The notes under the pieces: model-generated
The model's input: only the letters and a program-made list of their open reading frames with translations
What the model was told of the DNA's origin: nothing
Databases searched by the model: none
Source: an uncultured Holophagae bacterium
GTDB taxonomy: Bacteria > Acidobacteriota > Thermoanaerobaculia > Thermoanaerobaculales > Sulfomarinibacteraceae
DNA length: 64,000 nucleotides
NCBI GenBank assembly: GCA_963710645.1
Contig: CAVQBD010000006.1
Location: 46,550 to 110,549 of the forward strand
Direction: 5' to 3'
Part shown: one piece after another, positions 1 through 64,000 of the stretch
How positions within the stretch are numbered: the first letter of the stretch is position 1
Layout of the letters: each line of letters opens with the position of its first letter
Made by a program: the position numbers and the translations under genes

Positions 1-594
1 CGCTACACCTTCTCCAAAGTTGTCAGCGTTCAGGGCACCTATCATCGGGGCCGTTCGCTGAACGCGCGCCAGATCACCGAGGACATTCTCCAGGGGCGCC
101 CCATCGACCCCGAACGCCTGGAACCGCTGTTGTACGAATCGGGCCGGATCCGGGTCAACGTGAATCCGTGGCGCAAGGTCCGGCTGTGGGCCGGCTACGG
201 CAGCGAACGCTCCAACGAGGACGACGACTGGAATCCACGCACCGAACTCGGTCTTGCGGTCAACAACATCGGCAACATCGGCTTTGACTTCGCCGCCTCG
301 AATTTCCGAACCGACCGCGGCGACGACTCGTTTGACTCCATCTATGCCTCCCTCGGCAAGACCTTCGGCCGGAAGGTCTACCTGAGCCTCGACTACACCA
401 CTTCGCTGTCGGTCTTCACGTACGAGGATTCCGAGGGCGGCACCATCGAGGTCACCCCCGAGAGCGACCGCTGGGCGCTGTCGGCCAATGTCAGCCTCAA
501 TCGCACCTTCTCACTGCTCTTCATCGGCGAGTGGGTGGATCAGGACGACTTCGAGGAGACCCGGGCGCTTGCGGGGATGACTGTTCGCTTCTGA
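1..594 (+). CDS. outer-membrane beta-barrel protein, C-terminal fragment (5' end outside window)
   Basis: Frame 1 is open from base 1 to the stop at 592-594. It shows an alternating beta-strand-like pattern and ends ...GMTVRF with a C-terminal Phe, typical of OMP barrels. No finer family call is possible by eye. Confidence 0.45.
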   Translation, partial: RYTFSKVVSVQGTYHRGRSLNARQITEDILQGRPIDPERLEPLLYESGRIRVNVNPWRKVRLWAGYGSERSNEDDDWNPRTELGLAVNNIGNIGFDFAASNFRTDRGDDSFDSIYASLGKTFGRKVYLSLDYTTSLSVFTYEDSEGGTIEVTPESDRWALSANVSLNRTFSLLFIGEWVDQDDFEETRALAGMTVRF

Positions 595-599
595 CGCAA

Positions 600-636
600 G
601 TGAATAGTGAATGAGTGAATAGTGAATAGTGAATAG
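600..636. repeat. tandem heptamer repeat (GTGAATA)n, left arm of inverted pair around the 699-1136 ORF
   Basis: Read directly: gtgaatagtgaatgagtgaatagtgaatagtgaatag. It is the reverse complement of the arm at 1137-1165. Confidence 0.85.
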
Positions 637-698
637 GGGTCTGTACGGGCTGCCTGGGTGTTGAAGAAAGGCTGAGAGGCTTTTGACAGTTTCTGGTC

Positions 699-1136
699 AT
701 GTGTTCCTTTCGAATATTGAAAGAGGACACCGTGGACCAGAGATCGCAGACTCCTTCGTATCGAGAACTCATCTGCTGGCAGAAAGCGATGAGGGTGAGC
801 CTTTCCGTTTATCGCGCAACCGACGGATTTCCACCGGATGAACGATTCGGGTTGATCAGCGAGGCTCGCAAGACATCCAGGTCCGTCCTGTTCAACATCG
901 CGGAAGGCTACCAGCGGGACACACCAGCAGAGTTCATCAGGTTCCTTCAAATCGCACGCGGATCTCAGAGCGAGTTGGAGTCCCAGATCATTCTTGCCGA
1001 GAATCTCAATTACCTCTCCAAAGACGAGGCCAGAACTCTGTTGGAAGATACTGCAGAGTTGGGGAGAGTCCTGTTCGGGCTCGTACGCTCGCTCAGGTCA
1101 AAAACGCAGACCTCACGAAATCAATCCAAAACCTGA
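699..1136 (+). CDS. four-helix-bundle protein (23S rRNA intervening-sequence protein family)
   Basis: Family-typical motifs: ...SYRELICWQKAM..., ...RFGLISEARKTSRSVLFNIAEGYQR..., ...FLQIARGSQSELESQI. Size is about 145 aa. Confidence 0.8.
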   Translation: MCSFRILKEDTVDQRSQTPSYRELICWQKAMRVSLSVYRATDGFPPDERFGLISEARKTSRSVLFNIAEGYQRDTPAEFIRFLQIARGSQSELESQIILAENLNYLSKDEARTLLEDTAELGRVLFGLVRSLRSKTQTSRNQSKT

Positions 1137-1165
1137 CTGTTCACTATTCACTATTCGCTATTACC
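1137..1165. repeat. tandem heptamer repeat (TATTCAC)n, right arm (inverted copy of 600-636)
   Basis: Read directly: ctgttcactattcactattcgctattacc. It starts immediately after the stop codon of the four-helix-bundle ORF. Confidence 0.85.
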
Positions 1166-1171
1166 TTGCTC

Positions 1172-2581
1172 CTAGTACCTATACCACTCCGCTTTGTACG
1201 GCCCGTCCACCGGGACGCCGATGTACTCGGCCTGCTCCGGGGTGAGCTCGGTCAGCTTGGCGCCGAGCTTGTCGAGGTGCAGCCTCGCCACCTCCTCGTC
1301 GAGCTTCTTCGACAAGGTCGTCACGCCGACCTCGTGCTCGTTCTGCCACAAATCCAGCTGGGCCAGCACTTGGTTTGTGAACGAGTTGGACATGACGAAG
1401 CTCGGGTGGCCGGTGGCGCAGCCCAGATTGACCAACCGGCCCTCGGCGAGCAGGAAGATGGCGTGGCCGCCGGGGAAGGTGTACTTGTCCACCTGGGGCT
1501 TGATGTTGAGCTTGGTGACACCCGGCATCTCGTCCAGCGCGTCGACCTGAATCTCGTTGTCGAAGTGACCGATGTTGCAGACGATGGCCTGATCCTTCAT
1601 CCGGCTCATGTGGTCGGCTGTGATGATGTCTCGGTTGCCGGTGGTGGTCACATAGATATCGGCGTGGGGGAGGGCGTCTTCAACCGTGACCACCTTGTAG
1701 CCGGCCATGCACGCCTGCAGGGCGCAGATCGGGTCGATCTCGGTCACCCACACCTGGGCGCGATGGGCCCTGAGTACCTCGGCAGAACCCTTGCCCACGT
1801 CGCCGAATCCACAGATCACGGCCACCTTGCCGGCGACCATGACGTCGGTTGCGCGCTTGATGCCGTCCACCAGCGATTCGCGGCAACCGTAGACGTTGTC
1901 GAATTTGGATTTGGTCACCGAGTCGTTGACGTTGATGGCGGGTATCAGCAGCTCGCCCTTGTCGGCCATCTGGTAGAGCCTGTGGACGCCAGTCGTGGTT
2001 TCTTCGGAAACCCCCTTCAGCCCGTCGACAACGTCATGCCAGAACCTCGGGGCGATGCCCTGAGTTTCCTGGAGGATGCGATGGATGATGGCCAGCTCCT
2101 TGTTGTCGGTGGGTTCGGCGAGGATCGACGAATCTGCTTCCCCCGCGTAGCCGCGGTGGACCATCAACGTGGCATCGCCGCCGTCATCCACGATCAGATT
2201 CGGACCCTGACCGTCGGGCCAGGTGAGGGCCTGTTTGGTGCACCACCAGTACTCCTCGAGGGTTTCGCCCTTCCATGCGAAGACCGGAACGCCGGCCGCG
2301 GCGATGGCTGCCGCCGCGTGATCCTGGGTGGAAAAGATGTTGCAGGAAGCCCACCGGACATCGGCTCCAAGCTCCACGAGTGTCTCGATGAGCACTGCAG
2401 TTTGAATGGTCATGTGAAGAGAGCCGGCGACTCGGGCGCCCGCCAGAGGTTTCATCGGCCCGTATTTCGCTCGGGTCGCCATCAGCCCGGGCATCTCCTT
2501 CTCGGCGATATCGATCTCCCGCCGTCCCCAGTCCGCCAGCCCGATGTCCTTGACTTTTAAATCCGTTGCCGTCGTCGTCAT
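1172..2581 (-). CDS. ahcY: adenosylhomocysteinase
   Basis: Full-length match by eye to AhcY: ...[24 protein letters not shown]..., ...[15 protein letters not shown]..., and NAD site ...[15 protein letters not shown].... Start taken at the MTTTATD Met; the ORF track begins 6 codons upstream. Confidence 0.95.
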
Positions 2582-2781
2582 TCGCAGCCCCCTTCTCAAA
2601 CCCGTAACACGTGCAAGTCGTGGAGGATTCTACCTAACCCGAAAACTGTCGACGAACAGGAAGGTGACGTTATCCGTCCGAGCGGGCATCTTTCGGCGTT
2701 GCTGTCGGTTGTCCCATCGAATGCTGTCAATTGTATCCATACGGCCATACTGCGGGACTGGTCCCCGAAGACGGAGAACTG

Positions 2782-2811
2782 TTACATTTTGGTGCCGTTA
2801 TGACGTACAAT
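2782..2811 (+). promoter_or_regulatory. candidate sigma70-type promoter upstream of the NusG-like gene
   Basis: TTACAT (2782-2787), an 18 nt spacer, then TACAAT (2806-2811), inside a locally AT-rich non-coding stretch (about 2690-2880). Sequence match only. Confidence 0.25.
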
Positions 2812-2883
2812 GTTCAAAAGTGGTGGTGTTTTCTCTAAAGTGTCGATCTTGTGAGAGAAAATATTCGGGGGAGAATCTCAACA

Positions 2884-3405
2884 ATGGGTGAGTTGTCTCA
2901 GCAGTGGCTTGTGGTGCGCACGAAGGCGCGGCAGGAGAAGACCGCCGTGCACCATTTGGCCCAAAGGGAGGTGATTCCCTATTGTCCTATGTTTCTCCAA
3001 CCGCCATGGCACCCGCGGGCCCCCCGGGGGCCGGTGCCGCTCTTTTCAGGCTACATATTTGTTCGGTGCAACCTCACGGAACAACTGAACGCAGTGCGAT
3101 TCTGTCCGGGGGTGCTGGCGCCGGTGGCATTCGGTGGTGAGATAGCCATCGCGGACCAGGGTCTCATCGACGCGCTCAGAGGGCGCGAGGGATCACGCGG
3201 CTACGCGCTGCCGGTGGAGCAGGAGGAGGGCATGCCGATGGGTGCCGTCGTCCGCCTGATGAGCGGTCCGTTCGCGGGTATCGAGGGTGTGTTCAACGGA
3301 TGCCTGCGTGGCGGGCAGCGTGCAAAGGTCCTCCTGGAGCTGCTGCGCGGCCGGCACGAGGTGGAAGTGGATTACAGCTCGCTGGCGCTGGTGCGAGCGG
3401 GCTAG
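2884..3405 (+). CDS. NusG-family transcription antiterminator paralogue (RfaH/UpxY-like), head of EPS locus
   Basis: NGN-like N-terminus (WLVVRTKARQEKTAVHHL...PLFSGYIFVR) plus a KOW-like C-terminus (GAVVRLMSGPFAGIEGVF). It sits at the 5' end of a long co-directional polysaccharide operon. Confidence 0.8.
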   Translation: MGELSQQWLVVRTKARQEKTAVHHLAQREVIPYCPMFLQPPWHPRAPRGPVPLFSGYIFVRCNLTEQLNAVRFCPGVLAPVAFGGEIAIADQGLIDALRGREGSRGYALPVEQEEGMPMGAVVRLMSGPFAGIEGVFNGCLRGGQRAKVLLELLRGRHEVEVDYSSLALVRAG

Positions 3406-3488
3406 GTCGCCGCCTCGAAAGGCGCGCGGCTGCTAAAAATTTAAGAATCAATAGGTTGCACATGCAATCAACCTGCGGTAGCTTTGTC

Positions 3489-3721
3489 TAGAATGCTGAA
3501 TTTTGAAATTTTAATTTTGAATTGCCCCCGCCCGATACGGTATAGAGAATGAGCTCCATCTCCCCATGGACGATCCGATGTGCCCCGACATTGCCACAGG
3601 AAGCCTTCGGCCACGCGTCGTCTCCTCTGGCCTGGGGTATACCGAGTTGGAAAGTCGAAGATCGCAGCGGGGGAGGGGGAATTCAAAATTCAAAATTAAA
3701 AATTGAGAATTCAGAATTCAG
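3489..3721. repeat. ORF-less hairpin element: AT-rich heptamer arms with C/G clamps around a core of about 135 nt
   Basis: Left arm is tagaatgctgaattttgaaattttaattttgaattgcccccgccc (3489-3533). Right arm is gggggagggggaattcaaaattcaaaattaaaaattgagaattcagaattcag (3669-3721). The arms are imperfectly complementary. Confidence 0.75.
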
Positions 3722-3767
3722 TTGCTCCACGGAACTTCCGACTTCCCCTGAAATCCCGAGGCATTGA

Positions 3768-4793
3768 ATGACCGGAAATGACCACTTGCCCGTTTTGGTG
3801 ACCGGTGCCGCCGGTTTCATCGGCTTTCATCTTTCAAAGCGGTTGCTTGACGACGGGCGCACGGTCATTGGGCTCGACAATCTGAACGATTACTACGACG
3901 TCAGTTTGAAGGAGGCTCGGCTCCATCAGCTTCGTCAGCGTGAGGGTTTCGAGTTCGTCAAACTCGACCTGGCCAATCGGCTCGGCATGGAGAGCCTGTT
4001 CAACGCCAACTCCTTCAGCTGCGTGGTCAATCTCGCAGCCCAGGCCGGCGTCCGGTATTCGATCGAAAACCCCCACTCCTACATCGACTCGAACCTGGTG
4101 GGCTTCACGAATATCCTCGAGGGCTGTCGTCACCGCGAAGTACCGCACCTCGTGTATGCCTCGTCGAGCTCGGTTTACGGCGCCAACACCGCGATGCCGT
4201 TTTCGGTGCACAACAACGTAGACCACCCGCTGTCGCTGTACGCGGCTTCAAAAAAGGCCAACGAGTTGATGGCCCACACCTACTCGCACCTCTACGGTCT
4301 GCCGACCACCGGCCTCCGGTTTTTTACCGTGTACGGGCCGTGGGGCCGGCCGGACATGGCTCTTTTCAAGTTCACCCGCAACATCCTCGCTGGGGAACCC
4401 ATCGACGTCTTCAACTACGGCAAGCACCGCCGGGACTTCACCTACATCGACGACATCATCGAGGGTGTGGTGCGGGTCATGGCCAATATCCCTCAACCGG
4501 ACAAGAACTGGGACTCTGATCATCCCGACCCGGGTACCAGCGCCGCGCCCTGGCGGGTCTACAACATCGGCAACAGCGAGCCTGTGGAGTTGATGCGATA
4601 CATCGAGGTAATCGAGGAGTGCCTCGGCCGGAACGCCGAAAAGAACATGTTGCCTCTCCAGCCGGGTGACGTTCCGGACACCTACGCCGATGTGACCGCA
4701 CTCGCGGACGACGTCGGTTACCACCCCGACACACCTGTGGAAGTCGGGATCAGGAATTTCATTGACTGGTACAGGGACTACTACGGCGTCTGA
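3768..4793 (+). CDS. NAD-dependent epimerase, UDP-glucuronate 4-epimerase-like
   Basis: Extended SDR fold: [14 protein letters not shown] Rossmann motif, YAASK catalytic motif, and ...[17 protein letters not shown]... typical of UDP-GlcA 4-epimerases (Cap1J/LpsL type). Confidence 0.85.
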
Positions 4794-4796
4794 GTT

Positions 4797-4832
4797 AACA
4801 AATTTTGAATTTTGAATTCTTATTTCTTAATG
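4797..4832. repeat. AT-rich heptamer arm (left) flanking the four-helix-bundle gene 4890-5285
   Basis: Read directly: aacaaattttgaattttgaattcttatttcttaatg. It lies directly after the epimerase stop. Confidence 0.8.
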
Positions 4833-4889
4833 AAGGGATTGGTCAAGACGTTGGATCTGGGCGTGTGACCAACCGGAGGTACGGGACCG

Positions 4890-5285
4890 TTGGCGGAGGC
4901 GAAGGCAAATCCGATTCGGGACAAGAGCTTCGCTTTCGCGGTATCGGTTGTCCGCCTTTGCAAGCACCTCAATACCGCCCGCGAGTTTGTTATTTCGAAG
5001 CAGTTGCTCAGGAGTGGCACAAGCATTGGGGCGAATATCGAAGAAGCGACAGCGGCGGTAAGCCGACGGGATTTTCTTTATCGAATGACCATCGCATCGA
5101 AAGAGTCGAGGGAGGCCCTTTACTGGCTCAAGCTGTTGCAGCATTCGGATCTCATTCACGATCTGGACGTGAGTGCAGAAATATCGACCGCCAAAGAGCT
5201 CGTTCGGATGCTCACGGCAATTGTGAGGACAACCTCCGGCCGACTGAATCAGGAACAAACACACCCCAATTCAGATTCAAACTGA
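4890..5285 (+). CDS. four-helix-bundle protein (23S rRNA intervening-sequence protein family)
   Basis: Family motifs: ...KSFAFAVSVVRLCKHL..., ...QLLRSGTSIGANIEEA..., ...ASKESREALYWLKLL.... Apparent TTG start. Confidence 0.8.
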   Translation: MAEAKANPIRDKSFAFAVSVVRLCKHLNTAREFVISKQLLRSGTSIGANIEEATAAVSRRDFLYRMTIASKESREALYWLKLLQHSDLIHDLDVSAEISTAKELVRMLTAIVRTTSGRLNQEQTHPNSDSN

Positions 5286-5354
5286 CGGTCCGCGGAGCTT
5301 CGAAAACGACCTCCCGCGCCGTGAATCGAGCCGATCACCAACCGTTCGCCTGCC

Positions 5355-5404
5355 GGGCGGGTGGGGCAATTGAGAATTCAAAATTAAGATCTGAGAATTC
5401 AAAC
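5355..5404. repeat. G-clamp plus AT-rich heptamer arm (right) flanking the four-helix-bundle gene
   Basis: Read directly: gggcgggtggggcaattgagaattcaaaattaagatctgagaattcaaac. It shares gaattcaaaatt blocks in inverted orientation with 4797-4832. Confidence 0.8.
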
Positions 5405-5408
5405 ATTC

Positions 5409-6815
5409 ATGTGTGACGACCTCTCATTTGGAGCCGCCGTGAACCAAACCGCCACCGACCTCCTCAACCGCATCACCAACCACGACGCCGAAATCGGCAT
5501 CATCGGCATGGGGTATGTCGGGCTGCCGCTTGCCCTGGCCTTTGCCGAAAAGGGATTCAAGGTCCTTGGATTCGATGTTGACGACGCCAAGGTGGAGGCA
5601 CTCAAGCGAGGCGAGTCCTACATAAAGCATCTCGATCCCGACCGCGTGTCCAAGGCGGTGAACTCAGCCGGTCTGTGGGCGACCTCCGACTTCACTCGAA
5701 TCGGCGATCCGGATGCGATTTTGATCTGTGTGCCAACCCCATTGACACCCCAGCGCGAGCCCGACATGACCTACGTCCGCCGAGCGGCGTACCAGATCCG
5801 GGAGTACCTGCGGAGGGGCCAGCTCATCATTCTCGAGTCCACGACCTACCCGGGCACGACCGATGAACTCATCCTGCCCATTCTGGATGGAACCAAAGAA
5901 GAACGAACGCGATCCGCCGGCGGAGAGGGAGAATCCGATATCCGCAGCGGCGGGCTGAGATCAGGTTGTGACTTTTTCCTGGCCTTTTCGCCGGAGCGCG
6001 AAGATCCGGGCAACCCGACCTTCGGCACCACCAATACGCCCAAGGTGGTTGGTGGAGTCGACGAGGTCTCGGGCGATCTTGCCGAGGCCCTGTATGGCGA
6101 AATCATGGATCGGACGGTCCGTGTGTCTTCGGCTCGCGCGGCGGAGGCGACAAAACTCATGGAGAATATCTTTCGCTCGGTGAACATCGCGCTGGTCAAC
6201 GAGCTCAAGATGATCTGGGACCGTATGGACATCGATGTCTGGGAGGTGCTTGACGCCGCCGAGACCAAGCCCTTTGGTTTCATGCGGTTCAACCCAGGTC
6301 CGGGTCTTGGTGGCCACTGCATTCCCATCGATCCCTTCTACCTGGCGTGGAAGGCTCGTGAGCATGGGGTGACGACCAAGTTCATCGAGGTCGCTGGCGA
6401 GGTGAACATCCGGACCCCGGAGTACGTCGTAGAAAAGCTCGTTCGGGCGCTCAACGACCGCACCAAGTCGGTCAAGGGCTCCAAAGTCCTGGTCCTTGGC
6501 ATCGCCTACAAGAAGGACATCGACGATCCGCGGGAGAGCCCGGCATTCGAGATCATCGAATCGCTGCTCCGCCTCGGGGCGGACGTGAGCTATTACGATC
6601 AGTTCATCCCCACGGCTCCCAGGATGCGGAGCTGGCCGGGTCTGCCCCCCATGCACTCCATCGATCTGGAAACCGATCTCGGGGAATTTGACGCTGCGGT
6701 GCTCGTTACCGACCACTCGGACGTGGACTACGAAACGCTGGCGAAAGAGCTCGACCTCATCATCGATACCCGTGGCGTGTACCGCGACCCACGGCCGAAT
6801 GTCGTCAAGGCCTAG
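5409..6815 (+). CDS. wbpA: nucleotide-sugar dehydrogenase, UDP-N-acetyl-D-glucosamine 6-dehydrogenase-like
   Basis: N-terminal IGIIGMGYVGLPLALAFA Rossmann motif and catalytic ...GLGGHCIPIDP.... Sits with WbpB- and WbpD-like genes downstream. WecC (UDP-ManNAc dehydrogenase) cannot be excluded by eye. Confidence 0.75.
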   Translation: MCDDLSFGAAVNQTATDLLNRITNHDAEIGIIGMGYVGLPLALAFAEKGFKVLGFDVDDAKVEALKRGESYIKHLDPDRVSKAVNSAGLWATSDFTRIGDPDAILICVPTPLTPQREPDMTYVRRAAYQIREYLRRGQLIILESTTYPGTTDELILPILDGTKEERTRSAGGEGESDIRSGGLRSGCDFFLAFSPEREDPGNPTFGTTNTPKVVGGVDEVSGDLAEALYGEIMDRTVRVSSARAAEATKLMENIFRSVNIALVNELKMIWDRMDIDVWEVLDAAETKPFGFMRFNPGPGLGGHCIPIDPFYLAWKAREHGVTTKFIEVAGEVNIRTPEYVVEKLVRALNDRTKSVKGSKVLVLGIAYKKDIDDPRESPAFEIIESLLRLGADVSYYDQFIPTAPRMRSWPGLPPMHSIDLETDLGEFDAAVLVTDHSDVDYETLAKELDLIIDTRGVYRDPRPNVVKA

Positions 6816-6887
6816 GATTGAAACTCGATGTGAAATCATGCGAATGGGACCTCAACGTGATTCCACTTTCTCGACGGGACCTGAAAA

Positions 6888-7850
6888 ATGGCTAACTTTG
6901 CTCTGACCGGCGTTGCCGGCTACGTCGCACCGCGCCATCTGCAAGCGATCCGAGACACCGGGAACACCCTGGTGGCAGCGGTTGATCCGCACGACTCGGT
7001 GGGTGTCCTGGATCGGTTCTTCAACCAGGTGGCGTTTTTCACCGAGTTCGAGCGCTTCGATCGCCACCTCGAAAAACTCAGGCGGCGTTCCCCCGAAGAG
7101 GGCGTGCAATGGCTTTCGGTGTGCGCACCAAACCACCTGCACGATGCCCATATCCGGCTCGCCCTGCGCGTTGGTGCTGACGCCATCTGCGAGAAACCGT
7201 TGGTCCTCAACCCGTGGAATCTGGATGCCCTGGCGGAACTCGAGCGTGAGTCCGGTCAAAGGGTCTTCACCGTACTCCAATTGAGGGTGCACCCTGCGCT
7301 GATCAAACTCAAAGAGAAACTCGACAGTGCCGCCGGCGCCAAGCGACATGACGTTCGCCTCAGCTACGTCACCGGCCGTGGCCCTTGGTACCGCTACGCA
7401 TGGAAGGGTGATGCGTCGCGTTCCGGTGGAGTGGCCACAAACATCGGAATCCACTTCTTTGACATGTTGATGTGGTTGTTTGGGCCGGTCCAGGCGAGTG
7501 AAGTCCATGTCTCGACCGAGCAGCGAGCCGCAGGTTTTCTGACCCTCGATCGCGCTGATGTCACCTGGTTTCTGTCCATCGATCCCGCCGACCTGCCCTT
7601 CGAAACCAAGCCGGGTGAGCCCGCGACCTATCGCTCTGTGAACGTGGATGGCGAGGAGGTGGAGTTCTCGGGTGGATTTACGGATCTTCACACCCGGGTC
7701 TACGAGGAGACCTTGGCCGGCAGGGGATTTGGAATCGAAGACGCTCGTCCTTCGGTCGATCTGGCCCACTCGATTCGGCAGGCCAAACCGATACGGCCAT
7801 CTGGACCGCATCATCCGATGATTCAGAAACATCGGAATTTTGAATTTTGA
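6888..7850 (+). CDS. wbpB: Gfo/Idh/MocA oxidoreductase, UDP-GlcNAcA 3-dehydrogenase-like
   Basis: MANFALTGVAGYVAPRHLQAIRDTGN..., ...CEKPLVLN.... Size and position between WbpA-like and WbpD-like genes fit. The last codons and the stop lie inside the heptamer repeat (...RNFEF*). Confidence 0.75.
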   Translation: MANFALTGVAGYVAPRHLQAIRDTGNTLVAAVDPHDSVGVLDRFFNQVAFFTEFERFDRHLEKLRRRSPEEGVQWLSVCAPNHLHDAHIRLALRVGADAICEKPLVLNPWNLDALAELERESGQRVFTVLQLRVHPALIKLKEKLDSAAGAKRHDVRLSYVTGRGPWYRYAWKGDASRSGGVATNIGIHFFDMLMWLFGPVQASEVHVSTEQRAAGFLTLDRADVTWFLSIDPADLPFETKPGEPATYRSVNVDGEEVEFSGGFTDLHTRVYEETLAGRGFGIEDARPSVDLAHSIRQAKPIRPSGPHHPMIQKHRNFEF

Positions 7851-8062
7851 ATTCTTAATTCTCAATTTGGAATCTTGGGCAGTGGATCTGTGATGCGGAA
7901 AATATCGTTGCCGATGAACGATCGTCGCTGGATCGAGGTCTCTCCGCCAGCATGAGTTTTTGTTGCAGCATCGCACCAACAAACCAAAAATTTAGATCCA
8001 GAGCCAAAAAAAAATTAAGAATTAAGAATTAAGAATTAAAAATTGAGAATTAAGAATTCGGA
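7834..8062. repeat. ORF-less hairpin element: AT-rich heptamer arms around a core of about 120 nt
   Basis: Left arm is ggaattttgaattttgaattcttaattctcaatttggaatcttggg (7834-7879). Right arm is ...aaattaagaattaagaattaagaattaaaaattgagaattaagaattcgg (about 8011-8062). Confidence 0.75.
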
Positions 8063-8069
8063 ATGAACC

Positions 8070-8726
8070 ATGAAGTATTTTGTCCACGAATCATCATACG
8101 TTGACGACGGTTGCGAGATCGGTGACGGTACCAAGATCTGGCACTTTTCTCACGTGCAATCCGGAGCAAAAATCGGCGCCCAGTGCGTGCTTGGACAGAA
8201 CGTCAACATCGGAAACGACGTGGTGCTTGGAGACGGTGTCAAAATCCAGAACAACGTCTCGGTCTACACCGGCACCGTCGTCGAAGACTACGTTTTCCTC
8301 GGACCCTCATGCGTGCTCACCAACGTCACCAATCCGAGATCGGAGATCAACCGGCACGCGCTCTACGAAAAGACCGTGCTGCGCCGTGGTTGCACGATCG
8401 GCGCGAACGCCACCGTGGTCTGCGGTGTCACCATCGGCCGGTACGCCTTTGTGGGCGCCGGCGCAGTTGTCACAACGGACGTGCCGGACTATGGGCTGAT
8501 GGTCGGGGTACCGGCAAAGCGCGTGGGGTGGATGAGCCGCCATGGTCTGCCGTTGGGCACGGTGGACAGCGGCGGCGTGATGAGGTGCCCCGAGAGCGGG
8601 CTGAGATATCGCGAGCAGGATGGTGTTGTGTCCTGCATCGACGTGGGCGAGGACGAAGAGTTGGCCGCCGACCTGCGCGCCGGCCTTGATTCGTACCGAA
8701 AACTGACGGGACGTTCAATCGAGTAG
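8070..8726 (+). CDS. wbpD: left-handed beta-helix N-acetyltransferase, WbpD-like
   Basis: MKYFVHESSYVDDGCEIGDGTKIWHFSHV... and hexapeptide repeats match the WbpD/WlbB type N-terminus. Genomic context is with wbpA/wbpB-like genes. Confidence 0.75.
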   Translation: MKYFVHESSYVDDGCEIGDGTKIWHFSHVQSGAKIGAQCVLGQNVNIGNDVVLGDGVKIQNNVSVYTGTVVEDYVFLGPSCVLTNVTNPRSEINRHALYEKTVLRRGCTIGANATVVCGVTIGRYAFVGAGAVVTTDVPDYGLMVGVPAKRVGWMSRHGLPLGTVDSGGVMRCPESGLRYREQDGVVSCIDVGEDEELAADLRAGLDSYRKLTGRSIE

Positions 8727-8852
8727 AATCTGGCAGCTCGATGAGAATCCCCATTCTTGTACCGGTTGTTCGCCACAGACGTGGTGACGTGTTGAACGAC
8801 GCCGGACGTGCTTCGTACAACAACAAACGATAGCCGACACGGAGATTTCGCC

Positions 8853-11018
8853 ATGACTGAGAACTTCCAAGGACCGTACCCCACACCCTATCCGCCGCAA
8901 AGCCCCGGCCCGGTTCCGCCGTGGCCGCAGCCTCCGATGGCGTGGGTTGAGGAGGCGGAGTCCGAGGTCAACATCATGGACTACGTTCGCCTCATCTGGG
9001 CGCGGAAGTGGATCGTCATGGGTGTGACTGTGGTGGTCGATTCTGCTTGGGACGGCGTGGGCAGTCACCCAGAAGAAGATGTACCGCGCCGAATACCAAG
9101 ATCACCATCTATCCGGCGCCTCAGCTCACCCAGAATCAGCTCGATATGGCCATGAGCTGGTGGCAGATGGATCGTTTCATCTCGGATCAGATGGAGGTTT
9201 TGCAGACACGAAAGATGGCGGAACGGGTGGTGGAAAAGGTGGGTCTCGAATCAGCATCCCGAGTTCGCCGGCGGCGACGCGGCGGGCGCTTTGCTGAGCC
9301 GCGATTTCGGTCGAACCGGTTCGAGACTCCTTCGTGGTTCGGGTCTCAATGATCGGTTTCGAACCCGAGCACCACGGCCGAGTGGCTGAACGTCTATGTG
9401 GAGGAGTACATTTCGGCGAATATCGAGTCGAGCATTGGGCGGACGCCAGGAGATTTACAAGGTCATCCAGGACCGTCTCGCGCCGATGCGGGACAGGGTC
9501 AAGGAGTCGGAAGAGGACCTCATGGCGTTCCGCGAGCGCGACACCGAGATGCTGTTCGCGGACGAGGACCAGAATGTCATCTCCGAGCAGATCGAGAACT
9601 CTGACGACCGATTATGCTTCGAGTCCAAGGCCGAGCGGATCCGTCTCGAGACGCGGCTCAACGCGGTGAACGATCTGTCGGCCGTCGATCTGGCCGAGAC
9701 GAGCTTCCCGGCGGTGCTGAACGACGCCACGATTCAAGGTCTGTTGCAGCAGAAGGCCGACCTCGAGGTCGAGCTCACCGACAAGCTCCGGCAGCATGAA
9801 GGAGGGTCACCCGCAGGTGCAGCAGTTGCGCTCGTCGATCGACGCGATTACGGCCGCATCTTCGAGCAGATCCAGACTATCAAGACTTCGGCCAAGACCG
9901 AGTACGACATGGTGAGACGGCGTGAGCGTCGCTGTACGCCAACATCCAACAGCTCAAGGGGCAGGCCATCGGCCTGTCCAAGCAGACCCTGGAATACCGC
10001 GAGCCTCGAAGAGGAGTATCGGCAGAACAAGACCTTCCTGGACGACATGATGGCTCGCTCCAAGGAAGCGGACATCTCGCAGACCACCGCGGTCAACAAT
10101 ATCAGCGTAATCGAGCCGGCGCGATCGCCCGGTGGGCCGTTTAAACCCAACCCCAAGCGGGCAGCCATCTTGTCCGCCATCATGGGACTGTTGTCTGGGT
10201 GTGGGTCTGGTGTTCATCCTCGACTTTCTCGATCACACCTCGCGCACCCCGGAACAGGTGGAGGGCTACCTGGGTTTGGAGTCCTCACGGTGTTGCCCAA
10301 GTTCACCGGAGGACGCGGCACGGGCCATGCGAGAGGCCTTCCAAACTTTGCGCACCGCTGTCATTCTGGCGGCTCGCGGCAACGGCAGCCATGTCATGCA
10401 GGTCACGTCGGCAGTGCCGTCCGAAGGCAAGACGACGGTGGCCTGGAACGTGGCCAAGGTGTTGGCCACCGGTGGCCCGAGGGTGCTGTTGATTGACGGT
10501 GACCTCCGAAAGCCACGCGTTCACCGGCTGATCAACGCCAAGAACGTCCGCGGATTGACCTCGGTCGTGCTCGGCGAGCGCGATCTCGACGAAGTGATCC
10601 AACCCAGCCTGACCTGTCCCGAACCTCCACATCGTCACCTCGGGCCCGCTGCCGCCCAACCCGCCGGAGGTGTTCGGCAAGGGGACCTTCCTGACGTATG
10701 CTGGCCTCGGCGCGGAAGACTACGATTGGATCATCCTCGACACGCCTCCGGTCACGTCGGTGACCGATCCGGTCATGGCGTCACGAACCGTGGACATGCT
10801 GCTGTTGGTGGTGCAGTACGGTGGCGCCAGGCCGCGAGCTCGCCCGCGAGGCGGTGCGTCTCTTGTCGCGCACCGGCACGCGAATCGCCGGGGTCGTTCT
10901 CAATCAAGTCGACATGGACAAGGACCACTACTACTACTCTGGCTACTACTCCTACTATCACTATGGTGACGAACCCGCGACCAGCGGGAAGCGAAAGGCG
11001 AAGGCCAAGGCGAGTTGA
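8853..11018 (+). pseudogene. polysaccharide co-polymerase (Wzz/GumC-like) fused to BY-tyrosine kinase, with multiple frameshifts
   Basis: Recognisable pieces are scattered over all three + frames. They include the Wzz N-terminus (DYVRLIWARKWIVMGVTVVV), a coiled-coil middle, Walker A (VTSAVPSEGKTTVAWNVA), ...VLLIDGDLRKP..., ...DWIILDTPPV..., and a Tyr-rich tail (DHYYYSGYYSYYHYG). At least six frame changes are needed to join them. Confidence 0.75.
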
Positions 11019-11267
11019 GAGCCTCGTTGATGACCGGGTAGGACGACGTGATCAATCCAAGACCATATCGTAGACCGAGGGTCAGATGTTCCGAGGCGTT
11101 TTCCGCCATTTAGCGATTCTTGGGTTCGCTGGTCGGGTGTTCCACGCGGTCCATGGTGCCGGTCGGTCGTGGTGAACCAGCCTGGCGGGCCGACTCCCTC
11201 TATTTGACCAATTGAGCGAAAGTACACTGATATCTGATGTTGACCGATTTCGATTGGAAGAACGAAA

Positions 11268-11966
11268 ATGTGGGGTAGGCCTGCGAAAACGGGTCCGGAT
11301 TTCGTGATTATTGGTGCCATGAAGTCCGGTACTACAAGTTTGTTCAGATGGCTTAAAGCCCATTCCGAATGTGATCTCTGCCCCATGAAAGAAACGCACT
11401 TTTTCAGCCGGAATTGGGACCGCGGTTTGTCCTGGTATGAGGGCCTCTTTTGTGAAATCGAAGCTGACAAGGTAACCGGAGAAGCCTCTCCCAGTTATAC
11501 CCATCCGGACAACTCAGAACTGGTCGCCGAACGACTCTATTCTACGTTCCCAAATACAAGAATCCTCTACGTTATTCGGGATCCGATCGATCGGATGCGG
11601 TCGGAGTTTCGGCATGAGGTGCAGCGAAACCGTGAGAACCGGGAGTTCGACGTCGCGTTGCTCTCCGAGGACAGGCCCTACTGGCGGAGAAGCATGTACT
11701 GGTCCTGCGTGAATCCGTTCGTTTCACGGTTTGATCGTCAGAACGTGAAGGTCATCAAATTTGAAGATCTTGTATCGGAAGAGGACGGGGCCTGGCAAGA
11801 GGTTCTCGAATTCTGGGCCTTGGCCGGGAAAAAACACGAACCTGGGACAAAAATCAATAAGACAACCGGCAAGGCGGGTTTCCGCCCCTTGAACACGAGT
11901 GGTCTATTCGCAGGGTCTGGGCAGGTTGGCCGATATGGTTCCCAGCGGGATTCTGGAAAGGCCTGA
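11268..11966 (+). CDS. sulfotransferase (C-terminus continues to about 12116 through two compensating frame changes)
   Basis: PAPS-binding 5'-PSB motif FVIIGAMKSGTTSL and 3'-PB motif VIRDPIDRMRSEF. After the stop at 11964-11966 the same frame reopens and reads ...LVPEHIEAKVWEDVGELEQWLDRG*, a typical sulfotransferase tail. Confidence 0.75.
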   Translation: MWGRPAKTGPDFVIIGAMKSGTTSLFRWLKAHSECDLCPMKETHFFSRNWDRGLSWYEGLFCEIEADKVTGEASPSYTHPDNSELVAERLYSTFPNTRILYVIRDPIDRMRSEFRHEVQRNRENREFDVALLSEDRPYWRRSMYWSCVNPFVSRFDRQNVKVIKFEDLVSEEDGAWQEVLEFWALAGKKHEPGTKINKTTGKAGFRPLNTSGLFAGSGQVGRYGSQRDSGKA

Positions 11967-12158
11967 CGGCCTCTGTTTTTTACCCAAAGTGACAGCTACT
12001 TTCAACTCGCGAATACCTGCAGACGACTGGTTCCCGAACACATCGAAGCAAAGGTCTGGGAAGACGTCGGTGAGTTGGAACAGTGGCTGGATCGCGGCCA
12101 GTTATGGCAGCGATGAAGCAGGGTTGTCCGATTGGCTCGAGGGTTGCCGGGAACATCA

Positions 12159-12902
12159 ATGACGAGAATTGTCGGCTCAGTTTGCGCCATGATCCTATCG
12201 GACAAGTCGAGCGGGTCGAGCATGCTGCAGCGGGAACTGGCGAAACACCCAGACGTCAACGTGGTGCGCTGGACGAGGCACCAGGAAAACGAAACACTCT
12301 ACTGGAACAAGGCCGCGATAGTGATGGGTCTGCCACACGAAAACCTCTATCGCTCCGAAATGCCAATGCCGCATGCGCAGGCTCGGGACGAGCTCATCGA
12401 GTTTCTTGAGAACAATCTCTCTCAGGCGCCGGTGATCACCGATGACGGAAGCTGGGTGTTTGAGGGGTGGCGAGCCCTCTGTGAAGAGTACGGCCCAGTG
12501 TTTCTGGAAAAGTCACCCCATCATATTCATAGTGAGTCTGCCCTTGCACTGATCGAGGAATGCTCTGTGAAATTCCCGGAGATTTCGTTCCGTTACATCG
12601 GTCTTGCAAGAAATCCGATTTCTACGCTTTATTCGATGTGGAAGAGATGGAGAATCCATCCGTCGAAGAAGGAAAAGGAATGGTCGTCGTCTTACCGGAG
12701 ATTATTGAATTTTTCCAAAGTCCATAAAATCGAAACAATCGTCGTAAAATATGAAGATATCGTCAAAAATAAAATTAAAATGGACACAATTTTTGAACAT
12801 ATCGGCGTGAGTAATTTCGAGCTCATCAAATCTGATATTCACAGTCGGTCTGTGGATTCTTGGGAAACGCGATCAGCGATTCCGATGGACGCCGTCAGCT
12901 GA
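12159..12902 (+). CDS. sulfotransferase-family protein (divergent)
   Basis: N-terminal ILSDKSSGSSML (P-loop-like PAPS site) and ...LARNPISTLYSMW... (3'-PB-like). The 3' third is conspicuously AT-rich compared with its surroundings. Confidence 0.6.
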   Translation: MTRIVGSVCAMILSDKSSGSSMLQRELAKHPDVNVVRWTRHQENETLYWNKAAIVMGLPHENLYRSEMPMPHAQARDELIEFLENNLSQAPVITDDGSWVFEGWRALCEEYGPVFLEKSPHHIHSESALALIEECSVKFPEISFRYIGLARNPISTLYSMWKRWRIHPSKKEKEWSSSYRRLLNFSKVHKIETIVVKYEDIVKNKIKMDTIFEHIGVSNFELIKSDIHSRSVDSWETRSAIPMDAVS

Positions 12903-13155
12903 AACCGTCGACGTGGCTGCAGCCTTGGGATACTCCCAGATGGACCTCGCGACGCTCAGACCGACGGTGTCATGGGCGGTCACCAGCCGAGTGTCAGCTT
13001 TCGCCGCAGACGCGAGGTTCATCGGTAAAAGCTCTTAAGAAACGAGTCACCGGTCCATTGGCTTGGGTGATCGTATTGGAAACGCCGAGTGTCACCACAT
13101 CGGCATGGGCCGCTCTGGGGTGTGAGGGTCGGCCGTCGCTTCGGACGGAGTTTGT

Positions 13156-14651
13156 TTGAACGACGGAGTCGTAGCGAAGGAAGGCTCGACCTCGAGCAGG
13201 TTCGTACGCGGGGTCGCTTGGATGCTCGGAGGGCAGGCGACCTTTCAGCTCATTCGCAGGCTGTTCCGAATTCTCCTGGCGTCGATCTTGCTCCCGGCGG
13301 ATTTCGGTTTGATGGCGATGGCAATGACGGTGGTGTCGCTCTCGGAGATCTGGCTGGATCTCGGTTTTGGCCGCGCTTGTGCAGCATTCCGATCCAAGGG
13401 ACACCGATTGGTCATCCGTCTTCTGGCTCAATGTTGGACTCGGTGTCGCGGTGTTTGCTGTTGTACAAGGGGCGGCGGGGATGGTGGGGTCTTTGTACGA
13501 GGATCCAAGGGTTGTGCCGGTCCTGCGGGCGTTGGCATTTTCCTTCGTGATCGCTGTTCCCGGGAGCACATTCTCAGGCTCGCCTCCAGCGGTCGATGGA
13601 CTTTCGCCTGCTCAGCCTGCGCAGGGGAGTGGCTGCGCTCGCCGCCGGGTTGGCGGCCGTTGGCTTGGCGATGGCTGGGACTGGCGTATGGGCGCTCGTC
13701 GGTTATCACCTGACCTTCACGGTGTTGTCGGTCGTAATGCTCGCCCTTGCCTGCCGCTGGAGGCCGTCGGCCGTATTTTCTTGGCGGGCAATCCGCGACC
13801 TCTGGACCTTCGGGCGAAACGTCACCGGGGCCAGGATGTTGAACTACATGAACAAGAATCTCGACAAGGTGGTCGTGGGGCGAGGACTCGGCGCGTCCCA
13901 GCTCTGGTCTGTACTCGCTGGCGTTTCAAGGCGTGCTTCTCCCGCTGCAGTATGCCGTTCGGCCGCTGGGCCAGGTGCTGTTTTCCGCCTTGAGCGCGGT
14001 TCACCGGGAAGAGGAGTCCAGGGTCGAGCCGGTGTACCTTTCGGTTCTCTCGGTCATTGCGACCACGATCTGGCCGGCGGGACTTCTCGCGGTCTCGTCG
14101 CTCCAATCGCGATTCCGGCCGTCTTGGGTGACAGGTGGGCGCCGGTGGTGCCCGCATTTTGTGCGCTGGCGGTGGCGGGGATGTTCGCGGCCGTCCAGAA
14201 CCCGGGGTTTCAAGTCCTCAAGGCGGTGGGGAAGCCAAAGGCCCTGCTGGTCTTTCAGGCGGTCTCGGTGCCGGCCATGCTCGTGGGTGTGTGGGTCGGC
14301 ATGGCACATGGCGTCTTTGGTGTCGCACTTGGATACTCGGCGGCGACAATTCTGCTGACCGGAGTGAACCTCGCGGTCCTGTCCAAGCACAGTGGAGTCC
14401 GATGGTCTCGTGCGCTCGGGGTGCTGCTGCGAGCAGCGATCCCGATCGTCGCCTCCCTCGTTGTCTTCCTGACGTTTCCGCGTTTGGTTGACATGCCCCG
14501 GCCGTGGCTGGAAGCACTCCTCGGGCTAACCCTCTCAAGTGTCGTATTCCTCGTGATCTCGCGCGTTGTCGTCGCGGAAGCGTGGACAGCGCTGCGAAAG
14601 TCACGGCATCTGTTGGTCAACCGTGTGAACAAGGGAAATCAACCAGCGTGA
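13156..14651 (+). pseudogene. Wzx-type flippase (MOP superfamily polysaccharide biosynthesis protein), frameshifted
   Basis: Hydrophobic multi-TM protein with a typical N-terminus (...VRGVAWMLGGQATFQLIRRLFRILLASILLPADFGLMAMA...). It can only be read by switching among three frames (ORFs 13156-13713, 13367-13993, 13596-14651, 13933-14358). Confidence 0.7.
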
Positions 14652-14690
14652 CTCCAGACTCGACCGATACCGTTGTCGTGAATCTGTGCA

Positions 14691-15620
14691 ATGAGGGTGG
14701 AAATGGCTGAACCACGACCATTGGACTTCCTATGCATTGGTGCGCCAAAATCGGGGACGACATCGATCTTCCACTACCTCCGCGCTCAGGACGCCGTGTT
14801 CATGCCAGCAATCAAAGAGGCGCCGTATTTCTGCGACGACCGGCGGTTTTCAGAGGGCTGGACTTCCTTCTGGCGTGAGTATTTTCACGATGCGGGTGCT
14901 GGAGACCTTGTGGGTAAGGTCACGCCGCAATACATGGGAGACCTCCGGGTTGCTGCCAGGATCGCGGCTGAAATGCCCGATGTGAAGATCTTTTGCGTCC
15001 TGAGAAACCCGATCGATCGAGCCTTCTCCGACTACCGCATGCGTCGGCGGGTCGGCAAGGAGCATCGGAGTTTTGACGAAGTCGTGAAGATCCAATCTCG
15101 CGAGGATGCCCTACACAGAGCGCGAGATTACCGCCATGACAGGGACCAGCCCATGGACGTTTACCTCGCGCGCAGCGAGTACGGGCGCCTTTTGGACCGG
15201 TTCCGCAATGAAATTGGTGAAGAACGCGTCCAGATCCTATTTTCGGAAAATCTCAAGAGCAGCCCCGAGGCCACGGTTCAGAGGGTCCTCGACCACATTG
15301 GAAGCCGCGCACCTCTCGAGACGTCAGCGCTGCGCAAGGATTTCCATGTGGGTGGAGACCATGTCCGCTTTAAGAGGTTGCCTGACCGCCTGAGGAACAT
15401 TCCTCCCCTGCGAGCGCTTTGGCATTGTATTCCGCCGTCGGTCAGGAAAAACATCTTTGTAAGGTACAAATACGATTGGAATGTCAGGAAGGGTCACATC
15501 ACAATGGCTCGAGAAACTCGGTCACTCCTGGCGGATTTCTTCAGAGACGACGTGAAATTCTTGAGAGAGTCTTGGGATGTCACGATTCCATGGAACGAGT
15601 TCTCCGATATCTCGATGTAG
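14691..15620 (+). CDS. sulfotransferase
   Basis: FLCIGAPKSGTTSIFHYL (5'-PSB) and CVLRNPIDRAFSDY (3'-PB). Intact ORF. Confidence 0.85.
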   Translation: MRVEMAEPRPLDFLCIGAPKSGTTSIFHYLRAQDAVFMPAIKEAPYFCDDRRFSEGWTSFWREYFHDAGAGDLVGKVTPQYMGDLRVAARIAAEMPDVKIFCVLRNPIDRAFSDYRMRRRVGKEHRSFDEVVKIQSREDALHRARDYRHDRDQPMDVYLARSEYGRLLDRFRNEIGEERVQILFSENLKSSPEATVQRVLDHIGSRAPLETSALRKDFHVGGDHVRFKRLPDRLRNIPPLRALWHCIPPSVRKNIFVRYKYDWNVRKGHITMARETRSLLADFFRDDVKFLRESWDVTIPWNEFSDISM

Positions 15621-15692
15621 ATCCAATCTAAAAAACTGATATTGGCTACATTGAAATTCGTATCAACCGTCGACACGTTTGACAGTGAAGAG

Positions 15693-16865
15693 ATGATTAG
15701 AGTTCTTTTTCTTATCGATACACTCGAGGTTGGAGGCACAGAAAGAAGTATCCTCGAAATCTCTCGTCGATTTGAGGAGACACAAGCCACGGTTTGTCAC
15801 GTGTTTAGAGGTGATGTTCTCAAGCCAGAATACGAAGAAAATGGATTGGAAGTTATTTCCATCAATGAGCCAGGGAATCGCATCTCTCTGAGCGCTCTTT
15901 CTTGTGTAAGGAAAGTCGTATCAAAGGTGCGACCTCAAGTCATTCATTCTGCCCTGTATCGAGCGAGTATTCTTGGTCGAATTGCTGCCGGAATGGCTGG
16001 GATTCCGCACGTTGATAGCCTGGTCAACGACTCCTACGGGCGGCTGCGGTTCGAGCGTCTGAGCAGGAGCCGTCGGGCAAAGCTCCGGGCAGTCCAGTTG
16101 TTGGATCGTGCCACCGTTCGACTGGCGGACGTCTTCGTGGCGAATTCGGCAGCCATCGCTGAGAGCAACCGGCAAGCGTTGGGTATCCCACGGGATCGGA
16201 TCAGGGTGATCCACAGGGGTCGGGATCCCCGGAGCCTGATGGCGACTCGGGAAGAGGCAGCGGAGGTTCGAACGGAGTTAATCCTCCGGGACCGCCCGAT
16301 GATACTCAACGTGGCGAGGCTTAGGGAACGGAAGGGACAGCGAGAGCTGATTCAAGCGATGGACCAAATCCTCAGGAGTGCGCCGAAGGCAGTGCTGGTG
16401 ATCGCGGGTGAGGGGCCGTTTCTGGATGAGCTCGAGCGCCTTCGAGACGGGCTGGGTCTCGGTAACCATGTGGTGTTTCTTGGCCGCCGTGACGATGTGC
16501 CTGCTCTTCTCGCGGCGGCGGACGTTTTTGTCTTCCCGTCGCATTACGAGGGCTTGCCCGGCGCGCTGATCGAGGCGATGTTTGCCGGTGTGCCGATCGT
16601 AGCCTCCGACACTCCAATGCACCGGGAGTGCTTGGACGAGGGAGTCAGCGGTGCGCTGTTTCCGGTGGGCGATCCGGATGCCCTTGCCGCTGCGGTTGTA
16701 TGGGCGATGGGGCAGCCCGAAGAATCCGCCCTCTTGGGCCAGCGGGCGCAGCAGACCGCGACAGAGAAGTTTCACATCGACAAGGTCGCTCGGCAGCATG
16801 AAGAACTGTACCAAGAGTTGATCGACCGCCGCGGCAAATGCGATGAGGATTCTACAGCTCATTGA
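15693..16865 (+). CDS. glycosyltransferase family 4
   Basis: MIRVLFLIDTLEVGGTERS... N-terminus and the C-terminal ...FVFPSHYEGLPGALIEAMFAGVPIVASD... EX7E region. The ORF track starts 17 codons upstream at a TTG. Confidence 0.85.
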   Translation: MIRVLFLIDTLEVGGTERSILEISRRFEETQATVCHVFRGDVLKPEYEENGLEVISINEPGNRISLSALSCVRKVVSKVRPQVIHSALYRASILGRIAAGMAGIPHVDSLVNDSYGRLRFERLSRSRRAKLRAVQLLDRATVRLADVFVANSAAIAESNRQALGIPRDRIRVIHRGRDPRSLMATREEAAEVRTELILRDRPMILNVARLRERKGQRELIQAMDQILRSAPKAVLVIAGEGPFLDELERLRDGLGLGNHVVFLGRRDDVPALLAAADVFVFPSHYEGLPGALIEAMFAGVPIVASDTPMHRECLDEGVSGALFPVGDPDALAAAVVWAMGQPEESALLGQRAQQTATEKFHIDKVARQHEELYQELIDRRGKCDEDSTAH

Positions 16866-17970
16866 CGCTCCCCGCAGACGGGGGGCGGAAGTCTTCGCCC
16901 GCCAACTGACCGACGGGCTCGGGCGGAAAGGGCACGACGTCCTGTTGGTGGCCATGCGCTCGGCGTCTGCCGCCGGCGGCACCTTGAAAGTGGATCAGAC
17001 CGTCGGTGGCTGGAATGGACGAGGGCTGTCCCTGGCGGCTGTCAGAAAAGTGGCGCGGATCGCCAGGTCCTGTTCGGCCGATGTTGTGCAGGCGAACGGG
17101 GGTTCCACACCAAAGTGTGCTGCCCTGGCGAAGATCTTGAGTCCCAGAGGGCGGTGGAAGCTCGTCTACCGCAATATCGGTGACCCGAGCTTCTGGATCT
17201 CAAGTCCGCTGCAGAGGGCATTTTATCGTCGTGTCGTGTGGCCCCGGTTTGATGGTGTGGTCTCGGTCAGCCGGCAGGGGAGAGATGGTCTTCGAAGGGT
17301 GTACGGTTCTGGTGGTCCACGGATTGAAGTGATCTACCAGGGTGTCGATGACGGGAGCCTGATGGCGACCGTATCGCGGTCGGACGTACGTTGCGAGATG
17401 GGAACCCCTGAGACTTCCGTCGTGCTGATTTGGGTAGGTGCCCTCAGCAACGAGAAACGTCCGGATCGCGCTCTCCGAGTCATGTCCGCACTCAAACGAG
17501 AGGGGACATCCGCCGTTCTCTGGATGGTCGGTGCGGGACCACTGAGCGAGGAGTTGACGGGAGTTGCCCGAGACCTGGGAATCGAGGAATCCGTGCGGTG
17601 GGTCGGCGCCGTGGAAAATGTGGGAACCTATCTGCACGCGGCCGATATCTTCGTGCTGACAAGTGACACCGAAGGGATTCCGGGGGCATTGCTCGAGGCG
17701 ATGACGGTGGGATTGCCGTGCGTCGCCACCAATGTGGGCGGGATCTCGGAGATTTTGACCGAAGGACGCACAGGACTATTTCGCGAACCCGACGATGAAC
17801 TCGGGCTTGCAGAGTGCGTGGAGAGACTCATCAGAGATGTCGATCTGAGACATGAATTGGGAAGCGATGCGCAGAGAGATGCTGTGGTTCGATTTTCCAT
17901 GGAAAATTGTGTGACGAAGTATGAGGCTTTTTATAACGAGATGATGGCCGATGAGCGTCTCAGAGAATGA
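16843..17970 (+). CDS. glycosyltransferase family 4
   Basis: MRILQLIDAPRRRGAEVFA... and ...FVLTSDTEGIPGALLEAMTVGLPCVATNVGG.... Confidence 0.85.
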   Translation: MRILQLIDAPRRRGAEVFARQLTDGLGRKGHDVLLVAMRSASAAGGTLKVDQTVGGWNGRGLSLAAVRKVARIARSCSADVVQANGGSTPKCAALAKILSPRGRWKLVYRNIGDPSFWISSPLQRAFYRRVVWPRFDGVVSVSRQGRDGLRRVYGSGGPRIEVIYQGVDDGSLMATVSRSDVRCEMGTPETSVVLIWVGALSNEKRPDRALRVMSALKREGTSAVLWMVGAGPLSEELTGVARDLGIEESVRWVGAVENVGTYLHAADIFVLTSDTEGIPGALLEAMTVGLPCVATNVGGISEILTEGRTGLFREPDDELGLAECVERLIRDVDLRHELGSDAQRDAVVRFSMENCVTKYEAFYNEMMADERLRE

Positions 17971-18009
17971 CCATTGGGGGCGCGGTTCGGTCACTCAGGG
18001 CGTCGTAAT

Positions 18010-18864
18010 ATGCTGAAGGACTTGATCAAACCCCTGATCCCGGGTCGGAGGCGATCGCAATTGGCCCGCCTCCGAGTCCAATTGCGAAGACCCTCCGCCC
18101 CGATGAGGCGGCTGCCGGATTTTCTCATCATTGGCGGTATGAGGTGCGGCACGAGCTCCCTGTTTCGTTACCTCGGGTCTCATCCCGGCGTCGCCCCCTC
18201 GATCCGGAAGGAAACCGAGTATTTCAGTCGCTACTTTGACCGGGGTGACGGTCGGTACCGGGCCCATTTCCCGATGGATCTCGGCATTTTGGGCCGACGA
18301 ACGCCACTCAGTTTTGAGGCGACGCCGTACTATTTGTTGCATCCCCACGCTCCCGCTCGCGCCGCCTCGCTTGTGCCAAATGCAAAACTCATTGTCATGT
18401 TGAGGGATCCCACGACGAGGGCCCACTCCCACCATCAGCATATGTACAGATTGGGGCTTGAGGATCTTCCCTTTGACGAAGCGATCAAGCGGGAACCGGA
18501 AAGGACGGATGGCCAGTGGCAATTGCTCTTGCGGGATCCCAACGCGGACGTGCTCGATCTGCACAGGTACTCCTACTTGCGCAGGGGACGATACGTGGAA
18601 CAGATCCGTCGATGGCTCGAGTACTTTCCCGCGGAGAACATGCTCTTCGTGCAATTCGAGAGGTTCTTTGGTAACCCCCCGGAGGAATACGCTAGGGTCC
18701 TTGACTTCATAGGTGTGACTCGGTTCCTCCCGGCGGAGTTCAGAAATTTCAGTTACGTGTCGGGGGATCAGAAACAAAAGACGTCAAAGGCCAAGGTCCC
18801 GGCCGACATACGAGCCAGATTGCGAAGCATTTCAAAGAGTCCAACCAGGAGCTTGGGGAACTGA
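18010..18864 (+). CDS. sulfotransferase
   Basis: FLIIGGMRCGTSSLFRYL (5'-PSB) and VMLRDPTTRAHSHH (3'-PB). Start taken at the MLKDLIK Met. Confidence 0.85.
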   Translation: MLKDLIKPLIPGRRRSQLARLRVQLRRPSAPMRRLPDFLIIGGMRCGTSSLFRYLGSHPGVAPSIRKETEYFSRYFDRGDGRYRAHFPMDLGILGRRTPLSFEATPYYLLHPHAPARAASLVPNAKLIVMLRDPTTRAHSHHQHMYRLGLEDLPFDEAIKREPERTDGQWQLLLRDPNADVLDLHRYSYLRRGRYVEQIRRWLEYFPAENMLFVQFERFFGNPPEEYARVLDFIGVTRFLPAEFRNFSYVSGDQKQKTSKAKVPADIRARLRSISKSPTRSLGN

Positions 18865-18963
18865 TCGGAGAAGCTCTGCCATGGTGAATCGCATCCAGAT
18901 GAACGGTGGGGCAACCATTCCGATGGGCTCCTCGACATCGCGATGCCCGGGTTTCATGCCGTG

Positions 18964-20079
18964 ATGCGAGTGCTGCACCTCATCAAGGGGCTGGGGCGGG
19001 GTGGCGCGGAAATGCTGCTGCCGTCGCTGATCCGGGGCGGGGCGCCGGAGTACAGCTATTCGGTCGGCTATTTCCTTCCGTGGAAAGATGCCCTGGTGCC
19101 CGAGCTGCAGGCCATGGGTGTGTTGGTGGATCGTTTCACGGCCCGGGGCCCGATCGGGATGATGGCCCAGGTGCCCGCGGTCGCTCGGTTTGTGAGACGA
19201 AACCGGTTCGACCTCATCCACGCGCACCTGCCGCTCGCCGGAGTGGTCGGCCGTCTGGCCGGCCGGTTGGCATCTGTGCCCGTGGTGTACACGGAACACA
19301 ATCTGCAAGAGCGCTACCATCCTTTGACCCGCGGATTGAATTCCAGGACGTGGCGTTTCCAAAGCGCGGTCATAGCGGTCTCGGGCGAGGTGGAGGAATC
19401 GGCCAGACGTCAAAATGGCTCGGCGGTGCCGATTTACGTGGTACGCAACGGCATTGAAATCCCGCCGGAGATTGAGAGTAATGCCTCCAGAGAGAGGGTG
19501 CGACGGGACCTGGGGATCGGACCTGCAGCGCCGGTTGTCGGAACCGTGGCCGTATTTCGCACCCAGAAACGTCTTGACAACTGGCTCACAGCGGCCGCTG
19601 CCATCGCGCGCGAGGTCCCTGACGTTCATTTCTTGCTGGTGGGGGACGGCCCGGTCCGGGGCGAACTCGAGCAGTCGGTTCTCTCACTGGGGATCGCGGA
19701 CAGAGTGCACTTCGCTGGACTCACCGACGACGTTCCTAGATACCTCGGCGCCATGGATGTCTATCTCATGTCTTCAGAGTTCGAGGGACTGCCGCTGGCC
19801 CTGCTCGAGGCCATGGCGGCGGGTCTCCCGGTGGTGGCGACGGCGGTGGGGGGTATTCCGGAGGTCGTCGACCACGAGGTTTCGGGTTTCCTTGTGCGGC
19901 CGGGCGACACGATCGCCCTCGCCGGTTCTGTGGTGCGATTGCTCGAGGGCCATAGGCTCGCGAAGTCCATCGGCAAAACCGGACGAATGGTCGTCGAGGA
20001 CCGATTTGGAATCCAACGCATGGCACGTGAACTCGAGGCGGTGTATCGCGGCGTCACGGCCTCCGCCGAAGGCGCATGA
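18964..20079 (+). CDS. glycosyltransferase family 4
   Basis: MRVLHLIKGLGRGGAEMLL... and ...YLMSSEFEGLPLALLEAMAAGLPVVATAVGGIPE.... Confidence 0.85.
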   Translation: MRVLHLIKGLGRGGAEMLLPSLIRGGAPEYSYSVGYFLPWKDALVPELQAMGVLVDRFTARGPIGMMAQVPAVARFVRRNRFDLIHAHLPLAGVVGRLAGRLASVPVVYTEHNLQERYHPLTRGLNSRTWRFQSAVIAVSGEVEESARRQNGSAVPIYVVRNGIEIPPEIESNASRERVRRDLGIGPAAPVVGTVAVFRTQKRLDNWLTAAAAIAREVPDVHFLLVGDGPVRGELEQSVLSLGIADRVHFAGLTDDVPRYLGAMDVYLMSSEFEGLPLALLEAMAAGLPVVATAVGGIPEVVDHEVSGFLVRPGDTIALAGSVVRLLEGHRLAKSIGKTGRMVVEDRFGIQRMARELEAVYRGVTASAEGA

Positions 20080-20080
20080 G

Positions 20081-21094
20081 ATGGAGATCAGAAGCCTCAA
20101 TCCGTCCGACGAAGCGGCCGTCTTGGAACTCGTCTCCAGGGTTCTGACGACCTCTTCGATTCCCAGAACCCCCGAGTTCTGGCGGTGGAAGCACGTGGAC
20201 GGTCCCTTCGGCCCGTCCCCTGGACTGATCGCAGAAGAGGACGGCCAAATCATCGGACTCCGAATGTTCCTGAGCTGGCAGTGGCAGTCTGGGCCGAAGA
20301 TCCATCGGGCCGTGCGGGCGGTCGACACGATCACGGCGCCCGAGGCTCGGGGCCGCGGCGTGTTCACCCAGCTGACGTTGGGGCTCGTGGACCAGATGAG
20401 GAAAGAGGGCGTGTCATTCGTCTTCAACACTCCCAACGAGCAGAGTCGTCCGGGCTACTTGAAAATGGGCTGGCAGGACGTGACCAGGGTGCCGGTGCTG
20501 ATCAGGTTGATGAAACCGCTTTCGATCGTTCGTCGGAGATTCTCAGGCTCAGCCGAACCGGGGAAATCGGGGGCAGTCCACCATTCGCCGGGCGCCGAGT
20601 CCATCGCAGAGCTGTGCGGTAGCCCTGATCTCGCCGCGTTTCTGCCCGCCGTCGGCGATAGCGAGCGAAGGCTGTGCACGCCGCGATCTCCGGAGTACCT
20701 GGATTGGAGATACGGGACGATTCCCGGATTCGAGTATCGTGCCCGGAGCCGATTCGAAAACGAATCAGGGGCGGTGGTCATCTACCGTCATCGATCCCGC
20801 GGCCGGCTGAGCGAGCTTTCCTTTTCGGAGGTATTGGTGAGTCCGGATCCCGAGGGCGCCCGATCGGGCGCAAAGTTGTTGCGTGACGTCATCAAGGGCT
20901 CTCCAGCGGATTACGCGGCGGCGTGCGCGGCCCGTGGGACCTGGGAGCGGTCTGCTCTTCTGCGTGCGGGTTTCCTCCCCGTCGGTCTGCCGGGCCCGCG
21001 GTTCACCGTATATCCGCTGCAAGAGTCCTTGTCGCCTGATCCGTTGGCGTGGTCGTCATGGCGGACGTCCGTCGGTGACCTCGAGCTCTTCTGA
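20081..21094 (+). CDS. GNAT-family acetyltransferase-like protein
   Basis: MEIRSLNPSDEAAVLELV... and an acetyl-CoA-site-like ...APEARGRGVFTQLTLGLV.... Only the part downstream of the Met at 20081 of ORF 19415-21094 is credible. Confidence 0.65.
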   Translation: MEIRSLNPSDEAAVLELVSRVLTTSSIPRTPEFWRWKHVDGPFGPSPGLIAEEDGQIIGLRMFLSWQWQSGPKIHRAVRAVDTITAPEARGRGVFTQLTLGLVDQMRKEGVSFVFNTPNEQSRPGYLKMGWQDVTRVPVLIRLMKPLSIVRRRFSGSAEPGKSGAVHHSPGAESIAELCGSPDLAAFLPAVGDSERRLCTPRSPEYLDWRYGTIPGFEYRARSRFENESGAVVIYRHRSRGRLSELSFSEVLVSPDPEGARSGAKLLRDVIKGSPADYAAACAARGTWERSALLRAGFLPVGLPGPRFTVYPLQESLSPDPLAWSSWRTSVGDLELF

Positions 21095-21109
21095 TTTGAG
21101 CCCGCAGAC

Positions 21110-22376
21110 GTGACCTACGACATTACTGCATTCGTTTTGCTTTCGCTGGTGGCTCTGGTAGTCGCCGGTGGGCTGGGGAAGCGAGCGACTTGGGTGTCAC
21201 CTCGTCTCTTGATGACTGCGGTGTTGTTGAGGATCATTGGGTCCACCGTGAGGTATGAGGTCCTCGAGAGGTTTTATGGCGGAGTCGGAGACGCCAGGGG
21301 TTATTACGGTTATGGCGCTCAGATTCGCAGAAAAAATCTGGGCTCTTGACCTGAGTCCCCTGTCATACGAAGCGTGGTTCAGCGGTCGCTGGTGGGGCAC
21401 GCAACTTCATGAGAAACCTGTCCGGCCTCGCCGTGACGGTTGTGGGGCCGAGTCTTACGGGCCGAGTTTCTGTTGTTTTCACTCCTCTCCTTTTGCGGCC
21501 TGTTTGCGTTGGCCCTCGCGTTTCACCGCAACTATCCGGGCCCAGCGGCCAAATGGTACGCAGCGCTTATGTGGCTTTGGCCGTCGCTGTGGTTCTGGCC
21601 GTCAAGCGTTGGTAAAGAAGCGGTCGTCATCTTCGGAATCGGCGTCGCGGTTCTCGGATTTGTGGGGCGGAAGGGTCGGCCCAATTGGTGGGTCTTCGTG
21701 GCCTGGTTTCGGGGTCGTCTTCTGTATTCGACCACACATGGCCCTCGTGGTCGCGTTGTCTGCAGCTGCGGCGACGTGGTTCTCGAATTGGCGCGGCTTC
21801 AGCCCGAGACGGATGGTTGAGGTCGCTGTGGCGGTCGTCATTACGGTGATTGCGTTCCAGGGCATGATGGCGCAGTTCGGTTTGGGTGAGGCGGACCTCG
21901 AGGGCATTCAAGAGTTCGCCGAGATCAGGTCGTCCCAGTCGTTAAAGGGTGGGAGCAATATCGGGGGGACCGGACTCACCGGGGCGGGCGTTCCAATGGC
22001 CGTCATCAATGTCTGGTTCAGACCGTTTCTGTGGGAGGCCCACAATCCCATGGCGGCGGTTGCGGCCCTGGAGATGGTGCTCTTCTGGTATCTGGTCTGG
22101 AGGAATCGCCGAGGTCTGAAACCCGTCCTCAAGAACTGGAGGAGATCGCGGCTTATCGCCTTCGCCATACCTTTCCTGGTGCTCTTCACATTCATGATCG
22201 GTCTCGTGATGGGGAATATGGGTCTTCTGGCCAGACAGAGGACTCCGATCTTTCCCTTTGCGTTCATGGTGATCGCTGCCGGCACCGTCGTGGTCCCGGT
22301 GCGCCGCCGGCGGACAGCCCTCCATTGGGTAGCCCGACCCCCAGCAGCGTCGCCACCTACGGCGGCCCGACGATGA
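21110..22376 (+). pseudogene. polytopic membrane protein, O-antigen/EPS polymerase (Wzy)-like, frameshifted
   Basis: Strongly hydrophobic segments are spread over three frames (21110-21349, 21255-22376, 21440-21820). Position in a Wzx/Wzz locus suggests Wzy. No diagnostic motif, so the family call is weak. Confidence 0.45.
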
Positions 22377-23175
22377 TCGGTCTGGTCCGTAACATCGTGC
22401 GCGCGATCCAGCCGATGGTTCCGCGGTCGCCGGCTGGCGGAGTCGTGCTCTGCTACCACCTGGTTGATGCCGGCACCGCCTCCACCGGTGGACATCCCGG
22501 AGTCCCTTTTCCGCGATCACATGGAGACCCTGGCCAATAATGCGAATGTGGTGGATCTGAACGGGTTGGCGGCCACGCACTGGAATGCGGAGGACGGACG
22601 GCCAAGACCCACGGGTGGTCATTACGTTCGACGACGCTTTTAAGAACTTTTTCGAGGTGGCCTTCCCGGTGATGCACGATTTCGGATTGCCGGTGACCCT
22701 GTATGTGCCGGTGGGGTTCGTGGATGGGGAGGCGCCAAGCCCAATGTCAGGAGGGAGAAGACCTCGAGCCGGCCACCTGGAAGGAATTGGAGGAGGGCGT
22801 TGCGAGCGGCCTTCTCACCATCGGTTCGCACTCCTGGACCCACCCGGACGTCCGAGAACTCGATGATTCCTCAGCCCGAACGAGAATTGGGCGATTCGCG
22901 GTGCGTGTTGGAGGATCGTCTCGAGACTCCGGTGGCCTCGTTCTGCTACCCGCGCGGCATGTGGAATCAGCGTTCGGAGGGGATGGTCGCGCGAGTACTA
23001 CGACTCAGCAGTCGTCGGCGGAGGAACCCGAGTCACCCGGGCAAACTACCCCCCGCTGCGGATTCCAAGAATCCCCATACGACGTGACACCCAACAGAAG
23101 CTGGAGCCCATGCTGCGGTCGCGAGTGTGGCTCGAGGAATGGCTGGCGGATCGAGTCCGCAGGACGTTACGGTGA
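22373..23175 (+). pseudogene. polysaccharide deacetylase (NodB homology domain), frameshifted
   Basis: Pieces lie in different frames: ...VVITFDDAFKNFFEVAFPVM..., ...LTIGSHSWTHPD..., ...FCYPRGMWN.... The ATGA start overlaps the stop of the preceding gene. Confidence 0.65.
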
Positions 23176-23197
23176 ATCCAGAGACGTTTGAATCGAC

Positions 23198-24350
23198 GTG
23201 CCCCGACTCCTCGTCACCGTCACCCATCCCATCACGGCTCGTTTTCTCATGGGCGGCCAGTTGGGCCATCTTCGCGACGCTGGTTTTGACGTTGCGGTGG
23301 CGACCGCGCCGGCGCCGACCTGGAACTGGTGGCCGAGACGAGACGGGGTGCAGGTCCTCGCCGTGCCCATGGCCCGGGAGATGTCACCCCTCGACGATGC
23401 CGCTTCGCTGGCGCGAATGCTGAACGCAGTGAGGCAGATACCACCCACGGATCGTCAATGCCGGAACACCGAAGGCCGGCCTGCTCGGGATGATCGCGGC
23501 CTGGGCGGCGAGCGTTCCGGTGCGGGTCTACACTTTGCGCGGATTGAGGTTGGAGACCGTCGACGGGAACACCCGCCGACTGCTGACCATGACCGAAAGG
23601 GTGGCTGCCGGCTGTGCCCATCGCGTGGTGTGCGTGAGCGACAGCTTGAGGACTCGCGCCATCGACCTCGGGTTGGTCCCTGAAACGAAAGCCCTTGTGT
23701 TGGGGTCGGGGTCCTCGAACGGGGTGGATGTGGAGCGCTTCCGGCCGAGATCGGATCGCGAGAGGACGCAACTCCGGTCTGAGCTCGGCATCCCGGACGA
23801 CGCGCCGGTCGTGGGCTTTGTCGGCCGCTTCACCCGTGACAAAGGAATCGCCGATCTCGCGGACACCTTTTTCGGAAAGGTCGTCGAGCGATTCCCCGAC
23901 GCCCGACTCCTGTTGATCGGAGATTTTGAGGACGGCGATCCGGTGGCGCCCGAGGTGCGTCAGCGACTGGAGGACGACCGCCGCGTCGTTCGCCCCGGGT
24001 TCGTGTCCGACACCGCGCCCTACTACGGCGCCATGGACGTTCTGGCGTTCCCGTCGTATCGTGAGGGCTTCCCGAATGCGCCTCTGGAAGCGGCTTCCAG
24101 CTCCATCCCGGTGGCCGGGTACGCCGCAACCGGCACCGTGGACGCGGTGGTGACCGGTCGCACCGGAACCCTCGTCCCTATTCGGAATCCACAGGGCCTG
24201 GCAAACGCGCTCCTCAGCTACCTCGACGACCCGGCGCTGCGGCGAGCGCACGGCGGGAATGGACGGGAGCGGGTCGAGGGCGAATTCCGACGCGAGATCG
24301 TGTGGCAGAATTGGATCGACTTCTATCGCGGGGCACACGGCAGGGGCTAG
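23198..24350 (+). pseudogene. glycosyltransferase family 4, one frame change near 23440-23490
   Basis: N-terminal part MPRLLVTVTHPITARFLMGGQLGHLRDAGFDV... is in one frame. The rest (...AGLLGMIAAWAASVPVRVYTLRG...FPSYREGFPNAPLEAASSSIPVAG...) is in another. Confidence 0.7.
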
Positions 24351-24361
24351 ACTGAGACGTC

Positions 24362-25012
24362 ATGTATCGGGCCTTTGGCAAACGACTGTTGGATCTTCTG
24401 CTGGTGGTTCCCGGCCTGGTGGTGCTGGGACCGGTGTTGCTGGCCATCGCGGCCGCCGTTCGCCGGAAGCTGGGCTCGCCGGTCCTTTTCCGCCAGATCA
24501 GACCGGGTCTGAGGGGACAGCCCTTCGAAATTCGAAAATTCCGAACCATGACCGACGAGCGGGACACCAATGGCGACCTATTGCCCGACGCGGAACGCCT
24601 GACGCCGTTGGGCAGTTTCCTGAGGCGGACCAGTCTCGACGAGCTGCCGGAGCTCCTGAACGTGCTGACGGGCGACATGAGCCTGGTGGGGCCGAGGCCT
24701 CTCATCATGAGTTATCTGGACCGCTACACTCCTGAGCAGGCGCGTCGCAACGAGGTGGTGCCGGGTGTCACGGGTTGGGCCCAGGTCAACGGCCGCAATG
24801 CGTTGTCCTGGGAGCAGAAGTTCGCGTACGACGTTTGGTACGTGGATCATCTCAGCCTCTGGCTGGACCTGAAGATCCTGGCCATGACCGTGTGGCAGGT
24901 CTTTGCCGGTCACGGCGTCAGCGCCGAGGGTCACGCCACCATGCCGGAGTTCATGGGATCAGACGTTCAAGAAAACGACATCAATAAACCACCCGACGGG
25001 GTGGATAAATAG
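24362..25012 (+). CDS. undecaprenyl-phosphate sugar phosphotransferase (small PglC/WbaP-C-terminal type)
   Basis: MYRAFGKRLLDLLL..., ...SPVLFRQIRPGLRGQPFEIRKFRTM..., ...LDELPELLNVLTGDMSLVGPRP..., a classic bacterial sugar transferase domain. Confidence 0.9.
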   Translation: MYRAFGKRLLDLLLVVPGLVVLGPVLLAIAAAVRRKLGSPVLFRQIRPGLRGQPFEIRKFRTMTDERDTNGDLLPDAERLTPLGSFLRRTSLDELPELLNVLTGDMSLVGPRPLIMSYLDRYTPEQARRNEVVPGVTGWAQVNGRNALSWEQKFAYDVWYVDHLSLWLDLKILAMTVWQVFAGHGVSAEGHATMPEFMGSDVQENDINKPPDGVDK

Positions 25013-25066
25013 GATGCGATCCGTGCGTTTATATTTCTGTCCTTTTGTGCGGAATAGGAGGACGAT

Positions 25067-25633
25067 TTGAAGATCGGTAAAGACGTCACGATTCACTCGT
25101 CGGTGAAGATCATCAATTCTGAAAAAATCACGATGGGAGATGCGGTCATCGTGGATGATTTTGTGTTGCTTTTTGGAGGCAAAGGCGTCTCTATAGGGAA
25201 CTTTATCCATATTGCGGCTTTTTCGAGTATCGGCGGTGGCGGTGAGTTGGTGATGGGAGATTTTTCTGGTCTTTCCATGGGAGTTCGAGTGTACACTGGG
25301 AATGAGGACTACTCGGGAGAGAGCTTTACAAACCCGACACTGCCCGCTCCCTATCGGCAACCGATTCGGTCCTTCGTTCGGATCGAGAAGTTCGCAGTTG
25401 TGGGTGCGAATAGCGTGATCTTGCCCGGTGTGACGATCGGTGAAGGTGCTGTGGTCGGCGCGAATTCTCTGATCTTGAAAGACTGTAAACCGTGGACGGT
25501 ATATCTCGGAAATCCGGCGCGCCCTGTTCGAGAGAGGCCGAGTAGAAAACTTCTAGAAATGGAAGAAAAATTGAGGAAAGAGATTTACGACGCGAACGGT
25601 GAATATATTCCGAGATCCGAGAGGGAAATATGA
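25067..25633 (+). CDS. hexapeptide-repeat (left-handed beta-helix) acyltransferase
   Basis: Repeated [LIV]-G-x4 hexapeptides (...VVGANSVILPGVTIGEGAVVGANSLI...). TTG start preceded by GGAGG five nt upstream. The gene is lower in GC than its neighbours. Confidence 0.8.
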   Translation: MKIGKDVTIHSSVKIINSEKITMGDAVIVDDFVLLFGGKGVSIGNFIHIAAFSSIGGGGELVMGDFSGLSMGVRVYTGNEDYSGESFTNPTLPAPYRQPIRSFVRIEKFAVVGANSVILPGVTIGEGAVVGANSLILKDCKPWTVYLGNPARPVRERPSRKLLEMEEKLRKEIYDANGEYIPRSEREI

Positions 25634-25724
25634 CACGGAAGCGGCGACTCGTACAAAGGGACGTACAGGCAAACAGGTGGAATGAGGACTCACCCTCCTT
25701 CAACAAAGGGCCGCTGGGCAATCG

Positions 25725-26366
25725 GTGTCCGGGGAGGTGTTCGTGACGGCCAAGGGACGCCTGGTGGTGCTGGGCGCCGGAGGGCACGGCAAGGTGCTGG
25801 TGAGCGCCGCCCAGGAGGAGGGCTGGCACGTGATCGGAGTCCTCGACGATGACCCGTCGCTGAAGGGTCAGGACGTTCTTGGAACCGAGATCATGGGAGG
25901 CGTGGACCTTCTCGGCCGGCTCGATTTCGACGCGGCCGTGATCGGTGTCGGAGCCAACAGGGCCAGGCAGGCGTTTGCCGGGAGGATCCGGACGAAATGG
26001 ACTACTGTGATCCACCCCTCGGCGGTGGTCCACCCGGACGCCGTCATAGGTGTGGGGACCGTGATCTTCGCCGGGGCCATCGTCCAGCCCGGTTCCGTGA
26101 TCGGTGACCATGTAATCCTCAACACCGGCGCGTCGGTTGATCATGACTGTCGCATCGGGAGTTTCGCCCATGTGGCCCCCGGGTGCGCCCTGGCAGGACA
26201 CGTGACGGTTGGAGAAGGCGCGTTCGTGGGTATCGGCTCCACCGCCATACCGGGTGCCGTGATCGGGGCCTGGGCCACGGTCGGCGCCGGAGCATCGGTG
26301 GTTCAACCGGTGGAGGACGGGATGACCGTGGTGGGCGTTCCGGCGCACCCGGTGTATCGGACCTGA
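25725..26366 (+). CDS. PglD/NeuD-family sugar N-acetyltransferase
   Basis: Rossmann-like N-domain (LVVLGAGGHGKVLVSAAQEEGWHVIGVLDDD) followed by a beta-helix (...IGDHVILNTGASVDHDCRIGSFAHVAPG...). Confidence 0.8.
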   Translation: MSGEVFVTAKGRLVVLGAGGHGKVLVSAAQEEGWHVIGVLDDDPSLKGQDVLGTEIMGGVDLLGRLDFDAAVIGVGANRARQAFAGRIRTKWTTVIHPSAVVHPDAVIGVGTVIFAGAIVQPGSVIGDHVILNTGASVDHDCRIGSFAHVAPGCALAGHVTVGEGAFVGIGSTAIPGAVIGAWATVGAGASVVQPVEDGMTVVGVPAHPVYRT

Positions 26367-26369
26367 GCC

Positions 26370-27498
26370 GTGGGTCGCATCTACCTTTCACCACCGCACA
26401 TGGGCGGCGACGAGTTGGACCTGGTTCGGGAGACCTTCGAGTCCAACTGGATCGCCCCGCTCGGCCCTCAGGTGGACGCATTCGAGCGGGAGTTTGCCGC
26501 AACTGTCGAGGTGCCGCACGCGGCGGCGCTGTCATCGGGAACCGCCGGGCTGCACCTCGCGTTGGAATTGACGGGGGTGGGCCGGGGTGACACGGTCGTG
26601 TGCCCGACGCTGACCTTTTCGGCCACGGCCAACGCCATCACTTACGTCGGGGCGGAGCCGGTGTTCGTGGACTCGGACGACGCCAGCTGGAATCTGGATC
26701 CAGAATTGCTCCGCCGAGGAACTCGACGCGGCCGCGCGCTCCGGGAAGCAGCACGCCGCCGTGATTGCCGTGGACCTCTATGGCCAGTGCGCCGACTACG
26801 GGCAGATCGTTCATCTGTGCGCCGAGTACGATGTTCCGTTGATAGAGGACGCGGCCGAGGGTCTGGGGGCGACGTGCAATGATCGGCCTGCCGGCGGCTT
26901 TGGCCGCTGCGGGGTGTTTTCATTCAACGGCAACAAGATCATCACGACCTCCGGCGGCGGCATGCTGGTGTCGGACGACCAAGCTCTTGTGGCCCGGGCA
27001 CGCTATCTGGCGACCCAGGCCCGCGACCCGGCGCCTCACTATCAACACTCGGCCATCGGTTACAACTACCGCATGAGCAACGTCTTGGCGGCCATCGGCA
27101 GGGGCCAACTCCGGGTGCTCGTGGATCGGGTGGCGGCTCGGCGCGCCAACTTCGACCACTACCGCCGCGCGCTCGGTGATCTGCCGGGAGTGGAGTTCAT
27201 GCCCGAGACATCGTACGGCCGTTGCACCCGGTGGCTCACCTGTCTGACCATTGATCCTGCTTTGTCTGGCGTGACCCGCGAGGACCTCCGCCTCGCCCTC
27301 GAGGTCGAGGACATCGAAGCCCGGCCGGTGTGGAAGCCCATGCACCTGCAGCCCGTGTTTCAAGGCTGCCGCGTCCGGGGTGGCGACATCGCGTCGCGAC
27401 TTTTTGATCACGGCCTGTGTCTGCCGAGTGGATCAAGCTTGACCGAGGAGGACCGGAATCGTGTGATCGGCATTTTTCGGGGTCGATTTGGAGACTGA
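26370..27498 (+). pseudogene. DegT/DnrJ/EryC1/StrS aminotransferase (PglE-like), single frame change near 26706-26712
   Basis: ...YLSPPHMGGDELDLVRETFESNWIAPLGP... then, after a one-base shift in ...gaattgctccgccgag..., ...AVIAVDLYGQCADY...IEDAAEGLGA...FSFNGNKIITTSGGGM.... Confidence 0.85.
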
Positions 27499-27513
27499 CG
27501 ACTGACGGCTGAC

Positions 27514-29433
27514 ATGAACGACGATTTACACCACCGCCATCAGTACGCGACGGAGGATGAGCCCAGACACCACGTTCCATGGGAACGCTTCCTCAGCCGT
27601 CCGTTCCAGTATGTGATGGACCTCTGCGTCCTGACTCTTGCCTTCTTGGTGGCCTACCAGCTCCGCTTCGAGTTTGAGATCCCAGAATTCTACAGCCGCG
27701 CCATTCCGGTCCAGCTGCCGCTGGCTGTGCTCATCCAGTTCGCCGCCCTGAACCTGGTGGGGGTCTACTCCTTTGTGTGGCGCTACGTCGGCATGTCCGA
27801 GGTCAAGCCGTTCCTCAAGGCTGCGGTGTGGTCGGTGCTGCCGATCCTCGTGCTCCGTCTGCTGCTCCCCGAGCACCTTGGACTGCTGCGCATGCCGATC
27901 TCGGTGATCGTGACCGACACGATCTTCGCATTCGGTGGAGTTCTTGGGCTTCGGGTCATTCGCCGCAGCTTGTACGAGCGTTATGAGCGGAAGCTCCACA
28001 AGGAAAATGGCTTCGGCGAGACTTTGCCGGTGTTGCTCGTGGGCGCGGGGAAGGCCGGGCTTCTGGCGGCAAAGGAGATCCAGAGCCGTGGGGACATGAA
28101 CGTGAAGATCGTGGGCTTTGTCGATGACGCCAAGACAAAGCAGGGAACCGTTATCCAGGGTGTCCGGGTGATCGGCACGACCCATGATCTCCCCCGTTTG
28201 GTAACCGAGCACCACATCGACCACGTGGTCATCACCATCGTCAAGGCGTCGAGGACCCAGATACGGCGCATCGTGCAGATCTGTGAGCAGATCCCGGTCA
28301 AGGCTCGGATCATCCCTGGGCTCTATGAGATCCTGTCGGGCGATGTGGAGATCAGCCGTCTCCAGGACCTTCAGATCGAGGACCTTCTGGGCCGCGACCA
28401 GGTCCACCTCGACGAAGAGGGGGTCAGAGGGTTCCTCGCGGGGAAAACGGTCATGATTACCGGGGCCGGTGGTTCCATCGGCTCCGAACTTGCCCGCCAG
28501 GCGGCGCGGTTTGGTGTCGGGACCTTGTTGTTGGTGGAACGTGCCGAGTTCGCGCTCTTCGACATCGACCGCGAATTGCGCGAGGCCCGGCCCGATCTGT
28601 CCATCGTGCCGCTCGTGGCAAACGTTTCGGATGAGACACGGATGCGGCCCCTTTTCGAGGCCTACCGGCCGGCGGTGGTGGTGCACGCGGCGGCACACAA
28701 ACACGTGCCGATGATGGAGTCCAATCCGTGCGAGGCGGTGAGCAACAACATCCTCGCCACACGGCTCCTGGGGGAGATTGCCGGGGAGTTCGAAGCCGAG
28801 GCTTTTATCCAGATCTCCACCGACAAGGCGGTCAACCCGACATCGGTGATGGGCGCCTCGAAAAGGGTCGCCGAGCTGGTGGTCCAGGATCTCAATCCGC
28901 GCTACAGCACGCACTTCATTTCGGTTCGGTTCGGCAACGTGCTCGGGTCCGCCGGTTCGGTGATCCCCATCTTCAAGGAGCAGATCCTCAAGGGCGGACC
29001 GGTGACCGTGACCGATCCGGAAATGACCCGCTACTTCATGACCATCCCCGAGGCGGCCCAGCTCGTGCTCGAGGCCGGCGCCATCGGCCAGGGTGGCGAG
29101 ATTTTCGTGCTGGACATGGGCGAACCGGTCCGCATTCTCGATATGGCCAACGAGATGATCAGGCTGTTCAACCTCAGACCGAATGAGGACATCGAGGTCG
29201 TTTTCACAGGGGTCCGACCGGGTGAGAAGCTCTTCGAGGAACTCGCCGCTCTGGACGAGAACCACACCAGGACCCGGCACCCGAAGATCTTCATCGGCAC
29301 CATCAACACCTATCCGGACCGTCAGGTTCGAGAGGCCCTGGAACGGTTCGAGGAATTGGGCGTATTCGGCAGGGAGAAGGAGCTGAGGCGGTTCTTGAAC
29401 GAACTCCTGCCCGAGGCGACGATCACCGAGTAG
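27514..29433 (+). CDS. membrane-anchored UDP-GlcNAc 4,6-dehydratase (PglF/CapD/WbpM family)
   Basis: N-terminal TM segments, then VLLVGAGKAG and VMITGAGGSIGSEL Rossmann motifs and ...ISTDKAVNPTSVMGASKR.... 639 aa, intact. Confidence 0.9.
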   Translation: MNDDLHHRHQYATEDEPRHHVPWERFLSRPFQYVMDLCVLTLAFLVAYQLRFEFEIPEFYSRAIPVQLPLAVLIQFAALNLVGVYSFVWRYVGMSEVKPFLKAAVWSVLPILVLRLLLPEHLGLLRMPISVIVTDTIFAFGGVLGLRVIRRSLYERYERKLHKENGFGETLPVLLVGAGKAGLLAAKEIQSRGDMNVKIVGFVDDAKTKQGTVIQGVRVIGTTHDLPRLVTEHHIDHVVITIVKASRTQIRRIVQICEQIPVKARIIPGLYEILSGDVEISRLQDLQIEDLLGRDQVHLDEEGVRGFLAGKTVMITGAGGSIGSELARQAARFGVGTLLLVERAEFALFDIDRELREARPDLSIVPLVANVSDETRMRPLFEAYRPAVVVHAAAHKHVPMMESNPCEAVSNNILATRLLGEIAGEFEAEAFIQISTDKAVNPTSVMGASKRVAELVVQDLNPRYSTHFISVRFGNVLGSAGSVIPIFKEQILKGGPVTVTDPEMTRYFMTIPEAAQLVLEAGAIGQGGEIFVLDMGEPVRILDMANEMIRLFNLRPNEDIEVVFTGVRPGEKLFEELAALDENHTRTRHPKIFIGTINTYPDRQVREALERFEELGVFGREKELRRFLNELLPEATITE

Positions 29434-29462
29434 AACAGCGCCGGCTCTCTCGCGGGCACCCA

Positions 29463-29493
29463 ACGCAGCGCACGTCGCTGCGTTTTTCTTTAT
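29463..29493 (+). terminator. rho-independent terminator closing the EPS operon
   Basis: ACGCAGCG - cacgt - CGCTGCGT (perfect 8-bp stem) followed by TTTTCTTTAT, 30 nt after the pglF-like stop. Confidence 0.6.
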
Positions 29494-29595
29494 CCCGAGC
29501 AGTGTTGGATGGGATCTGGCGGTGGCGGTTGACATCTTCACCGCCCATAGCCACCATCCGGGCCGAGGGGCGTCACATCAGACCGGCAGGAGTCA

Positions 29596-30401
29596 TCAGC
29601 GATCGGGACGGAACAGCCGACTGAACCTCGTGCGGAGGAGGGAAAGAGGAGAGACCGGGAGACCGAGCCAGTTGGTGATCCCGAGTTCCAAGGCTGTGTC
29701 GTACGGCGAGGTCTTTCGGTCGAGCCGTTGGGCCATGCTAGGTGTGTCGTACCAGGTGCCGTCCTCGTTGGCGGAATATGCTGCGGCGCAGAATAGGACG
29801 GTCTCCACGTTGGATGGATCCTGCGGGCAGTCTGATGTCCGGGCGGCCACAAATGCCGGACCGGGTATTCGCACCGTGTGCCCGGCCATCTCCACCTCGC
29901 TCGTTTTTTGCTGGAGAAGCTCGAAGAGTGAGCCAGCACTTCCCAGCGCACGCCACGGTGACCCGGCAAGGCCTCGAAATATGTGTCCTCGTCTTTCGGA
30001 TCCACCATCGGCACCAGCAGGGCGCCCTCGGCCGGGACCAGATCCCAGCGGCCGAGCACCGCCCTGCCGGCAGAGGATGAGCTGAACACGACGACCGGGA
30101 CACCGCTCTTTCGGACCTCGGTGGCGATGTCCCCGAGCAAGAGGGCCGTTGCGTGTTCGAGGGATGCGGCGGCACCCCGGCACTGGGACAGGTTCACGTT
30201 GCCGGGGATGTCCCACCCGGCGGCATCATGGATCTCCTTGACCAGGTGCCAGGCGATACCGCGAAGAAACGTCGGAGTGGCCGAGTCCTCCTCGAAGAGA
30301 CGGGCGATGTGCAGGGCGCGGGAGACGTCCGGCCCCTCGGGCGCATACCGCCGGTGCCAGAGTTCGATCACCGTCTGAATTGTCCCGATACTGACCGTCA
30401 T
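29596..30401 (-). pseudogene. hypothetical protein, one frame change near 29930
   Basis: Coding-looking sequence runs from MTVSIGTIQTVIELWHRRYAPEG... to ...SSFSSKK, then continues in another frame (...EVEMAGHTVRIPGPAFVAAR...ELGITNWLG...). No family recognised. The 176 codons upstream of this Met in ORF 29538-30929 look non-coding. Confidence 0.35.
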
Positions 30402-30516
30402 GGGGGCATGATAGCTCGACGGTGGTCCGTGCGGTAGCCCCGGGCGGGGCGTGGCTGACCCTCCGATGGCGAGATCGAGGTATGCTCGAGGTCCAGGTTG
30501 CAGAAGGTAGGCTGCG

Positions 30517-31731
30517 ATGGTGCGAAGCCAATTTCGTTTTGATCCCCCCGCCGCAGAGCCGAGTTCCGAGTTGGTGTGGGTGTTGGCGAGGGCCTTCGGC
30601 CCGGTGGACACGCCTCGCGATGATCGGGTGGATCGGGCGGTGCTCTTCGACCTCGCCGAACGGCTGGGGCTGACGGAAAGGATCGGGGCACGGATTCCGG
30701 CCTCCGTGTTGTATGTCGAGGTGGGAGAAATGGCCGCGGCGGAATTTGCACAGGCCCATGGCGACGCCGCCGCTCTGGAACTGGCCTCCTCGGGCTTGTG
30801 CCGCAAGCTGGGAGCCCTCGGCCGTGAACTCGGGTTGCCGATCATCGTGACAAAGGGTGCGGCGTTGCGGGAGTCCGGCGTCACCGCCACCGGTTCACGG
30901 CAGGCATGCGACATAGATGTTCTGACCATCGCGTCACGACTCGACGATCTGTACGAAGCCCTCGTCTGCGAGGGATACCGGGTGTCGGGAATGCGGGCCG
31001 CCGAACACGAGCTTGACGCCCTCTTTCACCCCTCCGGGTTGATGGTCGAGATTCATCGATACCTCAGAGGCGTCCGGATCGCAGGCGATCGTTCTGCAAC
31101 CGCGGATGACCTGCTCGACAACGGGCTCTGTCGAGGATCAGAGTCTGATCCGGGTGGAGTGCTGGTCCCCGAATCCCAGGTTCTGCTGGCCCACGTGCTG
31201 GTCCACGGTATCGCCCAGCACGGAAATGCGCCCTGGTCATACCCGTTGTTGCGGATGGTGGGGGACGTGCAGGACCTGGGATTGGACCACGAAGGCTGGT
31301 CGAGTTTTCTCGCCAGGGAGTGGCGGTGGATCGCCCGGGATGTGAGCCGGGAGGAGGCCACATCGGTTTGGGAGCTCGGCCATAGGCTCGGGGGCGGGGA
31401 GTCTGCCGATGCGATCATTGCCGGCGATGACCCGGTCGGGCTGATGTTGTCCCACATGGTGGCTGGGACGCTGGATGAGGAATATCAGCGGTCCTTGCGA
31501 TTTTCGCACCTGGCACGGCCGGTGGCGGGCACAACCGTTGGCCATACGCTGCTCCGAAAAGTGATGACCAATCTCTGGCTGCGTCGCGGCGAGATCGACC
31601 TGATCTACGGACCCCAGCCCAATGCCGGCCGGTACCTGGCCATGCGGCTGTGGCGCCCCCTGGACCTCGCTCTGCAGGCCGCCGGTTCCATCCGGGCGCG
31701 GCGGGCGTTCAAGAAGGGCCGCAGGAAATAG
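30517..31731 (+). CDS. nucleotidyltransferase-family protein (PF14907 / NTP_transf_5-like)
   Basis: ...IIVTKGAALRE...RQACDIDVLT...LMVEIHRYL... is the pattern I associate with the uncharacterised nucleotidyltransferases found beside PqqD/HprK-like genes. By-eye call only. Confidence 0.6.
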   Translation: MVRSQFRFDPPAAEPSSELVWVLARAFGPVDTPRDDRVDRAVLFDLAERLGLTERIGARIPASVLYVEVGEMAAAEFAQAHGDAAALELASSGLCRKLGALGRELGLPIIVTKGAALRESGVTATGSRQACDIDVLTIASRLDDLYEALVCEGYRVSGMRAAEHELDALFHPSGLMVEIHRYLRGVRIAGDRSATADDLLDNGLCRGSESDPGGVLVPESQVLLAHVLVHGIAQHGNAPWSYPLLRMVGDVQDLGLDHEGWSSFLAREWRWIARDVSREEATSVWELGHRLGGGESADAIIAGDDPVGLMLSHMVAGTLDEEYQRSLRFSHLARPVAGTTVGHTLLRKVMTNLWLRRGEIDLIYGPQPNAGRYLAMRLWRPLDLALQAAGSIRARRAFKKGRRK

Positions 31732-31952
31732 CCTGGTGTTGAAGTCATACGTGCGATCCACATCATAAAACCAGGACGTCATTTTGCAGTATGCCGTTCG
31801 GGATGAACCAACCCGGAACGACCGTCCGGTAGCTGCGATCGGCTCCGATGCCCAATATGAGATGTGTACATCGACGATGCAATAGTTGACGAATGTCACA
31901 AACTCACCGACTATTGTGTGGTCTGATGGTGTGGACGACTGGAGGGCGCATC

Positions 31953-32165
31953 ATGGCTGAGTTGCACCTCAGTGATCTTGCAGCGGATCTCGAGAGCTAT
32001 ATGGCGGAGTTATCCGCGCGGAGATCCTCAGCGTGCAAGGCCCGGCCCGAGAACCCCTTCGACGGCCGTGACACCCCGGATCTGTTCACCATCCTGTCCG
32101 AACCCTGGAGTGACACCGAGGTCGAGGAGTTTCTCGAGTTGGTGAGAGTGCCGGAAGCCCTGTAG
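31953..32165 (+). CDS. small acidic hypothetical protein (70 aa)
   Basis: GGAGGG lies 6 nt before the ATG, and its own terminator sits 27 nt downstream. The upstream leader is locally AT-rich. Sequence: MAELHLSDLAADLESYMAELSARRSSACKARPENPFDGRDTPDLFTILSEPWSDTEVEEFLELVRVPEAL. Confidence 0.5.
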   Translation: MAELHLSDLAADLESYMAELSARRSSACKARPENPFDGRDTPDLFTILSEPWSDTEVEEFLELVRVPEAL

Positions 32166-32191
32166 CTTCATTCCTTGGCAGAGATTTCAAC

Positions 32192-32219
32192 GAGCCCCGA
32201 TCATCGGGGCTCTTTTCTG
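32192..32219 (+). terminator. rho-independent terminator
   Basis: GAGCCCCGA - tca - TCGGGGCTC (perfect 9-bp stem) followed by TTTTCTGT. Confidence 0.65.
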
Positions 32220-32224
32220 TTGGA

Positions 32225-32735
32225 CGCCAGCCAAGTTACACGTTAAACGTTGCGCGTTAAACGTCCGCCCGACCCCGCTTCGACCTGTCACCCTGAGCGA
32301 GCGAGTTCGACGAGCGAGTCGAAGGGTCTCCTCAAGTAGAAAAGAGAATTCCTGGGCAAGCATCGCCCGTCTGCACCGGTGGAGATCCTTCGACTACGCG
32401 GCCCTTTGGGCCGCTCCGCTCAGGATGACAGCGATGGGGGTATGCAACGGGCTCACGCTAAACGTTCCCATCGATCCCCGCCTACTGTCGGACCGAGTGG
32501 TTTCGGGGAGGGTGGGTGGGGAATTCAGAATTGAAAACTCAAAACTCAGAATTCAGCGTCCGACGTTCAACGTTCAACGTTCAACGTTCAACATTCAACA
32601 TTCGAGATTCCCACCCGCTCCCGCCTGCCGTTGGGGGGGGGTGGTAGGGAATTGAGAATTGAGAATTAAGAATTGAAAATTTCCCGTCTCACCCACAAAC
32701 CCCAACGTTCAACGTTCAACGTTTAACTTTCAACT
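32225..32735. repeat. composite repeat region: ACGTTAA/CAACGTT heptamers, nested palindrome, G4 motif and AT-rich heptamer arms
   Basis: Components: acgttaaacgttgcgcgttaaacgt (32240-32264); inverted pair 32287-32331 / 32381-32429; GGGGAGGGTGGGTGGGG (32505-32521); gaattcagaattgaaaactcaaaactcagaattcag; (caacgtt)n at 32563-32606 and 32703-32735. Confidence 0.8.
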
Positions 32736-34562
32736 TCTTCCCGTTCCCATCTGCTCTTTCCACGCCTTGGCGTATTTTCCCTTGAGAGCGAGGAGTTCCT
32801 CGTGGGTGCCCGACTCCACGATCCGTCCGTCGTCCATGACGTGGATGATGTCGGCGCGCATGGCGGTGGTGAGCCGATGGGAGATGATGATGGCGGTGCG
32901 CCCCTCGGCCACCGTCCGGAAACGCCTGACCCAGTCGATCTCGGACCACGAGTCCATGGCGCTGGTGGGCTCGTCAAGCAGAATCACCGGTGCATCGCGA
33001 ACGGCCGCACGGGCCAGAGCGATCCTCTGCCACTCGCCCCCGGACAACTCGGTTCCTCCGGAAAACCAGCTGCCCAGCAGGGTGTCGATCCCGTCCGGCA
33101 GTCGTTCGAGGAGCGCATCGGCACCCGCTGTCGACACCGCTGCGGCCACCCGAGCGTCCGTCGCCTCGTCGTCGATGGTTCCCAGTTCGATGTTCTGTCG
33201 GACGGTGGCCGAGTAGTGCATTGGCTCCTGGAACAGCACGGTGACCAATCGCCGAGCGTCGGCCAACTTCATCAGACGAAGGTCGCGCCCGCCGATCTCC
33301 ACCTGGCCTGCGTCGGGATCGTAGAGTCGGCACAGAAGTTTGAACAGCGTGCTCTTGCCTGCTCCGTTGACGCCCAGCAGCGCCGCGATCTGACCCGGCG
33401 CCACCTCGAGATCGAAATGGTCGAAGATCAGTCGATCCAGGCTGGGGTAGCGGAACGTGACGTTACGGAACCGTACAGACGGTGGCGATTGGGAATCCGC
33501 GAACTTGGCGGTCGGGGGATCCTCGATCTGCGGTCTCACATCCAGGAACTCGAAGAGGTTTTGCAGGAACAGCGTGTTTGTGACCACCTGACCCATCGTC
33601 TCGAGCAGGGACCGCATGAGTTTTTGGCCCTGGTTGAAGGCCTGGAAGAACATGGCCAGGTCGCCGAGAGTCGCCCCTCCCCGAATCGTTTGAACCACCA
33701 TCCAGATGACGGCTCCACCCATCACGGCAAGGGCGGCCGCGCCTGCGGCCATTTCAGACAGCGCCTGGGATTTGGCGAGATCGATCTGCTCGCCCCGGAG
33801 TCGGCCGCGGAGATCGCGGAAACGTCCTGCAAACTCTTCGCCGAGGCCGAAGAGTCGGATTTCCGGTGCCGGATCACGGTGGGTGAGGAGCCAGTCGAAG
33901 TAATACGTTCGTCGGATATCGGCCGTGGTTTCGATCCTCCATCTGTACTGTTTGACGGAATACCGCATGACGACCAGCAGCGCCGGGACCGAGCTGATAA
34001 CCAACGCCAGCGGAACCCACCAGCCGAACTGGGCGAGGACGGCGGCCATGGCCACCAACGTCATCCCGTGTTGCACGAGGCCGCCAAGGCCCTCGACCAG
34101 GGCGATCGGTCGGTAGTATGAGTCCGTCCGGGCACGGTGCAGTTGGTCGTGATACTCGGGAGTCTCGTAGTACGCGAGATCGGCCGCCACAGCCTGCCTG
34201 TGAATCAATCCGGAGAGATGATCCGACACGCGCTCAGCCTGAGCCGTTCGCACCCATCGGCCTGCAGCGGCGAGCACCTCCGAGACGAGCAGCAGGGCGG
34301 CCATCAGCAGGGCGAGGACCAGAGGCTGTTGGATGGCCTCCCAATTCCCTCCCGCGTCCGCCGCAGCCACGATGCTATCAACAAGGATCTTGGTGATATA
34401 CACGATGGCCACCGGCAACACGCCCTGGACCACCAGCAGCAGGACCCATGCCACGGTCCAGCGTCCGCCAGCTTGCCGGACCAATCCAAGCGCACGCGGG
34501 ATGTGCGGCAGCTGAGCCCTGACCTTTTTCAGCTTTGAGGTGATTTCGCCGCCTTGGGGCAT
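32730..34562 (-). CDS. ABC exporter, fused permease/ATPase (McjD/MsbA-like half transporter)
   Basis: Six-TM N-domain, then Walker A GVNGAGKSTLFKLL, signature LSGGEWQRIALARA and Walker B ILLDEPTSAMD. 610 aa, intact. Confidence 0.9.
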   Translation of the reverse strand: MPQGGEITSKLKKVRAQLPHIPRALGLVRQAGGRWTVAWVLLLVVQGVLPVAIVYITKILVDSIVAAADAGGNWEAIQQPLVLALLMAALLLVSEVLAAAGRWVRTAQAERVSDHLSGLIHRQAVAADLAYYETPEYHDQLHRARTDSYYRPIALVEGLGGLVQHGMTLVAMAAVLAQFGWWVPLALVISSVPALLVVMRYSVKQYRWRIETTADIRRTYYFDWLLTHRDPAPEIRLFGLGEEFAGRFRDLRGRLRGEQIDLAKSQALSEMAAGAAALAVMGGAVIWMVVQTIRGGATLGDLAMFFQAFNQGQKLMRSLLETMGQVVTNTLFLQNLFEFLDVRPQIEDPPTAKFADSQSPPSVRFRNVTFRYPSLDRLIFDHFDLEVAPGQIAALLGVNGAGKSTLFKLLCRLYDPDAGQVEIGGRDLRLMKLADARRLVTVLFQEPMHYSATVRQNIELGTIDDEATDARVAAAVSTAGADALLERLPDGIDTLLGSWFSGGTELSGGEWQRIALARAAVRDAPVILLDEPTSAMDSWSEIDWVRRFRTVAEGRTAIIISHRLTTAMRADIIHVMDDGRIVESGTHEELLALKGKYAKAWKEQMGTGRS

Positions 34563-34574
34563 GAACGGAGAGTA

Positions 34575-35615
34575 TCAGAATCGAGACGTGAGCGACTCGA
34601 GTGGACGAACCTCGTCGCATAGTCTCAGGAGGGTGGATGTGGGATCTTCCAGCAGATCGCGTCCGAGCCGGACGTCGAATCCGCCACATCCCTCGGCGAG
34701 GCCCGTCAGTACCGACAGTGCCTGAGTTCGTGCGCTGGGGTACCTGGGCGACAGGGTCAGCAGCGAGGCCGACGAAACAAGGGCGATCAGGGCTTCCTGT
34801 GGGGGAATCGGTCGGATTCTGCTGGTCCGGAGACGTCGGTCGATTTTCAGGTGCCACAGTCGACCCGGAACCACTACGGAGGATAGGTTGTGGGGACAGG
34901 CCCGGCGATGGAGCACATGAGAGTCCGCGCCCTCGGTGGCCGCTGCCCTCAGCCGAGGCGGCAACACGCCCAGGGTGGCGTCTCGGAAGCTGAAGTACTC
35001 CCTCAAGGGGCCAAGCTGGACTCGGCCGTCGCACAGGCGGGCGAGGACCGAATCGTCCGACGTGACCTGTCCTCCGGATCGGATGCTGGCTGCGGCGATA
35101 GTGGACTTTCCAGCCCCGCTGCCGCCCACACCAAGAATGGTGACGGGGCCGATCTGGAATGCCACTGCATGGAGGCAGGTCACCCCGAGCTGGCCAAGGG
35201 CGAGACCCACGGCGGTCTCCATGAGATCTGGCGACGGACCGTCGAGCCATCGGCCCACCGGGTCCCATTCCACGTGGATGATCGGGGATCCCCGGGTCAG
35301 TCGAATCAGGCCGGTAGGAAATCGGAGCTCGTCGCCCCCTTTTGTCACGCGATGCACTGGCTGGGTTGTTCCGTCTTGTGACGGAATTGAAAAGCGACGA
35401 CCACCAGGTTTCGAACGGGTGACTTCCAGCACGGCCACAGGGGGGGGCCGTGGATCTGCCGTGGACCGAGCGACGCGGGTTTCCCACAATCTGGCCAACC
35501 GTTCGGCCTGATCAATTGGTAGACCTCGAACTGTGACCGCTGTATGGGGCCGAGTGCCGGTGAACTGGAACTCGAGGACCATGGAATCAACCCTCTGCGC
35601 CACCGGTATCCTCAT
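34575..35615 (-). CDS. HPr-kinase-like (HprK-related) P-loop kinase
   Basis: ...LHAVAFQIGPVTILGVGGSGAGKSTIAAASIRSGGQVTSDDSV... matches the HprK C-terminal domain core (HA-x-A...G-x-SG-x-GKS...DD). Confidence 0.7.
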   Translation of the reverse strand: MRIPVAQRVDSMVLEFQFTGTRPHTAVTVRGLPIDQAERLARLWETRVARSTADPRPPPVAVLEVTRSKPGGRRFSIPSQDGTTQPVHRVTKGGDELRFPTGLIRLTRGSPIIHVEWDPVGRWLDGPSPDLMETAVGLALGQLGVTCLHAVAFQIGPVTILGVGGSGAGKSTIAAASIRSGGQVTSDDSVLARLCDGRVQLGPLREYFSFRDATLGVLPPRLRAAATEGADSHVLHRRACPHNLSSVVVPGRLWHLKIDRRLRTSRIRPIPPQEALIALVSSASLLTLSPRYPSARTQALSVLTGLAEGCGGFDVRLGRDLLEDPTSTLLRLCDEVRPLESLTSRF

Positions 35616-35717
35616 GGAAAGGTGCGATCATGGGACGGCTGCGAAGTCTGCCGAAGGCGACGAAAAGAACCAGCCCGCTTGCTGGCTGGCGCTCCCATGT
35701 TCTTTGATTAGGGCGTG

Positions 35718-35918
35718 CTACCCACTGCTGCCGAGTCCGCCGGGGCTGAGTTTCGTCCTGCCGCCAGCCACGTTGTCGGGATTGTCGCCCACAGTCAATC
35801 GATTCACGATCGAAGCAATACGACGGACCGAAATTGCCGGCCGCTCATAGGGGCGCAGAATCCGGTTGCGATCCGTGTCGGGTGTGCACCGCTGAGACAT
35901 TTTGTTGGGCAATTTCAT
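35718..35918 (-). CDS. candidate RiPP (lasso-type) precursor peptide, 66 aa, non-canonical core
   Basis: GGAG lies 6 nt upstream of the ATG. The ORF sits between the cyclase and kinase genes on the same strand. Sequence: MKLPNKMSQRCTPDTDRNRILRPYERPAISVRRIASIVNRLTVGDNPDNVAGGRTKLSPGGLGSSG. It has a YxxPxI leader-like motif and a T-V|G junction, but no Asp/Glu at core positions 7-9. Confidence 0.35.
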   Translation of the reverse strand: MKLPNKMSQRCTPDTDRNRILRPYERPAISVRRIASIVNRLTVGDNPDNVAGGRTKLSPGGLGSSG

Positions 35919-35991
35919 GATGGACTCCGGTCCTTTTGTCATTTCCCATGTCCGACTGAATTGTCTGAACCTATAATCTAGCATATTGTAC

Positions 35992-37810
35992 TCAAGAAGT
36001 GCAAGTCATCCTCGCGATGTAAACCTCGGCGACGCTCAAGTGCATGACGTTGAAAAGCGTCGCATCGTCGTGATCGGGGGCTTGGTCTACTCTTCTCATC
36101 CATGCGGGGCTAACAACTCCCTGCTCCACCAGATTCCACGAAGTCATGTTGGATTCGGCAATTACCTTGTGTGCGGTGGCCTTGAATGCAGCGATATAAC
36201 CCGTCTTGCTGATGCGATTCAACACCGTTGGTGGCGCCATGCCCTCGCCAACCAACCGCAGGAGGTGCTTGTCGCGGAGTCCGTGAGTGGGCGCCCTGCC
36301 CGGAATCCTCAGGGCGAAGTCAATGATATCGAGGTCCATGAACGGGCATCGGCGTTCCACTCCGTACCTGGCCATGACCTGCTCGCCGCTTTCGAGCTCA
36401 TGCCAATCCTGCACGAGGATCAGCCTGCGAAGAAGGGACCGGCGCGACCGGCTTCGACGATGTCGTCTGTCGAGAGCCGCGATACGGCCGTCGAGGTCGA
36501 CGCGGGGTCGATCCCGGTTCGGGTGGAGCCAATCGACCGAATCGACGGATGCGGACTTGGGCTGGACGCGGCGCAACGCTGGTTGGACGATGTGGTTGTG
36601 GACGAACCCAAAGCGCTTCTGCCCGGGTGTGAGTTGAAATCTGAAGAGGTCACGAACGAATCCGGGCAGATTCCGGAGAGAAGATAATCGGCCAAGTAGG
36701 AGGTGGTGCCGCCAAGCCATTCGTCGGCGCCCTCGCCCACGAGATCGACCCGGCGACCATCCTGGGACAGCCGCCGGGCGTGTCGTTCTGCAAAGGGCAA
36801 CCCACCGAAGTGCAGACCATCCACCTCGGCCGCAAGTCGCGCGATATCGGGCCGAAGGTCGTCGTTTCTGAGGTCCATCAGCACGCCGTTTGAACCCGTG
36901 AAGCGATGAGTCTCCAAGATCCGCTCGGTCTCATCGCATTCCAGTCCCGGAAAGACGTGGGAGTAGGCCAGGCCGTGTGCCGCCACCGGATCGCCCTGTC
37001 GAATGCGGTGAGCCAGCAAGCCCCACAAGACGGTGGAGTCGATGCCGCCGCTGAGGCTGACCGCGAAAGGTGCGTCCCGGAGGCACCGATTCAATGCGCG
37101 GTCGAGGAGGACCTCGAGCTCGACGACGAGTTGGTCGACATCGTATCGGCCCTCGCCTTCGGACGGGGGCACCCAGTAGGCATCGCCGCGGGCCTCCGTT
37201 CCGTTCAGTTCCGCCGGGAATTCGATCGCTGTGTTCGGTTGCAGGCGGGCGACCTGACGTACCAGAGTCCGGGACGGTTCTTCGAATTCGACGAGCATCT
37301 CCTGGACAAGTCCGTCCATGTCGATCTCCGGCGTGACGCGGCCCCCGCGGTCACCTGGCGGATCTCGGTGGCGATATAAGTGCGACCATGGAATGACCCG
37401 TGGAACAAGGGCTTGCGGCCCACGACGTCGCGGACCGCAAGCAGTTTGCGCCGACTCCGGTCATAGATGAGCATGGAGAACTCACCGCGGAGTTCTGCAA
37501 AAAGCTGGCCGCCCAGATCCTCGTAGGCCACTGCCACTCTGGCGGCGTGGGTGGCATCGGCGGGGATGTGCCAAGAGCGTGAGGAGGCAATTTCGGCCCA
37601 ATTGCCGATGTATCCGTGAATGGCTACGGTCCAGTTGCCTTCGGTGGCCAGCGACGCTTCGCCATCGGAAGCCTGAATTCCGACAGCCACGCCGTGCTCC
37701 ACGCAATGCGTCGCGGTGCCGCGATATGGAGACCGCTCCATCATTCGGCGCAGCCGCACCTCTAGCTCCGGGTCCCCACTTTCGCCGATGATTGCTACAA
37801 TCGCGCCCAT
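35992..37810 (-). pseudogene. asparagine-synthetase-like protein (lasso cyclase McjC-like), two frame changes
   Basis: N-terminal amidotransferase-like part is in ORF 37205-37822. PP-loop SLSGGIDSTVLWGL is in ORF 36420-37319. The C-terminal part is in ORF 35992-36720. The combined length of about 600 aa fits the family. Confidence 0.75.
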
Positions 37811-37826
37811 GCCGTTGGGCAAGTAT

Positions 37827-38279
37827 ATGGAATACGAACAAGATCAGCCACGCTTTCGTGACCCCGGCGACCTCGTTCTCTTCGTCAAGGCGCTGCCCAT
37901 GGCCCGGCTTGCCCAGCGCGTGCGGTCGACTCCGTTGCCCGAGGTCGTGGCTGCAATGGGCGCCGGGGGCGGGCGAGAAATGGATTCCCGGCGGGCGCGG
38001 GTGGCCGCCGGGAGGGCGTGTTCACTGTTCTGTCGGTTGTTTGGCGGCCTCGACTCGTGTCTGACGCGGTCGCTGGTCGCGGGCGCCATGTTGTCGGCGG
38101 CTCACGAAGTCCTGCTGCACGTGGGCTTCAGGCCCGGCTCCCGCGAGGTGCCGCTCGACGGACACGCGTGGTTGACGGTGGACGGCGAGCGGCTGGACTT
38201 GGAGCGTCCCGATGAAGACGTGCGGCCGTACACCGAGGTGTTGGACATCCCGTTTTCGGCGAGAGCAAGGAGCAGATGA
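37827..38279 (+). CDS. transglutaminase-core protein, lasso peptide B2 protease-like (PF13471-like)
   Basis: ...GGLDSCLTRSLVAGAMLSAAHEVLLHVGF...PLDGHAWLTVDGERL... carries the Cys ... His-Ala-Trp pattern of McjB C-terminal domain proteins. The start is 16 nt from the divergent cyclase start. Confidence 0.7.
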   Translation: MEYEQDQPRFRDPGDLVLFVKALPMARLAQRVRSTPLPEVVAAMGAGGGREMDSRRARVAAGRACSLFCRLFGGLDSCLTRSLVAGAMLSAAHEVLLHVGFRPGSREVPLDGHAWLTVDGERLDLERPDEDVRPYTEVLDIPFSARARSR

Positions 38280-38578
38280 TGAGTCGATTGGAAGAGCTTT
38301 CGCGGCTTCTGGCCTCGGATGACGAATTCACTCAGCAGAAACTGGCGGACGACACCGGGGTGATTCTGGATGTGGACTCGCTGCAGGTCTACTCGCTGAA
38401 CCCAACGGGTCAATTTCTGATCGACTGTCTGAGGCAGGGGATCGTCACCGAGGAGGGTCTGATGGAGCGGATGGTTGCCGAGTTTGACGTCGAGGAAGAG
38501 GTGGCGAAGCACGACGTCGCCGGATTTCTGGCCGAGCTCGAAACCTACCTGATCGACAAACGAAAAACGAAGAGCTGA
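38276..38578 (+). CDS. PqqD-family protein (RiPP recognition element, lasso B1-like)
   Basis: About 100 aa: ...VILDVDSLQVYSLNPTGQFLIDCL...GLMERMVAEFDVEEEVAKHDVAGFLAELE..., a typical PqqD layout. The ATGA start overlaps the B2 stop. Confidence 0.7.
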   Translation: MMSRLEELSRLLASDDEFTQQKLADDTGVILDVDSLQVYSLNPTGQFLIDCLRQGIVTEEGLMERMVAEFDVEEEVAKHDVAGFLAELETYLIDKRKTKS

Positions 38579-38598
38579 AGTCCCCACGACTCCTATCA

Positions 38599-38629
38599 AT
38601 TCACTATTCACTATTCGCTGTTCACTTGC
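38599..38629. repeat. (TATTCAC)n heptamer arm, no nearby partner
   Basis: Read directly: attcactattcactattcgctgttcacttgc. Confidence 0.8.
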
Positions 38630-38696
38630 TTCAACTCGCCACCCACCAATCCAAACCGCTTGACGCCGCACGGGCCTCGGGAGACCATGAGACAGA

Positions 38697-39840
38697 ATGA
38701 CTGAGCCGGCATCCGACGTGCGTCAGCGGCCCACGAAGGCGTCGTGGGTTGGGTTACTGATCGGCCTGGTCATCGGCCTGATAGTGGTGCTGGGCATTCT
38801 GGCCGTCTTCGTGGGCGTGATCTTCATCGCGCTGGTGGCCGCCGGGTTGCTTCCACCAACCCTACGTCAGGCTGACCGAATGGTTCCGCGACCGCAGACG
38901 GTTGGCGGCACTGGCCATCTGCGTAGCCCTGGTGTTGGCGCTCATGGTCCCGCTGTCCTTCACCGCGATCGAAGTGTCGCAAGAGGCTCTCGACTTCTAC
39001 GAGATCTCCACGTCGCAGCTCTCCGAGCGGAGTCTGCTCGACGCCATCGACGCGAACCGTGGAGCTCTCGACAGGGTCAACCAACTCTTGGCTCCCTTGG
39101 GCGCCTTCTTGACACCGGAAGACGTGGTGGACCAGATCGCTGCCGCCGGAGCTGGGCTTGGCGGATTTTTCTACAAGCAGGGAGTGTCGCTGGCTACCGG
39201 TCTGGCGCGTTTTGTGATCGGTTTTCTCGTGTGGGTCATCGTGCTGTATTACCTGCTGGTGGACGGGCCGGCGGTGCGGGCCTGGTTCCGGGATACCATT
39301 CCCTTGCCGGCCGACGAGCAGGAGTTGTTGCGCCATCGATTCATGGACATGGCGTCGTCCCTGGTGGTCGGGAACGGCGCGGCAGCCATCATTCAGGGCG
39401 TGGCGGGCGGGCTCGTGTTCGCCATGTTGGACCTGCCGGGGCCCGTGCTGTGGGGCGTCGTGATGGGGGTCCTGGCGTTCATTCCGGTGGTGGGGATCTC
39501 CCTGGTCTTTGTGCCGGTGTGGGCTGTGCTTGTGCTCGCCGGACAGACCGGCAGGGCGTTCGCGCTGCTGATCCCGTTGGCGATTCTGGCGACAGTGGTG
39601 GAGTACTGGCTCAAGCCGGTCCTGGTTGGCCGCCGGGCGCAGCTCCATACGTTGTTGGTCTTTTTCTCGCTGCTTGGGGGTTTCGACGCTTTCGGGCCGG
39701 TCGGCCTGTTGATCGGACCGTTGATGATGACTGCGTTTCTGACCCTGGTGTCCATCTACCGCGAAAACTACCGTCCGTTTCTTGTCCACGCGACCGGCAA
39801 TACGATCCGGGACGGCGGTTCGTCAGCGGACGAGGATTGA
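38697..39840 (+). pseudogene. AI-2E family transporter (PerM/YhhT-like), one frame change near 38860-38900
   Basis: The N-terminal TM (frame of 38697) joins ORF 38902-39840, which has ...FLVWVIVLYYLLVDGP..., ...GVVMGVLAFIPVVG... and ...EYWLKPVLVG..., typical of the family. Confidence 0.8.
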
Positions 39841-40107
39841 GAAACGCGGAAGAACACTGACCAGCACGGACAAACACGGAGAATAGGCTGACTGGCGCGG
39901 GTGGCGTCGAAGCGATTCACCTTCGGGCTGAAGGTCGGGGGTTCGTCGAGGAGGCGGCTCTGGGTTTTCTTTTCGATGGAGTCACACAAGGACTCGTGAC
40001 CCAGCCAGATTTTCCTGTTCTGTGTTAGTCGGCTTTGTTCGGTGTTGTTCCGTGTGGCAGTTTCCGCCACCCCGTCCCCTGACTGTCGGCGGGAAAATCC
40101 TAAAATG

Positions 40108-40582
<475 letters not shown>

Positions 40583-40615
40583 GCTTCAAAACCTCGCGAG
40601 TGGGGTTGGTTGGTC

Positions 40616-40691
40616 TGGAGCGGGCAACGGGATTCGAACCCGCGACTCTCAGCTTGGGAAGCTGATACTCTACCAACTGAGTTATGCCCGC
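40616..40691 (-). tRNA. tRNA-Gly (anticodon CCC), CCA encoded
   Basis: The reverse complement GCGGGCATAACTCAGTTGGTAGAGTATCAGCTTCCCAAGCTGAGAGTCGCGGGTTCGAATCCCGTTGCCCGCTCCA folds as a 76-nt cloverleaf. The anticodon loop is TTCCCAA. Confidence 0.9.
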
Positions 40692-40814
40692 CCGCGCGGA
40701 GAGTCACTCTAGCACAGGATCCAACTATGAAACAATTTGCCGCAGAGGCTGTGCCGTGACGGGCGGAGAATTTCTGGCGCGTTTATTGCATGGTATTGGT
40801 CGATGGAGCCAGGA

Positions 40815-41258
40815 ATGCGTCAAAGAGGATTCACACTTATCGAGCTATTGATCGTGGTGGCAATCATCGGGATCGTGGCGGCCATCGCAATCCCGAATCT
40901 GCTCAGCGCCATCCAACGGGCTCGGCAGAAACGGACCATGTCCGGTATGCGGGGGATCTCGGAAGGAATCGAAATCTACCAGCAGGACCATGGTTCCTAC
41001 CCGGAATACGCTGACGTGCCCGTGTCGGCACTGGCAGGCGATCTCGCGCTCTACGTCAGGCCCTTCGATCCCAAGGATGGCTGGAATCGAACCTATTGGT
41101 ACGCCGCGAGCGGCGATTACTACACCCTGATTTCATACGGCAGCGACGGTCAGGACGATGGTGGTCATTCCCTGGGCGAGACCGGTCACTTCGAGTGCGA
41201 CATCCTGTTTTCTTCTGGCGTCTTTGTCCAGTGGCCGGATGGCGTCCAGCGACAGTGA
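40815..41258 (+). CDS. prepilin-type N-terminal cleavage/methylation protein, GspG-like pseudopilin
   Basis: MRQRGFTLIELLIVVAIIGIVAAIAIPNLL... is a class III signal peptide; C-terminal ...YTLISYGSDGQDDG.... GGAG lies 7 nt before the ATG. Confidence 0.8.
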   Translation: MRQRGFTLIELLIVVAIIGIVAAIAIPNLLSAIQRARQKRTMSGMRGISEGIEIYQQDHGSYPEYADVPVSALAGDLALYVRPFDPKDGWNRTYWYAASGDYYTLISYGSDGQDDGGHSLGETGHFECDILFSSGVFVQWPDGVQRQ

Positions 41259-41422
41259 CGGAATCAACGTCGGTGTGACGTAGAGGGTCACCGCGTTCGC
41301 GGCCAAATGACGCGTTCCGATAGTCGGGCTGCGAATTTCGAGTTGCAGATTGCAGATTTCCCCGCCCACCTGAGAAGGGCGCGCTGATCGGTCGTGACAT
41401 CCTCGACGACGTTGTAGCCAGG

Positions 41423-41533
41423 TCGAATTTTGAATTCTCGATTCTCAATTTTGATTTCCCCCGCGTCCCAGCCAGAGGACGGGGGGCGGGTGGAAATTCA
41501 AAACCCAAAACTCAAAATTCAGAATTCTCGATC
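41423..41533. repeat. ORF-less hairpin element (AT-rich heptamer arms plus C/G clamp)
   Basis: Read directly: tcgaattttgaattctcgattctcaattttgatttccccc - about 19 nt - gggggcgggtggaaattcaaaacccaaaactcaaaattcagaattctcgatc. It is flanked by gcgaatttcgagttgcagattgcagatttcccc (41331-41363) and CAACGTT-like repeats (41545-41570). Confidence 0.8.
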
Positions 41534-41629
41534 CAGCGTTCGACTTTTAACGTTCAACGTGTAACGTTGAGCGTCCAACCCTTATCCAAAACGCCATGGA
41601 ACCGCAGGTGCGGGTACACTGCCCGCGTC

Positions 41630-42817
41630 ATGGAGACAGTCGAGTATTTTTCGAAGAACCTCGTGGCTTTTCTGCGCGAATTGCGGGTGCTGGTTGAAAT
41701 GGACTCGCCGACAGGTGATTGTTTGCGCGCCGAGAAAGTGGCCGCTTTGCTGAGCAAGGGTTTTTCCGAGGTGGCGTCGGTGGACCTGGAGTCGGCCGGC
41801 GAATTCGGACCGCTTCTCAGGATCCGCCGACCTGGGGCGGGTTCGAGGGTGCTCCTGTTGGCTCACTACGATACGGTCTGGCCGGTTGGTGCGTGGCAGG
41901 AACCCTGGGCCGAGAGCGATGGCAGGATCTACGGCCCGGGAGTCTATGACATGAAGGCGGGTCTGCTCTTCATTCTCTGGTTCCTGAGGTGGGTCTGCGA
42001 GGGCGGTCGCGCAGTTCCCGAACTCGAGATTCTGCTCAACCCCGACGAAGAGGTAGGTTCTCTTGCATCGCGGGGCCGCATCGAGGCCGCTGCGGCGACC
42101 GCCGATTTTGCGCTGGTGCTCGAGCCGGCCAGCCCACGTGGCCACCTCAAACTTGAACGCAAGGGTTCCGGGGAATATGTGATCAAGGTGAAGGGCCGAG
42201 CCGCCCATCAAGGGGTCGAGCCGGAAGCGGGGGTCAATGCGAACGTCGAGGCGGCTCATCAGATCCTCGCCATGCTCGAGCTTGAGAATCTGTCGCTGGG
42301 GTCGACGGTCGGTCCGAACGTCATTCAGGGCGGAACCGTCAGTAACACGGTGGCACCTGCCGCTGAAATAAGAGTGGATGTGCGTGCCTGGACCCGCGAC
42401 GAACAGCAACGACTCGATCGCGGGCTGAGGAAGCTCACCGCCAAACTCGACGGTGCCGAGGTGGCCCTCGGTGGGGGATGGAACCGCCCTCCAATGGAAT
42501 CGTCACCTGCCTCGTTGCAGCTCTTCCAAAGGGCGCGGTCCATTGGGAAGGGCCTCGGGCTCGACCTCGAGTGGGTGGCTTGGGGGGGGGCGTCCGATGC
42601 CAATCTCGCGGCGGCGGCGGGGGTGCCGACGATGGATGGCCTCGGACCGGTGGGCGACGACGCCCACGAGTTCACCGAGAACATTGTGGTGGACCTGTTG
42701 CCGGCTCGGATGGCTCTCTTCTCAGAGCTTGTGGCCTCGCTGGCCGTCCCACCCGGAGATTGGTTGAGTTCCGATGCACTCCGCAGCCTCAGCCACCCAA
42801 CGCAAGGAAACGACTGA
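41630..42817 (+). CDS. M20-family metallopeptidase (carboxypeptidase G2-like)
   Basis: ...LVEMDSPTGD..., ...VLLLAHYDTVWP..., ...GPGVYDMKAGL..., ...NPDEEVGS... are metal-ligand motifs of M20/M25/M40 enzymes. Confidence 0.85.
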   Translation: METVEYFSKNLVAFLRELRVLVEMDSPTGDCLRAEKVAALLSKGFSEVASVDLESAGEFGPLLRIRRPGAGSRVLLLAHYDTVWPVGAWQEPWAESDGRIYGPGVYDMKAGLLFILWFLRWVCEGGRAVPELEILLNPDEEVGSLASRGRIEAAAATADFALVLEPASPRGHLKLERKGSGEYVIKVKGRAAHQGVEPEAGVNANVEAAHQILAMLELENLSLGSTVGPNVIQGGTVSNTVAPAAEIRVDVRAWTRDEQQRLDRGLRKLTAKLDGAEVALGGGWNRPPMESSPASLQLFQRARSIGKGLGLDLEWVAWGGASDANLAAAAGVPTMDGLGPVGDDAHEFTENIVVDLLPARMALFSELVASLAVPPGDWLSSDALRSLSHPTQGND

Positions 42818-42848
42818 GTCGCGTTTCGCGCGAGCTGGGCTGGTCAAA

Positions 42849-42988
42849 CCTTCGACCCTCGACCTTCGACCTTCGACTTTCGACCTTCGACTTGCGACCT
42901 TCGACTTGCGACATTGACCCATCCTGATGGCCGGGCGGGTGGTCGGTGTCCTTCCCGTCTCGAATTTCGCATTTCGCATTTCGAATTG
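42849..42988. repeat. tandem heptamers (TTCGACC / TTGCGACC)n followed by (ATTTCGC/ATTTCGA)n
   Basis: ccttcgaccctcgaccttcgaccttcgactttcgaccttcgacttgcgaccttcgacttgcgac (42849-42912) and tctcgaatttcgcatttcgcatttcgaattggg (42958-42990), between convergent genes. Confidence 0.85.
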
Positions 42989-43007
42989 GGAGGCCGGGTA
43001 GGTGGTA

Positions 43008-44699
43008 TTACTCGTCGTCGGGCCACGCCGGGATCCGGACCGTGAACACCGATCCTCTGCCGTCCTCGCTGTGCACCGAGATCCTGCCGCCCATGGCGTC
43101 CGCGAGTTTGCGGCACACGGCGAGCCCGAGACCTGAGCCGTCCTTCTGCCGGTCGTGGCGGATTTGGACGAACACGTCGAAGACCTCGTCGATATGATCC
43201 GCCGAAATCCCGATGCCGGTGTCCGTCACCGTGATCTGAACCGAGTCGTTTTCGCGTTCTGCCGTGACAACCACCGAGCCGCCCGCCGGGGTGTTCTTGA
43301 TGCTGTTGTCGATCAGGTTGCGCACGATCTGCTGAAGCCGTCCCTCGTCGGCACGGGCGGCAACCGGGGCCGTGCTCTCGAGACGGAGCTCAACTTCGGC
43401 TCGATCGGCGAGCGACCGCATTTCCTCGATGACCGTGGCCAGGGCCTGCGTGGTCTCCACGCGTTCGATCTGCAGCCGGACGCGGCCGGTTTCCAGTGCC
43501 GCGAGGTCCACCATGTCGAGGACCAGACGTCTGAGCCTGAGCACGCTCTCGTGGCAGATCACGATGAACGAAATTTGTTCGTCCGACAACCCTGACGCCA
43601 GTTCGTTGAGCAGGGTTTCGAGGTAGACCTGTAGGACCGTCAATGGGGTCTTGAGCTCGTGGGCCGAGGACGAGAAGAACAGGGTTCTCCGGGCCGCCAG
43701 GTCTTCGACCCGATGTTGCATCTCGGTCAGCCGACCCTCCAATTGGTCAATGGTGGCAAGCAGGGTTGCATGATCGGTCCCCTCGAATTCGGGTGCGGCA
43801 GGCTCGAACACCACCTCTCCTTGCAGACCAGAAGGCGGCGAAACCACCGAGTTGACAGACACGAGGGCGTGGGGTGGAAGGTGTTGGTCCAATGAGGCTG
43901 TCACGCGAACGGAGCCCTTCCTGCCGTCCCCGAAGGCGATCTTTGGCCGTGCGCGCACCTCGGTGCTGCCGGTCAGAACCTCGGCCAGCCATCCATTCGA
44001 CCGATCCCCAGGGTCTTCGAGCACTTCACATACCGGTTTGCCTGATCCGGCTTCGATGGCCTCGACGAGCGCTGGGTCCCGACCGCCGTGGACCGCCCCG
44101 ATCCGGCCGTCGGGAAGCACTTCGAACAGGACGTCCGACAGCTTGGCACCGAGCCGGCGCCACCCGTTTTCGAGTCGATCCCGGGTGTGTTGTTCGCAGA
44201 CGGTGCGTTCCACGACCCGGGCGGCGTCTTCGAGAAGGTGAAGATCTCCGGGGCCGAAAGCCCTGGAGTTGGAGGTCATGCGGAGGACCGCGAAGACCTC
44301 CCGAAGACGGAGGGGTGCGGCAACGATACTGACGATGCCCGAAGAGTCCACGAGCATCCGCACCGAGCGGAGCAGCTCGGAGGAGCGCACGTCCCGAATC
44401 AGGACCGGAGCACCGGACCGGACAACCTGGTCGAGTTCCGGGTATCGATCCAGCGCAATGACCGTGTCGCCGATGCTCTCCGGGTCGGTGCTCGCGAAGA
44501 TCCGCAACCCGTCCGGACCCAGCGGGGTGAGCAGCGAACAGCGGTCCGCTCCCAGGCTGCGCCCAAGGTCCGCGACCACCAGACAAAGCTCTCGCGAAGG
44601 GTCGTCACTGGCCATGGCCTGGATGACGCCGCGCTCGAGCCTTGCGCGCACGGGGTCCGACAGGGTCTGCGGAGCCGGTGCTGTTGGGCGTGTTACCAT
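43008..44699 (-). CDS. GAF/PAS-containing sensor histidine kinase
   Basis: HisKA H-box FFSSSAHELKTPLTVL. HATPase N, G1 and G2 boxes (...NLIDNSIKNT..., ...VTDTGIGI..., ...GSGLGLAV...). Start uncertain (Met at 44699, 44774 or 44876). Confidence 0.85.
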   Translation of the reverse strand: MVTRPTAPAPQTLSDPVRARLERGVIQAMASDDPSRELCLVVADLGRSLGADRCSLLTPLGPDGLRIFASTDPESIGDTVIALDRYPELDQVVRSGAPVLIRDVRSSELLRSVRMLVDSSGIVSIVAAPLRLREVFAVLRMTSNSRAFGPGDLHLLEDAARVVERTVCEQHTRDRLENGWRRLGAKLSDVLFEVLPDGRIGAVHGGRDPALVEAIEAGSGKPVCEVLEDPGDRSNGWLAEVLTGSTEVRARPKIAFGDGRKGSVRVTASLDQHLPPHALVSVNSVVSPPSGLQGEVVFEPAAPEFEGTDHATLLATIDQLEGRLTEMQHRVEDLAARRTLFFSSSAHELKTPLTVLQVYLETLLNELASGLSDEQISFIVICHESVLRLRRLVLDMVDLAALETGRVRLQIERVETTQALATVIEEMRSLADRAEVELRLESTAPVAARADEGRLQQIVRNLIDNSIKNTPAGGSVVVTAERENDSVQITVTDTGIGISADHIDEVFDVFVQIRHDRQKDGSGLGLAVCRKLADAMGGRISVHSEDGRGSVFTVRIPAWPDDE

Positions 44700-44868
44700 C
44701 TCGTCGCGCCTCGTCGTGTTTCGAGTATACGGCGGCACGGAGCGGATTTTGGCGCTGCTTCTTCGCGGCGTCATGGTGTCGAAGCCTCGATGCTGCGCAT
44801 GCGATTGACGACGGCGGGTGATGGAGGATAGGACGACTACGGCGAGACGCAGCCCTGCCCACCACTTC

Positions 44869-46641
44869 ATGCTCACCCGCGAGCTGCGCTTCGGGCTGAT
44901 CCTGGTGTTGGGGTTGGTGGTTTGCGCCGTGGGTCTGCCAGCAGCGGGCGAAGGCGGGGCTCCGTCCCGGATCGAGATCGATTTCGAGCCGAATGGCGAT
45001 CTTCAATGGGACCGCGGCCAAAGACCGGTGCTTCTGGTGGCTCCGCGTCGCGGAGACGGGTGGATCTCCCTGGCCCAGTATTTCTGTGGCAGCTCCGGAG
45101 CAGCGGCCGGTATCCGGGCCGCAAACCCCAAACTCTCACAACCCATGCGAGATCGGCGTGTCCGGGTGCCGGTGGAGATTCTGAAGGACGATCTTCGACT
45201 TGAGGCCGTGCGGCGGCTGTTCCCGGTGGACCGACGGATCACCGACGGTTGGGAACACTGGGTGCTTGACCCTTTCGACCAGGGCGAGGAAAGTTGGGAG
45301 TGGCTCGCCGAACTGTTCACCGGCAGTGCGACCAACGCCCGGGTCCTCAGGGAAGCGAACCCCGGATTGCCGGAAGAGGATCTCGAGCGGGGCCGGCCCT
45401 TGGTGATTCCGACCGCGTTGTTGGCCCCGGCGTTTCGGGATGTTCCGGCTCCGGCTCCAACTCCGACACCGTCGATTGCGGGTTGGCGGGAACAGGTTCC
45501 GGCAACCGACGGAGTGCCTCTCAGTTACGGTGAGGATGAGCTCGGACCCTTCGCCCAGTACCGTCTCCAAAGGGGCGAGGCCCTGTATTCCGCCGTGGTG
45601 GTGCGATTCACCGGCCAGCTCATCGCCAAGGAGGTCAACGCCACCGCGTTGGAGATCGCCGAGCGCTCTGGGATCGATGACGTGACATCCATACCGGTTG
45701 GCTATCCGGTTCGGATCCCTCTCGACCTGCTGGTTCCAAAATACCTGCCACCAGATCATCCCCGCCGGCAGGCCTGGGAGGCGGAACGGCGAGAACTGGC
45801 GGGTTTTCTGGAGGTGATTCAGGCGACCGATCTGTCCGGGGTCCAGGTCGTGATCGACGCCGGCCACGGAGGCGTTGACAGCGGAGCCTCCGTGGCCGGG
45901 CTCTGGGAGGCGACCTATGTCTTCGACATCGCCTGCAGGATCCGACGCAACCTCGAGGAACACACCCAAGCCACAGTGTGGATGACCCGCACGGACGGCG
46001 GCCTCGGATTCCGGGTTCCCGACCAAGACAAGCTGACGCAAGACCGCGACCAGTACCTGCTGACCCACCCGCAGTACCACCTTCAGGACGCGGTCCTCGG
46101 GGTCCACCTCCGTTGGTACCTCACCAACGACATCATCCTGAACCGGATCGGAAAGAAGGTCCCACGTTCCAAGACCGTCTTTCTGTCGGTCCATGCCGAC
46201 TCTCTTCACCCGAGCGTTCGTGGAGCCATGATCTACGTGCCGTCCAGGGTCTTGAGGCCCAACAGCTACACCGTGCGACGTCAGGACATCAAGGCTTACT
46301 CGGAATACAGGGCGCATCCGACGGTGCGACTGGGCCCGGACTTCAAGGCAAAAGTCGAGGCGTCTTCGCGCCACATGGCGGGCGAGATCGTGGCCAGCCT
46401 CGAACGCAACGGGATCGCGGTGCACGATGATGATCCGGTGCGCGGGCAGATCTTGAGGGGACGACGGAGTTGGGTCCCCGCTGTCCTCCGTTACACGGCG
46501 GCACAGAACGCCTTGCTGCTCGAGACCTGCAATCTCGCCAACCCGGACGATCGGAAACTGCTGGTGAATCAGAGGTGGCGGGAGGAGTTCGCGCGCGCGG
46601 TTGTGGAGGGTATGGCTGAGGCCTTCAACTCCCAGAAGTAG
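44869..46641 (+). CDS. N-acetylmuramoyl-L-alanine amidase (Amidase_3) with N-terminal signal peptide and LysM-like region
   Basis: ...VVIDAGHGGVDSGA..., ...VFLSVHADS..., ...LLETCNLANPDD... are Amidase_3 zinc-site motifs. Hydrophobic N-terminus MLTRELRFGLILVLGLVVCAV. Confidence 0.85.
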   Translation: MLTRELRFGLILVLGLVVCAVGLPAAGEGGAPSRIEIDFEPNGDLQWDRGQRPVLLVAPRRGDGWISLAQYFCGSSGAAAGIRAANPKLSQPMRDRRVRVPVEILKDDLRLEAVRRLFPVDRRITDGWEHWVLDPFDQGEESWEWLAELFTGSATNARVLREANPGLPEEDLERGRPLVIPTALLAPAFRDVPAPAPTPTPSIAGWREQVPATDGVPLSYGEDELGPFAQYRLQRGEALYSAVVVRFTGQLIAKEVNATALEIAERSGIDDVTSIPVGYPVRIPLDLLVPKYLPPDHPRRQAWEAERRELAGFLEVIQATDLSGVQVVIDAGHGGVDSGASVAGLWEATYVFDIACRIRRNLEEHTQATVWMTRTDGGLGFRVPDQDKLTQDRDQYLLTHPQYHLQDAVLGVHLRWYLTNDIILNRIGKKVPRSKTVFLSVHADSLHPSVRGAMIYVPSRVLRPNSYTVRRQDIKAYSEYRAHPTVRLGPDFKAKVEASSRHMAGEIVASLERNGIAVHDDDPVRGQILRGRRSWVPAVLRYTAAQNALLLETCNLANPDDRKLLVNQRWREEFARAVVEGMAEAFNSQK

Positions 46642-46887
46642 CCCGGCCGAGAAGTTTGTCGTTCCTCGGCAACCGGACCGGGGTTGGTCGCAGGTCGAAT
46701 GTCAGGTTTTGAGGGCTGACTGTCAGGCCCATCGGGGAGGCCCACTCTCCACACCCTCTGCACTGTCCACGTTTTCCGGATTTTCCCCTAGATTTCCGCG
46801 GTCAGAGAGGTCGGGGTATTGAACTCCGGGATGACGAGCCCCACATTGGAGGGAGGGACACCGCATCACTGAGCCGTGGGAGGAACC

Positions 46888-47181
46888 GTGAGAGCGTATC
46901 TGGTCTTCACCGAAAGCGGGCCGATCTTGCTGCTCACCAGCTGCTCCGCGATCACCGAGGACACACTGCTGGGGGCGCTCGAGGACCGCGGGATTCGGAA
47001 GTTTATTGCGTATGAGGTCCCTGTGGACTCGGTCCACCGCCTCTACGGTGTGCCCTTCGAAGTCGTGGCGTCGGATCTTGAGCGCGGTCAGCGGATGAGG
47101 GTGCTGGATTTCAACGGTCCGCACATCCTCGACACGTTTTCGCTCTCCGACCTCGGCAGGCCGATCACCTACGAGCACTGA
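46888..47181 (+). CDS. conserved small hypothetical protein (97 aa), paralogue 1
   Basis: GTG start 4 nt after GGGAGG. Compact alpha/beta-looking protein: (M)RAYLVFTESGPILLLTS...KFIAYEVPVDSVHRLYGVPFEVVASDLE...RVLDFNGPHI.... Confidence 0.6.
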   Translation: MRAYLVFTESGPILLLTSCSAITEDTLLGALEDRGIRKFIAYEVPVDSVHRLYGVPFEVVASDLERGQRMRVLDFNGPHILDTFSLSDLGRPITYEH

Positions 47182-47273
47182 GGATCGCAACTCGAGGTCA
47201 CACCGCGCGGGACAGTCGAGGGGCGCCGGGGTACAATCGGGTAATTCCACCACACCGAGACAAGGGGGTGCGG

Positions 47274-47567
47274 ATGAGAGCGTACATCATATTTTCGGGG
47301 ACCGGCCCCATCCTTATCTTGACCACATACCCGGAGCTCGCCGACGAGCGGTTGGTGGACAAGCTCGGTCACAAGGGCATCGTGAAGTTCATCGCCTACG
47401 AGGTTCCGGTGGACGTGGTTCGCCGGATCTATGGGGTGCCTTTCGACGTCATCGCCGCGGATCTGGAACACGCCGAGGATGTGCGCGTCCTCGATTTCAA
47501 CGGCCACCACATCTTTTCGAGCTTCTCCTTTTCCCACCTCGGCGAGCCGATCAAGATCGGGGATTGA
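47274..47567 (+). CDS. conserved small hypothetical protein (97 aa), paralogue 2
   Basis: ATG 5 nt after AAGGGGG. It has 53 of 97 positions identical to 46888-47181 in my manual gap-free alignment. Confidence 0.6.
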   Translation: MRAYIIFSGTGPILILTTYPELADERLVDKLGHKGIVKFIAYEVPVDVVRRIYGVPFDVIAADLEHAEDVRVLDFNGHHIFSSFSFSHLGEPIKIGD

Positions 47568-47622
47568 GCCCTCCGCCCGCCCGCCCAGGGGCTAGGGGCT
47601 GGAACCCGCCTTCCCAGGGACC

Positions 47623-47812
47623 GGATGCTCGATGCTGGATGCTCGATGCTGGATCCCCCACCCATCCGACCGGCGCAAGGAACAAGGAACAGGGAGCAAG
47701 GAACACCCCCCGCCCGGTGTAGAAAGTGTAGAGGTTGCGGAGGCAGGGGACTGCACCATTCGAAATTCGAAATTCGACATTCGAATCCCAAATCCCGAGT
47801 CCCGAATCCCGC
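47623..47812. repeat. composite tandem-heptamer region
   Basis: Components: (GGATGCT/CGATGCT)n 47623-47655; CCCCCACCC; (AAGGAAC)n 47678-47705; CCCCCCGCCC; (ATTCGAA)n 47758-47786 running into (TCCCGAG/TCCCAAA)n to 47812. Confidence 0.85.
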
Positions 47813-47863
47813 GTTGACCCGTGTTTCGGAAAGGAAAAGAGAAAACCCGAAACCCGGAACTGA

Positions 47864-49418
47864 CTAGGGAACCTCCCTCGGCCAACGAAAGGTGTCGCCG
47901 GTCTCGAAGTCGTCGATGAACGTGACCTGTTGGCCGTAGAAGGCAAACACCGCACCTTCGTTGTTCTGCCCCCCGTCGTAGAAGAAGCTTCCGATGGCCA
48001 AATCGTCGAAACCGTCGTCGTTGACGTCACCGGCGGCGGTGAGTGTGCGCGAAAACACGGCGCCGTCCTGCTCACCCTCGATCATGACGTTCGAGTAATA
48101 GGGCGTGCCCCACCGGGGCAGACCGGTGGTGTTGCCGTACCAGATGGTCGCAAGCCCGACGTTGTCCGGCCCGCCCACTTGGTCCCAGTTCTGGGCGCCG
48201 ATCACGATGTCGTCCAGACCGTCGCCGTTGAAGTCGCCGGCCTGCGCCAGGTGTCCTCCGACACAGTCAGCCTCGTAGAGTCCGGTGGCCACCCAGTCGG
48301 CGTTGTCGGGCGTTCCGTCGCTCCCCAAACCGTCCGCGGAACCATAGAACAACAGGACGATTCCGTCGGCGTTGTACACGCTGTCGTAGCTCCATGTGCC
48401 GACGATGAGGTCGTCATAGCCGTCGCCGTTGACATCGCCGGCGGCGACCCATGTCGGCCGCTTCGCCGGGTCCAGTCAGAAGGGCCTCGGCCTGATCGGA
48501 TTCGGCCCTCCAGTCGGCTGATGAGCTGGACGTGTCGGGGCCGAGACCCGCCGCCGAACCGTACCACAGGAATGCAACGCCTTCGTTGGTCTGGCCCATG
48601 TCGTAGTAGGGCGCGCCGACCATGACCTCGTCATAGCCGTCACCGTTGACGTCGCCCGCCGTTCCCACATGGATTCCGAAGTAGGCATTGGGCTGGTCCG
48701 AAGTGACGACCCAGTCGGCGTTCAGCGGTGTGCCTATGGGTCGTGATCCGTCGGGGTCGAGACCATTGGTCGATCCATGGAAGACCATGGCGGCCTCGAA
48801 GGCGAAGTTCGTGTAGTCGAATCCACCGACGATGATGTCATCGTACCCATCACCGTTGACGTCGCCGGCGGGGCCCATCCCCCAACCGAGGTGAGCCCAC
48901 TGAACACCCGCATGGCACCACCAGTCGTAGGTCGGATCGAGTGCACCATCGGCCCCGTAGTAAACAAAGACGGCGCCCTCGTCGTAAAAGAGAGGCGAGG
49001 GTTGATCCCAGTTCATCATCCCCACCATCACATCGTCATAGCCGTCGCCGTTGACGTCACCCGCGCCGGCCACTTGAAAGCCGAAGAAACCGTGTAGCTG
49101 CACATCGGGCGGATTCAGGGTCACATCCGGCGTGGCACCATAGCCGTTCTGGCCTCCGTAGAAGACCCACGCGACTCCCGCGTTCTCGGCGCCGTTGTCG
49201 AAGAGGCGGCCGCCGACGATCAGATCGTCATATCCGTCGCCGTTGACGTCGCCCGCTGCGGCAATGGAGTCCGCCGCCTGCGCGTCCGCCTGATTGCTTT
49301 CAAAGATCCAGAAGGCATCTGATGCGGACATTTCGTATCCCGCTGCGCCGGCCACGCCGGTCATGGCGACGACGGTAGCGCAGAAGATCCACACTAGAAG
49401 AAACAACCTGCTGTTCAT
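47864..49418 (-). pseudogene. secreted FG-GAP/VCBS-repeat protein, one frame change near 48440
   Basis: Signal peptide MNSRLFLLVWIFCATVVAMTGVAGA, then repeated ...AGDVNGDGYDD[LIV]IVG... calcium-binding FG-GAP units. The reading frame breaks in ...cgccgccggcg... and resumes as ...GDVNGDGYDDLIVGTWSYDSVYNADG.... Confidence 0.8.
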
Positions 49419-49653
49419 GGGCCCGTCTCCCTTCCGTCCTGAAGGCGTCTTTACGGCTCCGTCGATAGACTCAGCCCGAGCCCTGGAGCCACTGTCGCGA
49501 CTTTCCAATTTCGATAGATGAGCAAATGCTCATAGGCCTTTTCTCAATTTCGTCACCGTGTGATCGACATCTTACAGGATGTGAGCGTCAGGTCAATAGG
49601 CACCAACGGACACCGGTGTCAGCGTGGAGAGTCGGACGAGCGGTTGTGGCTTG

Positions 49654-50256
49654 TCAGACCAGCGTCGAATCGTGGAGGAGGTTCCAGAAGTCGAGATCGC
49701 AGCGCTCGAAGAGCTCGGGGAGGCGGTGGATAGGGAGCCCGACCACGGTGTGGGGCGATCCGTCGATGCCGGCAACCAGCAGCCCGCCTCGACCCTGGAC
49801 GGCGTAGGCGCCGGCCTTGTCCATGGGTTCGTCCGTCGAGGTGTACCAATCGATCATGGGATCGCTCAGCGAGCGGAAGGTGACGAAGGTGGTGTCGACC
49901 AAAGCGGCGCATCTGTCGTCGTGGGCCAATGCCACGGCGGTGTGGACGTGGTGAGTCCGGCCCGAGAGCAGGTTCAGCATGCGCACGGCGTCGACGCGGT
50001 CCACTGGTTTTCCCAGCGCCTTGCCGTCGATCTCCACCACCGTGTCCGATCCCAGCACCGGGAGACCGTTTTCTGTGGCGACGGCCGCCGCCTTGTCGCG
50101 GGCGGCGCGCAACGCGAACTCGGTGGCGGTCTCGTCCCGTCGTTGGATCTCCTCCACATCGGCGGGACGGACCAGGTGCGGCAGTCCGATCAGGTCGAGC
50201 AGCTGCCGGCGTCGCGGTGAGGCGCTTGCAAGTATGATCTTCGGTTCCACATCCAT
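49654..50256 (-). CDS. maf: Maf-family nucleoside-triphosphate pyrophosphatase
   Basis: ...IILASASPRRRQLLDLIG..., ...VLGSDTVVEIDG..., ...DKAGAYAVQG.... Start taken at the MDVEPK Met; upstream codons of the ORF translate the heptamer repeats. Confidence 0.9.
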   Translation of the reverse strand: MDVEPKIILASASPRRRQLLDLIGLPHLVRPADVEEIQRRDETATEFALRAARDKAAAVATENGLPVLGSDTVVEIDGKALGKPVDRVDAVRMLNLLSGRTHHVHTAVALAHDDRCAALVDTTFVTFRSLSDPMIDWYTSTDEPMDKAGAYAVQGRGGLLVAGIDGSPHTVVGLPIHRLPELFERCDLDFWNLLHDSTLV

Positions 50257-50276
50257 CGCGTGAGTATATCGTCGAC

Positions 50277-50366
50277 GGGACTCGGGACTCGGGACTCGGG
50301 ACTCGGGACTCGGGACTCGGGAACGGCTCTTCAAATTTCGAATTTCGAACTTCGAATTTCGAGTTC
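50277..50366. repeat. (GGGACTC)6 followed by (ATTTCGA)n; inverted relative to 47758-47812
   Basis: Read directly: gggactcgggactcgggactcgggactcgggactcgggaacggctcttcaaatttcgaatttcgaacttcgaatttcgag. Confidence 0.9.
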
Positions 50367-50376
50367 TCAAACCCGG

Positions 50377-51342
50377 CTAATCTCTCGACAAACCTCCCAA
50401 GAATCGAGTTATGTCTTCAGGAATAGGACTTTCCACCGTCAACAATTCGCCCGTCTGGGGGTGGGGGAGTGTGAGCTTGGCAGCGTGCAGAAGTGGGCGG
50501 TGAACCTCCGGATCAAGACCTGCACCGTAGAGCCTGTCGCCCACCACGGGATGGCCGAGGTGGGCCAGGTGGACACGGACCTGATGGGTGCGGCCTGTGA
50601 CCAGTCGGCACTCCACCAGGGCGGTGCCCGACGAATGGCGGTCGAGAACCACAACCTGTGTTTGCGCCATGGCGCCGTCGGAGGCGACGCGGAACCGCCA
50701 CCGGTGGCTTCGGTCGCGCGCGATGGGTTGTTCTATCGAAAATTCATCAGATGGTGGGTTGCCTTCCACGACGGCCAGATACCTGCGGTCCACCCCGCCG
50801 TCGGCCCAGGCCCGCGTCAAAGGGGGCAGGGATTGGGGGTTGCGCGCGAAGAGCACCGCACCGCTGGTGAGCCGATCGATGCGGTGGACGAGGCGCAAGA
50901 AGGGCCGGCGACCTTCACGCTGGGCGAGGCCGAGGAGCAGCAGCTGGTCCAGCGCCAGCTCGCCGGAGTCGTTCTCGGCGGGCTGAGACAACACGCCGGC
51001 TGGCTTGTCCACGACCACCAGCCAACGATCCTCGAAGAGGATCTCCGGCAGCGGGAGATCGGGACGAGCGGGTACACCGAGTTCGTGGCAGGGTTGCAGC
51101 ACGTCCACCACGTCCCCAACCGACAGCGGTTTCGACTGAACCCGCACGGGCTCACCGTTGCGCCACACGCTGCCGGACCCCACGAGTCGACGCGCGGCGC
51201 GGCGAGACAGGCTGGTGGATCCGGCGAGGAAGATATCGAGACGCTCGGCATCACGTTCGGGTGGTACCACGAGGCGGGTGGATCCCGGGTTCACAGTGCC
51301 GGTCAGGATTCGACCGGTGTGGCGTGGACAGGGAGGATGCAA
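50377..51342 (-). CDS. RluA-family 23S rRNA pseudouridine synthase (RluD-like) with S4 domain
   Basis: S4-like ...RLDIFLAG...SRRAARRLV.... Catalytic ...RLVHRIDRLTSGAVLFAR... and ...GRTHQVRVHLAHLGHPVVGD.... Start uncertain; the ORF overlaps the upstream gene by 40 nt. Confidence 0.85.
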   Translation of the reverse strand: MHPPCPRHTGRILTGTVNPGSTRLVVPPERDAERLDIFLAGSTSLSRRAARRLVGSGSVWRNGEPVRVQSKPLSVGDVVDVLQPCHELGVPARPDLPLPEILFEDRWLVVVDKPAGVLSQPAENDSGELALDQLLLLGLAQREGRRPFLRLVHRIDRLTSGAVLFARNPQSLPPLTRAWADGGVDRRYLAVVEGNPPSDEFSIEQPIARDRSHRWRFRVASDGAMAQTQVVVLDRHSSGTALVECRLVTGRTHQVRVHLAHLGHPVVGDRLYGAGLDPEVHRPLLHAAKLTLPHPQTGELLTVESPIPEDITRFLGGLSRD

Positions 51343-52010
51343 TGGGCGACCGTTCCCTCATCGGGTGAACTGTCGATCTCGATGTGGCCACCCAGGACGT
51401 GTGTGTACTTCGCGGCCACGGAAAGGCCGAGTCCGGGCCGTCCTCCGTGCTGCGGGAAGAAGGGTTGGAAGACCCTCTCGAGAATCTCCTCCGCGATTCC
51501 CTCGCCCGCGTCCCGAACCGAGATTCGAACCGAGTCCAGGGTTGGCTGATCGATGCTGACCTCGATCTCGTGCGGCGGTTCGGTGTGCTCGACAGCGTTG
51601 TCCAACAGTCGCTCGGCGATGATCCGGATCGCGTCCGAATCGCTTGCCATTTCGGGGGCTGAGATGTCGGGACCGAACAGTACCTCCGCCGGTTCGCCCC
51701 GCGCTCCCTGGCGCGCGGCTTCGACGACCCCGGTCATGACGATGCCGAGATCCATCGTCCGGATATTCAGCCTCGGAGGTCGGCCGAGCAACAGCATTTC
51801 CTGGAGGTTGCCTTCGAGTCGTTTCAGCTGTTTTTGGATCATGAGGGCCGATCGCGCGATGGACTCGTCGTCGCCGGCCTTCAGGCTCAACGCCTCGGAC
51901 TGCACCAGGGCGGCGAAGATCGGGTTGCGGAGGGCGTGCGCGATCTGGTTGACCAGCCAATCCTGATCGTAGGCCGGATCGATGGACGAGGTGCTGGTGA
52001 TCGTGGCCAC
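51303..52010 (-). CDS. sensor-less histidine kinase core (HisKA-like plus HATPase_c)
   Basis: H-box-like ...QIAHALRNPIFAA.... ATPase boxes ...LLDNAVEHT..., ...VRDAGEGI..., ...GRPGLGLSVA.... No TM or sensor domain in its 235 aa. Confidence 0.7.
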   Translation of the reverse strand: MATITSTSSIDPAYDQDWLVNQIAHALRNPIFAALVQSEALSLKAGDDESIARSALMIQKQLKRLEGNLQEMLLLGRPPRLNIRTMDLGIVMTGVVEAARQGARGEPAEVLFGPDISAPEMASDSDAIRIIAERLLDNAVEHTEPPHEIEVSIDQPTLDSVRISVRDAGEGIAEEILERVFQPFFPQHGGRPGLGLSVAAKYTHVLGGHIEIDSSPDEGTVAHCILPVHATPVES

Positions 52011-52014
52011 GGCT

Positions 52015-53487
52015 CTACAACTCGGGGCGGACCACGCTGGTGGCCGGCAGAGCTCGATTGCGGGCCCATGACCGGATCGCCTTGAGCTGATCCTCCATGG
52101 TCCGTGACAGCGGGATGATCTTGCCGATGGCCGACAGCATGTCGTTCTGGCCGACGGTGGTGTTGTTGGCTATGGAGGTGATTCTGGCGGCCTTCACCCC
52201 TTGCTCGATCTCTGCACCGTTCCAGGTGCGGGTGGCAGAGGCGAGGAGAATGAGATCGAAAGCTTTCGGATCGAGGCCGTTGCGTTGCATATGAATGCTC
52301 AAGATCTCCTTGCGTTCTTCGTCGTTCGGCAGGTCCACAAAAAAGACCTGGTCGAACCGTCCCTTGCGGATGACCTCGGCGGGCAGGAGGTTGATGCGGT
52401 TGGCGGTGGCTGCCACGAAGACCTCGGCGCGATGCTCCTGCATCCACGTCAGAAAGGTGGAGAAGATGCGGGTCAGAGAGCCGCTCTGCCCCTCGTGGTA
52501 GCCGGCGATTCCCATCTCGATCTCATCGATCCACAGAACCGCGGGCGCCACCGACTCGATGGCGTCGAGCGCACGGTTGAAGACCCACTCCGCCGATCCC
52601 TGGACACCGGCGAAGACCATGTTCATGTCGAGTCGAAACAGAGGGAGCTGCCACTCGCGCGCGATCACCTTCACTGCCAAACTCTTGCCACAACCGGAGA
52701 TTCCCATGAGAAGGACCCCTTTTGGAACCGGCAAGTCCTTTTTGCGCGCATCGGGTGTGAAGAGCGAAGAACGCTCGTGGACCCACTCCTTGAGCTGGTC
52801 GAGACCACCGAGCTGTTCAAGACTCTCGTCGGGGGGCACGAATTCTAAGATGCCCTCCTTGCGGGTGACCTGTTCCTTCTCATCGAGCACCAGCTTGAAG
52901 AACTCTTCGTCCACCCCGGAATGACGGTCCAGCAGCCGGCGAAGCAGATGTTCAACCTCGGTCAGGCTCATGCCTTTGAGCGCGCCAACCAATCGTTCCA
53001 CATCGGCGTCCGACACGTCCTTGGACTGGACCATGGTGCGCACGGTGGCTTCCAACTCGGTCGAGTCCGGAAACATGGAGACCACGACATAAGTCAGCGG
53101 TTTGAGCGTTTCGGGCAGATTGGCGTCGTGTTTCAGAAGGAAGAGGAAGCGTCCGCTGTTGCGCACCTTCATGGCGGTGTCTCGCAGACGTCTGAGAATA
53201 CGGCGGTCATCGAGGTACTCGCCCATGTCCTTGAGCAGGTAGATTCCGCGTGGGGCTTCGTCCGCAATCCAGCTCAGCGCCTCCATGGGGTCGGTCAGAT
53301 CGATGGTGTCGTCACCGGTGAAGCCCTCCACGCAATTCCACACCGACACCGGGAGCGGCTCCGGTTTGGCGGCTGCTGCGAATCGCCCGAGCAGGCGCTC
53401 GAGGCGTTCCTCCTCGAGGCTCACCAACACCGTCAGCGGATAGGCAGAAGCAAGGGCGGTCCGAATCTGTTCGAGGGTGGTTTGCAT
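52015..53487 (-). CDS. AAA+ ATPase (classic AAA clade) with N-terminal domain of unknown function
   Basis: Walker A GVLLMGISGCGKSL, Walker B VLWIDEIE, second region of homology ...FVAATANRINLLPAEVIRKGRFD.... Confidence 0.8.
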   Translation of the reverse strand: MQTTLEQIRTALASAYPLTVLVSLEEERLERLLGRFAAAAKPEPLPVSVWNCVEGFTGDDTIDLTDPMEALSWIADEAPRGIYLLKDMGEYLDDRRILRRLRDTAMKVRNSGRFLFLLKHDANLPETLKPLTYVVVSMFPDSTELEATVRTMVQSKDVSDADVERLVGALKGMSLTEVEHLLRRLLDRHSGVDEEFFKLVLDEKEQVTRKEGILEFVPPDESLEQLGGLDQLKEWVHERSSLFTPDARKKDLPVPKGVLLMGISGCGKSLAVKVIAREWQLPLFRLDMNMVFAGVQGSAEWVFNRALDAIESVAPAVLWIDEIEMGIAGYHEGQSGSLTRIFSTFLTWMQEHRAEVFVAATANRINLLPAEVIRKGRFDQVFFVDLPNDEERKEILSIHMQRNGLDPKAFDLILLASATRTWNGAEIEQGVKAARITSIANNTTVGQNDMLSAIGKIIPLSRTMEDQLKAIRSWARNRALPATSVVRPEL

Positions 53488-53522
53488 GGCGTCTCCATTG
53501 TATTACGGAGTGAATTTCGGCA

Positions 53523-53670
53523 AGTGAATAGAAAATGGTGAATAGTGAATAGTGAATAGTGAATAGTGAATAGTGAATAGGGCTGGGTTGGTTGTGATCA
53601 CCTCGGCGAGCAGAGCCCCGGGTGGATGGGCGGTTCTATTCACCATTCGCTATTCACTGTTTGCGATTCA
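53523..53670. repeat. ORF-less hairpin element with (GTGAATA)n arms
   Basis: agtgaatagaaaatggtgaatagtgaatagtgaatagtgaatagtgaatagtgaatag (53523-53580), a 55-nt GC-rich core, then ctattcaccattcgctattcactgtttgcgattc (53636-53669). Confidence 0.85.
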
Positions 53671-53677
53671 ATACCTT

Positions 53678-54355
53678 CTACGAGCTGCGTGATCCGCCCT
53701 GGCGGAAGGAGCGGCCAAGGCGCCGGGCGACGCGCACGGTTGCGGGCTGCCATCTGGGCCAGAGCTTGGCCAGATAGATGGTCGAAACCACTGTAACCAG
53801 CGCCACGGCTACCCAGGTCCCGAGGACCTTGCCGGTGGCGGTGGTGGCTTCCAGGCGGGCGAGATCGCCGGCCAGCCACCAGCCCAGCCCGGACCAGGCC
53901 AGCAGGTGAACCGAGAGCGCGACCAAATCCCACGTGAGGAAGCGACGCCAGGAAATGCCCGCCACGCCACAGCCGGCGATCCAGGCGCCGCGGCCAAGGG
54001 GAAGAACCCGCGCCGGCACGAAACCGACCATCGCTGCGGGCGACTCATTGAGACGGGCGGTCACCGATTCAAGCTGGCTTGAGATGCGAGGGAACCGATC
54101 AAGTCTCGGCCGCAACCAGCGGCCGGCCAGATAGACGGCCTGATCTGTGATCAGGTGGCTGAGTCCTGCCGCGGCCAACAGGACAACTGCCTCGGTCGGC
54201 GATCCGGCACGGGCGGCCAGGACGCCAACGGCCACCATGAACAACTCCTCTGGAATCACGTGACCCACTGCCCGGATCAGGGGCGGCAGACCAAGCGCCA
54301 ACAGAAGGGCATGGGGCTCGAGCCAGGCGAGGATATGGGCGAGGTGGCTCTCCAC
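53678..54355 (-). CDS. DedA/VTT-domain membrane protein
   Basis: Polytopic, about 225 aa; ...IPEELFMVAVGVLAA... and ...GFVPARVLPLGRGAWIAGCG... resemble the SNARE-associated/DedA layout. By-eye call. Confidence 0.65.
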   Translation of the reverse strand: MESHLAHILAWLEPHALLLALGLPPLIRAVGHVIPEELFMVAVGVLAARAGSPTEAVVLLAAAGLSHLITDQAVYLAGRWLRPRLDRFPRISSQLESVTARLNESPAAMVGFVPARVLPLGRGAWIAGCGVAGISWRRFLTWDLVALSVHLLAWSGLGWWLAGDLARLEATTATGKVLGTWVAVALVTVVSTIYLAKLWPRWQPATVRVARRLGRSFRQGGSRSS

Positions 54356-54408
54356 GACTTCAGAGTATACAGGAGGAACACATTCGTATGAAACAGGGCT
54401 GATCGTTA

Positions 54409-54546
54409 CTCTGAATTCTCAATTCTCGATTCTCAATTTTGAATTGCCATTTCCTTGTTGTCGGGTTCACCGATTAGGTGGCGGAATTCAAAACTTAAAA
54501 ATTTAATCTCAGAATTAAGAACTGAGAATTCAAAATTCAAAACTCA
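54409..54546. repeat. ORF-less hairpin element (AT-rich heptamer arms)
   Basis: Read directly: ctctgaattctcaattctcgattctcaattttgaattgcc - about 35 nt - ggaattcaaaacttaaaaatttaatctcagaattaagaactgagaattcaaaattcaaaactc. Confidence 0.85.
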
Positions 54547-55493
54547 TTTCCGATTGGGTGGTGGCAACGGACGCTGCGCCCCTCACCGATCTCTGCGAGA
54601 GCCGGGCTCTTGTTGCACTCTTCTGAGGCCCGGTCGCAGCTGACGGCATAACGGCAAGCGCCCGTGGGCCAGCTGCCCAGGTTGAACAACCCTTGTCGAG
54701 GCGGGCGCCATGCCGGGTCGGGGACAGGGGTCGCTGCGACCATGGCCGCGGTGTAGGGATGGGCCGGTCGATCGAGGAGGGAGTCGGCCGGTCCCTGCTC
54801 CACAATCACGCCGTCGAGGAGAACGGCGATGCGGTCGCAGACCTGGCGGACCACCCTCAAGTCGTGGGAAATAAAGACCATGGACAGAGAATGCCGATGT
54901 CGCAGTTCGTTCAAGAGCTTCAGGATCTCACCACGGATCGACACGTCGAGGAACGACACCGGTTCGTCGAGAATCAACAGCGCCGGGCCCGGAGCCATGG
55001 CCCGTGCGATGGCGATGCGCTGCCGTTCTCCACCCGAAAAAGCGCTCGGCAACCGTCGGGCGGCGTCCTCCGGAAGACCGACGCGGGCCAGGAGCTCTCG
55101 AACCCGGGTGCGGCGTTCCGCGGTCGTGCCGATGCCAAAGGACACCAGCGGTTCTGACACGATGGTGCCCACCGACAACCGGGGGTCCAGTGACGCCAGG
55201 GGGTCTTGAAAGACCGCCTGGAACCGCCGCCGCAGCGGGCGCACTCGCCGCGGCGTCATGACCGAAATCGGCTGGCCGTCAAAATGGACGGACCCGGCGT
55301 CCGGCCGTTCGAGGGCCAGCAGGAGCCGCGCGAGCGTAGATTTGCCGGCACCGGAGGATCCGACGACGCCCAGGACCTGACCAGCCTCGACCCGTAAATC
55401 CACGTTGCTCAGGGCACGTATGACATGACCGGATCCGCCGCGTGCCGGGTAATCGCGGCAGAGACCGACAGCTTCGATGATCGCCTCAGACAT
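54537..55493 (-). CDS. oligopeptide/dipeptide-type ABC ATPase (DppF/OppF-like)
   Basis: Walker A GVVGSSGAGKSTLAR, signature FSGGERQRIAIARA, Walker B LILDEPVSFLD, Cys-rich C-terminal extension. The start overlaps the upstream ATPase stop by 8 nt. Confidence 0.85.
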   Translation of the reverse strand: MSEAIIEAVGLCRDYPARGGSGHVIRALSNVDLRVEAGQVLGVVGSSGAGKSTLARLLLALERPDAGSVHFDGQPISVMTPRRVRPLRRRFQAVFQDPLASLDPRLSVGTIVSEPLVSFGIGTTAERRTRVRELLARVGLPEDAARRLPSAFSGGERQRIAIARAMAPGPALLILDEPVSFLDVSIRGEILKLLNELRHRHSLSMVFISHDLRVVRQVCDRIAVLLDGVIVEQGPADSLLDRPAHPYTAAMVAATPVPDPAWRPPRQGLFNLGSWPTGACRYAVSCDRASEECNKSPALAEIGEGRSVRCHHPIGNEF

Positions 55494-56487
55494 CGTTGGT
55501 TTCACCATGAGCCGGATCCGAGAGTTCGCGCACCGCCACCGGACAGCGGACAAAGTGAAGACCGTCGACCGCGGTCAGTGCGGGCGGGTGAGCCAAACAA
55601 CGGGCTTCGGCGATTGGGCATCGGCCGGCATAACAACATCCCCGCGAGGGATCGGCCGAATCGCTGGTCGTCTGAGATTTCCTCCGGAGACCCAATCCCT
55701 CCTGGGCGTCGAGGAGGTGTTTGGTGTACGGGTGAAGCGGTCGTCCGAAGAGCTCCCCGGTTGGGGCATGCTCGATGATCTGACCGGCCAACATTACGAT
55801 GACGCGATCAACCAACCCGGCGACCACTGCCAAGTCGTGGCTGATCAGCAGCAACGCCATGTGATCGTCTGCCAGTTTTCGGAGGAGGTCGAGAATCTGC
55901 CCCTGGGTCAGTACGTCGAGAGCGGTTGTGGGTTCGTCCGCTATCAGAAGTCGGGGATTGCCGGCCAGGGCCAGGGCGATCATCGCCCGTTGGAGTTGTC
56001 CCCCGGACAGCTGGTGGGGGTAAGCGGACCCGATATCGCCGGCGTCGCCGAGGGCCACCACGTCGAGCAGTCGTCGGGTCTCGGCGCGGGCCCCGTCGCG
56101 GTCCGACCGACTGTGTGCCACCACCGTCTCGGAAATCTGAAAGCCCACGGTGAGGACCGGATTGAGGGCGGCCGGCGCCTCCTGAAAGACGATGCCCAGG
56201 GTCCCGCCTCGGATGGCGCGCAGGCGGTTCTCGTCGGCTCCGACGAGATCGCAACCATCCACTGTGACGCACCCCGAACGAGTCCTGCCGTTGCCGGCGA
56301 CCAAGCCCAGGGCGGCCAGGGCGACCACGCTCTTGCCGCTGCCCGACTCGCCAACCAGGGCCACCCGTTCCGAGGCCGCAACCTCGAGCGAGAGATCGTT
56401 GACGACACGCCGCCAGCCGCCGTCGGGCTTCGGGTAGTCCACCGTCAGATTCTGGATCGCGAGCAGGGGATCAACTCGCATCGTCAC
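55486..56487 (-). CDS. oligopeptide/dipeptide-type ABC ATPase (DppD/OppD-like)
   Basis: Walker A LVGESGSGKSVVAL, signature LSGGQLQRAMIALA, Walker B LIADEPTTALD, Cys-rich C-terminal extension. Confidence 0.85.
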   Translation of the reverse strand: MTMRVDPLLAIQNLTVDYPKPDGGWRRVVNDLSLEVAASERVALVGESGSGKSVVALAALGLVAGNGRTRSGCVTVDGCDLVGADENRLRAIRGGTLGIVFQEAPAALNPVLTVGFQISETVVAHSRSDRDGARAETRRLLDVVALGDAGDIGSAYPHQLSGGQLQRAMIALALAGNPRLLIADEPTTALDVLTQGQILDLLRKLADDHMALLLISHDLAVVAGLVDRVIVMLAGQIIEHAPTGELFGRPLHPYTKHLLDAQEGLGLRRKSQTTSDSADPSRGCCYAGRCPIAEARCLAHPPALTAVDGLHFVRCPVAVRELSDPAHGETNDV

Positions 56488-56535
56488 CGGCTTTCTGATG
56501 CGACCGGCTGGGCGCCATCCGGTGAGACGTGCGGA

Positions 56536-57672
56536 TTAACGGACATGACGCAAGTGCTCGAGCCGGGCCGTCTTGTCGGGATACACCGAGCCGAAGTGTG
56601 ACAGGACGGGCGGTCTTCGCCAGCAATGAGCGACGACATCGCCGGCATCCAATCGGCCGTTGCCATCATCGGAAACCAGCACGGTGTAGTGGCCGTCGTC
56701 CACCAGACAGTCACCTGCCAAAACGTCCTCTCCCCAAAGCATGGGTCGATTTCTCCGGACGGCATCGCCTGAGGAAAGGTCGACCTCACCAAGGGGTTGC
56801 ATGCTGGCCTCGTTGAACACCGGGGCTCCAGTCACGGCGACTGCGGCGAAGCTGCGGGACGAAGTCAGCACGCGTCGGTCCACAAGCTCGCTAAAGGATC
56901 GGCCGAAGGCCATTTCCGCGATCTCGTCCTGGAGACTGCCGTCGTCGGGATCCGTCTCCCACCCCGGGAGGTTGAAAAGCTCGCCCACCGCGGGGTGGAG
57001 GTTGTCAGGCAACGAGGCCGCCTTGTGAAGTGCCGGATAATCGGGATCGAGGAAGTTCTCTGCGCCGCGGGTCGACACGGTTTGGACCGCCAGGACGTTG
57101 CTGCTCTCAGGTTTGATGACGTCGATCTTCACGTAGAGTCGGAGGGTTCCGGCGTCAACCAGGAGGTTGTCGGGCTGCGGCCCCAAACCGTCGTCGTGAT
57201 GTTTCTCGGGTGGTGATGCGGCGAGTAGGCCCTGACCCATCTCGGGCGCCAGGAACGGTCGGTACCGAAGTCGTTTGACCGCGTTCTCGGGCGCGACGAG
57301 CCCGCCGATGTTGGTGCTCTCCACCGTGAACCAGAAGGCCCTCACCGTGCGGTCTTTTTCGGGCCACTCCCCGGTCTGGCTGTGATCAACGATCTCCCCG
57401 TCGATGGAAAGCCGCTCCACGGGCGCCAGCCACTGCCGTCTCCCTCCTGGATACTGAAGTTCGAGGGCCGCCGCCACCCGTGCTTCGTCGCCGGGCGCGA
57501 CGCTCCGTGGGCCGGTGCGGAACACAGGGTCTGAATCATCTGCGGTCACGATACGCACGCCCACCACCACGGGTCTCCGGGCATCTCGGACCTTCCAGTA
57601 GATCAAAGGGGTCGCGATCAGCCCGACCAGCACGACGATGATGACGGTGATGAGCCTGTTTTCGGAACTCAT
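56536..57672 (-). CDS. membrane-anchored hypothetical protein
   Basis: A single N-terminal TM (LITVIIVVLVGLIATPLIYW), then about 350 aa with coding-like composition. No motif recognised. Confidence 0.5.
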   Translation of the reverse strand: MSSENRLITVIIVVLVGLIATPLIYWKVRDARRPVVVGVRIVTADDSDPVFRTGPRSVAPGDEARVAAALELQYPGGRRQWLAPVERLSIDGEIVDHSQTGEWPEKDRTVRAFWFTVESTNIGGLVAPENAVKRLRYRPFLAPEMGQGLLAASPPEKHHDDGLGPQPDNLLVDAGTLRLYVKIDVIKPESSNVLAVQTVSTRGAENFLDPDYPALHKAASLPDNLHPAVGELFNLPGWETDPDDGSLQDEIAEMAFGRSFSELVDRRVLTSSRSFAAVAVTGAPVFNEASMQPLGEVDLSSGDAVRRNRPMLWGEDVLAGDCLVDDGHYTVLVSDDGNGRLDAGDVVAHCWRRPPVLSHFGSVYPDKTARLEHLRHVR

Positions 57673-57700
57673 TGGATGATTGTAGCGTTCCGGTTGGACT

Positions 57701-57918
57701 GAAAAGAGTGAAAAGTGAATAGTGAATAGTAAAAAGTGGTTTGGATCGGCGTGAGTGTCTCGCTGTCACGTCGGTCTCGGGACCGCCATCTATTCACTAT
57801 TTGCTATTCAGTTCAACTCGGGACTCGTCCCCTCCCACCCATGCGTTGAATCCATCCGAGCCCCGAGCCCCGAGTCCCGAATCCCGTCCGGGATCCCCAT
57901 TCTATTCACTATTCACTT
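57701..57918. repeat. composite repeat region: (GTGAATA)n hairpin, then GGGACTC/CCCGAGC heptamers, then a second (TATTCAC)n
   Basis: Components: gaaaagagtgaaaagtgaatagtgaatagtaaaaagtg (57701-57738); tctattcactatttgctattcag (57789-57811); ccgagccccgagccccgagtcccgaatcccg (57855-57885); tctattcactattcacttgc (57900-57919). Confidence 0.85.
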
Positions 57919-57954
57919 GCCGAAAACAAAGCAGCGCTAGAATCAACCGTGTCG

Positions 57955-59151
57955 ATGGATTCTCCACTCAATATCCTGATTGTCGCCACCAAGTCGCCGT
58001 GGCCGCCTATGGACGGCGGCCGGGTGGTGATTCTCGAGACCATCGATGCGTTGACCGCGGCCGGCCATCGGGTAACTCTGGTGACACCGTCAGAGCCGGG
58101 TGCCGACAACGACGAGATCCACAGGCGGCTTTCCGAACGGTGCCGAGCCGAGCTGGTCCCGGCCAAGCTCCGCAGTACGCGAAACCTACTCCTCACGTCG
58201 CTGCTCAAGAGACGTCCGGTGACCGTGGTCCGTCACGAACTCAAACCCGTGCGCCGGCGGGTGGCCGAGTTGGTTGCAGGGGGGAGCTTCGATGTGGTGC
58301 AGGCGGAGCAGGTACAGGCCATCTCGCAGGCAGAGCCCGCCACCCGGAAGGGAATTCCCCTGGTTTATCGAGCCCACAACGTGGAGAGCTCCCTGTGGAC
58401 TTTTGCAGCGGGATTCGGCCGTCCACTGACGTCGGCCCTGCTGAGACGGGAGGCGAGGCGTCTGACCCTGTGGGAAAGGGATACGATCCGGCGGGCTGCC
58501 GCAACGGTAGTGCTCACCGACCTCGACCTTGATCCCATGAGACAGGCTGTGGGCGACGGGCCGCTGATCGAGAAGGTGCCGGTGCCCTATCCCAGCGAGT
58601 TGCCGTCCGGCGAAACACCGCTGGAGGGTCGTCCGGCGGTGGTCACGCTGGCGAGCCAAGCGTGGCTTCCGAGCCGACAGACGGCGCGCCAAATCGCCGA
58701 GACCTGGTGGCCGGTGGTTCGTCAACGCCTGCCCGAAGCGGTGCTTCACGTCTTTGGTGGTGGCGCCTGGGAGGAAGATTGGGACGGGGTGCGCATCCAC
58801 CCTCCGCCGGAGGAGAGCATCCAGGTTTTTGCTGGCGGCGCGGTTGTGGCGATTCCCACCCGTCACCCCACCGGCATTCCGGTCAAGGGACTGGAGGCCT
58901 GGGCGCGGGGATTGCCGTTGCTGGTCTCCTCGGAGTCGGCGCGTGCCCTGGAGGGCTCTGATGAAGTCGACCTTGCAGTGGCCGATGGTCCTGAGGCGTT
59001 TGCCGCGACATTGGCCAGACTCGCCGATGATGGCGAACTGTGTGGCCGCCTTGTGGACGGCGGCAGGAAACGGTTGCGCTCGCACCATGATCCTAAACTC
59101 ATCGCAGAGCAGTTCACCGAACTTTATAGGCGGGTGAGGTCTCGGTCTTAA
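57955..59151 (+). CDS. glycosyltransferase family 4
   Basis: MDSPLNILIVATKSPWPPMDGGRVV... N-terminus typical of GT4. The C-terminal half has ...AIPTRHPTGIPVKGLEAWARGLPLLVS.... Confidence 0.8.
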   Translation: MDSPLNILIVATKSPWPPMDGGRVVILETIDALTAAGHRVTLVTPSEPGADNDEIHRRLSERCRAELVPAKLRSTRNLLLTSLLKRRPVTVVRHELKPVRRRVAELVAGGSFDVVQAEQVQAISQAEPATRKGIPLVYRAHNVESSLWTFAAGFGRPLTSALLRREARRLTLWERDTIRRAAATVVLTDLDLDPMRQAVGDGPLIEKVPVPYPSELPSGETPLEGRPAVVTLASQAWLPSRQTARQIAETWWPVVRQRLPEAVLHVFGGGAWEEDWDGVRIHPPPEESIQVFAGGAVVAIPTRHPTGIPVKGLEAWARGLPLLVSSESARALEGSDEVDLAVADGPEAFAATLARLADDGELCGRLVDGGRKRLRSHHDPKLIAEQFTELYRRVRSRS

Positions 59152-59245
59152 ATTTTCAATTTTCAATTCTCAATTTTGAATTCCCCCCACGCACCCCCAA
59201 GTAGATCAACAATTGAGAATTCACAATTCAAAATTGAGAATTTAG
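59150..59245. repeat. ORF-less hairpin element (AT-rich heptamer arms plus C-run)
   Basis: Read directly: aaattttcaattttcaattctcaattttgaattcccccc - about 20 nt - aacaattgagaattcacaattcaaaattgagaatttag. It sits between convergent stops, and both stop codons lie at or within the arms. Confidence 0.85.
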
Positions 59246-60183
59246 AGTTCGAGGTCATTGAGAGCGGCGAGGCCTGCCTCGAAGGCACGTGTGTCGCGGT
59301 CCCAGGTGGCAGGACGGAGGGATCCGAGAAATGCACCGTAGAGCCGCCGGCCCGACAACCGGAGACGCGCGCCGGAGCGGAGCGCCGACGCCGCCTTGCG
59401 GGCACCTTCCGGCCCTCCCCGCCAGCCGGCAAAGCGGACCAGATCGGCCCACATGAACTCCGGGTGGTAGGGCGCGGCCGAGCCCGAGCTGGCGGCTATG
59501 GTTGCGCCGTGGTGGTGAGTCACCTCGAATGACGGCACGACGTCCACCCGCCAACCCCCATCCCTGGCCGCGACGCAGAAGTGCAGGTCCTGACAATAGA
59601 ATCGATAGCCGTCGTCCAAAGGACCGATCGTGTCCCATGCCTCGCGTCGGATGGCCATGGCAGCCCCCGATACCCAGTCCACCCCCGTTCCGGCGACGCG
59701 ACCCGGAGGCTTGATCAACCGGTACCCAGGGATGCGGCCGAACAGCGAGGGCAGTCCCGAGGCTTGACCGAAGAGCCACAACGGTGTCGGCTCCCGTCCA
59801 GCGCTCCATTGCGGTGAGCCGTCCGGGTAGCGGAGTTCGGCACCGGCGACACCGAGACGGGGGTCGCGGGCGAAGGCTGCGCGGACTGCGGCGACTGCCG
59901 GCGAGGAGATCTCGGTGTCGCTGTTGAGCAGCAGCAGAATGTCCCCCCGGGCCTCGGCCAGCCCGCGATTGCTGGTGACGGAGAATCCCGAACGGGTTGG
60001 ATTGGTGAGTAGGAGAACCTGTGGAAAACGACTCGAGACGGCCTCTGCAGTCCCATCGGTGGAGGCGTCATCCACCACAATGACCTCGAGATCGGTGGCC
60101 GAGCGGAGCACCGAACCGAGGCAACGCAGCGTCATCTCGCGGGTTGAGTGGGTGGGGATGACGATGGAAAGAGACGTCGACAT
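59242..60183 (-). CDS. glycosyltransferase family 2
   Basis: MSTSLSIVIPTHSTREMTLRCLGSV...VIVVDDASTDGT...LLLNSDTE... (GT-A fold with a DXD-like motif). Confidence 0.85.
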   Translation of the reverse strand: MSTSLSIVIPTHSTREMTLRCLGSVLRSATDLEVIVVDDASTDGTAEAVSSRFPQVLLLTNPTRSGFSVTSNRGLAEARGDILLLLNSDTEISSPAVAAVRAAFARDPRLGVAGAELRYPDGSPQWSAGREPTPLWLFGQASGLPSLFGRIPGYRLIKPPGRVAGTGVDWVSGAAMAIRREAWDTIGPLDDGYRFYCQDLHFCVAARDGGWRVDVVPSFEVTHHHGATIAASSGSAAPYHPEFMWADLVRFAGWRGGPEGARKAASALRSGARLRLSGRRLYGAFLGSLRPATWDRDTRAFEAGLAALNDLEL

Positions 60184-60202
60184 AACAGGTGGACCATTGT
60201 AG

Positions 60203-60335
60203 CTCGGGGCTTGGGGCTCGGGGCTCGGGACTCGGGACTCGGGACTCGGGACCCGGGACTCGCGACTCGAATTTCGAATTTCGAATTGTGCGACCACCGC
60301 CTCCCCACCTTCCACATCTTCCACACCTTCCACAC
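60203..60335. repeat. composite: (GGGGCTC/GGGACTC)n, (TCGAATT)n, (CTTCCACA-N)n
   Basis: Read directly: ctcggggcttggggctcggggctcgggactcgggactcgggactcgggacccgggactcgcgactcgaatttcgaatttcgaattg...ccttccacatcttccacaccttccacacc. Confidence 0.85.
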
Positions 60336-60375
60336 CGCGGGGGAGGGCGGGGGTTCCCGTGTTAGACTCCCGCCG

Positions 60376-61209
60376 ATGTCGACGCCCGCCGTTCCGGTCC
60401 TGCGAAACTCCGCAAGGCAGACACTTAACCCGATCCTCGAGCTTCGCGACCTGCTCGCCAACTGGAATCTCATCGCCAATTTGGTGCGGCGCGACCTGAC
60501 GGTGCGCTACAAGCGGTCCGTCATCGGTTTCTTCTGGACCATGCTCAACCCGCTTCTGCTGATGATCATCCTGACCGTGGTCTTCTCGACGGTGTTCCGT
60601 TTTGAGGGGATCAAGTACTACCCGACCTATTTTCTCTCCGCCTACCTGGTCTTCGGCTTCTTCTCCCAGACAACGGTGCAGTCCATGACGTCGCTCGGAT
60701 TTCACGGGTCGCTCATGAAGCGGGTCCGTGTGCCCAAGTCCATATTCGCGGTGGCCACCACAATTTCGGGCCTGGTCAATCTGTGCCTTGCTTATGTTCC
60801 GCTGTTCGTGATCATGATTTTCACCGGCGCGCCGATCTGCAAGACGGTGCTCTTCCTGCCCATCAGTTTCCTGATCATTGCAGCCTTCACCCTCGGGGTT
60901 TCCTTACTGTTGTCGGCTTTGGCGGTCTACTTCGACGATGTCTCCCATATGTACCAGGTCGCCACCGTCGGGCTGATGTATATGACGCCAATTATCTATC
61001 CCATCTCCATCGTTCCCTACAAGTGGCTGTGGCTGATTCGCATCAATCCCCTGACCCAACTCTTCAAGCTGGCGCGAGACCCGGTCTACAACTGCGCGTT
61101 GCCCGGCACCCACGTGATCATGGCCTCGGTGGCCGCGGCGGCGATCGCGTTGGTGGTGGGCTGGTTGGTCTTTCACCGGCTTGCCCGCGGCTTTTACCTC
61201 CACCTGTGA
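60376..61209 (+). CDS. ABC-2 type polysaccharide exporter permease (Wzm/TagG-like)
   Basis: ...LIANLVRRDLTVRYKRSVIGFFWTMLNPLLLM... is the canonical ABC-2 N-terminal motif, with six predicted TM segments. Confidence 0.85.
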   Translation: MSTPAVPVLRNSARQTLNPILELRDLLANWNLIANLVRRDLTVRYKRSVIGFFWTMLNPLLLMIILTVVFSTVFRFEGIKYYPTYFLSAYLVFGFFSQTTVQSMTSLGFHGSLMKRVRVPKSIFAVATTISGLVNLCLAYVPLFVIMIFTGAPICKTVLFLPISFLIIAAFTLGVSLLLSALAVYFDDVSHMYQVATVGLMYMTPIIYPISIVPYKWLWLIRINPLTQLFKLARDPVYNCALPGTHVIMASVAAAAIALVVGWLVFHRLARGFYLHL

Positions 61210-62000
61210 TGAGCACGCCTGCCATCGAATTCCGCGATGTGTCGCTGCGCTACCGGCTGTTGGCCGAACGGGGGATCGCCACGCTCAAGGAGTGGATGAT
61301 CCGCCGGTTGACATCCCGCTTGTCCTATCAAGAGCTTTCGGCATTGTCCCAGGTCAGCTTCACGGTGGATCCGGGCAGGACCTTTGGCATCATCGGTCAC
61401 AACGGAGCCGGCAAGTCGACTTTGCTCCGGATCGCCGGGGGCATTCTGGCGCCCACCGAGGGTGAGGCCATCATCCGTGGCCGGCTCGCGCCGATCATCG
61501 AGCTCGGCCTCGGTTTCGAGGGCGAGCTCTCCGGCCGAGAAAACGTCTACTTCAACGGCGCCCTGCTCGGCCGGTCGCGGCTCGAGATGCAGGAGCGCTT
61601 CGACGAAGTCGTGGAATTCTCGGAACTCGGCGAATTCATCGATCAGCCAATCCGAACGTATTCGAGCGGAATGGTGGCGCGGCTTGCCTTCGCCATCGCA
61701 ACCACCGTGGACGCCCACATCCTTCTCCTCGACGAAGTGATGTCGGTGGGCGACGAGCGCTTCCGGCTGAAATGCCAGCAGCGGATCACCGATTTTAGAA
61801 ACGCCGGTGTCACCATCCTTGTGGTGTCCCACGATCTTGAAGCCATCGAGCGTCTATGTGACGACGTCATGTGGTTGGAGCACGGTGCCATGAAATCCCT
61901 GGGTCCGGCTCACGAGGTGGTGGGCGCCTACCGGTCCTCGGTGGAGCAGAATGCTGCGGGCTCGGGAGTTGGCGGGACAGTCACACCTGCCGAGCCATGA
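61209..62000 (+). CDS. polysaccharide ABC exporter ATPase (Wzt/TagH-like)
   Basis: Walker A GIIGHNGAGKSTLL, signature YSSGMVARLAFAIA, Walker B LLLDEVMSVGD. The ATGA start overlaps the permease stop. Confidence 0.9.
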   Translation: MSTPAIEFRDVSLRYRLLAERGIATLKEWMIRRLTSRLSYQELSALSQVSFTVDPGRTFGIIGHNGAGKSTLLRIAGGILAPTEGEAIIRGRLAPIIELGLGFEGELSGRENVYFNGALLGRSRLEMQERFDEVVEFSELGEFIDQPIRTYSSGMVARLAFAIATTVDAHILLLDEVMSVGDERFRLKCQQRITDFRNAGVTILVVSHDLEAIERLCDDVMWLEHGAMKSLGPAHEVVGAYRSSVEQNAAGSGVGGTVTPAEP

Positions 62001-62866
62001 GCCGTCAGCCCTGCCTCTCGGTGGTGATCCCGACCCGCAATCGACGTCGCGTGCTGGCCGAGACCCTCGGGGCGCTCGACGGCCAGACGTCTCTTCCCGG
62101 TCCGCTGGAGGTGATCGTTGTCATCGACGGATCGTCCGACGACACCCAGGAGTGGCTGGCCGCATCCCGATTCGAGGGGTTCCGGTTGGAGGTGCTGGTG
62201 CTCGATGGGGGTGGCCCGGCACGCGCTCGGAACCAGGGGGTCGAGCGTGCAGGAGCGGACCGTGTGCTGCTGTTGGGAGACGACACCATTCCCCAACCCC
62301 ATACCCTGGCCGATCATCTCGCAGCCGCCGGTGGCCGCGAGGTGGCGGTCCAGGGCATGATCGACTGGGATCCGACCCTTCCCATCACCGAAGTGATGTA
62401 CTACCTGGCACCGGGAGGGCCCCAGTTCTATTTCAAGGGCCTGGTGGAAGGAAGCGAGATTCCGTTCTCCGCCGTGCTCGGCTCGAATCTGTCGGCCCCG
62501 GCGGAGTGGCTTCGCGCCGAGCCGTTCGACGAGGGATTTACCGAGGCATGTTTCGAAGACACCGAGATGGCGTGGCGGTGGCGGCGGCGGGGATGGGTGA
62601 CGGTGTACTCACCCAGGGCGCGCTGTCTCCACCATCATCGCTACGACACCATGGGTCCTTTCCTGGAACGCCAACGGCGTGCGGGCCGGTGGGCTCGGCG
62701 GGCGGTGGTGATTCACCCGGGAATGCTGCCCCGTGTGGCGTTGCAGCCCATCGCCTTCTCCGCGGTGTCGGCCCTGCGGTTCGCCATTCGCCGCCGTCAG
62801 CGAGACCGCTGGGATCTGCTGTGCCGACTCGCTTTCGCCCGCGGCTTTCTCTTTGGTAAGTCTTAG
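61997..62866 (+). CDS. glycosyltransferase family 2
   Basis: ...CLSVVIPTRNRRRVL...VIVVIDGSSDDT...ARARNQG...LLLGDDT.... Confidence 0.8.
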   Translation: MSRQPCLSVVIPTRNRRRVLAETLGALDGQTSLPGPLEVIVVIDGSSDDTQEWLAASRFEGFRLEVLVLDGGGPARARNQGVERAGADRVLLLGDDTIPQPHTLADHLAAAGGREVAVQGMIDWDPTLPITEVMYYLAPGGPQFYFKGLVEGSEIPFSAVLGSNLSAPAEWLRAEPFDEGFTEACFEDTEMAWRWRRRGWVTVYSPRARCLHHHRYDTMGPFLERQRRAGRWARRAVVIHPGMLPRVALQPIAFSAVSALRFAIRRRQRDRWDLLCRLAFARGFLFGKS

Positions 62867-62869
62867 ATA

Positions 62870-62950
62870 GTTCCGAGTTCCGAGTTCCGAGTTCCGAGTT
62901 CCGAGTTTCGAATTTCGAATCGTCCGATCCCCCTCCTCCACACCTTCCAC
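62870..62950. repeat. composite: (GTTCCGA)5, (TTTCGAA)n, CCACACCTTCCAC
   Basis: Read directly: agttccgagttccgagttccgagttccgagttccgagtttcgaatttcgaatcg...cctcctccacaccttccac. It has the same module order as 60203-60335. Confidence 0.85.
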
Positions 62951-62970
62951 GTCGGGCGGACGGGTGGGGG

Positions 62971-64000
62971 TTATTGGACATACCCGAGCGCTCGGAGCTG
63001 ATCGACGATGGCCGCGTCATCCTGGGGAGCTGCGATCACGGCGCTCGGCATGCCGCCCTCCCACCAGATCATGATGCCGGTTGCGGGCGGGGTTGAGGGG
63101 TCGTCGACCCGGCGCCAGCCCTTTTGGGTGAGCTCGAAGGCCGTGGGAACCTGCAGCTGGTCGAGGTCGAACCACTGAGCCAGGGGGTGAACCTTGCGCC
63201 CGTCGTCGAGCACCATGTGGACGTTGACGCCGGCTCGACGACCATCCGGCGAGTCGAGCATCAGGATCACCTCCTCGCCCGGCGGGATGACGAAGGTGGG
63301 TGGGACGTCGTTTCTCCACCGGATGCTCGCCTTCCCGACGGAGGCGCTCTTGAGCCGGTCGTGGGCCGCGAGGGCCCCACGGAGCCTCCCCTTCAAGGAA
63401 TTGGGGGAGCCGTTTCGGATCACCAGTCGGACACCGCGCTGTTGATCCACCAGCGTGGTTCGGGTTTTTTCCATGAGCCCGGGTGTTTCGGTTGAGCCGG
63501 CCGCCAGGTCAGTGCTCTCGGTGGGGTCATGTTCGAGGTCGATCAGTCTTTGCTGGCCGTGAAGCTGATCCCAGGCGGCGTCGTTGTAGGTGTACTTCAG
63601 ACGGCTGTTCAGCCGGAGGGCAAGGCCACGGTTGGAAGAGGCCGCGTAGGTCCACGCGGCATCGGGGACCCGTGAAGGCTCGCCCGCCATCAGATGGAGC
63701 AGTGACACGCCGTTCGATGGATCCGGGGGCGGCAAACCGATCGCATCCAAAATGGTCGGTGTGAGATCGACGAGCCGCACCTGGTCGGGATGACGTTGCC
63801 CTGCTCCGACCCGTCCGGGTAGCTGGATGATCATGGGTACCAACGTGTTGTAATCCTCGAGATATGAGTGCCCTGCCCGGTCGTTCTCTCCGAGCGCTTC
63901 ACCATGGTCCGAGGTGACGACCACCAGGGTGTTGTCAGCGAGCCCGAGGTTCGCGAGCCGGTCGAGCAACTGCCCGACCGCATCGTCGGTGGAGGCGACG
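62971..64000 (-). CDS. sulfatase (alkaline-phosphatase superfamily), 5' end outside window
   Basis: The frame stays open to base 64000. ...DDAVGQLLDRLANLGLADNTLVVVTSDHGEALGE... and ...RLVDLTPTILDAIG... are C-terminal sulfatase-domain motifs. These are followed by an extra domain of about 200 aa. Confidence 0.8.
   Translation of the reverse strand, partial: VASTDDAVGQLLDRLANLGLADNTLVVVTSDHGEALGENDRAGHSYLEDYNTLVPMIIQLPGRVGAGQRHPDQVRLVDLTPTILDAIGLPPPDPSNGVSLLHLMAGEPSRVPDAAWTYAASSNRGLALRLNSRLKYTYNDAAWDQLHGQQRLIDLEHDPTESTDLAAGSTETPGLMEKTRTTLVDQQRGVRLVIRNGSPNSLKGRLRGALAAHDRLKSASVGKASIRWRNDVPPTFVIPPGEEVILMLDSPDGRRAGVNVHMVLDDGRKVHPLAQWFDLDQLQVPTAFELTQKGWRRVDDPSTPPATGIMIWWEGGMPSAVIAAPQDDAAIVDQLRALGYVQ

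Follow-up and report, generated by a model that had tools for sequence, protein, structure and literature searches.

What are the tandem heptanucleotide repeats doing between the genes of a 64-kb stretch of bacterial DNA (the window, that is, the whole stretch that was analysed)? Intergenic heptamer SSRs were reportedly a subject of work by Mrazek in 2007. Tandem heptamers were the commonest intergenic tandem repeat of prokaryotes in the SPADE survey, with "no clear clue" to their function (PMC6344855), and intergenic heptamer repeats were also described in two other studies (PMC4692102; PMC4679880). Repeat arms placed round a small gene of the 23S rRNA intervening-sequence (IVS) type, the product of which is a four-helix bundle (4HB), as found here and in about 30 other bacteria, provide a testable clue to the role of these long-unexplained repeats.

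Period-7 arrays in the window

Our own scan with one score scheme detected 34 period-7 tandem arrays in the window, comprising 1,177 nt, as compared to 1, 2, 3, 0, 3, 0, 0 and 4 arrays at periods 4, 5, 6, 8, 9, 10, 11 and 12, respectively; under a stricter score 22 arrays were retained at period 7, one at period 9 and none at all others. Tandem Repeats Finder lists arrays at essentially every position at which a first-pass annotation of this DNA had named a heptamer repeat. At a lower threshold 43 of 45 arrays are located in gaps or on gene ends, and the two inside genes are both weak. About 21 gaps, roughly half of the real ones, contain arrays, and the scan found none in the 23 kb from 8.7 to 31.7 kb, a stretch for which the gene map is crude; the statement that nearly every intergenic gap is filled was thus too strong. 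Many arrays lie at 3' ends of genes, and some run across stop codons, among them those of gene 6888-7850 and, as already annotated, of the ABC exporter (32730), bactofilin (40136) and GT2 (59242) genes.

The best named homologues of the window belong to Acidobacteriota, in agreement with the earlier view that the host is not cyanobacterial, and judged by its sequence the window is part of an Acidobacteriota-like genome unusually rich in intergenic tandem heptamers like those of STRR (short tandemly repeated repetitive) sequences. The window and its closest relatives have about 0.3-0.5 arrays per kb, as against about 0.03 in AdoHcyase-bearing contigs that are more distant. High array density alone is a clade-restricted feature. 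The kind of element had been proposed to be lineage-specific, which does not hold, since GTGAATA tandems are present in over 120 genome stretches, spread across Bacteroidota, Cyanobacteria, Acidobacteriota, Campylobacterota, Clostridia, Alphaproteobacteria and other groups, and intergenic heptamers are found in the literature. At these GTGAATA loci 286 arrays have period 7 and at most 23 have any other period.

Inverted pairs and the genes they enclose

About half of the window arrays form inverted pairs with predicted long hairpins (Table 1), and arm complementarity computed across the window bears out that the pairs are real. A pair is laid out as arm, often C-run, spacer, G-run and complementary arm, and spans the whole intercistronic or 3' gap. 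The GGGTGGG/CCCACCC-like clamps that had been noted were recovered as apical G- and C-runs in several pairs (3525/3660, 41459/41477, 32492/32611), not in all. The T-rich arm comes first in 6 of 6 GAATTNA pairs and the purine-rich arm in 3 of 3 GTGAATA pairs. Compared with dinucleotide shuffles, inverted-pair folds reach z = -3.1 to -6.2 in nine window regions and -7.0 and -7.2 in two relatives (L136 and L154), and by the same comparison no stable fold was found for the lone direct arrays at 38599, 40108, 42848, 47624 and 62869.

Table 1. Arrays, inverted pairs and enclosed genes in the window. Pairing lengths and percentages refer to arm complementarity; z, predicted fold against dinucleotide shuffles.
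Feature	Position	Strand	Context and predicted fold
5' arm, element 1, (AGTGAAT)n	599-636	+	begins 5 nt past stop of gene 1-594; pairs with 1137-1159 (23 nt, 91%)
4HB gene 1	717-1136	+	PF05635 23S_rRNA_IVP / TIGR02436; S23p, Avd-like; Pfam E 1.6e-32; TIGR02436 104.7 bits (cut-off 24); PDB 2GSC E 5e-18
3' arm, element 1, (ACTATTC)n	1136-1162	+	between 4HB stop and convergent AdoHcyase stop
AdoHcyase gene	1172-2599	minus	convergent with 4HB gene 1
T-rich arm + C-run, GAATTNA family	3491-3533	+	3' of RfaH-like gene; ORF-less pair with 3670-3721 (I2; 43 nt, 81%, 136 nt between arms); 3480-3730, z = -3.1
G-run + A-rich arm	3670-3721	+	partner of 3491-3533; upstream of epimerase gene (3768)
5' arm, element 2, (AATTTTG)n	4801-4831	+	begins 8 nt past epimerase stop; arm pairing I19 (28 nt, 75%)
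4HB gene 2	4890-5285	+	PF05635 / TIGR02436; between epimerase and UDP-glucose dehydrogenase genes; Pfam E 4e-22; TIGR02436 94.3 bits
3' arm, element 2, GAGAATTCAAAATTAAG...	5369-5403	+	ends 5 nt ahead of ATG at 5409
T-rich arm, ORF-less pair	7835-7876	+	covers last codons and stop of gene 6888-7850; pair I4 (41 nt, 80%); 7825-8069, z = -5.3
A-rich arm	8011-8058	+	partner of 7835-7876; ends 11 nt ahead of ATG at 8070
Degenerate (ACGTTAA)n array	32235-32264	+	3' of separate canonical terminator (32192-32212); (AACGTTT)n at matching position in a relative (L001, 88% identical)
Composite block	32492-32736	+	convergent gap; G-run, (GAATTNA)n into (ACGTTCA)n in one register, C-run, second G-run, (GAATTGA)n, (CAACGTT)n overlapping ABC-exporter stop; z = -3.1
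Lone (ATTCACT)n array	38599-38626	+	after PqqD gene; no partner, no stable fold, z = +1.95
Lone (CTACTGC)x6 array	40108-40150	+	overlaps bactofilin stop; z = +1.2
Tight inverted pair, GAATTNA family	41425-41527	+	T-rich arm, C-run, 8-nt loop, G-run, A-rich arm; I6 (44 nt, 70%); z = -4.1
(ACCTTCG)x8 + (TCGAATT)x4	42848-42987	+	convergent gap; no significant fold, z = 0.0
Six short arrays (GATGCTC, CAAGGAA, ATTCGAA, AATCCCG ...)	47587-47860	+	convergent gap; no significant fold, z = +0.4
Perfect (CGGGACT)x6.7 then (TTCGAAT)n	50276-50362	+	between RluD-like and Maf genes; z = -0.9
GTGAATA-family inverted pair	53523-53680	+	(AGTGAAT)x8 and CTATTCAC...; 62 nt between arms; I1 (45 nt, 78%); z = -5.2
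GAATTNA-family inverted pair	54410-54546	+	between two minus-strand genes; second arm covers ABC ATPase stop (54537); z = -3.9
Multiple arrays	57703-57917	+	divergent gap; GTGAATA pair (57707/57789), GGGACTC pair (57818/57856), third TATTCAC array; z = -6.2
GAATTNA-family inverted pair	59149-59250	+	fills 90-nt convergent gap, overlaps both stop codons; I11 (34 nt, 82%); z = -3.6
(ACTCGGG)x9.6 then (TCGAATT)x3	60202-60287	+	divergent gap; z = -2.2
(AGTTCCG)x5 drifting to AGTTTCG, AATTTCG	62869-62920	+	begins 3 nt past GT2 stop; z = +1.3

Most window pairs are without an ORF and two carry a 4HB gene in the loop, which for the first gene is a 500-nt 'loop' with an inverted GTGAATA array at either end. 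The small ORFs within window pairs (2 of 2) are PF05635/TIGR02436 genes and match the S23p structure 2GSC. Their products are not recent copies of each other, because they are only about 20% identical; the second is 61% identical to a 4HB protein of a relative (L133), the arms of which are of the same family. The arm families of the two elements are also the two commonest families of ORF-less pairs in the window, and within the spacers of ORF-less pairs neither a 4HB remnant nor a shared spacer sequence was detectable. The pairs enclosing PF05635/TIGR02436 genes had been overlooked in the first-pass annotation.

4HB genes and arrays in other bacteria

Are 4HB genes flanked by arrays elsewhere? 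In a modest sample of 38 4HB genes from at least nine phyla, rich in cyanobacterial plasmids, short-period arrays, mostly of 7 nt, flank 34 genes, usually as matched inverted arms, and tandem arrays are absent at the other four (L123, L124, L228, L229); L035, L133, L174, L161 and L194 (two genes) are further cases with arrays. For 22 plasmid genes collected by protein similarity alone, flanking short arrays were recognized by eye in all 22 and by a strict finder in 17, of which 11 have them on both sides. Within 250 nt of a 4HB ORF there are 3.45 arrays per kb, versus 0.28 per kb elsewhere. Four 40-kb control stretches, taken from genomes not rich in heptamers, contain 12 period-7 arrays, 8 of them no farther than 350 nt from the 4HB ORF. 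Of 22 scored elements, 16 have arms that differ, in inverted orientation, at no more than 2 of 7 positions. The median z of arm-arm duplexes is -3.7, and the arm upstream of the ORF is the purine-richer one in 21 of 26 elements (p = 7e-5). Four elements (L205, L218, L221, L223) have arrays of the same orientation on both sides.

4HB genes are found between nuoC and nuoD, RNR beta and alpha, cas6 and cas4, cas10 and cmr3, hsdS and hsdR, and RND adaptor and permease genes, as well as in 23S rRNA. The gene between nuoC and nuoD of Mesorhizobium has GTGAATA arms like element 1 of the window despite a protein identity of 38%. The element in Azospirillum (L206) is a true helix-45 23S rRNA IVS (Rfam LSU, 1716 bits) with a stem of heptamer arrays. 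Arm-unit similarity follows protein similarity only weakly (Spearman -0.13, Mantel p = 0.04), and 4HB pairs of 59-74% identity can have arm units differing at 3-4 of 7 positions. Most heptamer arrays have no 4HB gene beside them: loci chosen for their GTGAATA arrays contain only three such genes in 800 kb.

Drift of units and conservation of sites

At 32521-32610 the unit changes from GAATTCA to ACGTTCA and ACATTCA in one continuous 7-nt register, at 62869-62920 AGTTCCG turns into AGTTTCG and AATTTCG via transitions, and the composite (ACTCGGG)n+(AATTTCG)n is present four times, at 47758, 50276, 60202 and 62869. The families had been called unrelated, which overstates their separateness, since units drift into one another with the single register kept. 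In the array that begins 0-8 nt past the AdoHcyase stop the unit is GAATAGT in the window and GAATTCG, GAATTAG, AGTTTTG, AGCTTTC or AGGGACC in relatives of 76-85% amino-acid identity; site and period are conserved, the unit is not. Copy number and unit vary at orthologous sites between relatives, and more distant relatives are without arrays.

Comparison with known repeats

Like STRR of heterocystous cyanobacteria and other intergenic heptamer SSRs, the window arrays are intergenic, consist of head-to-tail 7-nt units in several families per genome and have no established function; the window host differs in being Acidobacteria-like, and its units differ from STRR1-3. The sampled cyanobacterial plasmid 4HB genes sit in STRR-type arrays, and a link between such arrays and PF05635 genes was not found in the searchable literature. 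GGGNATC repeats of Xanthomonas and Nostoc are likewise intergenic, closest to the upstream gene end and sometimes extend over stops, occur as paired inverted copies in Xanthomonas and keep their positions between species as length and sequence vary; however, these G-rich repeats were investigated for the formation of G-quadruplexes, whereas the main window families (GAATTNA, GTGAATA) are AT-rich, and a 4HB link is not reported for them (PMC4692102). TAACTGA resembles GTGAATA as one tandem heptamer spread across distant phyla (marine Beggiatoaceae, Cyanobacteria, Bacteroidetes) and is often found just 5' of start codons, in gaps that contain other heptamers as well; in Beggiatoaceae, unlike in the window, one unit dominates, sets are nearly always direct (169 direct, 1 indirect), and a translational role was proposed and hairpin architecture not described (PMC4679880).

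A further likeness is to 23S rRNA IVSs, which in Coxiella and Leptospira consist of a PF05635 ORF within terminal inverted repeats that form a stem (PMC4990558). The Coxiella helix-45 IVS combines an S23p ORF with GACAGAT heptameric repeats of variable copy number and is cut by RNase III in vitro, the 5' cut mapping to the start of the first repeat (PMC4990558), and the Azospirillum IVS has heptamer-array arms as do the window elements. In contrast, the window elements are located between protein-coding genes and not in rRNA helices 9, 25 or 45, most window pairs are ORF-less and RNase III cutting in the window is putative.

Proposed IVS-type stem-loop modules between protein genes

The build of the window's inverted pairs is that of the arms of S23p/4HB IVS elements. 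We tentatively favour, with a probability of roughly 45%, that these pairs are IVS-type stem-loop modules between protein genes, with RNase III as the enzyme that probably cleaves them in the transcript. The gap would be transcribed together with the neighbouring genes, and the two arms are predicted to pair to a long imperfect stem. By the precedent of 23S rRNA IVSs, RNase III would cut this stem, separating the flanking cistrons, leaving hairpin-stub ends and releasing the loop RNA, the 4HB mRNA where present. Because it is built of tandem units the stem would still pair after gain or loss of whole units, and the data are consistent with arrays that grow, shrink and drift through slippage and point mutation. 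Slippage as route of array gain and loss, suggested earlier, fits the unit drift and the differing copy numbers and units at orthologous sites. Processing sites had been suggested as well, an idea that is favoured here on another basis, the IVS architecture and the IVS-type gene in two pairs, and as a prediction. ORF-less pairs could be the empty form that receives 4HB genes or, equally, derivatives after gene loss. Predicted folds of the sense and the antisense strand do not differ consistently (a mixed outcome in one comparison, 17 versus 15 of 32 in another), so that the sequence cannot tell RNA from DNA structure. Also speaking against this reading are the lone direct arrays that give no stable fold, the four elements with arrays of one orientation on both sides, the four 4HB genes without tandem arrays, the many arrays away from any 4HB gene and the spacers of ORF-less pairs, in which no 4HB remnant was detected.

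Alternative explanations

Could the arrays be a neutral by-product? Mrazek and colleagues are said to have proposed a replication-slippage bias towards 7-nt units, which would expand functionless arrays outside genes, with 4HB genes merely sharing the permissive gaps. Units that drift, families that morph within a single register, copy numbers and units that differ among relatives, lone arrays without predicted structure and more distant relatives without arrays would all agree with this proposal, as would the heptamer excess in many genomes, the function of which is not known (PMC6344855; PMC4692102). It appears rather unlikely, since the array past the AdoHcyase stop is retained across relatives despite unit change, arms match within an element though units differ between elements, arm orientation is non-random in the window and beyond, and in heptamer-poor genomes arrays cluster at the 4HB gene. 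An assembly or sequencing artefact, or ordinary intrinsic terminators, would be a highly improbable explanation. Relatives' contigs frequently break off within arrays (L001, L133, L188), indicating that the repeats trouble assemblers; yet the arrays are not an assembly artefact, because relatives that were assembled independently, from the metagenomes of different projects, have arrays at matching sites, and finished plasmids and chromosomes display the same structures. The frequent location at gene 3' ends would suit terminators, a role the first-pass annotation had considered, but the hairpins are without U-tracts, terminator-like sites do not exceed the shuffle expectation (16 versus 13.4), and the sole strong canonical terminator, at 32192-32212, is a separate element beside arrays.

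Alternatively, the heptamer could be the binding unit of an oligomeric nucleic-acid-binding protein, the arrays serving as RNA or DNA landing pads with hairpins being secondary; candidate binders would be the pentameric 4HB/S23p protein itself or cold-shock/S1-type proteins. Avd, a relative of S23p, binds RNA and a reverse transcriptase. Such binding would cover direct and inverted arrays as well as a strict period with loose sequence, and it is consistent with 4HB genes and arrays occurring together in most cases sampled, with the two 4HB arm families being the commonest ORF-less ones in the window, with the GTGAATA arms common to element 1 and Mesorhizobium, and with CspB binding of heptamer repeats (cited in PMC4679880). 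We nevertheless regard it as unlikely, as protein and arm unit are so weakly linked, arrays far outnumber 4HB genes and the work on Coxiella points to an absence of S23p synthesis in vivo (PMC4990558). It could also be imagined that 4HB gene and inverted arms constitute a transposable or cassette-like DNA unit with the ORF-less pairs as MITE-like non-autonomous copies, given that in many phyla 4HB genes separate neighbouring cistrons of unrelated operons, that orientation is consistent within each family and that mobility of IVSs has been suspected for a long time (PMC4990558). As with REP and RAYT, short structured intergenic repeats far outnumber a small gene flanked by inverted copies. RAYT genes are flanked by inverted copies of their own REP repeat. 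However, REPs are single palindromes and not tandem arrays, the cognate link of protein and repeat is weak in 4HB elements, and RAYT is recognized as an HUH transposase, whereas no catalytic activity is known for the 4HB fold. Mobility of this kind seems quite unlikely, as neither a transposase or integrase nor target-site duplications were seen, the two window proteins are too divergent for recent copies, ORF-less pairs have no common spacer sequence or 4HB remnants, and arrays at orthologous sites switch their unit in place instead of varying by presence and absence.

Four-Helix-Bundle Genes Between Inverted Heptamer Arrays

The tandem arrays of 7-nt units in the window are best read as the arms of elements of the 23S rRNA intervening sequence (IVS) type that are linked to four-helix-bundle (4HB) genes and set between protein-coding genes. 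Two such genes, in element 1 with arms of GTGAATA units and in element 2 with arms of GAATTNA units, are recognized by both family models for 4HB proteins (see table), and the element 1 product also matches PDB 2GSC, the structure of the pentameric S23p protein of Xanthomonas. Like S23p-type IVSs, both elements thus have an S23p-type ORF, which the ORF-less array pairs of the window lack, and complementary ends that can form a stem; IVSs of this type are inserted at helix 9, 25 or 45 of 23S rRNA, and the neighbours of the window elements are protein genes. The same architecture, arrays whose arms can pair and a 4HB gene in the loop, is found in a true IVS from Azospirillum lipoferum, which is located within a 23S rRNA gene (Rfam LSU, 1716 bits) and whose 4HB ORF lies between CAGAGGA/CGGATGA arrays and their complement. 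Comparison with E. coli 23S rRNA around CCGAAGCUGCGG ... GGUAGGGGAGCGUUC suggests that this insert replaces helix 45. The helix-45 IVS of Coxiella contains an S23p ORF, terminal inverted repeats and three tandem GACAGAT heptamers, the number of which varies between strains, and is cut in vitro by RNase III of Coxiella and of E. coli, the 5′ cut falling where the first repeat begins (PMC4990558). The same paper cites work in which IVSs of Salmonella, Leptospira and Alphaproteobacteria are excised by RNase III. A generalized link between 4HB genes and heptamers was not found in the literature searched, in which Coxiella was the single case, and the link appears not to have been generalized before.

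Coordinates of features in the window and in comparison contigs (L numbers)
Feature	Coordinates	Strand	Remarks
Element 1, 4HB gene	717-1136		PF05635 (23S_rRNA_IVP), E = 1.6e-32; TIGR02436 ("four helix bundle protein") above cut-off
Element 1, arms	614-636/1137-1159		GTGAATA; 91% complementary
AdoHcyase	1172-2599	-	convergent with element 1
NusG paralogue, RfaH/UpxY-like	2884-3405	+	NusG N-terminal domain; RfaH 64 bits, UpxY 49 bits, both below cut-off
Polysaccharide biosynthesis cluster	3768-31731		about 28 kb
Element 2, 4HB gene	4890-5285		PF05635, E = 4e-22; TIGR02436 above cut-off
Element 2, arms	4804-4831/5376-5403		GAATTNA; 75% complementary
Array-free stretch	8700-31700		23 kb of the polysaccharide cluster; GC down to 0.555-0.565 at 12-16 kb
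Strong terminator	32192-32212		beside arrays
Second dispersed repeat	32286-32330 and 32417-32432		GTCACCCTGAGCGAGCGAG...GAGTCGAAGGG, inverted partner CGCTCAGGATGAC
Drifting array	32521-32610		GAATTCA, ACGTTCA, ACATTCA; unbroken 7-nt register
Lasso-peptide-like gene set	32730-38578
ABC exporter of this set	32730-34562	-
Asn-synthase-like fragment of this set	35992-36720	-
Transglutaminase-like protein of this set	37788-38279
PqqD of this set	38276-38578
Paralogous ORFs, neighbouring	46888-47181 and 47268-47567		97 and 99 aa; high GC3; no Pfam match
Period-9 array	60302-60336		TCCACACCT, 3.9 copies; 5′ end of ABC-2 permease ORF
Drifting array	62869-62920		AGTTCCG, AGTTTCG, AATTTCG; single transitions
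L171, arms	2579-2619/3169-3206		period 8
L188, arms	1912-2023		period 8
L194, arms	near 3960 and 13104		mixed period 6/7
L174, 4HB gene	10276-10625		directly 3′ of AdoHcyase
L188, 4HB gene	1474-1857		directly 3′ of AdoHcyase

How general is this arrangement? In Mesorhizobium hawassense a 4HB gene stands between nuoC and nuoD with arms of (GTGAATA/GTGAATG)n and (CATTCAC)n, and a deltaproteobacterial 4HB gene has arms of GAGCTAA-type and CTCTTTG arrays; both loci had originally been fetched for unrelated reasons. Plasmids were searched with both window proteins, and 22 matches were picked solely by protein similarity and taxonomic spread, the hosts being Nostocales, other cyanobacteria, Azospirillum, Gemmatirosa, Monoglobus, Bernardetia, Chondrinema, Treponema and Chlorohelix. 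By eye, short tandem arrays border the ORF in all 22 cases; a strict finder detected arrays at 17 of them, at 11 on both sides. Up to 250 nt from the ORF there are 3.45 arrays per kb, and elsewhere 0.28 per kb. Units vary from element to element (GTAGGGA, GGGTGTA, CAGGTGA, GGAGATA, TTAGTGA, TCACTGG and others), and the two arms of an element are alike in inverted orientation, with at most two of seven positions mismatched, in 16 of 22 scored elements. Four 40-kb controls, taken from genomes not rich in heptamers, contain 12 period-7 arrays, of which 8 are no more than 350 nt from the 4HB ORF. A 4HB hidden Markov model applied to loci of AdoHcyase, the gene beside element 1, yielded nine extra 4HB genes and re-found one already counted (L075). 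Inverted arrays accompany seven of the nine; the period is 8 in two of these and a mixture of 6 and 7 in another two, so that 7 is the usual but not an absolute period. In total, flanking short-period arrays are present at 34 of 38 4HB genes, the exceptions being two genes that look truncated or fused (L123, L124) and those of two unverified gut 'phage' contigs (L228, L229). In these contigs the 4HB gene is preceded not by tandem heptamers but by interspersed GTGATATT/ATATCAC or TGAAAT/ATTTCA motifs, about 18-20 nt apart. Scans of viral contigs for 4HB relatives comprised two single-protein scans, which gave no match, and an alignment query that was too divergent.

In 21 of 26 elements, purines are more frequent in the arm 5′ of the ORF than in the 3′ arm (p = 7e-5). 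Typically, an element is inserted between two cistrons that share an operon, as at RNR beta/alpha and RND adaptor/permease. Five of the plasmid genes (L205, L210, L214, L216, L220) lie within defence operons: between cas6 and cas4 in Pseudanabaena and in Anabaena sp. 90, cas10 and cmr3 in Picosynechococcus, hsdS and hsdR in Monoglobus, and helicase and methylase in Chlorohelix. Protein and unit similarity correlate weakly (Spearman -0.13, Mantel p = 0.04), which gives little support to a REP/RAYT-like cognate tie between each 4HB protein and its unit. Such a tie is still hinted at because no families are commoner among the ORF-less pairs of the window than the two that form the arms of its 4HB genes, and because element 1 and the Mesorhizobium element are both GTGAATA-armed at only 38% protein identity.

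Period, Placement and Spread of the Arrays

In one scoring scheme covering periods 4 to 12, the window contains 34 arrays of period 7, amounting to 1,177 nt, and 1, 2, 3, 0, 3, 0, 0 and 4 arrays of periods 4, 5, 6, 8, 9, 10, 11 and 12; a stricter score leaves 22 of period 7, one of period 9 and none of the remaining periods. Tandem Repeats Finder recovered essentially all period-7 arrays reported by the first-pass annotation, and the overlap with stop codons holds for the genes named there. When the threshold is lowered, 45 arrays are found, 43 of them in gaps or at gene ends with Pfam-confirmed flanking genes, and the arrays have the two hallmarks of intergenic tandem heptanucleotide repeats (STRR-like long SSRs), at least three head-to-tail copies of 7 nt and a position outside coding sequence. 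The statement that nearly every gap is filled went too far: about 21 gaps do carry arrays, but these are only roughly half, and none was found at 8.7-31.7 kb, where the gene map is crude. This stretch may be DNA acquired recently in which arrays have not yet accumulated. Nor are the families unrelated, since the 7-nt period is constant and the unit drifts within a single register (examples in the table); a composite (ACTCGGG)n+(AATTTCG)n occurs four times in the window. A 9-nt unit had been described at 60306 and 62934, of which the first copy is real but the second much weaker. Arrays recur at matching sites in independent assemblies: L001, an 88%-identical contig, ends in (AACGTTT)n where the window array 32235 stands, and other assemblies carry arrays at a second orthologous site, for which reason the arrays are not an assembly artefact. 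Rfam found no known RNA family over the arrays and matched one tRNA alone in the window. For annotation it matters that arrays yield spurious low-complexity ORFs, run over the stop codons of real genes and interrupt metagenome assemblies.

The window epimerase has its best named homologues in Acidobacteriota (Pyrinomonadaceae, Blastocatellia, Ca. Sulfomarinibacteraceae), so that the host is, as had been surmised, not cyanobacterial; given this and the different units, the arrays are not STRR in the strict sense of STRR1-3 units in heterocystous cyanobacteria (Mazel 1990). The idea of a lineage-specific system fails, as exact tandem (GTGAATA)x3 occurs in more than 120 genome stretches from many phyla, including Bacteroidota, Cyanobacteria, Acidobacteriota (among them Chloracidobacterium), Campylobacterota, Clostridia, Mesorhizobium and Methylotuvimicrobium. 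Loci selected for GTGAATA contain 286 period-7 arrays versus at most 23 at any other period. GTGAATA arrays do not serve as universal 4HB markers: 3 of 120 GTGAATA loci have a 4HB gene, and one of these adjoins the matched array. Of 80 metagenome contigs that encode an AdoHcyase relative, those with the closest AdoHcyase (83-85% amino-acid identity) have an array density of about 0.3 per kb and the remainder about 0.03 per kb, not above the levels of period 6, 8 or 9; high density is clade-restricted, the heptamer phenomenon is not. Tandem heptamers are reported to be the commonest intergenic tandem repeat in prokaryotes, with function unexplained (PMC6344855), and an excess of heptamers among long SSRs has been described (Mrazek 2007, cited in PMC4679880 and PMC4692102). 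GGGNATC repeats of Xanthomonas and Nostoc similarly occur near gene 3′ ends and as inverted pairs, at conserved positions and with variable length (PMC4692102), and TAACTGA repeats are common to Beggiatoaceae, Cyanobacteria and Bacteroidetes (PMC4679880). As first described, the arrays belong to a class of repeat already known, here in a new host, and the description was partly overstated.

Folding of Inverted Pairs and Possible Function

About half of the window arrays form inverted pairs. Nine pair-bearing regions have z scores of -3.1 to -6.2 against dinucleotide shuffles; regions with direct arrays only fold no better than shuffles (z -0.9 to +1.95). A typical pair spans the whole gap. Within the plus-strand operon of 3.4-8.1 kb, T-rich arms begin at the stop codon of the preceding gene or overlap it, and A-rich arms stop 5-11 nt short of the next ATG. 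Arm order is family-specific, with the T-rich arm first in six of six GAATTNA pairs and the purine-rich arm first in three of three GTGAATA pairs. The first pair separates the NusG paralogue, which heads the polysaccharide biosynthesis cluster, from the first biosynthetic gene. Sense and antisense fold energies, compared as a test of G-U pairs favouring the sense strand, gave no signal for the window gaps and none for 32 4HB elements (17 versus 15, p = 0.65), so that these tests do not tell RNA-level from DNA-level action.

By analogy to rRNA, the gaps would be co-transcribed with their neighbours, the arms would pair in the RNA, and RNase III would cut the stem, uncoupling the cistrons and freeing the loop RNA. 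A stem of tandem units pairs after gain or loss of whole units and would therefore withstand the slippage that also varies it. We give RNase III processing of array stems a little less than even odds, roughly 0.45.

Several other explanations were weighed. Hairpins at gene ends could be intrinsic terminators, as had been proposed. The terminator scan gave 16 sites versus 13.4 expected, no excess over shuffled sequence; the array hairpins have no U-tracts and are not among these sites, the sole strong terminator standing apart from them. Repeats might serve to place stop codons in all three frames, an idea dropped because several units (GAATTCA, TATTCAC, TCAATTC) have no stop codon. Dispersed inverted repeats could also be MITE or REP-RAYT mobile repeats, against which speak the unrelated ORF-less spacers and the lack of visible target duplications; no transposase was found in about 40 Pfam-scanned window ORFs, a set that includes the minority of the ORFs at about 8.7-31.7 kb. 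The PF05635 family also includes Avd, the accessory protein of diversity-generating retroelements. The Pfam model for bAvd reaches 19.7 bits in the window versus a cut-off of 40, and the neighbours of the two 4HB genes are AdoHcyase, an epimerase and UDP-glucose dehydrogenase, not the reverse transcriptase and template/variable repeats of such a retroelement. For the ORF-less pairs, a hidden Markov model built from 26 sequences detected no 4HB remnants in the spacers at E < 1.

Going beyond array arms of IVS-type elements, 4HB/S23p genes and heptamer arrays could constitute one bacterial element system, the arrays being its ORF-less IVS-type form in cyanobacteria (STRR), Bacteroidota, Acidobacteriota and others, with the 4HB pentamer acting on or depending on the repeat stem; we consider this unlikely. 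If true, it would account for the 7-nt periodicity of prokaryotic intergenic repeats and for the function of a very common orphan family. To our knowledge, the very widespread PF05635/TIGR02436 family is unexplained outside diversity-generating retroelements. If heptamers and 4HB genes belong together, as the 34 of 38 cases examined would suggest, both puzzles become open to ordinary experiments. The strategy of rRNA IVSs, whereby RNase III cuts out a selfish or regulatory insert and so renders it harmless, would then be common in protein-coding operons and extend to CRISPR-Cas and restriction-modification operons.

The AdoHcyase 3′ Site in Relatives

In the window, (GAATAGT)n directly follows the AdoHcyase stop codon. 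In related contigs an array begins 0-8 nt past this stop with the unit GAATTCG (L122), GAATTAG (L123, L133), AGTTTTG (L126), AATTCGG (L128), AGCTTTC (L136) or AGGGACC (L154), and a few relatives have period-6 CCCGTG/CCCGAT runs in place of heptamers. At this site the position of the array is conserved, the unit sequence is not. L136 and L154 have a C-run or inner hairpin after the array, with the inverted array beyond it, and fold here with z = -7.0 and -7.2. The second dispersed repeat of the window, which is unrelated to the heptamers, also occurs 3′ of AdoHcyase in L122, L123, L126 and L131. A 4HB gene lies directly 3′ of AdoHcyase in several distinct lineages (L174, L188, L123, L124 and the window), convergent with it in the clade of the window and co-directional in two more distant contigs.

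Follow-up and report, generated by a model that had tools for sequence, protein, structure and literature searches.

Four-helix-bundle genes between inverted heptamer arrays: candidate relatives of 23S rRNA intervening sequences in protein-coding operons

Three matters have gone unexplained for some 35 years: the intervening sequences (IVSs) that fragment 23S rRNA, with their conserved ORF; the very large four-helix-bundle (4HB)/S23p/Avd-like protein family, for which a function is known only within diversity-generating retroelements (DGRs); and the excess of tandem heptamers in intergenic DNA (STRR, TAACTGA, GGGAATC and TTTTGAA). In a 64,000-nt stretch of DNA from an uncultured Holophagae bacterium (the window) there are two 4HB genes, each flanked by heptamer repeats. 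Do gene and repeats belong together, and if they do, what kind of unit do they form?

Two enclosed genes in the window

Both ORFs match the full domain of the TIGR02436/PF05635 family of 23S rRNA IVS proteins (S23p). Against PF05635, the sole Pfam match, ORF1 and ORF2 score 112.2 and 78.9 bits (cut-off 33.8), and against TIGR02436 they score 104.8 and 94.3 bits (cut-off 24). Among sequences of solved pentamers in the PDB, gene 1 matches 2GSC (E = 5e-38) and gene 2 matches 2RLD (E = 7e-25). The GC3 of the 4HB genes is 0.61-0.63 (0.63 for gene 1), compared with about 0.8 in neighbouring genes. Matches to the PADLOC anti-phage models were marginal only (RmrT and CARF_HEPN, E = 1e-3 to 2e-3) and do not place the 4HB genes among those systems.

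The first-pass annotation had both ORFs enclosed by inverted heptamer arms, and this stands: the arms pair far beyond shuffled sequences, and the terminal stem is kept when each whole cassette is folded, being present in both minimum-free-energy and centroid structures (z = -2.8 and -6.0). Each cassette therefore has the extended enclosing stem of an IVS. The arms are also STRR-like, with head-to-tail 7-nt units in at least three copies in intergenic DNA, as found by TRF and our own scan. Promoter and terminator signals at the cassettes in the window did not exceed chance. A search with Rfam found no rRNA genes there; the cassettes sit between protein-coding genes, and so are not located as IVSs in the strict sense, which take the place of a loop of helix 9, 25 or 45 in a 23S (or 16S) rRNA gene.

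The left arm of cassette 1 (Table 1) starts 5 nt past the stop codon that ends the preceding gene (130-594). The first base of the right arm lies directly 3' of the gene 1 stop codon, and this arm adjoins a convergent AdoHcyase gene (stop at 1172). The arm duplex has an energy of -47.8 kcal/mol (z = -7.5), which none of 200 dinucleotide shuffles equalled. An ORF had been drawn at 699-1136; it is indeed a 4HB gene, but its start is most likely GTG 732 rather than ATG 699, judging from a GAGGA Shine-Dalgarno sequence and a database entry of 134 aa.

In cassette 2 the left arm (4797-4832, also delimited as 4800-4832) starts 4 nt past the epimerase stop codon, and the right arm stops 4 nt short of the UDP-sugar dehydrogenase start codon (ATG). 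The arms are imperfect: the duplex (-23.7 kcal/mol, z = -3.4) is equalled by 2 of 200 shuffles, and the right arm fails the strict array threshold. That arm had been given as 5355-5404; the portion from 5366 is a degenerate heptamer arm, but 5355-5365 has no heptamers and is a G-rich box, GGGCGGGTGGG. Similar boxes adjoin A-rich arms at 32506, 41484, 42933 and 62958, and occur also in a syntenic relative (L196).

In another relative, L193 (flanking DH protein 88% identical), cassette 2 occupies the corresponding site, aligned over 681 nt with 0 indels and with an identical G-rich box. The non-coding parts of the cassette are 82-84% identical, whereas the genes on either side differ at about 50% of synonymous sites, which points to constraint. 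Since a relative so diverged has a same-site copy without indels, cassette 2 has been in place for long and is site-stable. Neither an empty site nor a target-site duplication was found, and recent insertion at these sites is not supported. The dN/dS of gene 2 against its L193 ortholog is 0.27, indicative of purifying selection, which would fit a useful gene and a selfish gene alike.

Table 1. Heptamer arms, 4HB genes, G-rich box and ORF-less hairpins in the window.
Feature	Position	Strand	Remarks
Cassette 1 left arm, (AGTGAAT)n, ~5 units	599..636	.	TRF, own repeat scan, pairing
4HB gene 1, 134 aa from GTG 732	732..1136	+	2GSC/XCC0516-like subfamily
Cassette 1 right arm, (ATTCACT)n	1137..1165	.	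TRF, own repeat scan, pairing, fold
ORF-less hairpin, TGAATTT arms with C-rich and G-rich clamps, loop ~130 nt	3494..3724	.	NusG-like gene / epimerase spacer
Cassette 2 left arm, TTTTGAA/TTCTTAT-type heptamers	4797..4832	.	TRF, own scan, pairing, fold
4HB gene 2, 131 aa, TTG start, GGAGG Shine-Dalgarno	4890..5285	+	2RLD-like subfamily
G-rich box GGGCGGGTGGG, immediately inside cassette 2 right arm	5355..5365	+	
Cassette 2 right arm, degenerate (GAGAATT/CAAAATT)n	5366..5404	.	pairing, fold
ORF-less hairpin, GAATTTT / AATTAAG arms	7835..8062	.	oxidoreductase / acetyltransferase spacer; TRF, pairing
ORF-less hairpin, GAATTTT arms, C/G clamps, short loop	41424..41528	.	pairing
ORF-less hairpin, AGTGAAT / ATTCACT arms as in cassette 1	53523..53671	.	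TRF, pairing z = -8.2
ORF-less hairpin, TCTCAAT / AATTCAA arms	54410..54547	.	TRF, pairing
ORF-less hairpin, AGTGAAT-type arms	57704..57814	.	pairing
ORF-less hairpin, AATTTTC / AATTCAG arms	59151..59255	.	TRF, pairing

Association across genomes and in 23S rRNA

Because heptamer arrays are present in 16 of the 44 intergenic regions of the window, the window is not decisive by itself; at the strict threshold three of the four 4HB-adjacent regions score, with a window-only P = 0.13 that is not significant. Significance comes from other genomes. The comparison set comprised 78 homologous 4HB loci from many phyla with flanks of ±3 kb, together with control loci. With heuristic gene calls, arrays were found in 73/153 (48%) 4HB-adjacent intergenic regions against 28/173 (16%) of the remaining intergenic regions at those loci (OR 4.7, P = 1e-9), and in 10/244 (4%) intergenic regions of the control loci. 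The gene-arm association proposed for the window is thus upheld across the 78 loci, though not by the window alone. Array density is 3.25 per kb at no more than 150 nt from the 4HB ORFs and 0.16 per kb in the remainder of the flanks, and flanking arrays are present in 24 of 32 IMG/VR loci. Arrays lie on both sides in 23 loci, and 19 of these are inverted (19/21 related pairs); complementarity of the flanks reaches z <= -3 in 33/78. At the strict threshold 28 of the 78 loci have no heptamer array, and some of those have 8-nt arrays.

The same unit is repeated in many phyla, both within conserved operons and in helix 45 of 23S rRNA. The upstream stop codon is followed by a left G/T-rich heptamer array, a short leader with a Shine-Dalgarno sequence, a 4HB ORF of ~120-135 aa, a right C/A-rich array and the next gene. 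The two arrays are reverse complements of each other, and the right one often touches the 4HB stop codon. In 50/78 loci both neighbours are read in the same direction as the 4HB gene, and the median adjacent spacer is 53 nt. Conserved operons interrupted in this way include groES/groEL, E1alpha/E1beta, hemA/hemC, livM/livG, lutA/lutB and nrdB/nrdA. Arm type goes with 4HB subfamily across phyla. Nostoc and Calothrix 4HB genes have TTTTGAA/TTCAAAA-type heptamer arrays on their flanks.

Four independent IVSs with a 4HB ORF in helix 45 of 23S rRNA, one from Azospirillum lipoferum (L207) and three from metagenomic families (L208-L226), all within LSU rRNA genes, have stems that are inverted heptamer arrays. 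Their units, such as CAGAGGA/CGGATGA..., CAGAAGT... and CAGGAGA..., are paired to their complements. The Coxiella burnetii IVS has a 28-bp stem cleaved by RNase III, and contains tandem GACAGAT heptamers of which the first is the RNase III 5' cut site (PMC4990558). ORF-bearing IVSs of this kind (S23p of Leptospira and C. burnetii; PMC4990558) have in common with the cassettes the protein family, an ORF in the loop of a long heptamer stem, sense orientation, a compact layout and sporadic distribution. The window cassettes differ in lying between protein-coding genes, outside rRNA helix 25 or 45, and gene 2 is under purifying selection, unlike the Coxiella ORF, which is reported as decaying (PMC4990558). 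We found no paper linking the 4HB protein to heptamer repeats as their partner.

The first-pass proposal of an IVS architecture between protein-coding genes is thus supported: we regard the window cassettes as IVS-type elements in mRNA because of the cross-phylum association, the split operons, the Coxiella heptamers and the true IVSs with heptamer stems. Probably, then, 4HB genes are the cargo of compact promoter-less hairpin cassettes, of the kind of ORF-bearing 23S rRNA IVSs, placed between protein-coding genes. More broadly, the results indicate that rRNA IVSs, the 4HB family and heptamer repeats are parts of one element type colonising transcribed spacers, those of universal operons such as groESL included.

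A possible mechanism and its competitors

Read-through from the host operon would transcribe the cassette. The arms of the transcript would pair into a stem of ~25-35 bp, a length compatible with RNase III cleavage, and by analogy with IVSs, which RNase III excises without re-ligation, the enzyme would cut both strands. This would free the 4HB mRNA and part the flanking cistrons, with half-stems remaining on their ends. Cistrons separated by cleavage would account for host tolerance of insertion in essential operons or rRNA. More speculatively, the 4HB pentamer might bind its cognate heptamer array and so aid persistence or spread of a hairpin family, in which ORF-less hairpins with the same arms could be the non-coding members.

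Since arm type tracks 4HB subfamily, the protein may be a partner of the heptamer repeats. We offer tentatively, and with considerable doubt, the more specific idea that PF05635 proteins are sequence-specific partners of heptamer (and octamer) arrays, driving hairpin formation, maintenance or copying into new transcribed sites, rRNA helix loops included, each subfamily reading its own unit as RNA or single-stranded DNA. If true, this would be REP/RAYT-like or Avd-like (possibly RT-assisted) propagation without a known catalytic domain, and would cover STRR, Xanthomonas, Nostoc and Beggiatoa heptamers and rRNA IVSs jointly. In REP/RAYT systems (REPtrons) a small gene lies between inverted copies of a dispersed intergenic repeat, and gene subfamily is matched to repeat type. 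The cassettes resemble them in both respects, but the 4HB protein is not a RAYT, having PF05635 as its only Pfam match and no HUH/Y1 nuclease motifs, and the arms are tandem arrays, unlike the single palindrome of a REP.

A rather unlikely alternative is that 4HB proteins are trans-acting nucleic-acid-binding regulators and the arrays their operators, autoregulatory where adjacent to the gene, with arm pairing incidental. The matching of subfamily to arm type would suit this, nucleic-acid binding is known from relatives such as Avd, and in Nostoc 7120 TTTTGAA/TTCAAAA heptamers affect expression, with a binding protein postulated (bioRxiv 10.1101/2022.06.06.494920). However, arms are nearly always inverted and those of a pair mirror each other's unit variants, which points to selection on pairing, and RNase III is proven to cut this layout when it occurs in rRNA.

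We consider it unlikely that the adjacency is coincidental, with heptamer hairpins a general intercistronic device of the host (mRNA processing or stability, REP-like) where 4HB genes land or survive. Arrays are certainly frequent in the window, most hairpins have no ORF, and in Xanthomonas hairpins without any ORF occupy groES-groEL and atp gene spacers (PMC4692102). Moreover, other arrays of a locus match the cassette unit within distance 1 in 18/42 cases, against 6% between loci. Yet the enrichment persists against other regions of the same loci, and in many loci the pair around the 4HB gene is the only two arrays within 6 kb. The 4HB ORFs inside 23S rRNA have the same arms with no intercistronic context, and the ORF2 subfamily has like arms, of TTTTGAA/GAGTTTT type, both in a cyanobacterium and in high-GC bacteria unrelated to it.

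Hairpins without an ORF and other heptamer repeats

Each of the six ORF-less hairpins noted previously in the window is real, with z from -4.2 to -8.2, and they are joined by a seventh, with AGTGAAT-type arms (Table 1). The syntenic relative L196 has a hairpin at the position matching that of the NusG-like gene / epimerase spacer. TTTTGAA is the unit both in cassette 2 and in five hairpins of the window that have no ORF. The ORF-less hairpins had been suggested to be MITE-like derivatives of the cassettes, a view that is not supported, as only the arms are common: no homology of the loops to one another or to the cassette UTRs was found, and 4HB remnants in the hairpins were not above the shuffled control.

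A DNA-level mobile element, with the arms as terminal inverted repeats of a MITE/IS-like unit, a transposase elsewhere and the ORF-less hairpins as deletion derivatives, is distinctly unlikely. It would be in keeping with the inverted arms, the insertion of cassettes within operons, a weak colinear 4HB remnant in one L193 hairpin loop and scattered copies, the AT-rich arm being covered at ~1400x in the source metagenomes, where unique sequence has ~5x. On the other hand, no transposase is associated, the ends are fuzzy tandem arrays of variable length with no target-site duplication found, the ORF-less loops are unrelated, and cassette 2 is site-stable in a diverged relative. Assignment to a MITE/IS-derived class was rejected, there being no duplication at the arm borders and no internal homology among copies.

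That the 4HB genes are Avd accessory proteins of DGRs is extremely improbable: Avd (PDB 4DWL) is a homologous pentameric four-helix bundle (PF05635/PF22296) and bAvd appears among database names, but neither a reverse-transcriptase-like ORF nor a template/variable repeat pair is present in the window, the 4HB genes have housekeeping or EPS genes beside them, and a bAvd-named homolog (L203) likewise lacks an RT.

The reading of the cassettes as IVS-type elements also touches repeats described elsewhere. Xanthomonas GGGAATC repeats (Rehm et al. 2015, PMC4692102) form convergent pairs of ~4 heptamers that are separated by 20-70 nt and lie in the spacers of co-directional operon genes, with the left arm G-rich on either strand, as in the cassettes. 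One adjoins XCC0516 (PMC4692102 supplement), which is the 2GSC protein and, among homologs with a solved structure, the one closest to gene 1. They were read as G-quadruplex formers and the 4HB link was not made (PMC4692102); the window arms, in contrast, are AT-rich or GTGAATA and incapable of G4. Cyanobacterial STRR, the Nostoc 7120 heptamers and Beggiatoaceae TAACTGA are, like those of the window, intergenic tandem heptamers beside start codons, but were described as direct repeats with no associated gene family reported (PMC4679880; bioRxiv 10.1101/2022.06.06.494920).

The cassette layout provides an annotation rule for recognising such insertions. The cassettes also account for metagenome assembly breaks at them, and many homologs lie on contigs of ~1 kb.

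Two four-helix-bundle genes enclosed by pairing arms

The window contains two genes of the four-helix-bundle (4HB) family PF05635/TIGR02436, the 23S rRNA intervening sequence (IVS) protein family, each bracketed by inverted arrays of heptamers (table). By sequence match, the product of gene 1 resembles 2GSC, a pentamer of solved structure (Xanthomonas XCC0516; profile E = 5e-38), and that of gene 2 resembles 2RLD (E = 7e-25). With an identity of only about 16%, the two proteins are assigned to different subfamilies. Gene 1 most likely begins at GTG 732, since this codon is preceded by a GAGGA Shine-Dalgarno sequence and the start agrees with a 134-aa database entry; gene 2 begins at TTG 4890, with GGAGG in front. 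Within a window of 61% G+C, GC3 is 0.63 in gene 1 and 0.61 in gene 2, compared with about 0.76-0.85 in the neighbouring genes. A paralog of gene 1 (P0002, 79% identical) lies on the same 412-kb contig.

Coordinates of the cassettes, their neighbouring genes and further heptamer repeats of the window
Feature	Position	Remarks
OMP-like gene, end	130-594	
Cassette 1, left arm	599-636	(AGTGAAT)n
4HB gene 1	699/732-1136	PF05635 well above gathering score; TIGR02436 also matched
Cassette 1, right arm	1137-1165	complement of (AGTGAAT)n
AdoHcyase	1172-2599	minus strand
NusG-like gene	2851-3405	
NAD-dependent epimerase	3768-4793	
Cassette 2, left arm	4800-4832	TTTTGAA-type heptamers
4HB gene 2	4890-5285	PF05635 well above gathering score; TIGR02436 also matched
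Cassette 2, right arm	5366-5404	degenerate complementary array, preceded by G-rich box at 5355-5365
UDP-sugar dehydrogenase (DH)	5409-6815	
Family D1 module	32505-32603, 32633-32731, 41478-41576	
(GGGACTC)n-(GAATTTC)n	50276-50362, 60203-60287, 62869-62920	
(GGGACTC)n-(GAATTTC)n	47756-47811, 57854-57886	reverse orientation

The arms were detected with Tandem Repeats Finder and a period-7 scan. The arm duplex of cassette 1 has a calculated stability of -47.8 kcal/mol (z = -7.5, equalled by none of 200 shuffles), and that of cassette 2 of -23.7 kcal/mol (z = -3.4, equalled by 2 of 200). When each whole cassette of about 600 nt was folded as RNA, a terminal arm-arm stem was present in the minimum-free-energy structure as well as in the centroid. 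This pairing beyond shuffled sequence, and its retention in the complete fold, bears out the first-pass annotation that the 4HB ORFs are bracketed by inverted arms. The right arm of cassette 2 had been placed at 5355-5404; the complementary heptamers are indeed there from 5366 onwards, and the first 11 nt are the G-rich box.

Both left arms begin 4-5 nt past the upstream stop codon. The right arm of cassette 1 directly follows the 4HB stop codon, and that of cassette 2 ends 4 nt upstream of the next ATG, so that the cassettes occupy their spacers almost wholly. Promoter-like and terminator-like signals in the arms do not exceed chance.

Several families of heptamer unit are represented in the window, by about 30 arrays in all. 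On a crude gene map, 16 of 44 intergenic regions contain an array. At a strict threshold three of the four 4HB-adjacent regions carry an array, giving a hypergeometric P = 0.13 for the window alone. The window on its own is not convincing, and the meaning of the arrangement must rest on other genomes.

Heptamer arrays beside 4HB genes in other genomes

We collected 80 loci from GTDB species genomes with a profile of gene 1 relatives, of which 78 were usable. They span Planctomycetota, Acidobacteriota, Chloroflexota, Gemmatimonadota, Desulfobacterota, Nitrospirota, Elusimicrobiota, Kiritimatiellota, Clostridia, Bacteroidota and Proteobacteria. Across the 78 loci the density of arrays is 3.25 per kb close to the 4HB ORF (up to 150 nt away) and 0.16 per kb elsewhere within ±3 kb. 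Arrays lie on both sides of the gene in 23 loci and on one side in 27; 19 of the 23 two-sided pairs are inverted, two are direct and two unrelated. As a stricter test we counted intergenic regions instead of bases. Arrays were present in 73 of 153 regions adjacent to 4HB genes (48%), in 28 of 173 remaining regions of the same loci (16%), and in 10 of 244 regions from 80 unrelated control loci (4%). The association with flanking arms, proposed as a check in the first-pass annotation, is thus upheld (Fisher's test, adjacent against other regions of the same loci: odds ratio 4.7, P = 1e-9). At 33 of 78 loci the flanks are complementary with z ≤ -3, and flanking arrays were found in 24 of 32 further loci on IMG/VR contigs. 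Several loci scored as lacking arrays have inverted arms of octamers around the 4HB gene (L029, L036, L044 and L056, from Flavobacterium, Nitrospirota and some others; for example AGGTTCTA/AGGTTCTG), and the period-7 counts are therefore conservative. Two IMG/VR loci have the 4HB match inside very long ORFs (L168 1134-4961, 1276 aa; L175 897-3980, 1028 aa), which may be fusions or mis-called frames.

The polarity of the arms is fixed, with G exceeding C in 33 of 36 upstream arrays and C exceeding G in 31 of 38 downstream arrays. Of 37 upstream units 20 contain AGT, and of 39 downstream units 22 contain ACT. The most frequent units are AGTAGTC, AGTGGTT, AGTTCTC and AGTTGTC, a pattern to which the AGTGAAT of cassette 1 conforms. 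A variant unit present in one arm has its counterpart in the opposite arm, as expected if pairing is maintained. Within the gene 1 subfamily protein identity and arm-unit similarity are weakly correlated (Spearman -0.15), a value confounded by host relatedness. Stop codons are weakly enriched in the downstream units (17 of 39, against 10.7 expected), and the idea that the repeats act as an all-frame translational insulator was dropped.

In 50 of 78 loci the 4HB gene and both its neighbours point in the same direction; the adjacent spacer has a median length of 53 nt. Cassettes are found between groES and groEL (L019), the E1 alpha and beta subunits of a 2-oxoacid dehydrogenase (L012), hemA and hemC (L072), livM and livG (L045), lutA and lutB (L202) and, on the opposite strand, nrdB and nrdA (L205). 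The two genes of each of these pairs adjoin one another in bacteria generally, and thus the presence of the cassette is the derived state.

Relation to 23S rRNA intervening sequences

The first 80 genome loci are all outside 23S rRNA genes. A tblastn search of plasmid records matched an unannotated stretch of replicon AZO_p2 of Azospirillum lipoferum 4B, identified with Rfam as a 23S rRNA gene (LSU, 2549 bits). About 1.2 kb into this gene there is a 4HB ORF in the sense orientation, flanked by CAGAGGA-CGGATGA-CAGAGGA-CGGAGGA and the complementary TCCGTCC-TCTGTCT-TCTGTCA-TCCGTCT, which pair to form a stem of about 32 bp (-64 kcal/mol). Three more protein families found with this ORF lie at the same position inside LSU rRNA genes, with stems of (CAGAAGT)n/(TCTGACT)n, (CAGGAGA)n/(TCCTGTC)n and (CAGAGGA/CAGATGA)n/(TCTGTCC)n. 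The Coxiella IVS, an established RNase III substrate with a 28-bp stem, contains 'three tandem heptameric repeats (GACAGAT)' whose copy number varies between strains, and its 5' cut lies at the first repeat (PMC4990558). The architecture of the window cassettes is therefore that of an IVS. Architecture, protein family and these genuine IVSs together support the earlier proposal of IVS-like elements placed between protein-coding genes. The window cassettes would be processed by RNase III and may be mobile, and each 4HB subfamily could possibly recognise its own heptamer array.

Heptamer repeats have been described before. Inverted pairs of GGGAATC between operon genes have been catalogued in Xanthomonas, where row 15 adjoins XCC0516, the 2GSC protein, although the paper draws no link (PMC4692102). 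In Nostoc 7120 TTTTGAA/TTCAAAA heptamers influence expression, and a binding protein was postulated (bioRxiv 10.1101/2022.06.06.494920); TTTTGAA is also the unit of cassette 2. TAACTGA repeats have been described in Beggiatoaceae and cyanobacteria (PMC4679880). On plasmids of Nostoc and Calothrix we find 4HB genes that lie between the arrays (GGGAGTA)n/(CCCTACT)n and (GGGTGTA)n/(ACACCCT)n. A search of full-text literature, within the library covered, returned no general link between the 4HB family and heptamer repeats.

The accessory protein Avd of diversity-generating retroelements is a 4HB relative. We reject that identity because the window has neither a reverse transcriptase nor a TR/VR pair; a homolog named 'bAvd' has no reverse transcriptase either. 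The phage collection, searched for a retroelement control, gave no match. PADLOC matches to defence systems are only marginal.

Cassette 2 in relatives, and hairpins that lack a gene

When metagenomes were scanned with DH, the gene downstream of cassette 2, no relative above 67% identity and no orthologous epimerase-DH junction came up. The search for an orthologous site without the insertion led instead to L193, a locus with cassette 2 at the same site (4HB protein 79% identical). Its order is epimerase, 4HB, DH, and the 681-nt cassette aligns with no indels, arms and UTRs included. Between the window and L193, dN, dS and dN/dS are 0.062, 0.84 and 0.074 for DH, 0.044, 0.74 and 0.06 for the epimerase, and 0.12, 0.46 and 0.27 for the 4HB gene (4890-5285 against L193 780-1175). 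The non-coding parts of the cassette are 82-84% identical, although the flanking genes have changed at about half of their synonymous sites. Cassette 2 is therefore old at this site, with gene 2 under purifying selection and its non-coding parts constrained. The dS of the 4HB gene is lower than that of both flanking genes; this reflects either extra constraint on the nucleotide sequence, for example by RNA structure, or an exchange of the cassette more recent than the divergence of the flanks.

In the more distant syntenic locus L196 the order is AdoHcyase, NusG, an ORF-less hairpin, epimerase, a 4HB gene with GGATTTC arms and Wzz, followed by a 4HB gene 66% identical to gene 2 (GAATTCT arms), epimerase and a 4HB fragment. 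Arms of the TTTTGAA, GAGTTTT or TAGTTCT type occur at gene 2 relatives in the cyanobacterium Nodosilinea (65% identity) and at L200, L201 and L202, and thus arm type tracks protein subfamily across phyla. The polysaccharide gene clusters of L196, L200 and L201 have many small genes inserted among the biosynthetic genes. There are 4HB cassettes, as many as three in 10 kb, and toxin-antitoxin pairs (PhdYeFM/ParE, MNT/HepT, RHH/ParE), and the UDP-sugar dehydrogenase contains an intein that has a LAGLIDADG domain. Close homologs of gene 2 and of the IVS ORF are mostly on contigs of 0.5-2 kb, consistent with assembly breaks at repeat arms or in rRNA operons.

Seven hairpins of the window have heptamer arms and no ORF, with arm duplexes at z = -4.2 to -8.2 relative to shuffles. 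They had been likened to MITEs, as derivatives of the cassettes. The analogy finds no support: their loops are unrelated, and 4HB remnants do not rise above the shuffled control. All that they share with the cassettes is the arms and sometimes C-rich and G-rich clamps, and no loop or UTR homology was found among the elements beyond the heptamers and a short G-box. In metagenome contigs the AT-rich arm has a depth of about 1400x, where unique sequence has about 5x, and the same arms recur in many hairpins with differing short loops. The family of hairpins therefore greatly exceeds that of the genes in size. On the 3' side of DH, L193 has a heptamer-armed hairpin of about 390 nt (2706-3099), with a weak, colinear match that is possibly a decayed 4HB remnant, and then a homolog of the window gene at about 8850. 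In the window the corresponding stretch, 6816-8807, is instead taken up by an oxidoreductase, a hairpin and an acetyltransferase, and so the hairpins mark junctions of gene gain and loss.

The G-rich box GGG(C/T)GGGTGGG occurs in the window at 5355-5365, 32506, 41484, 42933 and 62958, and in L193 and L196. It sits immediately inside A-rich arms, towards the loop; in the ORF-less hairpins it is paired to a C-rich clamp, and at 5355-5365 it is perfectly conserved in L193. The G-box GGGCGGGTGGG has 10 matches in the window compared with 4.2 expected (3 of 100 shuffles as high), a modest enrichment that is suggestive only.

Further repeats are present. (GGGACTC)n followed by (GAATTTC)n, two arrays head to tail, lie at gene ends and are not arranged as hairpins. 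A GC-rich palindromic element between heptamer arrays at 32265-32460, GTCACCCTGAGCGAGCGAG...TCGAAGGG ... CCTTCGAC...CGCTCAGGATGAC, resembles a dispersed repeat of many soil and sediment genomes. Six repeat copies about 200 nt apart (family D3, 48198-49278) lie in a coding region (minus-strand gene 48414-49508) and probably encode a repeat-domain protein unrelated to the cassettes. A composite module of about 99 nt in three copies (family D1) leads from a G-rich box through (GAATTCA-type)n to (CAACGTT)n. The IMG/VR loci L190 and L191 have 4HB genes with (CAACGTT)n/(AACGTTG)n arms, which point to a third type of cassette in related organisms.

Follow-up and report, generated by a model that had tools for sequence, protein, structure and literature searches.

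Among the described systems closest to the one discussed here is the bsf cluster, found in Bradymonas sediminis FA350 (Duan et al. 2023, PMC10368454), which encodes a lasso peptide precursor (A) together with B1, B2, C, D, K and N proteins. Its kinase, BsfK, phosphorylates Ser3 of the ring while the precursor, BsfA, still bears its leader; the junction between leader and core was assigned from the spacing of the YxxPxL motif, and the residue at −2 is Ile (PMC10368454). Thr(−2) is frequent in lasso leaders, not absolute, and Ile or Val at this position is documented in kinase-linked clusters (PMC10368454). A second group, the paeninodin/pseudomycoidin group of Firmicutes (precursors PadeA, ThcoA, BaceA and PsmA), also has an HPr-kinase-like enzyme in its lasso clusters, with or without an NTP_transf_5 nucleotidyltransferase.

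Here we describe a locus of this kind in the window, a 64,000-nucleotide stretch of DNA from an uncultured Holophagae bacterium. Its cluster genes, in window coordinates, are these:

30517–31731, plus strand: NTP_transf_5 nucleotidyltransferase (N), by Pfam; syntenic in the related locus L001
32730–34562, minus strand: ABC exporter (D), by Pfam and NCBIfam
34575–35615, minus strand: HPr-kinase-like peptide kinase (K), with weak Hpr_kinase_C and HprK_rel_A matches over the P-loop region; syntenic in all loci
35992–37810, minus strand: lasso cyclase (C), by Pfam GATase_7 and Asn_synthase; three overlapping ORFs in this assembly
37827–38279, plus strand: leader peptidase B2, transglutaminase-like, by Pfam Transglut_core3 and NCBIfam lasso_biosyn_B2
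38276–38578, plus strand: RRE or PqqD-like protein B1, by Pfam PqqD; its best NCBIfam hits, to lasso PqqD chaperones, fall short of the cut-off

The cluster is complete, with genes for C, K, D, B2, B1 and N. B2 scores 37.6 bits against lasso_biosyn_B2, the cut-off being 33. The B1, B2 and C neighbourhood of the precursor recurs in two related loci, L001 (a 489-kb contig of ‘uncultured Holophagae bacterium MFD03804.bin.1.68’) and L006. The kinase and the NTP_transf_5 gene, the pair by which clusters for phosphorylated lasso peptides are recognized, occur together with these genes in the window, and both are syntenic in L001. The locus belongs to the known kinase- and nucleotidyltransferase-associated lasso clusters, and nothing in it departs from the lasso paradigm.

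Two features of the gene layout can be mentioned here. The starts of the cyclase (37810, minus strand) and of B2 (37827, plus strand) are divergent and 16 bp apart, as they are in L006, so that the promoters of both must lie inside the opposite coding region. And a 90-codon ORF (31893–32165, plus strand) occupies the 1-kb gap of lower GC content between the nucleotidyltransferase and the ABC exporter; the corresponding gap in L001 contains a 70-codon called gene, on the opposite strand relative to the cluster.

The precursor gene proposed for this cluster is small, and is defined by two elements:

35718–35918, minus strand: precursor gene, 66 codons plus a TAG stop (gene callers, seven syntenic peptides, third-position bias, no indel)
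35925–35928, minus strand: GGAG ribosome-binding site, 6 nt upstream of the precursor ATG

Read from 35918 to 35718 on the minus strand, the ORF encodes MKLPNKMSQRCTPDTDRNRILRPYERPAISVRRIASIVNRLTVGDNPDNVAGGRTKLSPGGLGSSG, followed by the stop. It is flanked by the Asn-synthase-like cyclase (35992–37810) and the HPr-kinase-like gene (34575–35615). An initial annotation, made without database searches, described it as a 66-codon minus-strand ORF between cyclase and kinase, in an AT-richer stretch and with GGAG 6 nt before its ATG, and was correct throughout; GC content is 0.52–0.54 across 35700–36150 versus 0.60–0.67 in the flanks. Gene callers predict the ORF, and the CCGGAG sequence at its ribosome-binding site is unchanged in all four of the loci aligned. 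Compared with the precursor DNA of L001, that of the window differs at 13, 9 and 25 sites in codon positions 1, 2 and 3, respectively. A relaxed scan of 29–41 kb, for a YxxPx[LIVMF] motif plausibly spaced from a stop, finds this ORF to be the only credible small one outside the alternative frames of other genes. The canonical lasso-precursor regular expression has no match over the same 29–41 kb, and none of the Pfam and NCBIfam models matches the peptide.

Queried by itself in a word-index protein search, the peptide retrieved nothing but its own sequence. Homologues were reached through the kinase and synteny first, and by profile search second. Homologues of the kinase (56–72% identity) gave the route to the syntenic loci; the order cyclase, small ORF, kinase, exporter is present in L001, L002/L003, L004 and L006–L008. 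All the related loci recovered have a homologous ORF of 66–69 codons between their cyclase and kinase genes, which upholds the candidacy that the initial annotation gave to this peptide as the precursor of the cluster. Three more sequences (P0012, P0013 and P0015) were added by the profile search, to give seven distinct precursors. These are fairly close (51–71% identity, n = 7) and colinear, without frame breaks, and the changes among them fall mostly at third positions. When a profile of the peptide was run exhaustively with HMMER against 1.84 billion representative proteins, it returned only the two known clusters, plus spurious matches in large repetitive proteins; as no further relatives appeared, the precursor family is narrow. 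A scan of genome contigs with a five-sequence alignment of the kinase returned only the L001 contig. Two extra matches in the metagenome scan proved to be false positives, universal-stress-protein genes that share the string ‘AERLARLWE’.

Conservation and context indicate that the 66-codon ORF is a genuine, conserved lasso-peptide precursor gene of an uncultured marine-sediment Holophagae bacterium. The initial annotation allowed that the ORF might not be the substrate of the cluster. This reading is very unlikely, given the synteny that has been kept, the leader motif, and the conservation of both the upstream region and the ribosome-binding site.

The leader of the peptide is conserved in two separate places. 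Its predicted extent, and that of the motif within it, are as follows:

35799–35918, minus strand: predicted leader, residues 1–40, placed by the spacing that puts Y24 at −17 and by conservation; the junction may shift by one residue either way
35832–35849, minus strand: Y24-E-R-P27-A-I29, the predicted YxxPx[IV] RRE-binding motif (conservation; literature motif)

The residues invariant in all seven sequences are S8, Q9, C11, T12, T15, L21, R22, Y24, P27, R33, I37, V38, D48, G52, G53, L57, G60, G61, L62 and G63. Y24 and P27 are among these, and position 29 is Ile or Val in all homologues, so the leader is of the YxxPxL, RRE-binding type as defined in PMC10368454. At the end of the leader, I37 and V38 are invariant, residue 39 is Asn or His, and residue 40 is variable. 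In lasso leaders generally, the residue at −1 is usually variable.

The other conserved place lies well upstream of the RRE motif, in residues 8–22 (35855–35897, minus strand), where S8, Q9, C11, T12, T15, L21 and R22 are invariant. The N-terminal third of the leader (S8-Q9-x-C11-T12-x-x-T15) is conserved as much as the RRE motif itself. Such an N-terminal block is unusual for lasso leaders, and may let the kinase or the nucleotidyltransferase dock at a second place on the leader.

Where the leader ends and the core begins is the main question posed by this peptide. The initial annotation placed the junction at T(−2)-V(−1)/G(+1) (the slash marks the cut), a position that puts the motif Tyr at −20 and leaves D2 and D5 as the only acidic residues of the core. 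It gave both of these facts correctly, and recognized that this reading provides no acceptor for the macrolactam. The comparison with homologous precursors bears out the last point: residues 50–52 are never acidic in the homologues. It also points to a different junction, and to the following assignments:

35721–35798, minus strand: predicted core, residues 41–66, LTVGDNPDNVAGGRTKLSPGGLGSSG
35775–35777, minus strand: codon of D48 (core D8), which is predicted to be the macrolactam acceptor and is the sole invariant acidic residue past the leader motif
35793–35795, minus strand: codon of T42 (Thr in six sequences, Ser in one), core residue 2 (or 3) and candidate phosphosite, earlier read as Thr(−2)

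Distances from the motif aromatic provide the yardstick. Our reference set (n = 40) combines BsfA with the precursors listed in the PMC10368454 supplement. Between the aromatic and residue −2 the offset is 15 in 34 of these 40, 13 in five and 16 in one. The offset from the aromatic to the acceptor is 23–25 in 40/40, a range that follows partly by construction, from an offset of 15 and rings of 7–9 residues, such that only the six precursors with deviating offsets form an independent test; these six also fall inside it. In the alignment of the seven homologous precursors, D48 is at Tyr+24 throughout, which is the canonical Y(−17)...D/E(+8) spacing of BsfA, citrulassin and stlassin. Val38 is at Tyr+14, the Asn or His that follows is at Tyr+15, and T/S42 is at Tyr+18; a Thr(−2) situated 13–16 residues past the motif aromatic does not occur in the precursor family. 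An Asp or Glu at core position 7, 8 or 9 is absent if the cut is at TV/G, and is present as D8, D9 or D7 if the cut is at 40/41, 39/40 or 41/42, respectively.

In our best model, the acceptor appears to be missing because the junction was misplaced: the leader would be cut about three residues earlier, and the invariant Asp would occupy ring position 8. The initial annotation had listed this among its alternatives (‘cleavage three residues earlier’, L1...D8), and the comparative data, in which D48 is invariant and at Tyr+24, favour it over the junction that was given first. The most likely arrangement is a leader of residues 1–40 and a core of L41–G66, with Asn or His at −2 and a predicted macrolactam between residue 1 (Leu, Met or Lys) and D8. 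We rate a cut at 40/41 as most likely because it is the only junction that keeps the offset found in 85% of the references; the conserved residues 37–39 ahead of it, and a variable residue 40 in the −1 place, fit as well. Several things count against it, nonetheless. Core position 1 would be Leu in the window and Met or Lys in the homologues, and such variation is unusual within one family; Asn/His(−2) is without precedent. To our knowledge, only Thr and Ile/Val have been documented at −2 of lasso leaders. T/S42, followed in six of the seven sequences by Gly44, resembles a canonical T-x-G junction. And the tail of the predicted core is rich in Gly, with few bulky residues to act as plugs (R14, K16, L17 and L22).

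Two neighbouring cuts use the same acceptor. A cut at 41/42 is possible; it would make the Thr or Ser the first residue of the core, and close a 7-membered ring at D48. A cut between N39 and residue 40, which we consider unlikely, would place Val at −2 and Tyr at −16, close a ring between residue 1 and D9, and put the Thr or Ser at core position 3. There are points in favour of this last arrangement. V38 is invariant, and becomes a −2 residue of the Ile/Val type; the Thr/Ser comes to occupy the position of the Ser3 phosphosite of BsfA (PMC10368454); the resulting P8-D9 matches the rings of the paeninodin group; and the metanodin family affords examples of Gln and Asn at core position 1. However, an offset of 14 from Tyr to −2 is found in 0/40 references, and residue 1 would be Arg, Ala, Gln or Lys, the most variable column of the region.

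The T42-V43/G44 junction itself, which would lengthen the leader and move Tyr to −20, has the conservation of its residues in its favour, position 42 being Thr or Ser in 7/7 sequences and position 44 Gly in 6/7; moreover, B1 keeps the Tyr that is thought to contact Thr(−2) (PMC10368454). Were this site used, the cyclase would have to link residue 1 (Gly or Asp) to the invariant Asp5, to give a lariat whose 5-residue lactam could not be threaded, or else the product would remain a linear peptide that is merely phosphorylated, or phospho-glycosylated. We regard this as improbable. In P0011 the ‘G+1’ residue, position 44, is Asp; core positions 7–9 carry neither Asp nor Glu in any of the homologues; the offset of +18 for T/S42 lies outside the 13–16 of all 40 references; and the cyclase is conserved, and is intact in relatives. 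We know of no lasso cyclase that forms a 5-residue ring.

Two more distant candidates, each found beside a distant homologue of the kinase, were considered as outgroups for fixing the junction, and are too divergent to do so. They, too, defy the canonical rules. One (L014:1459–1602) ends in REWVEPELKRLEAGAAESQRGAIPDGGGGFQGS; it has a G-x-x-P-D block, a Gly-rich tail that terminates in Ser, and an Asp at Trp+22. The other (L017:149–295) ends in KPYHRPRLLVYGDLRMLTQTLGPKGMFDNVTMTTMSFS, in which a Thr1–Asp9 or a Gly1–Asp7 ring is possible.

The absence of an acceptor from the TV/G reading could also be put down to damage, real or apparent: the cluster might be decaying, or an indel might distort the ORF, with the result that the peptide has ceased to work as a substrate. 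The initial annotation raised both of these ideas, and the assembly lends them some colour, inasmuch as the cyclase is spread over three ORFs in three frames, and other genes in the window are split too. Comparison with the intact cyclases of L001 and L006 by tblastn shows one change of frame near 37340, from +2 to +1, and another near 36672, from +1 to +3. The causes are 1-nt homopolymer deletions, after 37338 and 36672, both at runs of G on the coding strand. Near-identical short-read contigs from other sediment metagenome runs have the extra base at 36672 (X1 and X3) and at 37338 (X4). Since independent contigs carry the missing bases, the frameshifts are assembly errors of the window contig; the cyclases of L001, L006 and L007 are intact. 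The precursor ORF, for its part, is covered in full by one X1 contig, and for the most part by two X2 contigs. This check against Logan contigs found no indel and no substitution in 35718–35918, and the ORF is colinear with its six homologues. The same acidic pattern recurs, further, in seven homologous sequences under purifying selection. These data contradict both ideas, a lost acceptor and an undetected indel in the core, and we give the damage reading hardly any credence.

Other genes of the window seem to have suffered in the same way. Further 1-nt discrepancies with the contigs occur at 29941, 38853 and 39931; an AI-2E transporter gene is split by a single-base error (38697–39860 / 38902–39840); and a DegT-like aminotransferase gene (26370–26882 / 26761–27498) looks similarly split, with no indel-bearing contig over that region. 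There is a practical warning in this: what looks like a pseudogene in a long-read MAG contig may be a homopolymer error.

On either side of the precursor gene, the DNA that does not code for protein has features of its own:

35919–35991, minus strand: conserved spacer from cyclase stop to precursor start, 73 nt; mean column identity 87% in four loci
35669–35690, minus strand: terminator-like hairpin, followed by TTCTTTT, about 28 nt past the precursor stop (alignment and scan)

The spacer is more conserved, at 87% in the four loci, than the coding DNA around it. It contains TTGAGT...TTATAG and a near-repeat, TCAGAC-AA-CTCAGTC, and is probably the promoter/operator or the 5′ untranslated region of the precursor; a sigma-70 scan upstream of the precursor found no consensus match, and a search of RNA runs returned none that contains the region. 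The hairpin is at the same place in L001 and L002 according to the alignment, and its free energy is not exceptional (z = −0.6). Many intergenic spacers of the window contain heptanucleotide tandem arrays (units such as GAATTCA, TTCAACG, CTACTGC and ACCTTCG; e.g. at 32521–32734, 38599–38626, 40108–40150, 41494–41568 and 42848–42987). In the metagenome runs the word depth of contigs rises sharply, to 100–450x at 39884–40951 and to 14–26x at 31874–32941, and these stretches are thus shared by many genomes in the samples.

How might the peptide be made? Sequence comparison and analogy with the described systems make it probable that the ORF encodes the precursor (A) of a class II lasso peptide of the kinase/nucleotidyltransferase-associated kind, whose leader is cut about three residues upstream of TV/G and whose acceptor is D48. 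The precursor would be transcribed from its own conserved upstream region, and B1 (38276–38578) would bind the leader strand Y24-x-x-P27-x-I29. With the leader still attached, the HPr-kinase-like enzyme would phosphorylate a Ser or Thr of the core, the candidates being T/S42 and the Ser/Thr cluster at 64–66, and the NTP_transf_5 enzyme might then decorate or extend the phosphate, as in pseudomycoidin. B2 (37827–38279) would remove the leader about three residues upstream of T42-V43/G44, most likely at R40/L41; Y, P, I/V and Asn/His would then occupy −17, −14, −12 and −2, respectively. The cyclase (35992–37810) would activate D48 (i.e. D8) and join the new N-terminus (Leu; Met or Lys in the homologues) to its side chain, so that a Gly-rich tail of 18 residues would pass through a ring of eight. 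Finally, the ABC transporter would export the product. We infer the exact scissile bond, the lasso fold and the phosphosite by analogy with characterized lasso peptides.

The phosphosite deserves a further remark, because the initial annotation suggested that the C-terminal GSSG suits the adjacent kinase. This is plausible to the extent that Ser or Thr is found at position 64 in all homologues. But the C-termini end in G, GG or GK, never in Ser, so the C-terminal Ser mode of paeninodin is not literally applicable, and T/S42 would be an equally good candidate by analogy with Ser3 of BsfA.

The case has some general bearing. Automated scoring of lasso precursors leans on Thr(−2), Gly1 and Asp/Glu at positions 7–9, and would misplace the junction of the window peptide, or reject it altogether. 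This example shows that spacing from the YxxPxL motif, together with what the homologues conserve, is a better guide. New, if confirmed, would be Asn/His(−2), Leu/Met/Lys(+1), the long leader with its bipartite conservation, and a first lasso family from the Holophagae. The unusual residues at −2 and +1, if confirmed, would widen the substrate rules for lasso leader peptidases and cyclases, and Holophagae, an uncultured marine-sediment lineage, would be added to the sources of phosphorylated lasso peptides.

Set against the known systems, the peptide family is, judged by its sequences, new and narrow within the kinase/nucleotidyltransferase-associated lasso peptides. Citrulassin A, stlassin and leepeptin all have Leu1, and in citrulassin A and stlassin the acceptor is Asp8, at Tyr+24. 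These peptides differ from the window family, however, in being actinobacterial, with Thr(−2), short leaders and no sequence similarity, and their clusters are not described as having a kinase or an N gene. Metanodin, which is derived from a metagenome, has Asn at core position 1, and a relative has Gln (PMC12670498); unlike the window peptide, it has retained Thr(−2); its cluster is gammaproteobacterial, and its sequence is unrelated.

In addition to the kinase, the paeninodin group has in common with the window peptide Pro-Asp at the predicted site of ring closure (so in the cores of paeninodin, ThcoA and BaceA; therbactin has it as well), a tail that is acidic or contains Ser, and modification on the linear precursor, as would apply here. 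It differs in having Thr(−2), an aromatic residue at −15, an Ala1–Asp9 ring and a C-terminal Ser phosphosite. The bsf cluster and that of the window are made up of the same genes, namely A, B1, B2, C, D, K and N. In protein sequence the two are far apart: K is 37% identical over 52 aa (in the P-loop region), and the B1 and B2 matches are marginal. Gene order differs too, A lying downstream of C in the window, with B2-B1 divergent. BsfA has Gly1 and Ile(−2), whereas the window family would have Leu/Met/Lys1 and Asn/His(−2), a 40-aa leader with a conserved N-terminal block, and a 26-aa, Gly-rich core. Like the leader predicted here, that of BsfA is Y(−17)xxP(−14)xL/I(−12), with a residue other than Thr at −2. 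When the two are aligned on Tyr, Y(−17)KKPQL...AIIR/GTSGNEVD8 of BsfA and Y(−17)ERPAI...IVNR/LTVGDNPD8 of the window peptide coincide at T2, G4 and D8.
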